Notes: generated from the letters alone by a model not told the origin. A stretch of 64,000 nucleotides of DNA from Protoeuglena noctilucae (GCA_958009085.1 OY253686.1:744001-808000); one strand, 5' to 3'. Shown: positions 1-64,000, numbered from the stretch's first letter. A program made the numbers and translations.

Positions 1-47
1 TTTTATGTGCAAACGCGCGTGAGCGTCGGCAATGCGAGCGCCCGCAG

Positions 48-1163
48 TGATGGCGGATCGCTGGGCCAACTACAACGGCAAGGAGCGGACGGTGGAGGAC
101 CTGCGGGCTCGGTACAGCGCCGTGGCGCGCAAGCTGCTGGTGGCGCGGGAGGGCGGGGTGGACCAGGCCGCGCACCACTACCTGGTCCGGCACCCGTACA
201 GCGCCGAGCACGAGCGGGAGCGCAAGAACGCCCTCCGCAACCTCTACGTCAAGACCGTGCGGGGCCAGCGGGAGGACTCAGCCGTGCTGGCCAAGGCGCG
301 GGAGCTGGAGGCCCAGCGACGCGAGGAGCTCCGCAACCTGTTCAAGCCCGAGGCGAGCGCAGTGGCGACGCAGCTGGCGGCGCAGGGACATCTGCCTGAT
401 CCTGACACGGTGGACTAGGCCAAGCTTTGGGACTGCCTATGTTGTTCGTGACAATCTGGGAGCAGTGACCTGGTTTGTCGGTGCTTGCTTCTTGCTGTCT
501 TCCGCGTCTCGCATCTGGCCCCACCAGCCCCGCCCTTCCCGAGCGTGAGTTGGCCTGCCCCCTGACCTGTCGCCCTCTGGCCTTTCTCCCCAGGCCTTGG
601 AGGCGTCTGCTCTGCAAAGCGAGAACGCCCCGGTGGTGACCGAGTTCTTCCTCGACCTGGCCAAGCCGTCGCTGCTGGACGCGGCCCTGCGCCAGCCGCG
701 CCTGCCCCCCGGGGTCTACCCCAGGGGAGGCTTCACCAAATCCGAGTCGGCAAAGATTCGCCTGGCCATCGCCGGCGGCCCCAAGGCGCAGAAGCAGTTC
801 GACGCCATGCTGGCCGAGCTGGGCTTCTCCATGGAGGGCGGGCGGTGGCCTCTGGAGTTCCCCAACGCCCCCGTGTGCGCCAATTTCCTGGCGCTGCAAC
901 AGGAGCTGGCCGACCACCTGGACTTCAAGCGGAGGGTGCAGGGACAGTCGGTGAGGATGGGGGGACACGCGGGGCGACTGGGGTGCACATTTAGGCATGG
1001 GGCTTGTCGTGACCTGCCCACCACCCTTGCACGCTCCCTGCAGGCCGCCCAGGGCCCCGTGGCGGTCAAGACGCTGCAAGTGGCTGCGAGCAAGCGCAAG
1101 AACGACTGGGAGGGCGCTGCGGGGTTAGGGACGCCGCGGTCGTCCAAACGGGCCAAGGGATGA
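48..1163 (+). CDS. SWC4: SWC4/DMAP1/EAF2 (SWR1-NuA4 subunit), 3' part; gene begins upstream of the window
   Basis: VMADRW...RTVEDLRARYSAVARKLLVAR...HPYSAEHERERKNAL resembles the DMAP1 SANT C-terminus and following helix. Exons about 48-409, 594-950, 1044-1163 with GT-AG introns; basic C-terminus. Confidence 0.8.
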
Positions 1164-1406
1164 GGCGATGGGTGGATGCGTCGAAGCGGGGTGTCATGCG
1201 AATGGGCACAAGTTTGTTCTCTGACGTCGCTGCAGTATTTAGACTCTGAGCGGGGCTGCCTGCGAATCGCTGCAGTTCCTTGAAACCCCGACTGGAGCAG
1301 CCAGCGGTGCACAGACGAGCACCATGGGCACATGCGCTCATCGACCACAGGGACCCTAGGGCAGCGCGTTTTTCGAGGACGTTCGCAAAAAGCCCGTCGT
1401 CGCATC

Positions 1407-3697
1407 TCAGACGGTCTTGTGCTGCATGCTGATGGGGCACTCGTGGATCTGGCGCCGCACCTCCCGCCAGTTACCGTTGGCAAGCTGGAAAAGGTACTCG
1501 AAATCAGACACCTGCGAGCGAGACGAGACGAGCACTACGTTATATCAGCACATGCACACTCGGGCACTCGTCCCTGGTCCACATCGGCATCCTCCATACA
1601 TATCGCACCTTGGGCATCAAGGAGCACGAGCCCGTCTGCAGCATGTAGTGCAGGACGCGGACGCCCTCGCGCCACGACATGCGGCGGATGGGGAACGTCA
1701 CGCCTGTCCAATTAGGGACCAGGACCTTGTTTGACACGGGGCCGTGGGCACGCGACGCGGCCAGGCACACTGCGGTGAGGTGACGAGGGCGGCTATTCAT
1801 GCGACAGCCACCGCGCCTCGCACCAGCGCAGTCATCACGGACCCGCACGTCAACACATCCGCCCTGAATCCAACGGCGCAGACGAAATCGCACCACCGCG
1901 CTCACCTCCGCGCTTGGGCGGCCTCCGCGTGAGCACCCTCAGGGCCACGGCCGCGCGCAGGCTCTCCGGCGGGATGGCCTTGCGCTCCTTGAAGGACACC
2001 CACTCCCCGTACCCCGTGTGCCCATACAGGGCGGCGTAGTTGTCGACGGCCAGCAGCACGCCCCGCTCCGTGCACCGCAGCAGCTCCTCCACGGCCCAGC
2101 AGAAAGCATCCACGGGAGAGACCTGCTTGCCCGCCACGCCAGCCTCCGCGATCGCGTGCTGCGGTGTGCGGAAGGCACCCGTCATCGGCCCTGGCCAAGC
2201 GATCGCTGCCGAGGGCCCACCGCTTGCCGCGACGACACCTAGGTGCCGCTATCGAGCACACCCATGCCATCTGATTGCCATATCTAGATAGCCCAGTCAC
2301 CAGGTTCGGGAAGTCCTTGCGGTCCAGGCCCTTGGTCTGGACGGCCTTGAGTCGGTCCCCGTTGGCATCCAGCAGCCACTGAAGCGCCTGCGACGCCACG
2401 ATGGGCGTGTCCCACATGCCCGAGCCGTGCTTTATGAAGCGGCCCCCGGACATGAAGGCCGCCGCATCAGGGATGTACCTGCGTGACACGTAAATGATGG
2501 GAGCATGAAGGCGGGCATGGTCGCTTGGCAGAACAGACGGTCTCCCACCACGCCCAACATGCATCGCTATCCCCCTTGCCATCTTACCACGTGACCCACT
2601 CCTGCTCCGCCGCCCACTGCACTGCCGACACGAGCGCCACGGACTTGCCGGCCCCAAATGGCCCTTCAACGAGGATATTGCCGCGGATCTGCTGCGTCCC
2701 ACCGCTCGTGCGCTCCTGCAGGGCGCGTGCCACCACTTGCTCCTCGTCCCGCACCGCCCCTGCCTCAAAGACGGGCCCGACCGCGACAGAGGCGTCCTTG
2801 CTCACCAACTTGCGCTGCTCCGCCTGCGTGCGCAAGACACGGCGCGGGTTCGTGCGGCGTGATCACGGATCTTGCATCGCCGCGACTAGCCCCCCAGCGC
2901 GAACCGCCCCTCGCCTCGACCATCTGCTTGATCAGGGTCAGCAGCAGCGCCGTGTCCTCCCGCAGCAGCACCCGCAGTTGGTGTTCGTTCAGGTCAAACT
3001 CCTCCTGGACTTCGCGAGGGAAGCCCGCGGGGAAGTTCTTCTTGTCGAGCGGGAACCATGTCAGCAGCTCCTGGGAGGAATCAATCGGGGAGTGACGGTG
3101 GCATTGTGGACGAGTGACCTTTCGTCTGAACGCTGCAAGCCCAGGCGCATCCGGGGACGCACCTTGGCGTGCGCGTGCGAGATCTGCGACCGGCTGTGCA
3201 GGTCGGGCGTGCCGCGGAAGTAGCCGAGGTGCAGGGGGTAGTGCTGCTCCGAAGGCGATGGGGTCCCCGGGTCGTCGCGGGCGAGCTGCTTGCGCGTCCA
3301 CCGCTCGTCGTCCACCCAGGCGTTCGGCGGAGCCTGCGCGTGCGGCACTCGCGGCGGTGGCGCGGCCCAGGCGAGGCGGCGCGGGGAGGAGGGCCGCGCT
3401 CCCGGGCGCCCATCTCACGTCAGCCACCTCCTCCGGCATCTCGTGGCCCGGGAAGTACTTGAACAGGCGCTCCACGACCTCATCGACGGACTTGACCGAA
3501 GCATCGGCCTTCCTCTTCCGCTTCTCGCGGTTAAAGTAGTTGGACATCGCCCGCCCCCGCGTTGCCGGCTCCCGGTCGCCGTCCCAGCTGCATCTGGCCA
3601 CCATGGGCTCCAACAAGCCACCCAGCCGCCCGCGACTCGTACCTGCGCCCGCCAGCGCCTGGGCGGCACCGATCGCGGCGCGGCGGCACCCCAGCAT
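1407..3697 (-). CDS. DAP3: Mitochondrial small ribosomal subunit protein mS29 (DAP3)
   Basis: P-loop GPFGAGKS followed by ALVSAVQWAAEQEWVTWYIPDA, WDTP, VLLAVDNYAALYG and C-terminal FQLANGNWREVRR. Arg/Ala-rich presequence. 8 exons; intron 2824-2914 has a GC donor. Confidence 0.85.
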
Positions 3698-4681
3698 GGT
3701 TTCCCCGGCAGACGCCCACGCGCAGCGGCTGTAGGGAGCGCAACGAGGCGCCGCGAGTGCGGCGGGCACGACTAAGTCGATCTGATCCGCTTCAGACCCT
3801 CGCAGGGGTGCTAAAGAAGATGGCGGATGCAGGGCCCAAGTCCGTGTAATCGCTGCTGTCCCTCCCCCGCCTGCTGCTCGGAGCTGGAGTGTTTTTGCAC
3901 CCGTGCTGGCAAAGCACACCAAGTGACCCTCGATGCATCCACCGCCGCCCTTCCTTGGGCCGCAGCAACGCCGCCAGCGGTGCGCCAGAAGGATTCAGCC
4001 CCCAGGAGATCGGCGATCCCGCTTGGCACAGCCCAGCACTCCACGTTCCCAACCCCACTCCACGCGGTCGTCGTCATTGTCCGTCCGCACTCGAGATGTC
4101 GAGCACGCTTGCGCGCGTGAGCGCCCAGGTCACGCACGGGTCGTGCGGGAAGGCCGCATGCATGGCAGGCGAGTCCTATGGAAACGGTTGGGCGACGTGG
4201 AGCAAAGGCAGGTGCAGCAGCGCCTTCTCGACGACGTGGGGAATCGATATTCCCGGCCCTTGCGCCGTCAGCGACCGTCGCGGCTCGTTCGACCAAGTTT
4301 CAGCAAGTTGATGGGTGCAATGTTGAGCTTAGCTCGGATCTCTCGGGCTGGATCCTCGAGAGAAGGTGGACGGACCTGGGGTTTGTGTGCTCGGGAAAAG
4401 ATGGCCGGCGCGGGGCATCATGGATGCGCAAGAGAGGGTTTCTTTGTTCGTTGTGTAGCAAACGTGTCAACGCGGCGGGCATCGCCCGCATCGCACGATG
4501 GGATCCGGCATCATGGGGCTGCTGAGCTGCGGGCGCGAGCGACTCTCCTCCCAGGCCGCCCTGGCTTTGGCGCTCAGGCCACTGCACAGCCCCTCGCATG
4601 TTGGGTATCCTCGATATCGCATAATCGCGTTCCCACTCGGCATCTGGCCGCCCTTGCCCCGCAGTGCCCGCTGTCATGCGG

Positions 4682-5818
<1,137 letters not shown>

Positions 5819-6037
5819 GGCATATGTTCTGGCGTGATGCTGCTGGGGCGCGGCCCTGCTCGCCACATAGGCGCTCCAGGAGAGTGTGGGCTTCCATTCG
5901 TCGCGCGTTGAATACATCCAGCCGGCAGACAGGCCTAGCAAGCGGGGCTTCTCCGCTCCCTGAGCCTCACTCATCCCCGGGCCGCGGGAGGACCCGCCAG
6001 CGCTCGCCCGCGGCATGCGTGGCACCTGCTCGCCAAC

Positions 6038-7476
6038 ATGGAGAAGCCCATGGCCGTGCAGATCCGCTGGCGGCGGGAGGCCATCGACGTCGCGGCCATC
6101 CTTGCCGTAGGCATCGTGTCGGTCATCGTTGACGTGAGGGGGCGGGGCTGAGAGTAGCGCTCTTGCTTTGATAAAATGACAGCGTCTCCGATCGCTGGGA
6201 TGTGGCCCCGGGCGGAAACGGCGCGCGCTGGTTCGGCAAGGGGACGCGACAGGCGGGTACATTCTGCGTGCAGGCGTCAGCCAAGCCGCATTTCCGCGAG
6301 GTTCGCCCTGAGGAGCTCACGGTCGATGTGAAGAAGGTGAAAAGCGTGTCAGGGGACTCGCCCCATCACCTGCCTCGTCTCTCAGGCCTCGCCTTTGGTA
6401 CGCATACCTGACGTCATCGTTTGACCGCAGTTCTACCACCCCTCGACGGTCCCCACGTGGTCCCTGGGCCTCTTGGCGGTCTTGTTCCCCCTCCTGGTGA
6501 TCTGGGTGGCGTCCACGGCGTTCCTCGGGCGACCCCTGGGCACCCGCGACGGCTGGTGCGCAACCAAGGGGCTGGTCGCCGCCCTGGTCAGCGCTTACAT
6601 CGTCACGGATGCCCTCAAGCTCATCGTCGGGAGGCTGCGACCGAATTTTTTCTACTCGTGCTGGCCAGACGGCAACGCCCAGGTGACGACCAGCGTGGCG
6701 GAAATTGCGTTACAGTGACGAGTCGGGAGCCCTTACATGGCGCACGAGACACCGGTAGACGCGGCATGGCCGACGGCACGCGAGCTCCCCACCCCTTGCA
6801 GTGGTACGGTGACCCAGGGGCCGGTCACCCTCACTGCACGAATCCGAACGAGGCGATGGTGCTGGACGCGCGCAAGTCGTTCCCCAGCGGGCACTCGTCC
6901 ATGTCTGCGGCCGGCCTGGGCTTCCTGACCATGTACGCCTTCGGCAAGCTCGGCAGCTTCCACGCCTTTGCGCCTGTGGAGGACCGATATGCGCGGTGGA
7001 TGGTCGCGCTGAGCCCGTCCTTCGTCGCCATCATCGTCGGGGCCACGCGGGTCATGGACAACAAGCATCACTGGCAGGACGTCGTCACGGGGCTCCTCCT
7101 GGGCTTCGTGCTGGCGTGGGCCGCGTACCGACTCCACTACGGGACGCGCGTGCTGGAGACGACGGCGCTCGAGGGCAAGCTCGGGGTCACGCCGATGCGG
7201 CCGTGGGTGGCCGTGCCGGACTGGGTGGCGCGGCCGGGACGGAGGTGAGGGCTTGGCGGAGCGGCTTGGGTGGGTGGCAAGAGGGACTGCAGGGCGGTCG
7301 ACGGAGCCCCTCTGTCATCTGCATGCAGGAGGTCGGGTGGGGTCGGAGACGTCGTGGGAGGGGGGCATGCGTGGGAGGAGTTGCACCCGCTGGCGTCAGA
7401 CGAGGAGGGGGACGTGGAGCAAGGGGCCGGGGCCCGGGAGAGGTTTGCAGCAGGACCTGTGCAGCAGTTAACGTAG
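6038..7476 (+). CDS. Lipid phosphate phosphatase (PAP2 family)
   Basis: The three PAP2 motifs KLIVGRLRP, SFPSGHSS and TRVMDNKHHWQDV, plus hydrophobic helices; 5 exons. Confidence 0.9.
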
Positions 7477-7798
7477 ATAGTAGTCGCAACTCAATGCTCT
7501 CGACCCACGCTGTGCCTAGGCACACCCAGGCCTGCGCACATCCCCGTCACATGCATTGCACGTGCGGGTCTGGGCGTCAGAGTACGCACACTCGCCACTG
7601 GCAGGGCCCTGAGGCTGCTACCAGGCGATGATGATGTCAACAACCTGTCAATCTTCTGAACTCGGACGCGTATGCTTGGCTGGAAGCGGCGAGGAAGTGA
7701 CGTCAGCTGCTGGCTGTGTTTCCCGCCCCTTTGCTCGTTGCTAATAGCTCGCATTGGTGCGGCGGTCGCCGTTGCGAATTGTTATCGGGGAAAGGACT

Positions 7799-9570
7799 AT
7801 GCAGCCGCCGGCGGCGCCCTGCCAGGAGCCCGCGGAGGCGGTGGAGGACTACCCTGGCTTCGTGTTTGGTGCGGCGTGGCGCGCCTCGGGCCTCAGTGTG
7901 GCCTCCAGGCAGTACTGATGTCATTTTTGTTGATGCCATCCCTCGCGCGCGCGCTCCCCGCAGAGCGCGTGCGTGACAGCATCCTGGCCGAGGCCGGCCC
8001 GCGCGATGAGCCCCACTACGCGGACAAGCTGACTGTGCTCCTCACGACATCCCCGGTGGTCTCCAATCCCGACACAACGATGATTGAGGTCGTGCTCTCG
8101 ACCGTGGCGCAAATCCCGGGGCTGCTCAAGTGCCGCTTCGTCGTGGTCTGCGACGGCTGCTGCGTGCTGCCTGCCGAGCTCTTCAAGACGAAAGCCCGCA
8201 AGTCGTCCTACCGGGGAGGGCGAGTGCCTGGCGAGGAGGGGCTGGCCATGTACGAGGAGTACAAGGCCCGCGTGCGGGTGAGTCGCCGCTGCACCCGGTC
8301 CCTTGGCCGCATTGTCACACAATGCACCTGCCCAGGCTGCGCCGCCCATCCGAGACCTTCTGCGTGCCACCAGGAGCTGATGGCGCGGCCAGGCGCGTTC
8401 CCCGGCGGCGCGGAGGTCCTGGAGCTGCCCTCCCGCCACGGCTTCGGGATGGCCGTGCAGGAGGGCCTCCAGCACGTCCACACTCCCTACGTCATGGTGA
8501 TCCAACACGACCGTGCCTTTTGCAGGCGAGTGGCCACCGCTCTTGGCAGTCGTTGGGCAGGGTCCAATCCGCAAGTGCCACCCTGGCCACCCTGGTCGCA
8601 AGCGCGCAGGCCTTTCGACGTCGCGGGGCTGCTGGAGTGCATGGAGGCCGACCCGTCGCTCAAGATGGTGGCGCTGCTGAACAAGAGCATGTACGACCAC
8701 GCGCGCCGAGTCCTGTCGTGCGGACGCATCAAGCTGCCCAAGTGTGGACCCGGGTGGCGGCTCCGCGTGGTCGTGGCTTTGGGCCGGTGCCCCGCTGACC
8801 CTCCTCTTGCATTTCTGGCGAGCGCAGGGAGGAGTGCGTCGAGGCAGCCAGGACCAAGTGCCCCCGCGAGGGCATTTGCCTCCGCCCGCTCCTCGCCTGG
8901 CTCGACAGCACGCACATATGCCCCGTGGAGCACTACCGCACGTTCGTATTCGGCGGGGGATCGGGGCAGCGCGCCAGGGTGGGTCCCCTGCTGCGTCTCC
9001 ACGTGCTGCTTGCTTTGTGACTGACGAGCAGAGACGTACGTGGGGCATTTGGCAAGAAAGGTGCACAGGGGCAGATCTGCCTGGTCCTCCTCGACCGCAG
9101 CTCAAGCTGGGTGGCTTCATCGAGGACAAGCTGGGCCAGGTGCAGCTGCAGGAGCTCCGGTGAGCGACGACATGGGGCCGTCAACCTCAGGCGCACACGG
9201 CCGCAGCCCTTGGGCGGCCGGGTCCACGGCTGCGCTCGCTTGGCCTTCTGGTCGCAGGCAGGAGGGTTTTGCCTCGCACGCGCGGCACGGCACGTGGATC
9301 GTCGACGATGGGGTGGAGGTGCGCATCACGGGTCATTTGGACGGGGGCCACTTCCGCGCGTGGCGCAAGGGGTGGGTCAAGAGCGTCCCGGGCGCGGCCG
9401 AGGCTCTCATGCAAGTGGGGCGGGGTCAGGCGGCGGAGGTGCGGGAGGGCAGCAGGTCGGAGAGCGACGGGTCGGCGGGGGATGACGTGGACCAGTCGGT
9501 GGCCGCCACGGTCCCCGTCGATGCGGACGTGTCATGTGACGAGTGGGTGGCGTATGAGCTGTTTACGTGA
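7799..9570 (+). CDS. Uncharacterised protein, putative GT-A (nucleotide-diphospho-sugar transferase-like) fold
   Basis: LTVLLTTSP...RFVVVCDG...HGFGMAVQEGLQHVHTPYVMVIQHD follows the GT2-like strand/helix order. 7 exons inferred; intron 8526-8609 has a GC donor. Confidence 0.55.
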
Positions 9571-10313
9571 AGGCAGCGACTGGGGTGCTCCCTGCAGCGT
9601 GATGCTGGTGTCTCATCCCCCTTTTCTTCCCCGTCGTGTCCTACTTGCTGTGTCTGGCTTCTCATCTGATGTGGGCTTGAATCCTTTCAAAGCTTCCGTG
9701 CATAAAAAGCGCACCCGCGGCCGCCACCTCCATACCGGCGGCCGGGCGGGCTGAGGCATCACACCAAAATGCTAGACAGGGCTGCAGTCGCTTGGGGCGG
9801 ACCGCAGACCCGAATTGCAAGGAGCGAGTGGAGTAGAGCCTGCGGTGTGATGCTAGGCACCTCTGTGGCGAGGGTAGGTGGACGTGGCATGCAGCAAGAA
9901 AGGGCGCGAGTAGAAAGGGCGCCGACAATCGATAGACTCGCAGTGGAAGCGCGCAGGAGAGCGGTCGTGTCCCGGCGGGCGCCACCGCGTGTGGCCGCCG
10001 CCCTTGGAAAGGACGGTGCGGCGCCCACCCGCGGCAAAAAGCGTGCCGTGTCTCGTGCGCAGGGACGCTGGATAGTGACCCAACAGGACAGGCAGGGAGC
10101 GGTCCGCGCGTAGAGGCTGTGACACCCAAGGGCAGCTCGGGGTAGAGGGGGGCGAGGCAGGGGGAGAGTGCTGGAGTCCAGTGTAGCCAACGAGGGGTCA
10201 GAGAGGGTCGGGCAAACGACAGGGTCGCCCCTCGGGACGCCGCAGGGATCACGGTGCACGAGTCGGCACGAGTCCCTCGCGTGGCGCGGGCGGCCGTCGC
10301 GCACGCCGCAGCA

Positions 10314-12181
10314 TCAGCAGACGGCGCGGCACGGGGGGAGGCGCGAGCGGCGGTTCTTGCAGCCGACCCCGCCCCTGGGGAGGAGCGCGGCCGCCATCGT
10401 GGCTGAGGCCTTGGGGCTCAGCCCAGGTGCGGGCGAGGCGGGGGCCTGCATGCCAGGAGGGAGTAGTTCCGAGCATGAGCGTCGCCGTGACACATCTCGG
10501 AGGACACATCCCCTCACGCAAAGTTGCGGGCTCGCACCTCGGGGTGGGACTCGGTGGAGGAGCTGGTGCGCATGGCCGCGCCGAGCGACACGCGGGCGGC
10601 CTCGCAGTCGTCGGGGTGCAGGAGGGGCTCGTCGAGGGCGGGGCCGGGCGCGGGCAGGTGCTCGTCCTTGCCGTCGTCGGGGGCGCAGCACGACGAGCAG
10701 GGCCGCGGGAACTCGTTGCTGACCGAGACGGTGGGCGATCCCGGCAGGAGCTGGACCGTGGCGTCGGAGGCTAGGCTGGTGGTGATGGCGGGGATCGCGG
10801 CGGCCGCCGCGGCCGCACGGCTACGGCGGGCGGCATTCACTCGCTTGGCGCGATGCCTGCGAAGGCCAGCAAGGTCGCGATGAGGCCCACAGCGCGCCCG
10901 ATGGCCCTCCCAGCGGCCCAACCGCTCCGTCCGCGACAGCAGCGGCGCAATTGAAGCAGGAGGACCGCTGCGTCGCGGTAACGGCCCGGCCCAAGTGCTT
11001 GGTCAAAGCCAGGCGGAATGCGCGACTGCCACGCGACGCGGACTCGCCTGAGCATCGTGACCGACTCGTGCCATGTGCACGAGGCGATGATGCCGAGGAA
11101 GGGCGCGTAGTCGACGGCGGGGAAGTTGAGCTTGCCCGACAGGCCCAGCCGGTTGATGGTGGCGATGTCGAACGTGCGCGCTGCGTCGTCCTCGAGGTCG
11201 TGGTCACCCAGCGAGGTGGTCTTGCCGCCCACGGATATCTGCGGGCGGGGACGCGGCGGGCGTTAGACCCGCGGCGCTCGCCGGGCCGAGGAGGCGCCCC
11301 CCGCGACGACCCGGTCGCGCATCGCGGCTCGACAAAAAAGCGAGAATGCCCCGGGACCGCGCCGGGGGCCGCAGGAAAAAGACCTCCCACGGGCACGCCC
11401 GGCGCGCCGACCGTGGCTGCGGGGCCACAAACGGGGCGCGAGGCCCCGCCAATCAAGCGAATTAAGGCACGGAAGCGCGCTGCAAGGGGCCCGCGCGGCG
11501 GGGAGGCGCGGGAGCAGGGATCGATCTGGGAGGGGGATATTTCGCCCTGGCGGCAAAGTTGGTCACGAGGGCGACGCGCGACCCCCGTACCGACGAAACC
11601 GAGCCATCGGAAGCGGTCAAATCGCCCGGCCGCGGCCCCCCGCCCCCGCCACGGCGAGCTGGGTGCGTTGCCCAAGCGAGCAGGTATCCGGCGCCCTGGC
11701 CGGGTATCCGCCGCGGCGACGACACCCCAGGCGTGTGCGATGAGAAACACGCGCCGCCCGGCGGCAGGGGCGCGCGGGGACGCCGGGGGCCTCCGCTCGG
11801 AGAGCCAGACGCCCGCCGGGTGGCAACATTTGCGATCGGGGGAGGCCAGGGAGGGCGAAAAACGAAGCCATCGGCTGCGGGCGACCCGGATGACCGCGCG
11901 CGCGGGCGCGCATCGCGCTCGGGTCCGTCGTTGGGGCCTCGGCCCTGTCCCGCAATCCCCCCGCGCCGGGGACACCCGGCGGGCGCGCGTGCGTCTCGGC
12001 GACGCACAAACCGACGTCGTCGCGGCAAGGCGCGGCGCGCAGGAGGCAAGGACCCGCGCAGGCGACGGGCCGCTGGGGCAACGGCCTGCATGCGCCCCGC
12101 CCGGCGCTCGCTCACCTGCGCGCGCCACTTCCCCGTGGGCCGGAAGAGGGTGACGCCTCGAAAGGCGCTTGACTTGCCCAT
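10314..12181 (-). CDS. AP2-domain transcription factor
   Basis: Spliced MGKSSAFRGVTLFRPTGKWRAQ|ISVGGKTTSLGDHDLEDDAARTFDIATINRLGLSGKLNFP is an AP2 domain. Intron 11239-12115 splits the domain; GC donor at 11047; low-complexity C-terminus whose 3' exons are less certain. Confidence 0.85.
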
Positions 12182-12547
12182 TATCGACTCCCTGCGCGCA
12201 GCGAGGAGCTCAGGGGCGGTCGGAAAGGAGCTGGGGGACGGCCAGATCCCCCGGGGCCACGAGGAGCCCGGGATTCGAGCCAATTGCGACGTTCATGAGC
12301 GGGGGCCCCGGATATACTGCACCGCGTGAGATACAGCGCTGGATACCTGCTGACCAGAGTGTCTCGGAGCCCCCTCGTGGCGAACGCGGGCTGAGATTCG
12401 ACGGAAGGGTGAGCAATGGTGTATTGGCGACCTCCGCGGAGGTAGCGACGCGTTTCTCGGTTCAGACCCAAGCCGCCAGTGCCCTACTCGGTTTTGACCG
12501 CGACAAGCGCGCGAGCTCCTGGCGCGAGCTCCCGGCAGAACGAACGC

Positions 12548-14163
12548 TCAGCGAGGATTCATGCCGTCCTGGGCGGACCGAAGCTCGAGGGGGTCGTCCC
12601 CCGCCCCCTCCCCCACCGGCAGGCTGTCCTCCGCCTCCTGCAGCATGTCGACGCCCAGGATCTGCTCCAGGGCGAAGTCCGACTTCTCCTCGACGCCCGG
12701 GAGCATGGACGGACTGATGAGCTCGTCCAGCGGGTTGGTCTCGGGCTCGCTCGCCAGCGCCTTGCTCATGCTCTCGTCCAGCTCCCCCATGATGGCGTTC
12801 TCCGGGTCCGCCTGCGCCGCGCGGGTGAACTGGCGCTTGTCGCACCCGGGCCGCGCCGGAGAACCACCGGGCGCATGCCGAAGAACCCCACCCCAGGCGC
12901 AGGGCCTCACCTTGGTGCTCCACGACTTCATCGTCGCCAGGACCCCCTCGTTCCACTCGGGGAACTCGCGCTGGAAGCGGTACAGGGACCGCACGTACGT
13001 GGGGAGCTGATGCACGCGGTTCAGGTACAGGTCCTCCGCCTTGACCGCCTCCATGTGAGCCGCGTGGCGCCGGCTGACGGCGTAGCGGTTGTGCGCCCGG
13101 TGCATCTGGTCGTGGTGGATCCACATCGCGCCTTCCTCCGCACGCTTGAGCTCGACTTTGCGCTGCGTGTCGAAGCACAGCTGCGAGGGCGGCGGCGGGC
13201 GCATGAGCGGCCCCAGCCTGCCCACCCGCAACAGTCCGCCCTCGCACGGGCCTCGCCTTGTACGACCGAAGCTCTCGCAAGGCCTTCTCCTTCTCGTCGG
13301 AAGACAACTCCGCCTCGTCAATCGCGTGCCGCTGGCTGACGTCTGCATGGGCCGAGCGCGGGGTCGCTGTCACTTCCAACGCCGCAGCGTCAGCGCGAGT
13401 CCGCAGCGCGCTCTGCCCGGCATCCCCAGCGCACCGTAATCGTCGAATATGAAGTCATCCGCGCCCCAGACACCCCACAGCCCCGGGATGTCCACGTCGA
13501 TGCCGTCGCCCTCGAGCGCCTCGGCCGTGAAGGCCTCCTCGAGCCCACCCGGCTGCACCTCGTAGATGTCGTCTGCGACAGACAGGGGGCTCCGGCATCC
13601 CGAGACGCCGACGCGGGAGCGTGTATGCACCATCAGAACATGCCAGCCGAACTGTCACCTCCGGGGTCCGGCATGAGCTCGTTGATCTCGGACAGCGTTG
13701 CCTGCGAGACGATGCCTCGGTTGTCACCACCCAGGTCCCCTCCCATCCCAGCGCCTACGTCGTCCCCGGCTATGTCCCAGTCCTCCGCGTCCAGCAGGCC
13801 GTCCGCCAAGGGCTCCGTAAACTCGTCCCCCACGTCCCGCGCCACGGCGGAAACGACCCGCCTCGGGCCCCGCTTCCTGCCTGTGGGATTGTCGACACAC
13901 GCAGAACGTTTATACTGAATGGAAACGCCCCGGTGCGCCGCGACGGCCCCGGCGTCCCGTCGCGTGTTCCCGCCGCACGCGCCGTGCGGACGGCGGCTAA
14001 CAAGGCGCACGGCGCACCTGTCCTTGACGCACTCGCATAGGAGACTGCGGAGGCGACGGCTCTGCCCCCAGCGCGGCGGGCCGGGGCTGCCGTAACAGGA
14101 CGGCTGCATGACGCCCCTCCCTGTGCGCGGCCCACGCACTGCGGCGCCGCCGCCCGGGTGCAT
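12548..14163 (-). CDS. Hypothetical protein with acidic region and helical domain, possible organelle transit peptide
   Basis: Phase-compatible exons with strong GC3 bias (LCFDTQRKVELKRAEEGAMWIHHDQMHRAHNRY...FPEWNEGVL). No family recognised; start codon uncertain. Confidence 0.55.
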
Positions 14164-14512
14164 GACGCCTCCATAACCATTCCGCAACGCGATGAAAAGA
14201 AAAACGTGCGACCTGTTCCCTTTAACTCGCGCCGAACCCGAGTTTCACTGCGGCACGCACGGACCAGCGCTTGGGGCAGGAAAGTGGGGGATGGAGCAAC
14301 CGGATGAGCTCCCGATTTGTCGTGGCCGCTCGTCTCAGCGCCTGATAGTGCGGCACGACGATGTCAAGGCTGCGTCAGCTTTTTTCGCCAGGGAAGGCTG
14401 ACTTGGCTGACCGGCTAGCTGAGCCCCCCATCGTCGCGTGATGCGTATTACACGCACGTCGCATCGCAATCAGAATCCAACTCTAAGGGCCGTGGCTCGG
14501 AGCGCTGGGAGG

Positions 14513-15874
14513 ATGGCGGGTGCATCCTGCTGCACCCTACAGCCGCGCGCAAGCGCGTCCCCGCTCCCACGGGTGCACCCCGCATCCGTCAAAAGCGCTC
14601 GCGGGGAGAGGGCCGTTGCAAGGGCTTCCCTGGTGCGCATCGCGCGGCACCTCGCACGAGTGGGCGGATATCATCCGTCATTCAGCGGACACTGGGATCT
14701 GAGCGACAGCGATCCCACCACATGCAGGAGCCTGGAAATCTGGTGTTGGTCGTGGGGGCCACGGGTGGCGTGGGGCAGCTCGTATGTGCGAAGCTCGTGG
14801 ACCGGGGATTCTACGTCCGCGCACTCACTCGCGACGCAGCGGTGAGCGGGCGCGGAGCGATGGCCTGCATTGCCAAGCGTCGACTCGATCGTCTACACGA
14901 ACAGCTCGTCAGGCACCGCCCGTGCTCCCACACCCGGCCCGCAGAAGGCGCGGGAGCGGCTGGGTGGCGACGTCGAGCGCTTGGAGGTGGCAGTCGGTGA
15001 CACGCGGGACCCCGGCTCGCTGCCATCCGCTCTTGGTGCGTGGGAGCTGTCATGAGCGCTGGCTGACCCTGGGCTGCTGTGGCGTGAGCCTGGACCTGAT
15101 GTGCATCATGCCCAGATGGCGTGGCAGCCGTCGTGTGCTCGTCCGGCACAACGGCGTTCCCGTCCGAGCGGTGGAAGGGGGGCAACGGACCAAAGGAGAC
15201 GGATCTCGAAGGAACGACGAACCTGGTCCGTGCTTGTGCGGGGCGTCCCGGGCTGGGCCGCTTCGTGCTCGTGACGTCCTGCGGGGTCGAGCGGTATAAG
15301 GTGCTCGGCCCGTTTATGATTTTGAACGCGTTTGGCGGTGAGGAACGAAGGGCTGCCGTGACATCCATGCTCTGCGCCTCACGAATGACCTTGGCATCAA
15401 GTACGCTCCTCGTGACGGCTGTGCTTGGCTTGCTCGCAGTCCTGGAGTACAAGAAGAGATCCGAGGAGGCACTTGTTGCGAGCGGGATCCCTTATACCAT
15501 CATCCGCCCAAGCCGGCTCACGGACGGGCCCTACACCTCATACGACCTCAACACACTGCTGCGGGCGACCAGCGGCAGCAACCAGCGGGTGCAGCTCAGC
15601 GCGCGGGACGACCTGGGCAGGGGGCAGTGCTCCCGGATCGCCGTGGCCGAGGCTTGCGTGCAGGCGCTGTCAGGGCCCGAAACGGAGGGAAAGGTCCTGG
15701 CCATGGAGACGGTGGTGAGGCAATGGCGCGCGTCGCTGTCACAGCCTGGCTCCCGTATGCCCTACTACACACCCTGCTTACTCCTTGCATCCGTGTCTCA
15801 ATCTGCAGGAGGGCAGTGGCCCGGGGAGCGACCCGGCCCAGTGGCGGGCTCTCTTTCAAACGGCATTGGATTAA
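14513..15874 (+). CDS. Plastid NAD(P)-binding Rossmann protein, atypical SDR (Tic62/At4g31530-like)
   Basis: VLVVGATGGVGQLV, GTTAFPSERW, YTIIRPSRLTDGPYTSYDLNTLL and SRIAVAEACVQAL; 5 GT-AG introns. Confidence 0.9.
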
Positions 15875-16187
15875 AAGTGTCGTGCATTGTACACACGGGC
15901 GGGAGAGTGCGGCGCAAACCACCAAGGAGTGTAGTGCACGGTGTCAGTAGTAGACAGGGGATGCCGGGGACTAGGAAACGTTGGAAAGCGATAGGGACGC
16001 TCTGTGACGCCATGACGGCGCCCTTAGCTACGGTGTGAAACGGGACAGAGCCTAGCACACGCACGTCATGGTCGCAGGGTCACTAGAGTGCACGTCAGAT
16101 AGAGGTGGGGGCCGCATGGGTGATACAACTCCCGACCGTGTCACGTAGGCAAAGGCGGGGGTTAGAGCCGGGCCGCATCAGGGCGCC

Positions 16188-18708
16188 CTAGATATCAAGG
16201 CGGGCGCCCAGGTGGCCAGGGTCCGCGTGGTCCCCGTCAGGCAACTGCCCCATCTGGTCCAAGGCCCAGCCCTGCGAGGAGGCGCGCTGGCTGTCGCTGA
16301 GTCGGCGTGCGGAGTCCTGGCCAGGGCACTGCCCCGCGCCCACGATGCCATGCATCACCCCCTTGCGCCTCACCGACGGGTGCAACATGTTGCCGGGGAC
16401 GGTGGGGGTCGAGCCCTTGTCGTCGGGGCCGTCGAGGCGCGCCGAGATACGCGGGGTCGCCAGGGGCCAGTGAGGGAGGCCGGCGCTCACGTCCGGCCAC
16501 GCAGGCAGCCCCGGGCCCGGCTTGGCCCAGTCGCCCGCGGGCAGCGGCGCGCTGCCGCCGTGCCAGCCGTGCGGCAGCGGGGGTGGGAAGGGGGGCCGGA
16601 ACGCCGCGAGGTGCGGGAAGAAGTGGTCGGGGGCCGGCACCAAGGGCATGGGCGGGAAGGGCGCTCCCCCGCCGGGGATGGGGTCCGAGATGGGCCTTGA
16701 CAGGGACAGGTTAAGGGCGGAGAAGAGCCCCGTGGCGCCCCCGGTGGGCGTCTCCCCCGCGCCCGCGTCCCAGGGGCTGGGGGCCAGGGGGGCCGGGGCC
16801 GCGGACGAGATGCGGGGCGGTCCGAACGAGAAGGGCGGGGCACTGTCCAGCGGCCGGGTGTCGAGCATCCGGGTGCGCATCAGCGAGTGAGTCACTCCAC
16901 CCCCTGGCTTCCTGCAGGCAGAGGCGGCAGGAGGGGCATGGCTGTGCGCTCGTGGCGCTGAGGAAACTGAGAAAGAGCGCCAAGCGTCAGGCGCCGAGAC
17001 TTGACGCGGCTCCGCACCTCCCCAGCGCCACAAGAGCCGCCCGGCTGACGCCGTGCGCGCAGTGCGTGCCCTCGGGCTCCTCGGCTATCGTGCTGTCCTC
17101 CATCGCGTACGTGGAGGCCATGCGGCTGTCACCGAGGCCCTGCGCGGCCAGTACGTGCCGCCACGGGTCCGCCTCCCAGCCCCGCGCCTCCATCCCGTTG
17201 TTGTGCATCAGCGCATCGACGTCGCGCACCGACGGACCCCCCGCCATCAGCATCTCCGCCTGGCCCTTCAAATCGTCCTCCGGCATGTCCTCCATCCACC
17301 CAAGGCCCACGCGCAGTTTCTTGGGCAGGGGGCTCTCGTGGGAGGACGTCACCGGCCCACTCCACTCCCGACACGACTGCGAGGGCAGGGCACCTTGTTC
17401 CAGTCGAGCCGGGCCTCCCAGCAGCCCCCAAGCGCCAGACTGGTGGCTTTCCACCCACCTGGTTGCCCATGCGCGGCCACATGCCCTGGGCCAGGAGTGC
17501 TCCGTTGGCCCGGGAAGCCAGGCGGCCCGTGGTCGCACCGTTGAAAGACATGGAGCGCGGCATTCCCGGCTGGCGCCGCATCGTCGCTGCCGCTGCCGGC
17601 GGCGCCCGTATGGGCTGCTGGGGCGCCTTGTTCAGGGGCACGGGGGCGTCGTGGGGACGGATCACCGACTCGTGGCCCGACCAACCCGACCCCTTGTCCT
17701 CCAAAGCACCGCCGGGGGCGCCCGGGTCCAGTAGCAGAGGCGAGAAGGAGAAGCGGCCCAGGTTGTCGTGGGACGCGCTCTTCACGGAGCGGTGGCGCGT
17801 CCGGGCCAGCCCTGACCGCATCGAGCGCTCCTGGGGCGGGCGGGGAGGGGTGAGGCCGTCGCCCAGTGCTGAAGAGCCCTTGAACACGCGTCGCGCTGTG
17901 CCAAACAAACCCCTGACCCAACCACGAGCCTCACCTTGCCGACCGTGAAGGCGGCGTCGCGCCCACTGAGCCCCGCCCCATGCTCCGTCGCCCGCGTTCC
18001 GCTTGCTCCCTCGCGTCGGCCAACAGTCGCGCCCGTGTCGGCGTGAGCCTCCGCCCTCCGCGTCTCCCCCTCGTGCCGTCGCTGCGGGTGGGCCTGGGGA
18101 GCAGCATGCAGGGAGAGCGGCGTGCAGGCCCAAGCCGGGCCCAAGGTCGGCGGCCACGCCGCGTGAAAGCAAACACGCAGAAGCTCACCTCTGGGCTCTT
18201 ATGCCTCCGCCGCTCCTTCATCTTGGCCATCTCCACGTGCACCCGGTTAGACTTGAGAGCGCGCGCGAAGCGGACCCCACACGCGTTGCACTGCGACCAG
18301 CGCGATGCGCGGTTGCTGGCGGGAGCGTCGAGGGGCCCGGCAGTCGCGGACGACTGGCGCAGCGCTCACCAGAGTCTTGGGTCCTGCTGGGCCAGCCCTC
18401 CACATCGGCGTCTTGCTGCTGCCGCACCAGGTGCACTCCTTGGCGTGCGCCGAGCCCTCCCGCGCCGAGCCCTCCGCCTCCCGATCGGGCGACGCCATCG
18501 CACCCTGGCTCCCCGAGTCCACCATGCCCGGCTTCTTGTCCACCTGTCCTACAACCCATTCGGTCTCCACGCCGCTGAACTCGCCCGCGCTGCAGTGCTC
18601 GTGGGGCGCCCGGCCCATCGTTACCTGCTCGTCAGCGCTGGAGGGCTTCAGGGGCCCCAAGTCCCGCCCCAGGACATCCCCGCTCATGGCTTGGCTGCTC
18701 ATCAACAT
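16188..18708 (-). CDS. GATA zinc-finger transcription factor
   Basis: Spliced CTWCGSSKTPMWRAGPAGPKTL|CNACGVRF gives a C-x2-C-x18-C-x2-C finger; long Pro/Ser/Gly-rich C-terminus. A probable upstream intron spans 18709-19429, so the start is uncertain. Confidence 0.88.
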
Positions 18709-19894
18709 CTGCTCTGTCCTACGCCACCGCCGGGCGAGGCCCCGGCATGATGGTGGTACCGGAGTGACCGCCGACGCTGCGGGCGAGAGGTCGCGGGAGT
18801 GCCGGTCGGGGCGGCGGGAAGTCGCTGTCGCTTTGGATCTGACATGCAGGGCGAGCGGCCGGGGCCCCCCGGGGCGACGGGCGGGGGAGCCGACCCCGTC
18901 AGCACCCGCCACGCGACAAACAGCCCGCGCACGACAAGACTCGACAGGCGCTGGCGCCAGCTCGAGCAGCAGGACCCCTCGGACACCAAAGCAAGGCCTT
19001 GCCGCGCGCGCAGGGACCGCGGGGGGTCGCGAGCGTCACGTCCCGAACAACTGAGATGCAAGCGCGGCACGTCAGCCCGCAGATGCCGGTGTCCCGCCCA
19101 AAAAGTCGTAACGGCCCCAACGACCCCCCCAGCGAGGCGGCGAGCCCCCAGAGCCCCACAGCGCGCCTCAACGGAAACCACCGAACGTCTGAGTCGACCG
19201 ACAAGGGCCTCGCCCCACCGGCACTCGGCCGGGGATCCCCGCGCACCGTGTGCGGACGACAGGAGTCGCGAGTCACGTCAACGAGTGCCCCACGTCGCTA
19301 AAAGGGCTCCGGAGACCGCAGCCCGAGCGGGCGAGGTGAAGGGACGCCCTCGGACCAGGCTGGGCCACAGCCAAGAGGACCGACGTCGTAGGCGAAAGAG
19401 AGGGACCCCAGAGCGCATCCGCAGCTCACCTTGCGCGGTTTCAGCTGGCGGTGCCCTTGTCGCACGACGCTGGCTGCTCTCCTCCGCGGACGGCCTGGAT
19501 ACTTTTGAGGGTCGATGCGCAGACCAGAGCCGGGCGCGCAGGCCTCCTTAGGTCCCGGGAGCCAAATCTCAGGCTGCTGACGAGACGGCGGGCAGGGGCT
19601 AGCTGAGCACGCGTGGGTGGAGGGAAAGGGCGGGGCTAACTACGACGGGGGACAAGCTCGGCGAAGGGTTCACAGGGCGATGACGCCAGGAACGAATGCA
19701 GTTGGAAGTATCCCTCTCCGTCGTCGGAGATGTGAGCGACGCCAGATGCCAGAACAGCTGGGGCTCCTAACAGCCGCGAGATAGTATCAGCGTGGACGGG
19801 CGTGGAGTTCAAGGAGAGGAACGACGCTGCTCAACGCTTCAGGGGCGGCACGCCGGGCCCCGGGGCACGGGAGGCGCCGCACGCATGCGACGCT

Positions 19895-20425
19895 TCATGC
19901 CGCAGCACCCGAGCAGTGGAAGACAGAGCTGGGCAGCTTGGCGGCGTCCGCCGCGTCGTAGCACGCGCTTGGGACCGCGGCCGAGACGCACCACTCGCAC
20001 CCGTCCTTCGCGGCGCAGTCCGCCTGGCCAAGCCCCCGGCAAGACTCGCTCCTGGCCAGGCAGAGAGGGACACGGTGCTTCGGCATGACCTTCCGCGACC
20101 GCATCGACAGGACAGCCGGCGGGCACGGCGCTTCTGCGTACCTGGCCGCTGCAGCTTCGGCCCAAGCGTGCAAGCTGGGCGCGCGTCCCGCGAGACCCAG
20201 AGCGCCGGAGTCGTCCACGTTCGCCATGTTGAACGTTCGCGCGCGCCCCTTGCTCGGAGCCACGCCGAGCGCTGGGGCCGCGGGAGGAGGGCGGGCGTGA
20301 CTTCCGCGCACAGCTCATTCCAGCGCATTCGGGGCAAGCACGCGCCCTACATCGTCACCTGCTCCCATCAGGCACAAGAAGAGCGCGGTCAGCGCAAGGA
20401 GCGTCGGCGACGTGACGCCGGCCAT
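19895..20425 (-). CDS. Small secreted Cys-rich protein
   Basis: Signal peptide MAGVTSPTLLALTALFLCLMGA; two phase-compatible GT-AG introns; six-Cys C-terminal module ESCRGLGQADCAAKDGCEWCVSAAVPSACY...LPSSVFHC. Confidence 0.7.
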
Positions 20426-20845
20426 CGTTCTCGCGCCGAGCTCCCAAGTTCGGGGCTTCTCGCCAGGCTCGACAGCTCCTTGTGATGCTGCTGTCCGGAC
20501 CTTGTCTCGAAATGCAGATGCGGCGCTTGGGACGCTGAAGTCAGACGCAGGCACGGATGCCTGGATGCAGCGAAAGACTGAAGGCAAGGCGCAGGGAAGT
20601 ACTGGACAGGTCGGCTGTAACGATTCCACGGCACTGCGATTGTAACCAACCTGCAGGTGTGCGGGCTGGACGACGTGCAGATCGTGGGCACTGCCGGTTG
20701 CGCTGGCGCTGTCAGTGCGATCCTTGTTGTCCTCAAATGGGAGAAGAGACGGTGGAAACAGCGAGCAAATTCAAAAGCGTTGCAAACGCAGGGTTCAGAA
20801 TTTCGCTGGTATGGGCCTTCTCGTCTCGTAGAACTTGCGCCTTCT

Positions 20846-21669
20846 ATGCAAACGTTGCCTGGGACCGTGGCCTGCCCACGACAGCTGATGCCAAGCTTTC
20901 GTAGACGCCGTCGCCGAGCATGCATGGGCTTGGCGAGGGCGGCTGGCGAGCCATGGCAAATGATGGGCCGCGTGATGAGGCCGGACATGCTCCCGGACGA
21001 GAGCATTCGGGCGCCGCTCGTCACAGAGTTTGCCCGCCGCCAGCTGAGGGACGAGCTGGCTTGGACGGACGAGGATTTCCAGGCGGCCCTGGCACAGTTG
21101 CAGGCATGACGCCGAGGGCAGACACCAAGGCTCGACACCGAGCCGGCCAGGCACACCACAAACAGCACACGTCTTGTGCGCAGGTGCTGCTTCCTGACTT
21201 GGGTACGCGGCTGGCCGTGATGAAGGTCGACGTCCTCGTCGATCTGCTGAGGGACAGGGACCTGGTGGCGGCCCGGGTGGTGGCCTGGCGCGAGCTCCTC
21301 CCCAAGGTGCCTCGAGGCTGGCAGACAGCGACTTGCCCGGGCCATCTGCCCGTCGCTGACCCGTGTATCGCCCCGTCGCATCCGCAGGCCAACGTGTCGG
21401 CGATGATCTCTGCAGTCCCGACGCTCGTGCTGGGCGAGTTCGACGCCGCCATCAAGAACGCCCAGCGTCTCAAGACTGACTTTGGCGACGGCGTTGACGA
21501 GGTTATTGATCAGCAGTGGCTCATCCTGATCGAAGACCTCGACGTCCTGGCCGGGGAGGTGCAACGGTTGCTCGGCTTGGCCACGCGAGAGGCAGCGGTG
21601 GCCGAGATCCTGGCGCGACCTGGCATCGTTTCTAGCATCGTCTCCAATCGGGGCCTTTCTATTTGGTGA
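20846..21669 (+). CDS. Hypothetical plastid-targeted helical protein
   Basis: Arg-rich transit-like N-terminus; ...AQLQ|VLLPDLGTRL...RELLPK|ANVSAMI... Intron 21104-21183 has a GC donor and the second intron is GT-AG. Confidence 0.65.
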
Positions 21670-21798
21670 CACCATTCGACTTGTGGTTCTAGTAAGGGCG
21701 TCTCGCCGCTCAAGCTTTGCCTGCTGAAGCCAGCGGGGCGTGCACCAATCCCCACCCCCCTCCGTGCCTGGACCTGGCGGCTCTGCTTGACGCCCGCA

Positions 21799-24700
21799 AT
21801 GGGAGACGCAGAGCCGCAGTCCCACTCCGGCGCGGTGGCCGAGGACGGCCTGGGCGAGCTGTCCATTGCCTCGCTTCCGCTCGACGTACTTTTTACAATC
21901 TACAAGCTGCTTCCTACGAACACGGCGCCCGGAGGCCGTGAAACGACGGACTCGAAAGCTTTCCTACTCGTTTGCAAGTGCGTTGCGTCGTCTCGTCCGC
22001 CGCAACCAGCCATCATGGGGAGCTCTGCTTTCCTGCACCCAACCTCCGCGATCGCTCGACCACTCGCCCGCTGCTTCGTACAGGGCTTTTCGAGACGCCG
22101 TTCGGCAGTGCGCAACGTACGCCGCCATCGACTCGGAGCGGCAATTGGCCGAGCTGACTGCGTTTCTCCCGCTCTACCGCTCGGTCAAGTCGCTCGTCTG
22201 CACGAACTGCGTCCTGGACGACGCCGCGCTGGTCAACATCACGAGCATGAAGCCGAGGTGTGCGCTGCGGCCGTGCGATGGCTCCCGCTGCCCGGCGCCC
22301 CCCCACCGCCCCAACGCGCTGCACCGTGTGAGAGCGGATCGCCCCCGCAGATCGCTGACGCTGACTGGGAGCGTCTTCAGCTCGCTCACGTCGGCGGGTC
22401 TTCTGCAGTCACTGCGGAACCTGGGCGGGTCTCTGGAAGTGTTGGAGCTGGTCGTGTGTGAGATGACTGACGCGTCGCTGCGTGCCCTGTCCGGCTTCTG
22501 CACGGGGCTCAAGGAGCTCGTCCTGGAGGACAACCCGGCGGTCACGGACGAGGGCCTGAGCGCCCTCGCCGGCATGCCGAGCCTCGAGCGCCTGTCCCTC
22601 AGCGACTGCGAGTGCGTGACGGATGACGGCGTCTGCCGCCTCCTCGCAGCCCTCCCGCGCCTCACCTGGCTCGGCCTGGGCGGCTGCGACCGCCTCACGG
22701 ACGTGTCCGCCGCCGCCATCGCACGCCTGACCGGCCTCCGCACCCTGGATCTCTCGGGCTGCTTCAACATGACGTCCGCGGGCATCCGAGGCCTCAGCCA
22801 GCTCACGCGCATGGAGGAGCTGTTCCTGGTGAGGGCGCGGTGGATCATGCGGCGCCGTGACGGGCACCTCGTCGGTGTTCATTTCCTCACTGCTCCCCGC
22901 ACGGCCCATACGGCCATGTCGCCGAGATTTGATCCCTCTCTTCTCCCCTGGCAGGCGGACCACCCGTTGGAGCTGACGGGCGAGGCGGTCAAAGACCTGG
23001 TGGCGGCCATGCCCAGCCTGGTCAGCCTCGTTTTAACCAACTGCCGGGAGATGGAGGGCGAGGGCCTCGTGGGCCTGTCCCAGCTCCAGCACCTGACCGA
23101 GCTCGACGTGTCTGACTGCGACCTGGTGGATGACGCGGTGTTGGAGGCGTGCGGGCACTGCCCCGCGCTGCGCAAGCTGTGCCTGGCGGGGACGAGCGTG
23201 TCGGACGCGGGGCTGGCGGCGTTGGCGGGAGACGACGGGGACGATGATGGTGGGGGACAGGGGGAGGGGGGAGCGCCATTGCCGCCCATCGAAACGCTCG
23301 ACCTGGCGGACTGGTGAGTGGGCGGGCGGGAGTATGCTTTGATGCCAACCCCACATGCGCCCCCGTCGTGCTCTCATGTGCCGCCCCGCCCGGCCCCTGC
23401 AGCCCCAACATAGCAGGTCCCGGGTTCGAGTCCCTGCGTCGTCTGACGACGCTCAAGGACGTGTTGCTGGAGGGCAACGAGCAGCTGACGCTGACGTCCC
23501 AGTGGATGCATGGCCTGCAGCTGCGGGAGCTGGAGGCCCACAGCTGCGGCGTGGATGGGCCCGTCGTGGAGGCCATCTCTCGCATGTCGGAACTGCGCAC
23601 CCTGAACATCTCGGAGTGCCACGGGGTGTCGGCCAGGCGAGGGGGGTGGCGCGCATGGGGACTAACCGGCCGGTGAATCGCTCAGCCCGTTTGCTAGCCC
23701 TGAACTGCTGACCCTTAGCTCTGGTTTGCCCCCGCAGCGACCTGCTTCATCTGACGCAAATGACGAGCCTCTACACGCTGCACCTGTGTGGTTTGGAGGA
23801 CCTGGTCACGGATAGCTTGGTGATTGCCCTGGTGCAGGCGTGCCCGGACCTGCAGAATGTGGGCCTGGCGCGGAGCGACATCACCGACGAAGCCCTGAAG
23901 GTGACACAGCGGGCGCGGACTCATACCCACGCTCGAGTCACCGTGCGGCTCTTGCTGATGACGTCGGGCTTGCCACCACACAAGGGCTCAAGTGCTTACG
24001 CGGCACCTCATAACGGCACAGTCCCGTCTCCCACTGCCACCCCCTCGTGCGCCCGCAGGCCGTGGTGGGCCTCAAGTACCTCAAGCTGCTGGACGTGAGC
24101 GACTGCGACGCCATCACGGGCCACGGCTTCGCCCACCTCCCCGACAGCCCCGTGCTAGAGGACCTCAACGTGTCGCTGTGCCACAAGATCCAGGACAGCG
24201 CCCTGCGCCACATATACCGGGCCAAGAGCCTCAACGCCCTCTCCCTGGCCGAGTGCTGGAACCTCACCAACGCCGCCATGCGGGTGAGGGGCGGGGAGGC
24301 GGCGCGTGGGGAGTTGCTAGCTGAATGGCGAGTTACTAGAAACATACATACGGGACACTCGGCTGTTGTCGCCTGTTTGCTTGGTGCTGTGGCAATTCTA
24401 ACACTGTGACGGTCCGCGTGCTGTGCATGCGAGAGCCCTTGCGCTGTGACGTTGCCTGCCTCGTCTCACTTGACTATCACCCACGCCCACCCCTCCCATG
24501 TGTTTGGACCCCAGGGTCTCTCCTCCTTGGGGCACCTGCGGAGGCTGGATCTGACCAAGTGCACGCTGCTGGACAACGGCGGCCTCTCGGCCCTGCGCCA
24601 CCTCCACCGCCTGGACAACCTCCAAATCGCGGACAACCGATCCGTCAACGCCCGCGGCCTCACCAGCCTCACGCACCTCTCCTCCACCCTCACCAACCTG

Positions 24701-25554
24701 GACATCTCTGGCATCAAGGTGAGCTATGGATAGCCATGGGCAGCGGAGGGACGCCAGCGTGTCGTAGCTGCCTCTGCCTCTCGACTGCCCAGCGTGTAAC
24801 TGTTACGACTGCCACATGATGTCGTCGCAGCTGCCACACTCCATTCTCACAAGTGCCACGTAACACCCTCACACCCACCGCTTGCGACTTTTATCCCTCC
24901 TTCCCCCGCAGATCTCGGATGGGGGGTTCCGCCAGCTCTCCGGCCTCACGGCTCTCGAAAAACTCGTCTGCGAGGCCACCGGCCTGCGTGGCGACGGCTT
25001 CAAGTACCTCAGCGGCCTGCGTCGCCTGACCGACATCACCGTCAGCCACTCCCAGCGGATGAACAACGCGGGGTTCCGCAATATTGTGGCCCTGCGGTCG
25101 CTCATGACCATTGACATGCAGTCGTGCCGCGGCGTGTCGGACTACGGCATCCAAGTGCTCACGAGGTGAGGCGCACACAGGGTGGGGTGACTGTTACGAT
25201 TGGGTGACTGCCTCTATGATCCTGAGACTGGCCGACACCGGTTTGCCAGGTAGCCCCACTGGCTAACTGCTAGGCGCCCGGCAGTGCGCCTCATTGGTCC
25301 CTAACCCACTCTCTTCCCCTGTCTCTGGGCGCAGGCTGACCAATTTGCGGGAGCTGAACGTGTCGGACTGTCCAAATATCACGATGGTGGCCATCCAGGA
25401 GATCCAAGCCATGCCGACCGTCCAGGACGTGGTGTGGACGGGCGTGGCGGACAATGGGGATTTCCTGGGGGTGCATTTCCCAGACGACGAGGATTTCCAG
25501 GACGCAATGGAGTCGGACGATGAGGACACGGGCAGCGACATGGGCGGGGCGTGA
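21799..25554 (+). CDS. F-box-like/LRR (cysteine-containing, AMN1-type) repeat protein
   Basis: N-terminal SIASLPLDVLFTIY (F-box-like) and many LxxLxLxxCxxVTDxGL repeats over 10 exons; acidic tail. Confidence 0.85.
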
Positions 25555-25715
25555 GGCGAGAGCAGATGGAGGCCCGGTACACGCAGGGCATGGGCGTGGC
25601 ATGCAGGGCGTGGGCGTGGTAATTGGTTGATTTCACAAAGGTGTAATTTGAACGGTCTGCTGGTGACATCCACCCGCGCACGTGCAGCCACGGCCACCCA
25701 TGCGAGCTACGGCGC

Positions 25716-28700
25716 CTAGCACGCTGTGCAAGGTGGGCAGGCACACGCCAGCTGCGGCCCATCACATGACCGGTGGCATGGTCGCTGAAACGCAGGCGAG
25801 CGGCGGCATGCGGCCGTCATCAATCCAAACATGCCCCCCCGCGACTGCTTGCTGAGCTGCCTGGCCAGGTCCGCGAACCCCGCCGCGTCCCCCGCCATCT
25901 CCTCCGCACGCTCCCCCAGCCGCCCCAGCCGCTCGCCCCGCTCCTGCATCATCGCCACGTTCTGCCCCATGACCCCAGCTGCGCTCTGCCCCCGCTCGTC
26001 GGCGCTGGCAGCCGCGCCCTGCCGCCCATGGCCATACTTGGCTTTGATCTCCTCCACCGATCGCGCCGACGGGGCACCGAAGCCGCTCCCTCCGCTCGTG
26101 GATGCCTCTGGCTGGGAAGGCCCCGCGTCTGCGCGGCCGGGGCGGCGCACGCGGTGCGGGGGCGGGGCTTCGACCGGGGGCGCATCGGCCCCGTACTCCC
26201 TCGCAGATCCCTGGGTGGGGAAGCATGAGCGTTGCATGTAAGGGCTTGCTCTAGGGTCACTCAACAGAGGTGAGACAGAGAGGACTGTCAACATGCGTGT
26301 AGCAAAGCAGGCTTGCTGGGGTGATTGGGGGGTTACTCTCACATGTACAACAAAGCATGCGTGATGAGAGTGACCGCCCCACACGTCGCCCGCAGTTGCT
26401 CCTCCCTCACCGTGCGTAGGGGCCCCCGCATCCGCCCGGCGTCGCGGTGCTCCCGGACGCGCGCCACGAAGCTGGCCGCGCCCTGCTTGATCCGCTGCAG
26501 CAGCCCGCCGACCCCGAAGGGCGGCGACGCGCGCCCAGCCTCGTCACCCATCTCCGAGTGAATGTCTTCCGGCACAGTCGCCATGGCCTCCACGCCCGCG
26601 CCCGAAACGCCGCCGTCCACCTCCGCGGACGACACGGCGCGGAGGTTGAAGGGCTCCGGGGGGCGGAAGAAGGCCAACAGCGACTCCGGGGGCGGGCGGG
26701 GCGCGTCTGGCAAAGGGTCCTCCCCAGGGGGCACGTCCACCCACTCCGCCACGTTGCCCGACTCGGCGTCCTCGGAGATCACGTCGATGCCGCGGGGGCC
26801 CTCCGCGGGGGCGTCGTCGGCGTCGTGGGCGCCGCGGGGGCGCGGGGGTGTGAGGCTCTTGGCGGAGGGGGTGGCGGGGAGGGCGTGGGCCACGGGGTGC
26901 ACCAGGACGCCCTCGCCTACCGTCGGGCCGGGGCGGGAGGCGAGGGAGAGGATGCGGGCGAGGGGCGCGGGGGCGTCGGCGGCGCGGGCGTGCGCGAGCG
27001 CGCGGGCGAGGCTGTCGCTGTGGGGGTCCAGGTCGAGGCCCCAGAGGGCCAGGGAGGCGTCGCGAAGAGCAGCCGAGGCGCGGGGGTCGGTGGCGAGGGA
27101 GGGGCGCGCGAGGGGCGGTGCGGCGGAGGAGAGCGTGAGCCGCGCGGCGTCGCCTGCTGTGGTGAACACAGTGGCCTGCGCACCGTCCTCCGCCACGCAG
27201 CTGGTGGCGGCGGCGGCAGCGAGATCCCGGTCCGTGTCTGCGGCGCGCCACTGGGGCCCCACGAGGGGCGGGAGCGGCACCTTGTGCAGCCGCGAGAGGT
27301 TGGGGAGGGCGTAGACGTGGATCGACCCCACGGGGGAGATGCACACGGCCGCGGGGCCGTGGCCCGCCTCGAACGCCTCGCACGCCTCGATGGTTTCTGG
27401 CAGGAAGGCCTTGCGGAGCGGGGTGTGGTTGCCGTGGAGGACGGTGACGGGAGAGTAGACGCGGAGGTAGGACTGGGCGGCGGTGAGGACGAACCCGGCG
27501 TCCTGGAAGCCGCAGAGGGCCTCGGATACGCGGAGGCGGCCGGAGGGCTGCAGGAGGTCGGCGACGGTGCCGCCGAACACGATGTCCGACACGTGCGAGT
27601 CGGGGTGGGAGGTGCGGCGGCGGCGCTGGGCAGCGTGGGGGGTGGCGAGGGCCGGGGTGTCCTCAGATTCTGAAGAACGCTCCGAGACGGAGAGGTGGCC
27701 CGGGAAGCGCTCCAGGTTGGCGAACTGGGCGCGCTCGGGGAGGTTCTTCGAAGAGCCGGAGCGGAGGAGCTCCGTGCGGCCGTCGGCTGGGGGGTGGGGA
27801 GAGGGGTGGGTGATGTGGATGAGGTAGGGGGTGGGTCAAAGGTGGAGAGCAAAGGGAGTGGGGCGTAAAGGAAGGGTCGCAACCACATAAACTCAGTGAG
27901 CAATGAGAGAGAGTGCAGGCAAACGATGTGGGCGGGTCGCATGCATGCAGACCGGCCTCTCACCTGCCCCGTCCGCGCCGTCCCCTTCCATCGGCGACGC
28001 CTGGCCTGGCCCAGTGCTGTAGTAGCGCCGCAGGGCCTCCATGGCGTGGCTGGAACCACCGGACTTCCCCTGCACACCCGCCGCACCCGAGCTGCTGCGG
28101 TTGGATGCGGGGTGGGCCGGGGGGGCGGGGCTGCCGCTGTCGAGGGGAGCCTCGGGGCCACGGAGGGCCTCCGCGGCCATTGTCCCGCGAACCGTGGCTG
28201 CGGAACAAGGCAAGACGACGCGGGTGCATGAGACATGGGAACGTGAGCATTGCGAAAGGGGCGACGGAGGCTGGAAAGATGGCACGTGGCAGGCACAGCT
28301 GGTGCGGTCGAACATCGCATCCCTCTCAGCAATATACCAGGCCACATGACACAGCTCCCTTCCACCAGCCCCTATTATACTACATAATCCCACCCGTTGT
28401 CTCACCGAGCGCCACCTCGTCCCTCTCCGCCTGCCTGTCCTCCTGCAGCCGCGCCAGCTGCGCCCGCAGTCGGTCCCCCTGCCGGTCAATCACGTACTGC
28501 GGCGCGCTCGGTGCAGCCAGGGGCGACCCGTCGGACGCCAACAGGTGCATGGCCACGCCAGGCGACGCGTGTCGCACTGTGGTCCACGACCCCGACCCCA
28601 GCGGCTGCCCGGTGTCCAGGGACAGGATGAGGGTCTGCGCCGAGGCGTCCAGCACCGCCACGACGGCCTTGCGGTTCGATGCCGCGGCTGAGCCGGGCGC

Positions 28701-31576
28701 CTTGGGCCACCGCCGCGCCGACCGCCCTGAGCCGGACCCCGACCCAGGGGCGCTGCGGAAGCGGCCCCCCTCGAGCGTCACTGCCGTGTCGGAGACGTAG
28801 CCGGACAGCGCGTGGCTGCTGCGGCCCGCTGTGCTCGGGGCCTGCAGGTCTGCGCCCCCCACGTCCTGCGACTCGGCCTCCTCCGTCTGGGAATGAGACG
28901 TGGGGCGTGGGACGTGAGGGTGGGGCACAGCGAGGAGAGCAGCATGGGTAGACGAAGCAGTGTGGCGGGGCAACGTGAGTGTCAACTGCATCCAGTCATG
29001 GTGATGAGCCAGCAACAGTCCTGTTCCAAACATACCACCAGTAGCCCTTCAATCCCACTCACCTCGGACTCCGAGACAATTTCGAGGAGGGAGCTGGGGG
29101 CGGGCTTGGGTGGCGCGGGAGCCTTGGCGGCGGGGGGCTTGGCGGGGAGGGCGGGCATCTGGAGGATGCCGACACGCAGGGCGGGGACGGGGAGGCGCCC
29201 GGGCCGCGTGACGAACAGCAGGGTGTGCTGCAGGGCGTCGAGGACGACCACAGCCCCGCTGCGGTGTCCGGCCACCGCGACCCCCAACGCCGACGCGACC
29301 TCCAGGGCCGTCACGGGGCTGGGGTCCGCGAGGCAGCGCAGGACGCAGGCCCACCCGGGGGCGCTGTCACCCATCACCGACCCGGACACCGATCTCTGGC
29401 CCCCCGCACCGCCCACCACCACGGTGGGCACGCGTGAGGGCTCCGCGCGCCACTTGAAGAGGCGCACCTCGCCGGACTCGTGGCCCGAGGCGAGCCAGCC
29501 GGCCACGGGGCACACGTGCACGCGCGTCACGGGGCCGGCGGGGGGGAGGTCGCACTGGGTTGCGGGGGGTGGGGCCACGGTGGCGATGTGGCGGTGGACC
29601 TCCGACCGCGCGTCCCACCAGCGGACCTGCCCGTCCCGGTGGCCCGTCACAAGCATGTACCCGCGGACGCGCGAGCACGCCGCCTCCGACGCCGGCGCCG
29701 CGCCCTGCGGGGGAGAGACGGTGTCAGCTGAGGTGCACCGCATATAGGAAGATCTAGACACTCTGGTAAGACATGTGTCTTGCGTGCCCGCACGAGGCAT
29801 CGAAGGCACCCATCGGGTACAGCACCCCGCGCATCGCCCCTCGCCTTGAGCATGTCCTCCAAGAGCATCCCCGCGACGGTCGAGGCGTCCCTCTCGCGCT
29901 CGACCGAGCGCGCGCACCCGGCCGCCGCCACCTCAGGGGAGAGGCAGGGGAGGACGGCGGGGTAGCGGCGCGCGAGGGCCGCGAGGTCCTCGAGGCCATG
30001 CTCGGTGATCCACACGGGGCAGGAGGGGTTGAGAAGGACGGGGCGGGGTACCGTGAGGACGCTGGCCGTCACGGGGGGCTTCGCCTGGAGGCCCACGGCC
30101 AGGGGCGTGGGTGGGGCGAGGGACCAGAGGTCGTAGACGAAGCAGCGGCCGCCCTCGAGAAGCACGGCGGCCGCGGGGCGGGCGGCGTGGGGGCCAATGG
30201 CGCCGGGGGCCGTGAGGGGCGCGGCGCAGGGGCGGCCTCTGAGGAAGCCCAGCCAAGGGAGAGCCACGGGGTCGCGGAGGGAGGGGCCGGGGACCCCGGG
30301 GCGGGGATCGGGAAGCGTGGGGAGGAGGGTGAGGCCGTCGGGGCCGTCGGATGCGGCGCCTGCCACCAGGAGATTGTCGGTGGGGCCGCCCACCGCGTGG
30401 AGGGCCGTCACGGGGCTCAGGGGCGAGCCCGGTGGGCCGGGGCGCAGGACGCGGTCGCGGAGGAGGTCGGGGCCGCTCGGCCCGTCGACGAATGCCCACA
30501 GAGACACGTGTCCATCCGCGTGGCCCGCCGCGGCACGCGACCCGTCCGCAAGCCAGCAGGCGCACGTGAGGGAGGGTCCGTCGGGGCCCGGGCTGTGGGC
30601 GCCGGAGGACTCCTCGCTGGAGGGACGGGTTTCGGCGTTGAGAGAGGGCGCGGAGAGGCACCCGCGCTCCCAGTCCCAGAGGGCGAGGCCCGAAGCACGC
30701 GCCACGAGGAGGTGGCGGGGGTCGGGGACGGGGCGGGCGCACACGGCGACGACGGGGCCGGAGAGCGGCGTGGCGGTGGAGGGGATGCTGCGGGGGCAGC
30801 GGGAGCTCGCGTGACGGGCCAGCGGTGGTGAGAAGTGCCAGGGTGACTTTGCTCATGTGCAGTCACACCTGTAGGGGAGCGGCGTGAGGCGGGGACCCTC
30901 GACGTCGGGGGAGAGGTCAACGCGGAGCGCGTGCACGGCCCCGCGCTGGGTCCCGACGAAGAGGAGGTCCGTGAGGGGTGGCGATTCCAGTGCCGTGACA
31001 TCGACGCGTGTGCCGGCCTGCACGAGCGCCAGCGCGCCCACGCAGCCGACCAGGGTCTCGCTCCACGACCAGACCTCGACGATGCCACCCGTCGTGGCGC
31101 GGGCCACGGCGCGGTGGCCCAGGAGCGAGCAGAGCGCCACGCTGGGGCCCGTCCGGGACGAGTGCAGTAGCGTCTGGACACCCTCGCGGCCAACGACCTT
31201 CATCCGCCCGTTACTCGTAGCAATGAACAAGGCCTGGCCAACTGCAAACGCGGCGGGGCGGCCGGCGGTGGGGCGTGGGAGCACGAGGTTGGTGGCAACG
31301 TGGTTGTTGCACCCGTGCCGGGAACCAGGAGACGAGCGCGGGCCCACCTGGGTCGTAGAGCACCCCATCTGCGGTCTGGGGCACACCATCGTGGCCAAGA
31401 AAGCGGATCCTGATGTCCCGGGGATGCACGCGGTCCACGGGGATGAAGAACTCTCCTGCGGGCTCTTGGGGTCATCGCAGTCACACCACGACAGCCTTAG
31501 CTGACCCACAGCGACTTGAGGACCCCGGTTGGCTCCCCTCACCCGTGCTGGCCAACTTCCGAAGCCCTGCCATCAT
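25716..31576 (-). CDS. Tomosyn/Lgl-family WD40 protein with C-terminal R-SNARE motif
   Basis: N-terminal LFIATSNGRMKVVGREGVQTLL; WD repeats (AAGHADGHVSLW, VTGHRDGQVRWWD); RSVEEIKAKYG followed by MQERGERLGRLGERAEEMAGDAAGFADLARQL (v-SNARE coil). Confidence 0.88.
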
Positions 31577-31986
31577 GGTGGCCCCGCGGGGCCGTCACGC
31601 TCCCGTCCGGGGTGTCAATAACGCGACGGAGCAACCAACGGTAGCGTGCGGGGGTCCCTTCCTGCAGGTTTCGAGGGAGAATTTCTGTCTCTCGGCCAAC
31701 ACCTTGAGCTCTGCCCCGACGAGACCGCGTCATGCGCCTCATGAAGACCGGACGACTCGATCGGGGCGGTAGCAACGCGCGCATTTGGCGTCGCGACACC
31801 TTAGTCTGACTCGTGTGCCCTAATCCATTTTCCCTCATCTTCGTCCCAAAAAACCTGTCACATGGCCTGTGGGTAGTGAAAAACGAAGCCCCGGCGTGAG
31901 GGTCACAGCTGCCGCGCCTTCACGCCGGGGCTTCTGGGACTTTTGGCACTGCGAGCTGCCGTGACGTGCGCGGACCGCCTGGACGT

Positions 31987-34172
31987 ATGGGGAAGAAGAT
32001 TGTGTGGGTGCTGATCGATGGAGTTGGCGACGTGGAGGTGCCGGGTGCGTATCCTTGCCGTTTCTCCACCACGGCTGCTTTTTCGTGCCGAGCGCGTACC
32101 GAGGCTGCCCAATCACCACGCGTCGCGCAGGCTTGGGCTACCGCACGCCCCTGGAGGCGGCGCGGACTCCCGCCCTCGACGCTCTCGCCCGGGTAGGGCG
32201 CTGCGGGCTGCAGGACACCGCAGAGCCGGGGCTGGCGTGCGGGAGCGACACGGCCCACCTGGAGCTGCTGGGGTATCCACCGCAGCAGGCGAGAGGGCCG
32301 CCTGCGCCTCACTGCGTGCGCCGCTCTCACCCACGTGCGCACGCGACACGGATTGCGCTATGGTCGCACCGCAGTACTACCGGGGCCGTGGCGCGTTCGA
32401 GTCCATGGGCGCGGGCATCGAGATGGGCCCCGGCGACATCGCCTTCAAGTGCAACTTCGCGACCCTGGACCCGACCACCGGCGTCGTCACGTCCCGCCGC
32501 TGCGACCGGGACTTCACGCGAGAGGGCCCTGTCCTCTGCGCCGCCCTGGGCGAGTGCCTGGCGGGCCTGGGCGAGTCGAAATGACGCAGCCTCGATACGC
32601 ACACACGCTGCACTTCCTCTACACGCAGACGGCATGAGCCTGCCCTCCTTCCCGGAGCACACTGTGGCAGTCCAGTACGCCACAGAGCATCGGTGCGGAG
32701 TCTGCATTCGCGGGCCAGGCCTCACCGACGCGGTATCGGGGACCGACCCTCTCAAGGACAACCTCCCGCTGCTCCGGGCGAGTGCTTACTGTGGGCGTGG
32801 GCACCCACCCCACATGGCATGGAGTGTGTGCGAACCATGCCAAACGCAGTGCTCGTCGTCCAAGCCCACCTGCTGCGCTTGCGGTGCAGTGCACGCCCAC
32901 GGACGCATCCCCGGAGGCGTCGCACACGGCGGCGGTGGTCGAGGAGCTCAGCCGCGTGATGCAGGAGGTCCTCTCGTCGCACCCCATCAACGCATCAAGG
33001 GCGGCGCAGGACAAGCCCGTCGCAAACGTGGTGCTCCTGCGGGGCTGCGGGGTCCGCCTCTCCGCCCCAACGTTCTTGGAGAGACACGGGCTGCGCGCCT
33101 TCATGATCGCACCCACGCGGTGCATCCTGGGCATCGGGATGTCGGCAGGAATCGAGCCCATCCACGTGCCGGGGGCCACGGGAGACTACCACACTAGGCT
33201 GGACAAGAAGGCTGAGGCGAGGCTGCTGGCTGCGCACATGAGGGCTTGCAGAGTGTCAACCTACACCCGCACCCACCTGTTTGCCTTGTCCCCAACCCAA
33301 GCTGACTGACGAAAGCATGGCCCTTCTAACATGCCCAGGCGCTCGCACAGCACATTCTGTCGGGTCGCTATGACTTGGGTTTCTGCCACATCAAGGCCGT
33401 GGACGACTGCGGCCACGACCGCAACGTCGAGGGTCGCGTGGCGTGGGTGGAGAAGTTGGACGCGTTCGTGGGGCAGGTGAGTGTCTGAGATATGTCAGAT
33501 GGTAGCGGACAGTGTCATGTGCAGCTGCGGACCACCACCATCTGGGTGCGGGCAATGGTGACAGCTCTTGCGGTGTGGGTTGCTGTAGAGGCTTACCGTC
33601 CTGCCTGGTCATAGGCTACTTCTGAACATCTCTAGCTGCAGGTGTTGACCCTGTTGGCCGGCATCGCCGACGACTGTGTCATGGTGGTGGGTGGTGACCA
33701 CTCGACCCCCGTGCTCTTTGGCGACCACTCCCACGAGCCCGTGCCATTCGTCATGGCGCGCTTGGACCAAGCACTCGCGGCTTACAGAGAGCAAGGCGAG
33801 CCTGGAGAGCCGCAGCATTGCATGCGTGTGTGTTGCGGGTAGCAACACACAGCCCCTGCATCTATGTCGGCAGTGCCTTAGTGTGACGGCGCCTCACAGC
33901 CTGGCCTCGCAGGGGTTCAATCGGCTCCCCAGGACTCTACGGGATCCGCCGCGGGCCTAGGAGGTGCGTGGGAAGTGTGGGGATGTTATGAATGACCCCA
34001 GATGAGGCGGCCATGCTGATGCGCCTCAGCGGGTCCACCCCCTGCATGGTACGCAGAGTCACTGCCCTATCGTCCGGGTTTCCACGAAAAGGCGTGCGCC
34101 GCAGGAGCCCTGGGGCGCTTCCTGGGCGGGGAGGTCATGGCCATCATCAAGGAGGGGGCCGGCTACGCATAG
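31987..34172 (+). CDS. apgM: Cofactor-independent phosphoglycerate mutase, archaeal/ApgM type
   Basis: LIDGVGD, CGSDTAHL (catalytic Ser), YYRGRGAFESMGAG, HIKAVDDCGHD, GDHSTP, GDHSHEPVP, GALGRF; 9 exons, 5 GC-AG introns. Confidence 0.93.
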
Positions 34173-34208
34173 GTCGGCACGGGTGGTTAGGCGCTAGACA
34201 CGGCAAGC

Positions 34209-37200
34209 CTAGTTGCGGGGCTCCACATCCCTGAACACGGAGCTCCGGCGCAGGTCCGACATGTCTTGTCTTCGCAAGGCATCGCTGTCGTCCCCTTGGC
34301 CCTGCGACGCGTCTAATGGCAAGTCCACGTCGCACATCTCCTGCGGGGATGGATAGTACTAACAAATGACTAAGCAGAAGCAGGTACCGAGAAGTGCACT
34401 GCCACCAGGCTGGCAGGAGGCTGCCGTAGATATGGTCAGGCGTCGATGCGACATGTCCGCAGAGATCACATTCAACCACTACCACGCCCCATCCCTTGCC
34501 TTGAGGAGGTCGACCGGCACCGGCGACTTGGCCCCGTCCCCCAGCGCTGCCAAGTCCACGTCCTTCACTGCCGCCACCTCCTGCCGCAGCGCCTGCGTCG
34601 CAAGAATTCAGGCGCACGTGTCACAGCGCCCATCGACACAACAGCGAGCTGGGCAGCCCGTGCAAGACACAGCACCTGCCTCGCCAGCGCTGGGCTACAC
34701 ACACAGCGACTGCACACAGCACGTGTCCCGCACTAGTGCTGCTGAGCGGCTCACCGAGGTCACCGGGCTGGCCGGCCCCGCCTGCACCGACTCCGCGCGC
34801 CGCCTCCGCGTCTCCGCGGCCGTCAGCGCACCCCCGGCCGGCATCCCCTGCTGCGGCGCCGACCCCGCGCCGAGCGAAGCGGGCGCCGCAGCGCCGCTGC
34901 CCGTCCCCGGCGTCTGCACCGTCGATGACCCCGCTGGGATCGCCCCCGCGTGCCCCCGCCCCCCTCGCGAGCTCCCCGTGATCTGGATGATCCTCCCCGT
35001 CGCGTCCTGCCCCTGCCCCACCTGCCCCAGCAACACGTCGTCGTCCAGCCCCACTGGGATGCGCTCAATGCCCAGGTCGGACGCAGGGCCGTCGCGGTGG
35101 GCGGCCGACAGCCGGTCGGGGCTCACCATGGTCACCTCGATCGAGGACCGCAGCAGGCGGCCACCGTTCCTGGGGGGGGAAAGGCGAATGGACGATGTCA
35201 GCGATGCTAACCCTGAAGGGACGCGACATAAGGGGAGGCTACAGTGGCAAGGCAGCCGGTGCATGGGGTTGCCAGGTGAGTTTCGTGCTCCAGCACGTCG
35301 TCGCACGTCATCGCATGTCGCGGGCATCATCACTCGCCTGTTGATGATCTGTATGAAGGTGAGCATGAAGTTCTCCTTCTGGGCCATGGTGGCGTCCTGG
35401 TTGGGGGCGTCGATGTAGAAGGACACGATGATTTCGAGGGAGTTGGTGGTGATGTCGTTGAGGTACACGCGGCGGTGCAGCTTCTGGATGATGCGGGGGT
35501 CCCGACGCGTGATCTGCGGGCATGCACGGGGTGGCCAGGAAGTGGCCAGGGGGACAGGCTAGAGAGCCAGGCGCATGGCCCTGTGTCGTGGTAACACCAT
35601 ACAACCACAAGATAGGGTAGTGATACCATGCAACCATGACACAGGTGCCTCTGTGGTCTGCGCAGTGCGGACGTCCCCTCACTGCGCGCATCTCGGCAAT
35701 GATGGGCTGCACGACCTCCACGCTGTCCATGGCGATCTGCAGCTTCTGGAAGTAGCGGAACTCGCGGCCCTTGCGCGTCACGTTCAGCACCACCACCTGC
35801 GGCAGACACACCGACCGGGTGGGTTTAAGGTCCCATGGTCGCAAAGGAGCGCGACGCAGCGACAACACACAGCCGTGCGGCCATGCGCGTGTCAGGGGCC
35901 AACAGCTGCGATGGCACGTGACGCAGCGACACCAGACAACGTAAGACAAGCCATAGTTGGTTGCGGCAGTCCGTGGGGCTGGTTTCACAAGTCCCCATCG
36001 CCCCCTCGCTCCCTCTCCATCTCTTGCCTTGGAGAAGACCGAGTTGGGCACCACCCAGACCTCCCTCTCGAAGGACCGGATCTGCGTGCGGAACCAGCCC
36101 ACGTCCACCACGATGCCCTCCACGGTGGTCGTCGGGGCGGGCTTGAACCACACCTCGTCCCCGGTCTCAAAGGGGGTCGAGGACAGGATGACCAGGCCGT
36201 TAAAGAGGTTCTCCAGAATCTGCGGGGGGTAGGCGAGGGTGTTGCAGTGTGCGGATGGGGTTGACATCAGGTTGACAAGCAGAGACGTGTCGTGGCGACG
36301 GTGCGAGGGTGCGCATGCAGGCACCCTGTGTACGTCCATGGCATGGGTATGGGACATGAAACGCCCTTGCAACGCACGCACCTCCCGACCCGCCAGGGAT
36401 AGGGCGATACCACCGATACCACCGATGGCAAGGAGGGAGTTGACGTCGAAGCCGATGGCCTGGAGCGACAGCGTGATGCCGACCGTGATGGTGACGATGG
36501 TCACGAGCTTGTCGATGGCCTCCACGCGACGCTGCTGCGTTTTCTCCCTGTAGGGAAGGGCACGAGGGGGATGTTGCACAGAGGCGAGCCTCACAGCGTG
36601 TGCTGAGCACGCCAGCGCCAGGGCCCCAGCGCTGCGTGAGTCGAAGCTCCCCCGCCCCTCACCCCGACAGCTCGTACTGCCAGGACGTCTCCCTTAGGGC
36701 GCGGTCCTTCAGCTTAAAGACGACGGCCATGGCAGAGAGGATGACGCAGAGGGTCATGATGGTGCGCATGATGTGGTTGACGTACGTCCGGGGCACGCGG
36801 ATTAGCGTCGGCAGCAGGTTCTCCGCGAGCGCCACGGCAGCGCCCACGAAGAGCAGCGTCTCGACGGGGCGGTAAACCTCCCTGCAGGGGGCACGGCAAG
36901 CGCGGTCGGCCCCGCGCGACCCGGAGCCGAGCGCGCGCGCGATCTGATGCAATCTCGCTCGGAGTTGTGCACTTTTACATACCGCCTGCGGCCGCGGCCC
37001 TCGCCTCAGGATGAGAAACGTGGACGACTTCTCCCAGGCGGCCATGGTCCCCTCTCCCACGAAGAAGTCGCGAATTTTCTTGGCCGCGGGCTCCAGACCG
37101 ACGCGCATCAGCGTGATGACGACGACGATGCTCCAAATTTGACGGAAAACGGCCGAGACGAGGAGCTTGGACGTGGTCTGGGGGGCGGGCGCGACGTGAC

Positions 37201-37706
37201 GCTCCGTGGGCGCGGCGGGATCGCGAGCGATAAACAACGGCGGTCGCTTCTGCATCTGAGCGACTCGTGCCATATTTTCGACTCACCTTCGACAGCGCGA
37301 CGTTCATCGGCGTTCCGAACGCGACGACGTAGTACGCAGCTTGCACCAGGACGAACACGACCATGGCCAGGAAGACGAACGCCCCGATGAAGATGCCCGA
37401 GCCCGCCGGGACGATCGTCGGCCTCTTAGGTCCCGGTTGCGGGTCCGGGTTCGGCGCGTCCGCGGCCGGCGACGTCCCGGGAGCCCCGTCGTCCAAACCG
37501 GGTGGGGCCGTGTCGCCTGCTGCCATGGCGTGCCGTCGCAGCCCCTCCCTCGGCGAGCCCACGATCTCCTTTGCTATGCCGAGAATGCCAGCGGTGCATC
37601 TCCGCGGGATGGGGGCGCGCGGGGCCGCGGGCCTTCGCTGCCATCCCGTCCGCAACAGGGCCCGGGCCAGGTGCGCAGGCGCGGCCGCGACGTGCGCCCG
37701 GCACAT
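34209..37706 (-). CDS. MscS-like mechanosensitive channel (organellar MSL)
   Basis: LLAIGGIGGIALSLAGRE|ILENLFNG, EGIVVDVGWFRTQIRSFEREVWVVPNSVFS and transmembrane helices; transit-like N-terminus; 10 exons, the last inferred through a GC donor at 34499. Confidence 0.9.
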
Positions 37707-38222
37707 GGTCTCGCACACGTCTCGATCTCGACCACGGGGGATGCCTGCTGAGGGTCCCGGCCTCTAGCTCTCGAGGCTTTCCAGCCCGGCTGACATCCGC
37801 TCGCGCTGTCCCTCGCGACGACCCGGCAAGCGAGCCACTATCCCGGTATAGATGTTGGTTGAGAACACGAACACTGCTCTGCTGTGTCCAGCCTCACCGG
37901 GGCAAAGACCGACGCGCAGGCGCAAGAACATTGCGTGCCTGGCACCTGGGGCGAGGCGAAACGCCATATGGAAAACAAACTAGCTGCATCCGTTTGCATT
38001 GAGTCTGTAGTACGCTGGAGGGGTCCAAGGGCAACGCCACCGGGTACCTTTGCCTCGGAGGATGCGCAGGCCTTCGGGTCTCGTTCGTCCGTCCGTCGTG
38101 GCTGCGGTGAGGCAAATGCAAGCTTCTCCAAGCCAAATACGCTTACAATACTTGGCGCAAGGGATGCCCACGGCCCCGGCCGGTGCCAGGGTGGCCCCGG
38201 ATGGCTGCGCTGTGTAACAACG

Positions 38223-41200
38223 ATGTCAATCAAGCAGGAGCAGGCGACGCGCGGGCCGCCTCCCGCACGCACCACTCCAGCGCATCCATCTCCATGTATT
38301 GAATCGCCTGGTTGATGCGTCAAGACCCGCTGAATTTCTCACAAGCTTGGATTTCCATCCCTTTGCACTTGCAGACGTTCGATGAGAACGCGGAGAACAT
38401 CGACCCCGCGACGCGGGACGGTCGACCCGCGTCTCTATCCGGCACCACAGCGTCTGGCCAGGATTGGTCGGGGATGCGAGATGGGCGCGCGGGCGCCGCC
38501 TGGTAACCGGCTTTCCCCAGCTCGCGTCGCACGCCACCCCGGCGCGTGCGCGAATCGCTGCGGCCTGCGCGAGTCGTGGCATGCTGCAAGACTCTTTATT
38601 GTGGCCTGGTTGCAGGAAACCCACCCCCCGGGCGCTCAGCGACGATGTCCTCGCACCCACCACAAACAGCCCCACCCGGAGCGGCAGCATCGCTTTGGAC
38701 TCCCCTGCCCGACGCGAGGCGGAGGACCTTTCCGGTGCGCTGGGATGTCACAACATGCGCAGGATGCACTCGGCGCGTGGCTGGCACCTCACGTACGCCC
38801 CACCCATCGCATGCAGGCCGCCTGCGCAGTCTGATGCAGGCTTTCGGGAGCGCAGACCGGGAGGTCTCGAGCTGCAGCAGCAACCAGGCCGAGTCTGCCT
38901 CCGCGGCGTCGCCGGGCAGCAGGGACCCCGGGGAAGTGACTTTCCGGGAGAGCGGTGCGTGGCAGTGTTCGGCCAGGCATAGGCGGAGGCGGACGCTCTT
39001 AGGTTGAACAAGCAAGGGCCCAATTCCGCCGCTCCCGCAGTCACGGGGGAGCTGAGGGCGTCCGCGCCGGTGGGCAGAGAGCCCACCCGTGCCCCCGCCA
39101 GGCGCGAGGTAGCTGAGGTGCCGGCTGCCCGAGCCGTGGCGGGGTCACCGGCCGGGGCAACGCGGCCGAGCACCAGCCACCTGTCGTCTCCCGACAGCGT
39201 CTTGGAGGGCGCGACGGACTCCGGCGAGAACATCAAGGTTATGATACGCGTGCGCCCGTGCTTGACGCAAGAGGCGACAGCGGGTGCCAAGGTGTGACTG
39301 CGACTGGGCAGGGCGCACGCAAGGCACGCATTGATATCAATGCTCGGTCCTGCGATGCCCTGTAATGCTCCACGACATATTGGTGTCGCAAACGAGCTGG
39401 ATCCGTCCCGGGTGCACGCAGGTGTGCGTGCGGGTGACGTCCAAGCACGACCTGTCCGTCGCAGCGCACCCGTTCCCTCACACCTTCTCCTTCGACCACG
39501 TCAGGTGACATGGCGACTGTGCGTCGCGGCCTGGCACGCGATGGCAGTCGGGGCATGTGCTGTGTGCCTCGCTGGGTCATCATCCCAACCCAGACTGATA
39601 CACGCTGGTGTATGTTCCCCGTCCTCAGCAACGAGGCCACGTCTCAGGAGAGGATATTCAAGCTCGCCGGCAAGCCTCTGGTCCAGAACGCCCTGCAGGG
39701 GTACAACTCAACCGTGTTTGCGTACGGGTGACGGCAGCGCAGTTCCCTGCTCTGGAATGGTCGTAGATACCATGGCATGAGATACTGTGGCCACCGCTCT
39801 GTATCTGCGCACACGAGTCGAGCATGGTGCCTTCGGCTGGACAACTATCGCAGGCAGACGGGTTCTGGCAAAACGTACACCATGCTGGGGCCGTCGCTGG
39901 AGGGCCCCGACCGTGGCCTGATCCCACGTGTCTTCCAGCACCTCTTCGCGTGCATCGAGGAGCGCGAGCGTGCGGGGAGCAAGTTCTCTGTCAAGTGCAG
40001 GTGACTCGAGAAGATCAGCCGATGTCCACAGCAGGGCTTAGCAAACCCGCCACCAACACTTGGTCAACAGGCCAGTCAAGGCGATGCCAGTACTGGTTGC
40101 TATGTCAAGAATCAGTGCGACCAGTGACACCTGTTCAGACCCCCCCTTGACCCCATGCCGCTGGGCCGTGGTCGCCACAGACACACTGCCCCCCGACCCT
40201 GCCAATGCAGCTACGTGGAGGTGTACAATGAGCAGGTGCACGACCTGCTGTCCGACAGCCCGGGGAACCTCCCGCTGCGCGAGGACGTGCGGAGAGGTGT
40301 CTATGTGGAGGGACTCACGGAGCACCCCACCGCCAGCACCAGGTGAGGCGTTGCGACAGGACGCATGAGGTGGAAATAGTGAGGGAGCGCACCGATGCAA
40401 GCCAATCGCGTCCATTCGCATCCTCTCTGCGCCGCAGTGACGTGATGGCGCTGCTGGAGGCGGGTTCCCACACGCGTCGCATGGCCAGCACCCGCGCCAA
40501 CGCCGAGTCCTCGCGGTCCCACGCTGTCTTCACCTGCGTCGTGGAGCAGCGCGTGCAGCAGGGCGGCCTCAGCCACGTGCTCACGAGCCGGCTCAACCTG
40601 GTGGACCTGGCCGGGAGCGAGCGGCAGCGGGACACGGGGGCCGCGGGGGAGCAGCTCCGGGAGGCGTGCACCATCAACCGGTCGCTGTCCGCGCTGGGGC
40701 ACGTCATCATGGCCCTCGTGGAGGTCTCCAAAGGGCGCCCGCGGCACGTGCCCTACCGAGACTCGAAGCTGTCCTTTCTACTGCAAGACAGCCTGGGCGG
40801 CAACAGCCGCACCGTGGTCATCGCCTGCGTGGCGCCCTCCCTGGCCCACGTGGGGGAGACGCTTTCGACGCTCAAATTCGCCGCCAACGCCAAGTGCATC
40901 CGCAACTGCGCCATTGTGAACGAAGAGCAAGGCGAGGACCCAGGTGACCTGAGGGACGGGAGGAACGGTCGGGCGTGGCGTGGTCGTGGCGGTGCAGCTG
41001 GGGTCGATGCAGAGCACAGGGATAGCTATGGACGATCAGGTCACTTATGCAGGTCGACGATTCGTGCTCTGTGCGTGTTGGCATAGAAGACAGGAGCACC
41101 CGCTCCACGCTCGCAGCCACCCTTCGCCGGGAAATCATGCGCCTGAAGGCAGAGCTCCGCGCCGCCCGGCAGGGCTACCACAACTTGCCGCAGACGCCGC

Positions 41201-44200
41201 CGTCCAATGTCTGGGCCAGCGGGGGGCACCTGGGCACTCTGCGCCAGTCCACTCGCTCCCCCGGCCAGCCCGATGCCCTTGCGCCGTCCAGCCCGGGTGC
41301 GGCGGACCGTGCGCTGGTGGCCGCGTTGCGGAGGGAGGCGGAGGCCCTGGGTCGGCTGCGCGGCAGCGAGGAGGGGGTGCGGCGTCTGCAGGAGCTGGTG
41401 GCGGCCAAGGACCGGGAGCTGCAGCAGTGCCGCATGGTGATCAAGGTGAGACTCGAAGATGCGATGTGATCAGGGCTGGGCATGTGTGTGTGCTAGCTGG
41501 GGTAACGTCAGGCATGTGCTCTGTAGCTGGCCTGGGTCTACTGTGGTCGGCGTGCTCTACAGCTGGCCTGGGATGTCGCACTGCCTGCTCGTCAACACAG
41601 CTGTGGTTTCAATTCCCCGCAGCTGAGGGAAGAGCGCATCCAGCGCATGGACATGAAGATGCACAGCGGCTATGCGAGGCGGTCGCCCACGGGTGAGCCT
41701 CAGCTGGAGCGGGGCTGGGAGCGCCGGGGCATGGGCTCCCTCATGCATGAGCCATGCCTAGCACGGCTCGCCGATGACAGATCACAGATGACAGATACTG
41801 CTGGCCTGCCCATGCACACACACTCTCCCTCTCGTTACGCCACAATGACTGTGGACATCCACGGCCCCTCATTTCACACCTCACGTCGAGGCCACCTGCC
41901 CCCGCCCACCTGCCCCCGCAGCGTCCCCCGTCAAGTCCGGCGGTGCCCCTGACCTGGCGTCCCGGGAGGTGCAGGCTCTCCATGCAGAGATCGAGCGGCT
42001 GAAGGACGACGTGCTGCGGCACCCGGAGCTGCTGCGACTGCATGCGGAGAACCAGCAGCTGAGCCAGGTGCGAGGGTGCACACCACAGGTGGCGTAGCAC
42101 TGAGGCAACGCAGGTGGCGTAGCACTTGCAGTAGTGAGAGTGTGGCAGGGGCACTCACCAGTGACTGACTCTGTCACACTGCATCGCAGGACCTGTCGAG
42201 CCTCGAGGGTTTCGTGAAGGAGGGGGAGCGCGAGCAGCTGCTGGCGGACATCGACGAGCTGAGGGGTCGGCTGGAGGCGGTGGTGGCGGACCGGGACCGC
42301 CTTCACCGCCAGGCGGGGGGCAAGGCCGAGGTGGAGGGCGAGGCGGAGGGGAGGGCCCTGGCGCAGCGATGCGAGGCGCTGGAGTTGGAAGTGCAGGCCC
42401 TCAGGTGTGTTGCTTCATGATTGCATCATTAGGCGAGTGACACGCTCGCACATCTTGCTTGGAACCCACATCCCACTTCGGCTAGGAGCCAAGCTGGGTA
42501 ATGGACATGTCATGTGCAACCGTGTGTGTGGTCGGTGTTGGTCACTCTTGTGCCTTGTGTGATCTCAGGCACGAGCTGGAGGAGCGCAGTTACCAGCTGG
42601 CGGACGCGTCGTCTCAGCGGATGAAGGCCGAGGCACTGACGGCGGCAGCTGAGCGCAGGGAGCAGGAGCTGGGGGAGGAGCTGGAGGGGAAGGAGGTGGC
42701 CATGATGGAGACGCAGGTGGGTGTGATGCGAGGGGAGCATCGAGGACACGCTGTGCTGGTGTCACCTCCACTTGGGGTGTCACCTCCAATGACCGCCTGG
42801 ACAGGAAGCAGCGAGCAGGCCAAGGGGCTCCTTGCACCCCTTGTGGTGCTCTGCGTGTCTCTGATATATGATATATGATATAAACCACAAACGTCCTCTC
42901 ATCTCGTCTCTCGTCCCCAGTCGCTTCTGGCGGAGACCCAGGAGCAGCTGCGGCAGGCGAGGGAGCAGATCGGGGCGGGGACGGACCGCGGGGCGAGGCT
43001 GGCGGGGGAGCTGGAGAAGGCCAAGGCGGCGCTGGAGGAGGCGAGGAGGGAGGTGGACGCGAGCCGGCAAGCAGCTGAGGCGAGTGCAGCGATATGGCGA
43101 CGCGGCTGTGGATGCGCAGTCGGGTGGGCTCAGTCTCTGTCTCTGGCTGGGACAGCTCGAGTGTGCTTAAGCAGCGTGTCATGATCGGTGCATCATAAGT
43201 CAAGTGTGCAATTCTAGATGCTCGCTGTCGCACTGCAGGAGGCGGCAGAGACCGCAGCGGAGGCGGAGGCAGAGGCGGCATCCCTGAAGCGGCGCATTGT
43301 GGTGCTGGAGGAGGAAGCGCAGGTGAGGCGCTGTAGATGTATATGTGTGTCGATTGATGCGGGCGAGGGGTGGCAGTTGCGAGATTGACACGCGACCCTG
43401 GGGGTGACGCTAGCGTCGGTACATGTTGCACCTGCCTTGGCCGTCATCGAGCCCACCATGGTTGATCCAACGTGTATCCATTCGTGCCTTCAGGCGACGG
43501 AGGCTGACTGGGACGACCTGCGCCAGCGCCTGGAGATGCGGGAGAGGGAGCTGGTGGAGGCGGCAGCGGCGGTGCAAGAGGCGCTGGAGAGGGCGCAGGA
43601 CGGGGCGGCGGGGCAGGCGGCGTGGGAGCTGCGGGTGGCGTCGCTGGAGCAGCAGGCGGAGGAGGAGAGGCAGCGGGCGGACGGGCACGAGCGGGCAGCA
43701 CGAGTGAGTGCACGGGTGGATAGGTGGCACGGGAGCATGGGTGCAGGAGGGACACAACAACATCTGCACTGACCTGGTCTGCCACGGATGCTTGACTCGT
43801 CCATCACTCGATGCGTCACCTGCAAGCATCTCTCGTAAACTCGCAGGAAGCGGCGGACCGTGCCGCATCCGAGCGTGCGGCCCTCGAGGCGCGGCTGCGG
43901 GAGGTGGAGGCGCGGTGCGAGTCCCTGACCGCTGAGCTACGATCCAAGAGGGAGAGTTTGGCAAATGCCACGGAGCATTGCCGGAGGGCGCGGGAGGAGG
44001 CGACGCGTGCCACGGAGGCAGCGAATGCAGAGCGGAGGGCGGGGGAGGAAGCCAGGGCAGCGACGGCTGAGGTGGAGACTCGGCGCACCCAGCTGGCAGA
44101 CGCGCTGGCGGTGGCGGAGGCGCGCGTCGCCGAGGCTGCCAGGAGCGCAGAGGCGGCCCGGCAGGAGGCGGCGCAGCTGCGGGATCGCCATTCGATGGCC

Positions 44201-45984
44201 ATGGACGCGGCTCGTGCGGACTTCGAGGCCCGGCTCGAGAGCCTGCGTGCCAGCAAAGACGAGGAATCCTCCTCCGGTGAGGTTACATGGATGTATGTAT
44301 TGCTGCCCAGGTGCTTGTGCCACTATCGACTGGCATGGTGTCATGGTCAAGCAGAGCGGTGCTGGTCCGTGTGCATGGATGGGTGCATACCAGAGAGCCT
44401 GGGTCGTGAGGATCACGTGCCTATCTCCCCCCGCAGTGTCTCGCACCTTTGAGCACCAGGTGCGTTCCCTGAAGGAGCGCATCGCCGCGATGGTGGCCGA
44501 GAGGCAGGAGGCGACGACACGGGCACAGGGGGAGGTAAGGGAGCACGAGCATGGGGTTTTCTATGGACTTCATTCTCAGTCCTGTCGTATCATCTACTGA
44601 TCGATTTTACACTCGTGAATGCCTGCCTGAGCCCCTGCGTTGCAGAAGGACCTCCTGGCCCAGCGATGCGCGGACCTGGAGGCGCGTGTGGCGGAGTTGG
44701 GGCGCGAGGGACAGGCGCTGCGGGAGGCAGTCGAGGCGGCCCGTCGGGAGAGGGACGCCGAGGTGGCGGAGGCGACGAGGGCGCTGGAGCAAAGGGCCAG
44801 GGATGCCGAGGCGAGTCGTGGGGTGGGAGGGGACGTGGGGTCGCATGCAGGACAAACCCCAAGAAATGACAAGTCTAGTGTGCTGTAATGAGATCAACAC
44901 TGTGGCTGACTGCCATACTGGCCTGCACTTGCCAACTCGCACGACGTCTCCTGTACCTTGCAGTCCGCAGCGGCGGCTGCCATGCGTGACGCGAAGGAGG
45001 CCCGGGAAGCGCAGCGGCCCTGCGAGGGGTGCAAGCGGTGAGACTGAGCGACGCCGGTGTTGATTGTTGCAATAACAACTGCATCGTCCCCTTAGCCATG
45101 TCTCGGTAATGGTCCCAGTGGTGAGCTATTTTGCACCCTGACCGGTGGTCAGGGCATCACCCTGGCTTGATCCCCCCCCCCTCTCCCCAGCGTGGCTGAG
45201 ATGGAGCGTCGCGTGCACGATGCGGAGGAGGAGAAGCGCGTGGAGGTGGAGGCCATGCGCTTCAGCCTTGCCCAGGAGTCGCGGCGGCTGCACGAGGCCA
45301 TCGTCAAGGGGCGCGAGTACAAGAACAAACTCATCGACCTGCACCAGGCGAGGAAGTGGTCGATGATGCGATACTGATACGTAGTTAACACGCGTGCACA
45401 CGCTCTCATCGACCTACACCAAGCTGGGAGCACATGGCGGGCTGTGTATCCGTATCTCACCCCCGCTCTGCCCCTCTCGTCCCCGCAGCGCTTCTGTGCG
45501 GGTACTGTCCCCGCCTCGCCCATGAGCCAGGCACCCAAGACGCCCCCGGCCGCCGAGTTCTCTTTCCGCAGCAGGTGCGGTGCAAACGGTTTTGCCACGA
45601 TGCGATGCCCATCCACCAACCCTCCGCTACCCCACCACGTGCCACCCGGCGCGTGCTGTGTGGCTGCTGCCATGTCCTGAGATGCATGGCATCAAACTAT
45701 GACCATGACCCCTTCCCCCTCTGCAGTTTTGGGGACGAGGTTCGCAAGTCCTCTGAGAAGCGCGACGCCCTGCTGAGCAAGGTGGCTGAGCTGGAGAGGT
45801 GAGGGCGCCGGGCGTGGCTAAGGCATGTGGGGTTGTTGCATGCATATGCCTAGGTCATTCACCCCATGCTCACTAACGCATCTTGCCCCCTCCGTCGTGT
45901 CTCAGGAAGCTCCATGAGCTGGCAGCGGCGGCAGAGAAGGACTCCCCAGGCACGCTGCGGCACCGGGTCGTCAACGCAATGTGA
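38223..45984 (+). CDS. Kinesin-12 (KIF15/POK-like) with long coiled-coil tail
   Basis: NIKVMIRVRP, GQTGSGKT, NAESSRSH, LVDLAGSERQ and HVPYRDSKLSFLLQDSLGGNSRT motifs; about 24 exons. The first exons (38223-38953) rest on splice-phase inference only. Confidence 0.9.
42086..42126. repeat. 16-nt direct repeat in a kinesin intron
   Basis: CAGGTGGCGTAGCACT at 42086-42101 and at 42111-42126. Confidence 0.85.
45330..45424. repeat. Degenerate duplication of an exon/intron junction
   Basis: CTCATCGACCTGCACCAGGC (45330-45349) versus CTCATCGACCTACACCAAGC (45405-45424), 18 of 20 identical. Confidence 0.75.
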
Positions 45985-46178
45985 CGCAGCTGTGCGTGAC
46001 TGGCTCCCGATGTGACGGCATGTTTCGCGATGCTTCGCTCCGTTCGGTTGTGGCAGATGGCAGACCACAGTGACATGGCTGCTTCAAGCTGGCCATGAGT
46101 ACCACGGATCGCACAACAGCGTCGCGTGCATGAGTCAATGCGACAGTGCAAGGCTGCGACCTATGCAAAGCCCCCATG

Positions 46179-47613
46179 TCACAAAATGGCCGCCAGCCCT
46201 TCCTTGATGCGCGTCGGGCACACCACGAACCACGGGTTGAGCAGGTCCGGCTTGTTGTACTCTAAGGGTTCCCCACGCCGCACTGCCTCCCGCCACGTGG
46301 CCTCGTCCCCCGCCTGGATCACGTGAGCACCAGCCTCCCTGGGGCACACGATGAGATTAGCAGGTGCGACATGGGTGCCTGTCCATGGTTCAGTCTTCCC
46401 ATTTCTCTGCCCAGTCAGCAGCTAAGCGTTCGCACAGTCACACCGTAACCACGAGCGCACCACTCCCATGCCCAACCAGCATGCCTAGGTGCCAAGCGCT
46501 CGCCTGACGACGGCGTCGGCAGCAGCCGTGTCCCACTCGCACGTCGGGCTGAGCCTGGGGTAGCAGTCAGCCAGTCCTGCTGCTACCATGGTCAGCTTGA
46601 GGCTGGAACCGAACTGCGCAATGCGAGCAGGACGTCATGTTGCAGGTTTAGCTCAAGGCATGTTACACGCACAGGGTGACAGGGTGACCCCCATGGTCGC
46701 CTCGCCTGCTCCGAGACTGGGTTGCGGAATGCCTCGTCCATGAGGACCTTGGTCAGCCCATCCGGATGCGACGCGGAGGACACCACGCGCAGCCCCTCTT
46801 GATCGATGGGGGGGTCGCTGGCTCGAACGGGACGCACGCCCTGGCTGTCTTTCATGAAGGCCCCGTGGCCCCGCTCGGCCCAGAAGGAGGTAGAGGTGGC
46901 GGGGACGTGCACGACGCCCAGCACCGGGGCGTACCGCCCGTCTTCCCCTCGCGTCACCAACGCGATGTTGACAGTGAACTCCCCCGTTCGCTTGACGAAG
47001 TCCTTCGTGCCGTCCAGCGGATCCACGACGAAGAGAGAGGGCCACTGTCGCCTGGTGTCGTAACTGGGGGGCGTCCCGTTTTCCTCGCTCAGCACGGGCA
47101 CGAGAGGGGCGAGCCTCCGAAGTCCCTCCATGATCACGGCGTTGCAGGCAAGGTCAGCGGCTGCGGGACGGGAGCGGGGGCTCGCACACGAGGACGTGTC
47201 GCAGGGCACGGCAACTTTCCGCGAGGAACCCGCTCACCCGTCAGAGGCGAGTCGTCGTCCTTGAAGCTCAGGTTCCAGTCTTCCCGTGGCCCGTCGTATA
47301 TCTCCATAATTCTTCGCCCGCCCTCCTCTGCCAGCTGCACTAGGGCTGCAACCTCCACCCTGCGACGAAAGGCGCACTTTCGCAACAGTGCGGGGGACCC
47401 GTATGAAACTTACGTCACCACTGCACCTGCAGAGGAGCGCACTGCGCGTCATCGTCACCTGGCTGGGCCATCTTGGGTAGGAACTTCAAGCATCGCCCCT
47501 CGACCTCCCCGCCCAGCGAGCCGCCCCTGCAAGCCAGCAGTCGAGTTCGCGGATGATTCATGGAAGACGGAAGTGCGTTTTGACGCGGCAGGAGGCGACC
47601 GGCAGCTGAACAT
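46179..47613 (-). CDS. cysQ: 3'(2'),5'-bisphosphate nucleotidase, CysQ type
   Basis: KDDDSPLT|AADL, VLSEE, VDPLDGTKDF, GEFTVNIAL, GSSLKL, YPRLSPTCEWDTAAADAVVREAG, YNKPDLLNPWF; two GC-AG introns; start uncertain. Confidence 0.9.
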
Positions 47614-47868
47614 CCGATGGGACGCTGGCGACGTTTCGCCAGTTGCAATTGTTTCTCGCGCTCGCCTCGCTCGCTTGACTTGCTTGTCACGCAGGGACCG
47701 TCGGACAGTTCTACATGCGTGAAGCCGATAACCCCAGCCCACGAGTGTAGCGAGAAGTGCTCAACCAGTGGCGCAAACCTAAGCGTGGTTGTTCGTCGGC
47801 GACAGGGCCCCTACCCCGCTCTTCCCGACCGTCTTTGCCTCTTCGTGCTCGTTTGGGCTGCGTCTGCC

Positions 47869-50027
47869 ATGCAGCTAGCCCCCAGGCCATCGCGCGCCGC
47901 GGGAACGACACTCAGGGTTGCCCCGGCACCCTCCGGGGGGCTCCGCACCCCTCCCGCGCGCGCATCGACGCGACAGCCCGCCGCGACGGCTCAGGATGCG
48001 AAGGCGAAGGCTTATGTGCAAGCTTCCGACGGCGCCGAGGCTCCAGCATCCGCTGCACCCACGGCGACATCTCGTGTGACCTACAAGCCCATCACCCCTG
48101 CGGACTACGGCTTCCGCGCCCGCACGGCCCGTGACTTGGGGCAGCGTGAGGTGCCCGGCCAAATCCCCGCCTCGGGCTGGGACTTGGCGCAGGGAAACTT
48201 CAAACGCGAGCTGCGGGGGCTTCGCACCTCGGTGCGATTCCAGGACTTCAGCGAAACGAAGGTGGGGCCCAGGGGCAGCGGTATAGCCATGTACGGCCCT
48301 CTTATCGCTTTCTCACTGCATGCAAGAGATCCACCGTCGTGGCCCTCGCAGGAGCTCCTGCCCAAGAACATCGTGGTCGATGCCATGGTGAGCACGGAGA
48401 GAGGGACACAGGAGGCGTTGATATGGAAGGGCCATCGCAGCGCATGGACCACCCTTTTTTGTGTGATGTAACGCAGTGGGGCCTTCACATCACGTTCGTG
48501 GACATCTTTGCCTCGTTCGACAAATGGCTGGAGGATGCGGGGGTGCTGCCGCGACTGAACAAGGCAGACTCGATCGAGGACCCCGCCGCGTTCGAGCAGG
48601 CACGCGCCATCCGCAAGAAGCTGCGGAAGCTGCGGCTCTCCAACAGCCGCGTGGCGCAGCGGGAGAGGTGGGGGCCCGAGCGTCACGATATGCGATACCA
48701 ATGGTCGGGTCCCGCGCGTGCCAGCCCCGTCTCAGTCCCTCTCGTGCCCTACCCACGCGATGCAGGGATCGCGAGGAGGCCGGCCTGGGCGCCAAGGGCG
48801 TGCCCTTGCCCGTCAAGGTCGTCTACAAGGTCTTGTGCTTATTCCTGGACCTGCTGTTCTACGAGAGGCCTATCCAGCGATTCTGGTTCCTGGAGACGGT
48901 GGCCAGGATGCCCTACTTCAGCTACACCTCGATGCTGCACCTGTATGAGAGCCTGGGGTGGTGGCGCGCGGGCTCCGAGCTCCGCAAGGGTGAGCAGAGC
49001 GCACGGCTGAGCCAGGCTGAGCAAGGCCCGTGCGTCCATCGCAGCGCGTACCAAGACTGCGACTGTGATGCGCACCCATCTCATGAAATTGCTTCCACCA
49101 ACTCATCCCTGCCCATCCCCGTCGTGTCGTCTCCGCAGTGCACTTCGCGGAGGACTGGAACGAACTCCAGCACCTGGCCATCATGTGAGTAGCGCGAGAT
49201 AGCAAGCAGCGCGAGGCCTGCATGCATTTGCATCGCCCTCGCTGCGCCCCCACAGTCAACCCACGGTGCCTCTCCCGCGCAGGGAGTCCCTGGGTGGCGA
49301 CCAGCTGTGGATCGACCGCTTCGCCGCACAGCACGCGGCCGTGCTGTACTTCTGGATCCTCGTGGTCCTCTACCTCGTCTCCCCCGCCACCAGCTACAAG
49401 TTCTCAGAATTGCTCGAGGGTCACGCCGTGGACACGTACGGGGAGTTCCTTGATGCCAACGAGGCGCTGCTGAGGACACTGGTGAGTGGGTGACTGCTAA
49501 CAAGGTGTCGGGCCGTACGCTGTGGGGCACCTGCACGGCTCGCAAGCCAGCCGTGGGTGCAGATGCCCGCGCACACCATGCGCTTTGCACAGTCACGTCG
49601 TAACCACGCCTTGGCTTTCATAGGCATCCCTCCCCGCTCCTCCCCAGCCGCCCCCCGAGTGCGCCGTCACGTACTACCGTTCCGGGGATTTGTACCTCTT
49701 TGACGATTTCCAAACGTCGCGGTGGGCCCCCGACGACAAGCGGCGCCCCACGGTGGACAGCCTCTACGACGTCTTCCGCAACATCCGGGACGACGAGGGC
49801 GAGCACGTCAAGACCATGGTGGCGTGCCAGGACATGTCGGTCGTGATGCAGATCGACCAGAAGAGGAAGCTTGTCAGGCCCAAGGAGGTGAGCTCGTTAA
49901 TAGGGAGGCGCAGCTTGGTGCCGGGTGTGTTAGTCCATCGCCCTTGTGGTGCGTGGGGTCATGCTCTCATGAGCACCCTGTCGCTCCCCGCACGCAGCTG
50001 GACGAGCCTTCCTTCCCCACGCAGTAG
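47869..50027 (+). CDS. PTOX: Plastid terminal oxidase (alternative oxidase family)
   Basis: RFWFLETVARMPYFSY, HFAEDWNELQHL, ELLEGHAVDTY and IRDDEGEH di-iron motifs; transit peptide; 7 GT-AG introns. Confidence 0.93.
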
Positions 50028-50501
50028 GCGTGCCTCCCTAAACCCTTCTACCTGCAGTTTTGACCCCTTGCCTGCCGGCGTTTTTCCCGTTTTGCTGAGC
50101 AGTAAGGGTTTCTTGACCCCTTTGATCTGTGAGTCCCGTTTGCCTGTGCTTGCTTGCCGGTCAGGCTCTTACCTTGCTACCCTCACGTCTTGTCACTCCT
50201 CGGTGCATACTACAGAGATGAGCACCTGAGGCCTTTGTGCTGCCACTGCTTGGTATGAAACACTCGACCTGCATCTCACCGGCGTTGCGCCTGCCAGGTG
50301 GGGCCCTCCTGGCAAGTTTGCACACATATATGCGTGCTGCTTGTCGAATGCGCATCCTGTGATCCAGCACGCGGTGAAGTACGCGACGCCATTGCGACAA
50401 AGCTGCGGCTGCGGTCTGAACCAGGACCACTTTCCTGATCCCGCACGACCCTGGGGCTTTGCTATCTGCGGCGGGTAGTGCGACTCAACGGCGACTCCGC
50501 G

Positions 50502-51453
50502 ATGTCTTTGTTCGCCATGACGAGGACCGCATTGCCGGCTACAGCCTCGCCAATGGAGGCGACCACGTCGGCCCCTTGCTGCGGGCGGTCAGCCTCGCTG
50601 TCGAGCTGGTCGTGGCCGCGATCGCTTGTTCCGACAATACAGCAACCGTCGCGATCGCTTAACCGCGTCCTGCGCACGCGCGTGTCGCCCTTCGACGCCG
50701 CGTGGGCGCCATCCATGGACTTGACCGAGGCGAGTAAAGGAGAGCCTATTTCGCCGATCTTTCTGTTCGCCATGCCAAGCAGGCGTACATAGCCACGGTC
50801 ACCGCTTCCGTCGCGCAGAGCATCGCCCCTCAGCTCTTCGCGGTGTCGCTGTTCCCCTACCTCGGCTTCCTCTTCTTCGTCTCGAAATCCAAGGCGTTTC
50901 CCAGGTGCGTGGTGATGCATGGTTGTATACAGCAGCGCCTGGCCTGCCTGTCGGCTTCGTCCTCACGGCGCCTGCGCCCGTGGCCACGCAGGCTGACCGA
51001 GGCGGGCTTCTACTTCCTGCTGGTGTTCGTCGGGGCCACGATTCCCGCGGGTATCTACGCCAAGGTACTTAACTTGCTTGTTTCGTCACCAAAAGTAGCG
51101 CTTCTCGCTCAATGCGGCGTGCTCTGGAGCTGTGCCACTCCTGCCGCCCCCGCAGACCCAGTTTGGGACTTCGCTGGCCAACGTGGATTGGCTCCACGGC
51201 GCGGCTGAGAGCCTCCTGACCGTCTCCAACCTCCTCGTCGTTTTGGGCCTCAGGTGATGGCTGATGCGAGCACCTACACGTCGCAGCAACCCTTTCCTTT
51301 CACGTCACCGACACTGGCTGCGTTCATGTGTTTCGCAGGCAAGGCATCCGCGAGGCGGAGGCTCGAAAGGGGCAAGTGGCGAAGGCAGAAGAGCAAGTGG
51401 ACGGGAACGCGTCGCAGCCCCAGCCGAAGGGGCGCGAGGCAGAGCGCGTGTGA
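50502..51453 (+). CDS. DUF3593 plastid membrane protein
   Basis: QLFAVSLFPYLGFL, GFYFLLVFVGATIPAGIYAK, SLANVDWLHGAAESLLT; intron 50730-50818 has a GC donor. Confidence 0.85.
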
Positions 51454-51458
51454 GGGGG

Positions 51459-52758
51459 TCAGACGTTGAGCGCGCGGGAAACGAACCGGGGCAGCGGGAG
51501 CGTCTCGTAGCCGAGAATGCGGATGAGAATGGTGTAGAGGACTTGGGTCATGAAGATGTACCAGACCGCTGCGGGCGAGATGGGGAAGAGCGGAGGCCTG
51601 TTTACTGGGACACGGATGAGATGTGAAGAAGACGTGCGCATGAGAACTGAGAAGACCCAACTAAGAAGCATAGACAAATACTCTCAGCTGTCACCTTGGA
51701 TGAACATGACGGCGGCGAAGGCCACGGCGATGGCGGCAGCCCCGGGGGACCCCGTGAACCCCAAGAGGGGACCCACGTGGTCGAGCATCAGGGAAACTGA
51801 GAATGAGGGTGAAATGCAGGAAATGAGGTGTCACCGCCACCGCCACCGCCATCGTCTGAGCCGATACATCGCGCACATCGCCGCATTCACACGCACCGTT
51901 GGTGACGACGAGGTTGAAGAGGTTGTCTTGGAGGACCCAGGACGACACGGACACGTACCCTAGAACCCCCAGTACCTTGGCCACGGCAGCGAGAGGGACG
52001 ACGGCGCGCCAGGGGAGCTTCAGCGCCCAGACCCACCCCAGCGTCGCCCCTGCAGGGGTGGAAGGCGGTCCGAGGGTGGGCCAGGGACGAACAGTCGTGG
52101 AGGACACAAGGAGAGACACGAACGGAGCGTGGAGAGGGCCTTTGGCGATCTCACCCACGAGGCCGTGCATGAACACAAAGACGGAGGCACGGAGGGGGCC
52201 TTGCAAGACGGTCAGCAGCGCCGCGGTGCACAGCACCACGTGAATGCCCGTCCAGCCACCGGAACGCACTGCGAGCAGCCACCGGGCGGCCGTTGCGGGG
52301 CAGTGGGGCGTGCTCGGGAGCTGCGATGCGCCGTCCAAGCACGCCGTGGGTCACCAGAGGCCACCACGGCTGGGAGAGGCAGAAGATAACCCAGGTAACG
52401 ATCGATTCCCACGGTGGAGAACGCCGTATACAGGACGCCGCTGCAGGGGGGGACGGGAAAAGGGAAGGCTGGGTTGGCGGGGGCTAGACAGGGGCGAGCA
52501 AGCACTTCGTTGCCACCCGGGACGCCTCGGCAGAAATCACCTCAATGCTGAGAACATCGCCGTTTCCACCAGCGGCCGCAAGGCCTCCTGCGCGGCGGGA
52601 CTCGCGGGCGTAGGCATCGAGGGGGCCGTGGCCCGCGCTGCCGCTGCAGGTCTCCGCGTTGGAAGTACACGCCCAACGAGACGCGGACGATTGTGAGGCC
52701 CGCGACATGTTGTCCCCGGCCCGCAGCCCGCTTGGCCGAGGCGGGCGACGTCCATCAT
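51459..52758 (-). CDS. DUF2232-like membrane protein
   Basis: LVETAMFSAL, YLLPLPAVVA, LLTVLQGPLRASVFVFMHGL, SSWVLQDNLF; multiple transmembrane helices; 5 GT-AG introns. Confidence 0.75.
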
Positions 52759-53471
52759 CGCATCAACCGCGACTTAAACCCCATCTGCACGGCGCACGAG
52801 CACCTGTCGCGTGCGCTCTTGCAAAGCCGTCCGACTGTAGCGCTATGGCGCGTCCGGGCGGCTTCCAAGTATGCGCGTGTCTGGCACGAGCGAAACGCCA
52901 TCGCACCGACGTTTGTGACCCCACGGCCAGCCGGGCCGCTCTGTGCATGTGCATCTCGTCGTGCTGACTGCCTTGCTCACGCCCGCCTGTCGCGTCCAGA
53001 GCCGCCCGTAAAGCCGCAGGTTGTCACCCAACCTGAGTGGCCCGGCAAGCGTCAGCCGGTGAGTCCGAAGTCTTCCAGTCCACTCCGCTCTTGCATATGG
53101 TCTGGGAGCCCAGGGCTGGGGTCCCAGCGTCGACCCATGGCCGTACGCACCGAGGCTCACATGCTGTCCCTGAAGTGGCGTCGCGGAGGCACCCACGGGC
53201 ACGGGGACGCATCGTGCACCTTGTGTTTACTATCTGAAAAGCGATGCAACGCAATTGAGTTCACTTGTCCGCCGGCGTGTGGCCCCCGGCGCCTAACATG
53301 GCCATGTAAACATCGCGACCGCGCGCCCGCGCCGGCCGTCCCCGCGGACCACGCCCTGCCTCTCCCTTTCTTCATATGATTGAGGTCATCGCGGTGGGAC
53401 CCACGACCTGGCCTGTTTCGCCCGATAGCAGAACTTCTACCCCTGCCGGGACGGGCCATGCCGCCGCAGCC

Positions 53472-55694
53472 ATGACCAAGGACGAGATCACGCTGTCGGA
53501 GATTCGGAGGCGGGAGCGCTTGCAGGCCATTCTGGAGAAGGAGCGCGCCAAGGATGCGATCCAGGCGAGGACTGCTCCAAGCCACGCAAGCCCTGGCAGC
53601 GGGCCCTGTGCCGAGACGACCCGGTCCACCCTTCCGCGCCTCTGAACCGCCGCAGAACAAGGTCAAGTTTGCGCGTGACCCGGCCAAGTTCCGGCACACG
53701 CTCCTGACGGCGTCGCTGAACGGGGGCCTGGAGCCCAAGAGCCAGAAGGAGAAGCAGGCCATGCGCACGTCCCTGGTGGGGCCGCGGAGGGAGAGGAACG
53801 CGCGGGCGGCGGCCTCCGCTGCCGCAGCTGCGGCTGCAGCCGCTCCGACCCGCGGCCGGCGCGGGGAGAGCCAGCGCGCGATGGCGGCCGCGGCAGATGA
53901 GGCCGAGGAGCACCCGGAGCCTTCCTACGCGGCCAAGCTGGCGCTGGCGGCGCGGGACAATCGGGCGTCGTCGGCGTGGGCCGTGATGACGCGGTACGCG
54001 GACGACCTGGCCGCGCAGGAGGACGTGATGCGCCGTGAGATGCGCCGCCGCAACCAGGAGACGCAGCGGCAGACGCTGAACCGGCAGCTGGAGGAGCTGC
54101 GGCTGCGCGAGGAAAAGGAGAAGGAGGAGCTGCGCCGCGAAGCCGAGGTGGGGAGCAATCCGGAATAGGCGGCATGGGTCTGGTGCGTCGTTGCTTTCGT
54201 CTAACCCTGCCCTCATGCCTGCCCTCGCTCGCAGCTGGTGGCCCGCCAAGCCGAGGCGTTCCGTGCTGCGGAAGAGGCGAAGAAGGCGGCGGCGGTGGCG
54301 GCGGGGCGTCGCCTGAAGGAGGAGAGGGACCAGATGATGGAGTCGGTGCAGCGGGCGAAGGAGGCCGAGGCGGCACGCAAGAGGCAGCAGGAGGAGGCTG
54401 AGATCCGGCAGGCGATGCAAGGCGAGGGGTGGTGCGCGAAGGGACGCCGGCCATCGACGCAGCCATGGGCCTGTGTGTGGCGATGGGTTAGAGCCGCACC
54501 CGGTCCGGGTTTTGTGAATGCTACAACCTGTCTTTGCCCACGCAGCGGTGGAGGACGACCGGCAGCGCCGCCACGAGCAGATGCTGGCGCGGCGTGCCGA
54601 GATGGACCTCCTGCGCCAGGCGAACGATGACAACACACGCAGGAAGAAGGAGCTGGAGGCGCAGGCCAAGGCCGACGACGAGGCCAAGATGCGCGAGTAC
54701 CTCAAGGTGACGGCGCAGGGCGCCGGGAGTGTCGGGGAGGCTCTAGCGTGTTGTCCCAGGGCGGGGAGGCGCTCAGGGAGAGCGCAGGGGCGCGTGGGCA
54801 GGTGCCAGCCACGTTACAGAAGCGTGGGTTCAACACCTGTGGCCCACCTGCGGTGTTCCCCTGCGCCACGCAGCTGCTGGAGGAGCAGGAGCGCGAGCGG
54901 GAGGCCAAGCTGCAGGCCTTCTATGACGCCATGGCCCGCCGCGCCAACGCCGCGGGCGCCATGGCGGTGCGCGAGAACCAGGAGCGTGCGGAGCGGGAGG
55001 AGGAGGTGCTGCGGCAGCAGTGGCGGGAGGCGGAGGAGCGTGCGCGGCGGAAGGAGGAGGACGACCGGCGCCGGCAGGCGGCGGTGAATGAGGAGCTGGC
55101 GCGGGTGCGGGCCGAGCAGATCGCCCTCAAGCAGCGGCTGGCCGAGAGGCAGCAGCAGGAGATGAGGAACTTCATGGACACGGTGCGGCAGCACGACGAG
55201 AGCGCCGTGCAGGCCGAGATCGACCAGCAGAGGTGAGGGCTAGGGAAGGGGGCTGTGCGGTTGCAACTCTCGGCCCAGGCTCTCCATGCATGGAGTCGCA
55301 ATGCATCGCTGCCCATCTTGCTGCGACCTGGTTGCGGCCCAATGCGTCCCAATGCCAACACCACGCAGGGCGCGCCGGATGCGTAACTTCAAGTACCGGC
55401 AGATGCTGGAGAGCCAGATCCGGGAGCGTGAGGAGAGGCAGGTGTTGGAGCCGGCAGTGATGACGGTGCAGGTATGGGCACGGAGGCCGGTGCTGGTTGA
55501 TGGGGAATGCACCACACGGTGGGGTCACTCCACGACCCTGCCATTCTTGCCCGCGCTCGCAGGAGGCCAAGCTGAACGAGCCCATCCTGGTGAGCGCCAC
55601 GCGGCACCTGGGCCCCGAGCACCTCAAGCCCGACACCGTCACGGGGCGCCCCGACGTGCGCTACATGACCATCGGGCGATTCGCGCCCACCTAG
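53472..55694 (+). CDS. Glu/Arg-rich coiled-coil protein (trichohyalin/TPH-like, possibly flagellar)
   Basis: Continuous charged helical sequence over 7 exons; GC donors at 53565 and 54422; family assignment is inference. Confidence 0.65.
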
Positions 55695-55954
55695 GGGGTC
55701 TAGATGGGCTGACCGGCGCTGGCTGCCGTTGCTAAACCAGTCCTGCTTCAACGATCACCCCGAAGCTGCTCACGCGTGTTAGTGTGGGTGCCTCCCTGCT
55801 CAGCTGCATGTACCCTGCGCTGTCTGCCCTCTGCCAGCGTGTGTTGCCCGCTGCGCCTGTCATCTGCTGGATCTGCGACTGCTCTGTCGACGACGCTGCT
55901 CTCAAAATGGACGTACAAGCGAGTGCACCCCTGCCCTCCATGCAAGCGTGTGCA

Positions 55955-57091
55955 TTACGCCGAGGTGCGGGTGAGCTCCACCAGGCCAACGCCGGCGCCC
56001 GCAGCCAGGAAAAGGTAGCAGAAGACGCGCATGATGGTGCCGCACCGCGCCGCGGACATGGCCAGGGCCTGTGGGGAGCCGCAGAGCCATATGACGGTTG
56101 TGTCCACCCTCAGTCGCAGCCGGCTGTCATCCGTGCCTCGTAATCGCCGCATTTCAACCACTCCGACCCCCCCGCGTCTCACCTCGGGCCCCTTGGAGCT
56201 GATGTAGTAGTGGCCGCCCTGCCCGCGGTCCATGCACACCCCCAGGGGGCAGCCGTGGGGCCGGGCCTCGCCAATGACGTACACGCGGGTGTTGACGGGG
56301 ACCACGCGGACGGTCACGTGCATGCCCTCCACGCGGTCGTCGCGCTCCAAGAAGGAAAAGGTCGCGCCACGGGGCACGGGGACTGGGGGCAGAGGGATTG
56401 AACTGGGTTCGTGCGATCCCCACCAGGCACCGCGCGCATGCCAGCTCGCGCAGTCCGGGCTTCCACTCACAAAGTCGGTCCTCCACGGTCTTCCAGGGGA
56501 GCTCGGAGGCGCGCTCCGGGTTGAGGAGGGGCACGCTCGCACGGTCGGCCCCCGGCGTGCTGGGGAGCATGAGAAGGTCGGTGGGGGCGGCGTGGACCTC
56601 GTCCTTCACCGTGTACGTCTTGGACTCCCACTCGATCTTGCCGTCCGTCTTTACCTGCAAGCGAGGCGCAGAGATCGTCGCGCAAGGTCGCGTAACCTAC
56701 CCTCGTACCTACTCGTCCGGCCCCTCACCGCCCGGCGCTTGTACTTCGCCTCCTCCTTGACCGCGTGGAGGACTGCCTCCTCCGCACCCCGACGGGTCTG
56801 GCTCTCCACGAGCAAGGGGTTGCGGGTCGAGAGGTCGCCCTCAATGCAGACCGGCTGGCCCACGTTCGCAGCCAGCTCCTTGCCGGTCGCCACGCGCCGC
56901 ACGCGGAGAAGCCACGACGCAGACTTCTCGCTGCTGGAGGCGATCCAGAAGAACAGCAGACCCTGGCACGGCATCGGAGGTCAACGCGTCAACAGTGACA
57001 TGGGGGGCCCTGACCGCGCGAATAGCACGCAGAAGGAGATTTCTCGTCTCACCAACAAGAGAAGGATCAACCCAAAGACCGGGAAGTTCAT
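55955..57091 (-). CDS. GIDE-like (MUL1/SP1 intermembrane domain) membrane protein with no RING
   Basis: N-terminal TM, VCIEG...PL, VRVVPVNTRVYVIGEA, HYYISSKGPE and a C-terminal TM; ends at VELTRTSA* with no Cys/His RING. Confidence 0.6.
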
Positions 57092-57466
57092 GGTGGCTCC
57101 AATTGCCTGCGGGCAGCGGCGGGGCGGACGTGGCGCCAGGTCCAGGACAGAGGAGAACGCCTCTTGACCTTGCCGCCCACCCGTTGGTTTTTTAAATGCA
57201 AAATGTAGCCACAGCGCAGAGCATGGGGCGGCATCGGCCCGTGATCGCGAGCATCGCGCGCACACCCACCTGATCAAGATCGCTGGCGATCGATGGCCCG
57301 ATGGTGTCTGTCAGCTCGATGGGACAGCAACGAGTCGATGATGCGAATTCACCCCGCTATTTTGCTGCCAGAGGCCCTGACAGGCCCTGTCAGATGTAAG
57401 GGCAATGGTCCCAGAAACCGGCAATATTGCAAGACATCAGAGCCACCAGCTGCAGCCGGCATGGCC

Positions 57467-58409
57467 CTACTGCCGCCGGAACACCGCCATGTACTCCTTG
57501 CCGCCCCGCCCCGGGTGGCTGAGGCTCTCCGGCACGGGGTCGATGCTGACCGTCTCGAATCCCGCCCCGTGCAGCACCCTCTGGTAGTCGTCGGGGTGCA
57601 CACGGAATGGCGGCCCGCCTTCCTTGGTGGGATCGACGGGGAAGCACAGCGTCACCAGCAGGCCGCCCTTGCGGAGGAGGCCGGCCCAACGACGCCCCCA
57701 CTCCTCCCGCATGTCGGGCCTGCAAAGGGCAGGCACACATCGACGGATGCCCACCGGTGGTCCTGTTCAGCGCAGGAAGCGTACATTCAGACAGCAGTGG
57801 TTGAGGCAGGAGGCATCCATCCAAGCAGCTGTGCTCTTTACCGGATGGCGCAGAAGAAGGTGTAGTCGTAGCCGAGATCAAACGCACCCAGCTGGGGCTG
57901 GTCTTGGAAGAAGTCACACTCGACGACCCGCGCCACCGCCCGCTGCTCCGGACTGAGACCCACCGCGTCGCTGCGAGCGGGTGGCCGCGGCATCATGCGT
58001 GAGGCTCGCCCATCGTACAGCCACCGCCGCCTCGATAGCGCCGCGCTCACATGTACGCCGTGGCGTCCTGTACGGCCGTCTTGCTGATCTCCAGGCCCAC
58101 AGCCTCCGCAGCCCCCCGCCTGCTGAACTCGACCAGGTCATAACCTCTGCCGCACCCCGGCACCAGGACACGTGTTCCAGCAACCTCGACCGCGCCCGAG
58201 TCGAGCAGGCTCACGAGTGCCGGCGAGCTGCGTGGTGACCAGGCGCGGTACGTGTGACGCCCTCGATGGCAGCCATGCCGGCACATCAACTCGGGACGCA
58301 TCGCTCACCTTCTAGAAGCATCGAACATGGCCCCTTGTGGGAGGCCCTTGGACCAGAAGCCCTCCCATTTCGTGTGGTACTCGTCCCACGTCTCGCTCGA
58401 GGCAGGCAT
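57467..58409 (-). CDS. Thiol/halide S-methyltransferase (HOL/TPMT family)
   Basis: RVLVPGCGRGYD SAM-binding motif, GLEIS, DFF, FDLGYDYTFFCAI, GLLVTLCFP, GGPPF; 3 GT-AG introns. Confidence 0.92.
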
Positions 58410-58449
58410 GACGCCGCCGGCGTCCCTGGCGATGACACTCCGTCTGCGG

Positions 58450-58457
58450 TTTATAAA
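58450..58457 (-). promoter_or_regulatory. TATA-like element upstream of the HOL-type methyltransferase
   Basis: Palindromic TTTATAAA about 40 nt upstream of the ATG at 58409, rare in this GC-rich background. Confidence 0.4.
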
Positions 58458-59046
58458 GGAGATGATTTTGTCATCGAGGACATCTCCATGGCGGCGTGTA
58501 TCGATGCTGAACGTGGATTACACCATCGTTCACGGCGCATCTGATGATGGCCGAGTCCCGCGCACCTGGGCACGAATTTGCACACGGGGAGCAATAACGG
58601 AGTGCGGGGGATACAAAGCGCCAACGCAGCCACGGAAAGGATGTGCGGCATACGATTTGCGGAGCTGGAAGCGTGCAGAGGATAGCAACCCTGAGCAACC
58701 CTCGAGGAGCCCCAATCTGCGATGCACCTACAGCCACTCGCTTTGCCAATGATACAATGTTTGGCAATCGCCGCAGTCACACTCGCAGATGTGGCAATCG
58801 AGGCCGCCTGACGGCAAGCCGTGCGCCAGATGCTGACCTAGCGAGTAGATGTTTCTAGATGGCCGTCCGGGATCCCATGGACGTATTGCTGGCCTCCTGC
58901 AGTGTATCGCTTGCCACAGCAACGGCAGCAGACCTGCAAACATTTCTATGTAACCAGGCAGAGTTCCCCCCGCCCCTTTCACCTCTCTCCGCACCTGTAT
59001 CCTCCCACAGATCTTTTCTCGCGAGTCACTTGAGGCACTGCCGCGG

Positions 59047-59988
59047 ATGGGGGACTCTCCGCGCAACGATACGGGCGGGGGAGCAGCCCCAGTGGCGTCC
59101 ACCCAGGGGGAGAGCGAGGAGGAGAAGTTACGCAAGGTGCGGGCCTGAAATTATGTTGGTATGACACGTATGCGCGCGCGCACGGCCCGACGCTGCTTTG
59201 GGATCACGCGCGCGGCGAGGGAGCGCGTCGTTCGTCTGCGTGCGCACGAAGTGCTCGTCCGTGCGCTCGCTGGTCGTGCGCAGCTGGCCGAGTTCGAGGC
59301 TAAGCTCAAGTACATCTCGGAGAATGTCGTGCACGACGCCAGCAACGTGGTCTTCGGCTCCGCGGCCGGCGCGGGGTCCTCAACGTATCACATCTACCGG
59401 CGCTCGCGGCGCAACGAGGAGGACCGCTGGCGACGCGTAGGTGTGGCTGTGTGACTGCTCACCGCCATTTTTGCTATCAGGCAATTCCAATGGCAGCATC
59501 GGAGGGGCCCGAGCACCGCAATGGGGCGTCGCGGCACTTCGGGGTGACGCTGAGCCCGCCGCGGTGCCCCGCAGAGGCGATGGATAAGGAGAAGAAAGCG
59601 GAGGAGGAGTATCAGCGTAAGCGCAAGGCCTTGGAGGAGATGGACAAGGAGCGGCTCGAGCGCAACCGTGCCAAGGTGCGGGCGCCGACACGCTTCTCCA
59701 AGCCACCCCTGCGGCGCGCGGCTGGCGCAAACGCCGCGCGGCCATTTCGTGGATACTGACTCATAACCATCACCTGTTCCTTTCCCTCCCCAGAGGGCCA
59801 AGAAGAAGCAAAAGCGCAAGGGGAAGGGGGCGGGTACGGGGGGTGATAAAAACGATGCTGGGGAAGGGCAGGGGCGGGGCACGTCGGAGCAGGAGGCAGG
59901 GGCCCCTTCTGGGGGAGGGGCAGGGCCGGTTGGGAGCGACGATGGGGGCAGCTCAGAGGCAGAGCCGGACGTGCCTGATCTCGACTGA
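59047..59988 (+). CDS. PRKRIP1: PRKR-interacting protein 1 homolog (DUF1168, spliceosome-associated)
   Basis: NVVFGSAAGAGSSTYHIYRRSRRNEEDR motif followed by a charged coil and RAKKKQKRK; 4 exons. Confidence 0.85.
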
Positions 59989-60196
59989 AGTGCCGCTCAT
60001 CGCTTGTTGTCGCTCGTACTTTGGCATCACGCTATGCGAGGTGCAGCCTGTCGCAAAGCCGTCCCGGCCTTGCATTTCGATCAATTATGCCTTCATCCTT
60101 CATCAACCAGAAGCGCAGCAGTGGCTGCTGAGGATACCAATAAAACCATGCTGCTAAGCTGTGATATCCCGCCCCAAACCACATCGCCCGCTCTCC

Positions 60197-63100
60197 CTAC
60201 GCCTCGTCTTCCCTCCCCATCGCCGCCAGCCCCTCGCCGCTGCCCGCCGCCTCCCGGTCTGACGCCAGAAACAGCTGCCTCCGCACCAGCCGGTCCAACT
60301 CCGCACTTAGCGTGTCCAGGCCGATACCATCCGACCCTGCGCCCTCCGCGTCGCCCCCGGGAGTCAACGAGTCGCTCTGCGCCCTCCCCACGCCCTGGCT
60401 TTCTCGCCCCGTCGCTGGCGTGTCTGGGTCACACCCCTCAACACCATACCCAGCGCCCATCGGCACACGGCCATCCGCCGCCACAAGAGCACCGCTCTGC
60501 CCCTGCGACGGCACTCTCACCGTCAGCGCCGGGAACGCAGCCACGTCCGCACCCCTCGCCTCCCCTGGGCCGACAGCCGCCCCATCAAAGCTCGTTGTGC
60601 CACCGTCGCCATCCAGCGGGGCCGTGGCTGTCACCGCGGGAGAGTCTCGCAATTCCGAAAGGCCACCCTGCGAGTCCCTCAGCCCTTCAGTTCCAGCGCC
60701 CATCGACGACGCGCCTTCCGCCCCAACGGCCGTCCCCCGGGCATCCAAACTCCTCGGCCGGTCCCCGCGGCGCTCTCTGCTTGGAACCCGCACTGCGTCA
60801 TCCTCGTCATCGTCGTCTGCGGTTCACAGGATGACGAGTTTTGTCCAATACCACATGCTCGACCCAAATGATGCACCCCAACTGGTGACCCTGCTATGCT
60901 CTCTGAGCACCTCCCCAGGCCTGAAATGACTCATATCTAATAACCACCATTGCATGCCTCCCCACGCACCTGGGTTCGCTGCCCGCCTGGGCGTCACAGC
61001 CGACAGCACCCGCCTCCACACGCGCGAGGGGGTGGACATCAGCCACGATGCTGTGGATCCACCGGGGCTCATCCCCGCTTCCGGCGGCGTCTCGTCTCCT
61101 TTGACGACGCCCGGCGATGCCCCTGCTCGCACCTCTGCTCGCACCCCAGCCCCGCCGTCCACGCTGCCCAAAGCGGACCCGGCACTCCCAGCACTCTCTG
61201 CGCTGTGCGTCTCGGCAAGCACCGCGCCACGGGGGGTGTCGAGGCCGACAGCCTCGCCATCCACAGCAGTGGGGGACTCGCTTGTCGCCATTGGGCCACG
61301 CGTGGCTTGCAGGTTTATCATGGGCGCGGTCGTCAGTGCAGGCGCGGGCTGCCCTGGGGGGGCCTCTGCAAGCGCAAGGAGATGAGCGCAATGACACATC
61401 CAATCGCTGTCAGCATCCATTGGTACTAAGCCACAGCACAGTCAACCAAGCACACTGCTGCCACCCGTGGCCCTCTCGCCTTGCATCGTTGCGCCAACCT
61501 CTGCAGCCGCAAGTCCCGTCGACCCATCCGCCCCTCTCCTCGACCCATCCCTCGCGCCCTGACCGTCAACCCCACGCACCACACCCCCCACGCCCTTGCC
61601 GGGTCCCCTCACCCCCGCAAACCTCGCAGCGAAGGGCGGGCTCTCCAATTCACCATACTCCGACTCCGCCCCTTCTGCTGCCCCTTCCCCATCCACGGTG
61701 GTGGTCCCACCCCGTGTCTCCGCCGCCCACATCCCCGCCGCATGGCTGTGGTCCCCATTCGCAAATGGAACGCCCAGCGAGGGCGACGGGGACGACAGGG
61801 GCGTTAGCAGCGACTGACCCAGCCCCAGCACCTCCCCACCGCCAAGCGCGGGCGGCACCACCACCCCGCCCTCGTGCCGCAGCTCATCGCCGTCTCCAAG
61901 CACCCAAGACGGCTCCGCCGGCGATGTGGATGACATGAGACCGGAGTTGGGTTTGCTGGCATCCCCAGGGTTCATGTCAAGCAGGATCGCCATGCTCGCA
62001 TCCCCATGTCTGGGTGTGAAAGTCACTTCGTGGCCATCTTTGTGTGATACGACGTCGGGCGCCTCTCGACTGTCACCTTTCTGCACCCCACGGGGGGGCA
62101 ACAACTGCATGCCCTGCTTCGTAGGACCCATTGCAGTGACATCGCCTTTGGTGCTTGGGTTCCGAGTCATTGATGGTAGCTTCGAGGGAACGCGGTCCTC
62201 CCCTGGCGGGCTGCCTGCACCGACACGCATGCCCTGCCCCGCCCCCTGCCCCACCCCTTGCCCCATCGCCACCCCCATCCCCTGCCCCGCGCGTTGAGGT
62301 GCGGGGAGCGTCACCACGCGCCCCCCTCCCGCCTCCTCAGCCCTCGCCGTCGAATCATCGACCCCCACCACCGCCCCATCCCTCGCCGCCACCGCCGCCA
62401 CACCCCCACCGCGCACAAACACCGCCAGGCTACGGGGGCCTTTTGCGAGGACATGCGGCTCGTCCACATGCACAACCGCGCACCCGTCCGCCACCGCCAC
62501 CGCCCGCGCGCCGCCCCCGCCCCTCGCATCCATCGCCACGCCACCGATCGACTGCGACAGACGGCACCGCCACAGCGCCACGCGCCCACCACCCCCCACG
62601 CGCACGACCGCGCCCCCGCACTCCCCGACCCCCACTTCCCGCAGCACCGCCACCGACGCCACCGCAACAGCGGCCTCTCCAGGCCCACCCTCGTGCCCCG
62701 CCACCACCGCTGCCATCCCCGTCCTCGCGCTGCTGACAAGGCTGTCCGTCCGCCGCAGCATCCACGCCCCGAAAGGGGCCCGCGCGCCGCCCTCCGCGTC
62801 CCCTGTTGCAGACTGCGACCCCTCAGTTGCCACCGCAGTGGTCGCCGCCACACCCCCCGCCCCTGCTAACTCTTCCTCGGCACCCACCCACACGCCGTCG
62901 CCGCGCCGTACCCCCGCCACAGATCCCCGCACCATCAGCGCCGTGGCTCCCCGGCACACCCGCACCCCCGGCCCCTGCGCCACCCGCGCCACCCCCACCT
63001 CCCGCAGCAGCGCCGCCACTCCCGCCAGCACCACCCCGCCCCCGCACCCCGCCACCGTCGTCCGGCTGACCTCCGCCGCGACCCCCGCGGCCTCTCCCCG

Positions 63101-64000
63101 CGCCCGGGATCCCTCCGCCGCCGCCCTGGCCAGCCCCGGCTCATGCGCCAGAAACACCGGGCCCGCGTCAGAAACCGCGGCCAGGGCCTCGACGTCGGAC
63201 GCAGCCACAGGGCCATCAACTGACATAAGCCCAGAGGCCGTCGCCAGGGCTGCGGAGCTTAGCCCGGGTCCCTGGATGAGCAGGGCGTGGGCCGGGATGG
63301 CAAGCAGGGAGCAGCCGGTCATGACCAGAGACGCGCCTGCCCCAGTAATGGACACCCCTGCAACTGTCGCCGGCGCCGGGGTGCCCGCCCGCTCGTCCCA
63401 GGCGCCCTGCACGCGAGTGTCAGTCATTTCCAAGGAAGCGCAATCGACGCTGACACAGGCGCGCGGGGTGGCGTCGGTGGTGTGGGTCGCGAGGCATTCC
63501 AACAAAGACGTGGCGATGGAGAGGCGGGCGCCGTCCGTTGCGCGCCCCGCCTCCGCGCATCCCTCCACGGAGCAAACGGAGAGGGAAGCGGAGGCGCCAG
63601 GCCCGTGCACCTGCACGCCCACGCACGACGCGCTCCCACTGCCGTCCGCCCGCCCCGACAGCGCGCAGTCGCTGAGCGTTGCCGCAGCGCCGGGACCCAC
63701 CGCCACGCAGCGGGCGTTCGCGGGTCCCGCGCCCACCCGGCATCCCTGCAGGGCCACGGCTGCCCCCGCCCCTGCCACCCAGACCCCGATTGCGGCACCG
63801 TCCACCGTGCACTCGGACAGGGTGGCCCCCGCCCACGCCGCCAGCTCCTCCGCTAACGCCGCGGCGCTTTTCTCGCCGGGCGACGATCCCTGGGACCCCG
63901 GGGAAGCTGTCTTAGCACGGGGATGGCGCACGGCACCGACACCGGCACTCCCCGCCCCATCCGCTGCTGTTGAGACGCCGTCGCGACCCAAACCTGGCTT
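60197..64000 (-). CDS. Right-handed beta-helix (pectin-lyase-like) repeat protein, 3' part
   Basis: Repeats such as ATLSECTVDG, ALQGCRVG, ATLSDCALSG, ASLSVCSVEGC and LVMTGCSL in an exon of about 2.5 kb; low-complexity tail; gene continues beyond the window. Confidence 0.65.

Follow-up and report, generated by a model that had tools for sequence, protein, structure and literature searches.

A high share of GC-AG introns in a GC-rich 64-kb genomic window of a probable green alga

We analysed a 64-kb stretch of DNA, hereafter the window, with a GC content of 66.9% (62-71% in 4-kb bins), which at the scale of the window lies above the ~64% mark of GC-AG-rich algae; coding GC3 is 0.85-0.90 and intron GC is 62%. 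The best named protein matches belong to the green lineage, at 60-64% identity, in keeping with the chlorophyte source guessed in the initial annotation, a first reading of the sequence. In two well-expressed genes of the window, listed below with their GC-AG introns, about half of the introns begin with GC (5/8 and 4/9). Here and throughout, a slash marks the exon-intron border or the junction in the spliced product.

31987..34172, plus strand: apgM-type 2,3-bisphosphoglycerate-independent phosphoglycerate mutase gene; 8 introns, 5 GC-AG and 3 GT-AG
32289..32374, plus strand: apgM intron 2, GC-AG, cag/GCGAGA; RNA from X1, X3 and X4, unique placement; junction GYPPQQ/YYRG
32550..32628, plus strand: apgM intron 3, GC-AG, tgg/GCGAGT; RNA junction, unique placement
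32778..32889, plus strand: apgM intron 4, GC-AG, cgg/GCGAGT; RNA junction, unique placement
33217..33338, plus strand: apgM intron 5, GC-AG, gag/GCGAGG; RNA junction, unique placement
33796..33912, plus strand: apgM intron 7, GC-AG, aag/GCGAGC; RNA junction, unique placement
34209..37706, minus strand: MscS-like (MSL2/3-type) mechanosensitive channel gene; 9 modelled introns, 4 GC-AG; 7 RNA-verified
34341..34499, minus strand: MscS-like GC-AG intron, aag/GCAAGG; RNA junction, unique placement
35170..35337, minus strand: MscS-like GC-AG intron, cag/GCGAGT; RNA junction, unique placement
35797..36027, minus strand: MscS-like GC-AG intron, aag/GCAAGA; RNA junction, unique placement; gives VPNSVFSK/VVVLN
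36882..37004, minus strand: MscS-like predicted GC-AG intron, gag/GCGAGG; gene model only

The spliced apgM ORF, 441 aa long, contains an independent 436-aa database protein (P0001) letter for letter, and the Pfam domains PF10143 and PF01676 match across its exons; in the MscS-like gene, PF21088, PF00924, PF24956 and PF25237 fall on separate exons. The RNA evidence derives from four runs of one study, the assembled contigs of which were aligned to positions 29500-49499, with spliced contigs coming from three marine metatranscriptome runs. Of the 31 joints reported on this interval, the 15 listed span 32.0-36.7 kb, and each of them has a single canonical placement, 8 as GC-AG and 7 as GT-AG. 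The 8 GC-AG junctions, each seen in 3 RNA runs, correspond exactly to GC donors claimed in the initial annotation (32289, 32550, 32778, 33217, 33796, 34499, 35337 and 36027), so that all of the claimed sites that RNA junctions could test were borne out, and at none of the eight does the ambiguity of the alignment leave room for a GT-AG placement. At apgM intron 3, the RNA places the donor at 32550, and the gene model wrongly at 32571. These contigs show that GC-AG introns are accurately removed at their GC..AG borders, leaving open conserved reading frames.

Partial support from RNA or homology is available for four further sites (46503, 46705, 29844 and 8526).

46339..46503, minus strand: GC-AG intron of an inositol-monophosphatase-family gene, cag/GCGAGC; one X4 contig has a 16-nt loose end that maps to the next exon at 46507-46522; restores ADAVV(R)EAG
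46614..46705, minus strand: GC-AG intron of an inositol-monophosphatase-family gene, cag/GCGAGG; RNA pieces start at 46706 (X1, X3, X4); gives SEQ/FGSSLK
29705..29844, minus strand: GC-AG intron of a large WD40/beta-propeller gene, aag/GCGAGG; an X1 contig piece starts at 29844 (1 nt ambiguity), plus gene model
8526..8609, plus strand: GC-AG intron of 84 nt, in frame and stop-free, cag/GCGAGT; homologues; in a gene of unassigned family at 7799-9570

PF00459 matches both exons flanking the intron at 46614..46705, and splicing at 46705 and 46503 together restores SEQ/FGSSLK and WDTAAADAVV(R)EAG. With 46503, which is backed by the 16-nt loose contig end, as a ninth GC-AG junction, GC donors account for 9/17 RNA-resolved junctions, but these are clustered in a few genes. 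The closest homologue of the gene at 7799-9570, P0210, aligns gap-free over the 8526 junction only when 8526-8609 is removed, and the spliced form scores higher for 11/12 homologues.

Another 11 sites, those with donors at 2914, 11047, 13256, 21104, 23637, 37004, 43080, 44811, 45348, 53565 and 54422, are predicted by the gene model; apart from the MscS-like intron above, they are as follows.

2824..2914, minus strand: predicted GC-AG intron of a P-loop NTPase-like gene, gag/GCGAGG; gene model only
10857..11047, minus strand: predicted GC-AG intron, cag/GCGAGT; gene model only
13181..13256, minus strand: predicted GC-AG intron, aag/GCGAGG; gene model only
21104..21183, plus strand: predicted GC-AG intron of an LRR gene, off-consensus cag/GCATGA; gene model only; signal score 4.7, the lowest of the set
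23637..23737, plus strand: predicted GC-AG intron of an LRR gene, cag/GCGAGG; gene model only
43080..43238, plus strand: predicted GC-AG intron in a kinesin-12 tail, gag/GCGAGT; gene model only
44811..44963, plus strand: predicted GC-AG intron in a kinesin-12 tail, gag/GCGAGT; gene model only
45348..45488, plus strand: predicted GC-AG intron in a kinesin-12 tail, cag/GCGAGG; gene model, weak tblastn support
53565..53655, plus strand: predicted GC-AG intron of a coiled-coil gene, cag/GCGAGG; gene model only
54422..54545, plus strand: predicted GC-AG intron of the same coiled-coil gene, aag/GCGAGG; gene model only

The tblastn match to a relative, P0089, stops at 45344, just ahead of the donor at 45348; for the exon flanking 53565..53655, no homologues were found. 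The two remaining claimed sites stand apart: 50730 appears in the first-pass gene model alone, as a donor following a first exon of 15 nt, and 38244 lacks support from RNA, homology and the gene model.

The sequence itself agrees with the initial annotation throughout. All 25 coordinates that it listed as first intron bases carry GC on the strand given, the donor reading GCGAG in 21 cases, GCAAG in 2 (34499 and 36027), GCATG in 1 (21104) and GCGAC in 1 (38244), with AG directly before the donor in 23/25. The four conserved motifs said to be rejoined at junctions (GYPPQQ/YYRG, VPNSVFSK/VVVLN, SEQ/FGSSLK and ADAVV(R)EAG) are likewise all recovered on splicing, and the observation of GC-AG introns is confirmed as real. 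A self-trained gene model, giving the same result from three starting priors, places GC donors at 31-32 of 121-123 introns (26%), and a curated intron set contains 30 among 120, such that GC-AG introns make up roughly a quarter of introns across the 64-kb window; the initial estimate of 25 in about 140 was of the right order, if slightly low. Whether counted among the listed RNA junctions (8/15) or the modelled introns, the share in the window is far above 1-2%.

GC and GT donors differ in how closely they adhere to the rest of the consensus. At sites whose support is independent of the signal matrix and comes from RNA, Pfam continuity or homologues, A at +4 together with G at +5 is found in 12/12 GC donors versus 8/19 GT donors (p = 0.0014), and the full AG/GYRAG in 10/12 versus 3/19 (p = 0.0005); in the curated 120-intron set, +4A+5G occurs in 26/30 GC and 46/90 GT donors (p = 0.0005), and at two-sided RNA junctions alone in 8/8 and 4/7 (p ~0.08, a hand estimate). 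These compensation statistics are biased, since it was the consensus that led the initial annotation or the signal matrix to propose many of the GC sites. GC donors are nearly always AG/GC(G/A)AG and thus have every other donor position at consensus, whereas GT donors tolerate many variants. The acceptors of the two kinds of intron are alike, with C at -3 in 99-100% and G at -4 in ~80%, and the introns are similar in length and have the same interior composition. The U12-type donor box is ATATCC or GTATCC, and none of the 30 GC and 90 GT donor hexamers resembles it. The GC-AG introns look like ordinary major-spliceosome, U2-type introns with C in place of U at +2. The ratio C/(C+T) reaches 0.59 inside introns and 0.84 at four-fold positions, but ~0.25 at donor +2, so that T is still preferred at +2 despite strong GC pressure. 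Mammalian GC donors have the consensus GCAAG; by contrast, the consensus here is GCGAG, which mirrors the GTGAG and GTGCG donors of the window itself. In animals and plants, ordinary GC 5′ splice sites represent ~1% of introns and are described as having a stronger remaining consensus that offsets the mismatch with a normal U1 (Kralovicova et al. 2011, PMC3167603); the introns of the window share with them the use of the major spliceosome and this compensation of the +2 mismatch, but are some 20-50 times more frequent.

For apgM, orthologues on other eukaryotic contigs (9 loci, 28 well-defined introns) offer a direct comparison. The donor is GT at 28/28 of these introns, compared with 5 GC among 8 in the window gene, and the GC-rich orthologue contigs L059 (71% GC, 6/6) and L005 (77% GC, 1/1) have GT only. 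One apgM GC-AG intron position is common exactly to L005, where the donor is GT, and three other GC positions lie 1 or 3 nt off positions common to several relatives, again with GT.

We consider it probable that the GC-AG introns reflect a GC-biased change from T to C at donor +2, accepted wherever the remaining donor positions are strong. The donors would initially have been GT sites, converted to GC by T-to-C change at +2 under GC-biased mutation or gene conversion, the same pressure that gives 84% C/(C+T) at four-fold sites. Fixation would be limited to sites with strong U1 and U6 pairing elsewhere, at which splicing would thus be efficient, and the trait may then be a side effect of extreme GC pressure while the spliceosome itself is normal, as in other GC-rich algae. 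The GT ancestry of the donors is something we infer, as only one intron position of the window coincides exactly with that of a relative, the rest differing by 1 or 3 nt. The initial annotation had offered two causes, relaxed recognition of +2 by the spliceosome and GC-biased drift of donor sites; strict GC donors, degenerate GT donors and the preference for T at +2 favour the latter. Nevertheless, GC content alone is insufficient and some lineage-specific factor is needed, given that the GC-rich apgM orthologues are all GT and that Micromonas GC-AG shares of 22.2% versus 2.7% are found at 65.9% and 64.1% GC, a difference for which U1 snRNP proteins or base modification have been suggested (PMC3033335). 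Both facts, along with the local GC-AG shares of up to 5/8 and 4/9 in two expressed genes, lend some weight to the alternative that the spliceosome of this lineage has changed to accept C at +2 nearly like U, with GC bias merely supplying the mutations; the candidate seats of such a change are the U1 5′ end, base modification, U1C, Luc7, Prp8 and U6. We regard this as unlikely: the GC donors are much stricter than the GT donors, as a normal, mismatch-sensitive U1/U6 would demand, T is more frequent at +2 than the composition of the introns would give (0.75 versus 0.41), and the U1 5′ end is reported to be unchanged in Aureococcus and Micromonas pusilla (PMC3033335). An Rfam search of the 64-kb window gave no matches at all, snRNA genes included.

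Two classic GC-AG-rich algae also have introners, and recent introner or transposon insertions could have brought their own GC donors, although for this window we find such an origin highly improbable. The introner-derived introns of Symbiodinium and Polarella are predominantly GC-AG according to a review (PMC11282704), and a high GC-AG share is thus common to these dinoflagellates and the window; however, theirs form repeat families, whereas the introns here share no sequence. Indeed, all-against-all blastn of 120 introns detected no similarity between different introns save one 25-nt match, the only other match being the overlap of two opposite-strand predictions. The window yielded a single short tandem repeat, GC and GT introns are alike in composition and length, and one GC-AG intron position is exactly shared with a relative. 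With no intron families found by blastn, an introner origin is largely refuted for this window. Least credible of all is that the GC donors are artefacts, be it mis-placed junctions with a nearby GT, chance GCGAG words or T-to-C assembly errors. It is true that 11/25 sites come from the gene model only, that 50730 and 38244 are without confirmation, and that GCGAG is common in 67% GC DNA; yet AGGCGAG occurs 40 times against 16.47 +/- 4.47 expected from 100 dinucleotide shuffles, a 2.4-fold enrichment to a count reached in 0/100 shuffles (canonical AGGTGAG, 25 versus 8.71 +/- 3.17). At the 23 modelled sites, the GC junction also scores above all in-frame GT alternatives up to 90 nt away, including at 23637, where the alternative 36 nt downstream scores 6.7 versus 11.9. 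Furthermore, no letter differences were found between the RNA contigs and the window, and all sampled 31-mers of 30000-39900 are present in four DNA runs, which are possibly the source of the assembly. At the RNA-tested sites, the unique GC..AG placements refute the artefact reading.

At 8-9 introns each, over lengths of 441 and ~700 codons, the genes examined here are far more intron-rich than those of M. pusilla. By implication, the initial annotation took abundant GC-AG introns to be new, a claim that is not supported because such introns were published for GC-rich algae in 2011 and 2014. Iwata and Gotoh (2011, PMC3033335) give GC-AG shares of 39.6% for Aureococcus anophagefferens, 22.2% for M. 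pusilla CCMP1545 and 7.7% for Chlorella sp.; the window resembles these three species, two of which are green algae, as the source of the window is likely to be, in its GC content (66.9% versus 65.9-69.5%), its canonical 3′ AG and a GC-AG share tens of times the usual 1%. It differs from them in that its source is without a close annotated relative, its best named matches being at 60-64%, and in having no introner-like repeats, the share here being drawn from 64 kb only. For pelagophytes, GC donors are put at ~14-17% (bioRxiv 10.1101/2024.10.30.620910). In Emiliania huxleyi, 56-65% of donors are reported to be GC (Feldmesser et al. 2014, PMC4028052), and as in that species, GC donors here rival or exceed GT in expressed genes (9/17 RNA-resolved junctions), the acceptor is AG and the genome is GC-rich; unlike that haptophyte, the source here is probably a marine green alga, and the window-wide model share is lower, at ~26%. 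GC donors such as these trip up standard gene predictors, a trait known in other GC-rich algae: the warning of mis-annotation in the initial annotation was sound, given that predictors assuming GT are reported to mis-model Emiliania genes (PMC4028052) and that the database protein P0209 is an unspliced read-through ORF.

Close to 25 introns of the window had been proposed in the initial annotation to begin with GC, and G and C are indeed the first two intron bases at all 25 coordinates, on the strand claimed for each. The donor word is GCGAG at 21 of these sites, GCAAG at 2, GCATG at 1 (21104) and GCGAC at 1 (38244), with AG immediately before the donor in 23 of the 25. Because the window has a G+C content of 66.9%, words of the GCGAG type are also expected by chance, so that an independent test is needed. 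RNA provides one. In four marine metatranscriptome runs of one study (X1–X4), 31–46% of the sampled 31-mers of 30000–39900 are present, the pattern expected of spliced mRNA; all of the sampled 31-mers are present in four DNA runs, which may be the assembly's own source. RNA contigs were aligned to 29500–49499, the 20-kb stretch richest in claimed sites, which gave 31 joints, and each of the best-supported 15 of the 31 was slid across its alignment ambiguity to find canonical placements. For each of these 15, exactly one such placement exists, GT–AG in 7 cases and GC–AG in 8. Of the 8 GC–AG introns, five begin on the plus strand (32289, 32550, 32778, 33217, 33796) and three on the minus strand (34499, 35337, 36027); all coincide to the nucleotide with proposed donors, and a GT–AG placement is impossible at every one of them. 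Over 29500–49499, the alignment listed no letter at which the RNA contigs depart from the window. The GC–AG observation is thus confirmed, with RNA-level proof for part of the window. Contig pieces starting at 29844 and 46706 further agree with the proposed donors 29844 and 46705, and pieces bounded at 30869, 37287 and 48259 agree with modelled GT donors. Two more introns are defined by loose contig ends:

49482–49647, GT–AG intron, 30-nt loose contig end in three runs
46339–46503, GC–AG intron, 16-nt loose end in one contig

Run X2 stands apart: its depth is low, with 27 of 30 bins covered in 29500–49499, and it includes contigs that are unspliced over introns (e.g., 35422–35896) or lie where the other runs give no cover, so that pre-mRNA of the source organism, or its DNA as a contaminant, must be present in this run.

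The RNA-defined exons of 31987–34172 (plus strand) join into an open frame of 441 codons, an archaeal-type, cofactor-independent phosphoglycerate mutase, and P0001, a 436-aa protein from an independent public collection, is contained letter for letter in the spliced frame. The motif GYPPQQ/YYRG (slashes mark junctions), one of several said to be restored by GC junctions, spans the 32289 junction of this frame. The convergent gene at 34209–37706 (minus strand) encodes an MscS-like channel with matches to plant-type MSL2/3 Pfam domains, in which the predicted motif VPNSVFSK/VVVLN appears after splicing. Likewise, SEQ/FGSSLK and WDTAAADAVV(R)EAG, which bear out two further predicted motifs, are restored by two GC junctions of an inositol-monophosphatase-family gene. 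Where the mutase and MscS-like genes converge, RNA contigs share the piece 34055–34339 and carry the splices of both; either the two 3′ ends overlap by about 280 nt or the assembler fused two transcripts.

Outside the RNA-covered stretch, the donor at 8526 illustrates how such introns can mislead. A representative search with exon 7966–8523 returned a 100% match, the 368-aa database protein P0209, which is the unspliced stop-to-stop ORF 7918–9021 and reads through both the 84-nt intron 8526–8609, in frame and without stops, and the next intron. As an unspliced ORF, P0209 is uninformative on splicing and was rejected as evidence for this site; it bears out the earlier warning that standard predictors would mis-annotate these genes, being a read-through ORF across a GC–AG intron and an example of the spurious proteins obtained from such DNA when introns are ignored. 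At the level of sequence comparison, the splicing of 8526–8609 is settled by distant homologues: with the intron removed, the closest of them, P0210, aligns without gaps over ...VMVIQHDRAFCR/PFDVAGLL..., and the spliced form outscores the read-through by 18–38 units in 11 of 12 homologues.

How frequent GC donors are was estimated with a signal-and-codon gene finder that took the 15 RNA introns and the two genes defined by RNA as its seed and then retrained itself. Starting GC-donor priors of 0.05, 0.5 and 0.9 all converged on 31–32 GC donors among 121–123 introns (~26%), so that the initial figure of about 25 of about 140 was right in order of magnitude and a slight underestimate; GC donors account for 5 of 8 and 4 of 9 introns in the two genes with the best coverage. 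The gene finder was exact on 12 of the 15 RNA introns, missing 3, and recovered 20 of the 25 proposed donors. Absent from the model were 38244, 50730, the RNA-proven 32550, which was placed at 32571, and 46503 and 46705, which were missed because their gene was dropped in strand-conflict resolution; the inositol-monophosphatase-family and DUF3593 genes are among those merged or lost. Six additional GC donors of the model (4169, 11281, 25289, 25834, 40932 and 47247) are doubtful, given odd intron lengths or chimeric joins, and a curated set comprises 30 GC and 90 GT introns. At the 23 proposed sites that were modelled, the GC junction scored above any in-frame GT alternative within 90 nt (4.7–13.9 versus at most 8.1), with a matrix trained on a set containing those same 23 sites. 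Word counts are model-free: AGGCGAG occurs 40 times in the window versus 16.5 ± 4.5 in shuffles, none of 100 of which reached 40, and 19 of the 40 occurrences are proposed donors. They point in the same direction as the model; the canonical AGGTGAG occurs 25 times versus 8.7 ± 3.2.

The GC donors are close to uniform and differ from the GT donors in the rest of the splice site. Among sites with independent support from RNA, from Pfam continuity or from alignment to homologues, A at +4 together with G at +5 is found in 12 of 12 GC donors versus 8 of 19 GT donors (p = 0.0014), and the full AG/GYRAG in 10 of 12 versus 3 of 19 (p = 0.0005), GT donors occurring also as GTGCG, GTGAC, GTGGG and GTGTG. 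For two-sided RNA junctions alone, a small sample free of nomination bias, the counts are 8 of 8 GC versus 4 of 7 GT. In ordinary GC 5′ splice sites, the other donor positions are described as adhering more closely to consensus, which makes up for the mismatch of +2 with U1 (PMC3167603), and the GC donors of the window show the same compensation pattern. Acceptors are alike in both classes, with C at −3 in 99–100%, G at −4 in ~80% and C at −5 in ~80%; interior base composition is equal, and intron lengths are similar, with medians of 132 nt (GC) and 114.5 nt (GT). No U12-type donor box was seen among the donors examined, and blastn comparison of all 120 introns with one another detected no shared sequence, so that these are not introner copies. 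The strictness of the acceptor, (C)GCAG/G, is unusual in both classes of these modelled introns, and G occupies +3 in 86 of the 90 GT donors.

Two explanations had been put forward for the high GC–AG share, a spliceosome with relaxed +2 recognition and GC-biased drift of donor sites. The compensation pattern favors the latter: GC-biased drift would turn donors from GT to GC under a normal spliceosome, with the other donor positions compensating for C at +2, and this is probably the correct reading and the better supported of the two. The proportion C/(C+T), which reaches 0.84 at four-fold degenerate sites and 0.59 in the interior of introns, is ~0.25 at donor +2 in the model set; thus, T is still favored at +2 despite strong GC pressure. 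A relaxed spliceosome, tolerant of C at +2, is less well supported and seems unlikely, although relatives of the mutase gene supply an argument in its direction. Introns were placed by spliced alignment on nine contig loci with 47–77% GC, and all 28 well-defined introns have GT donors, compared with 5 GC donors among the 8 introns of the window gene. Eight further junctions with a best-scoring GC donor were left out, lacking the donor consensus and spanning unaligned parts of the query, and probably reflect missed exons. Locus L059 (71% GC) has 6 of 6 GT introns; L005 (2028 nt, 77% GC), the closest relative among the fetched contigs (86% and 62% identity over two segments), is more GC-rich than the window and has a single GT intron versus four in the corresponding part of the window gene. 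Relatives at 71–77% GC thus keep GT throughout, and high GC by itself is insufficient to produce GC donors. A lineage-specific factor, such as relaxed selective constraint or greater tolerance in the spliceosome, may be involved.

The positions of these introns may reveal how GC donors arose. In gap-free alignments of donors 32289, 32550 and 32778 with L005, L059, L062, L063, L064, L069 and L071, the GC–AG intron at alignment position 125.33 (donor 32550) coincides exactly with the L005 intron, which has a GT donor. Near-coincidences with positions common to several distant relatives are found at 67.0 in the window versus 66.67 in the relatives (1 nt), 125.33 versus 126.33 (3 nt) and 175.0 versus 174.0 (3 nt), with GT in all of these relatives. 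The presence of GT at exact or nearly shared positions would fit conversion of pre-existing GT donors, and the offsets suggest intron sliding or re-chosen splice sites; donors could have been re-chosen at nearby GCGAG words. That 5′ splice-site recognition itself evolved to tolerate C at +2 independently in the green lineage, GC pressure alone being insufficient, appears quite unlikely to us; if true, it would represent a separate green-lineage origin of the trait of Aureococcus, Micromonas pusilla and Emiliania. A search of the 64-kb window against Rfam gave no match.

Abundant GC–AG introns are a known phenomenon, of which the window is a further intron-rich green-lineage example. One survey (PMC3033335) gives shares of 39.6% in Aureococcus, 22.2% in M. 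pusilla and 7.7% in Chlorella sp. versus 1.3% overall, with an unchanged U1 5′ end in Aureococcus and M. pusilla; it calls the origin of the abundance an enigma and suggests U1 snRNP proteins or base modification. GC donors reach 56–65% in Emiliania huxleyi, where GT-only predictors mis-modelled genes (Feldmesser et al. 2014, PMC4028052), and ~14–17% in pelagophytes (2024 preprint 10.1101/2024.10.30.620910). Among such algae, literature searches combining GC–AG with green-algal or prasinophyte names turned up the trait for M. pusilla and Chlorella only, and the terms “splice” and “non-canonical” are absent from the main text of two prasinophyte genome papers (PMC13213038 and PMC12718437). The abundance of GC–AG introns and its connection with GC content were published as early as 2011, so that a specialist will not be surprised; to the few GC-rich algae with this feature, the window contributes one more, intron-dense and of the green lineage. 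It is useful mainly in practice, for annotation, and in comparative work on the reshaping of a core splicing signal under base-composition pressure. A GT-only annotation of the genome would break about one intron in four and, hence, a large share of the multi-intron genes, and such algae lend themselves to the question of how strongly mutation bias can act on this signal before the spliceosome has to change.

Other genes of the window were found by Pfam searches on single exons:

short-chain dehydrogenase
PAP2 phosphatase
NmrA-like protein
GATA factor
LRR protein
synaptobrevin
large WD40 protein
kinesin-12
inositol-monophosphatase-family protein
alternative-oxidase-family protein
DUF3593 protein
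TPMT-like methyltransferase

Pfam profiles run continuously from exon to exon, the kinesin exons covering profile positions 50–81, 83–128, 130–173 and 176–327. The best named protein matches are to the green lineage at 60–64% identity (Closterium, Apatococcus and a pedinophyte). Taken with DUF3593 and the MSL2/3-type domains, these similarities point to a marine green alga that has no closely related annotated species. Emiliania, considered at first as the source, was discarded because none of the hits came from it and the best named ones are green-lineage. A homologue search with the kinesin motor exon yielded relatives and no identical protein. In tblastn searches with three of these relatives (P0089, P0091 and P0124), nothing matched upstream of 39169, where the proposed donor 38244 lies, and the kinesin tail, which contains the predicted donors 43080 and 44811, is too weakly conserved to bear on them. 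Exon 53656–54147, between the introns with donors 53565 and 54422, has no homologue at E ≤ 0.001. In the coiled-coil tail of kinesin-12, contigs of X2 and X4 contain a backward joint from 43903 to 43257 with 9 extra letters, and loose contig ends lie nearby at 43013–43029, 43277 and 43883; possible origins of the joint are a mis-assembly caused by repeats, a variant allele and back-splicing. Finally, the long ORF on the minus strand at the window's right end includes, at 62232–62288, a tandem repeat of 12 nt (4.8 copies, 77% matches).
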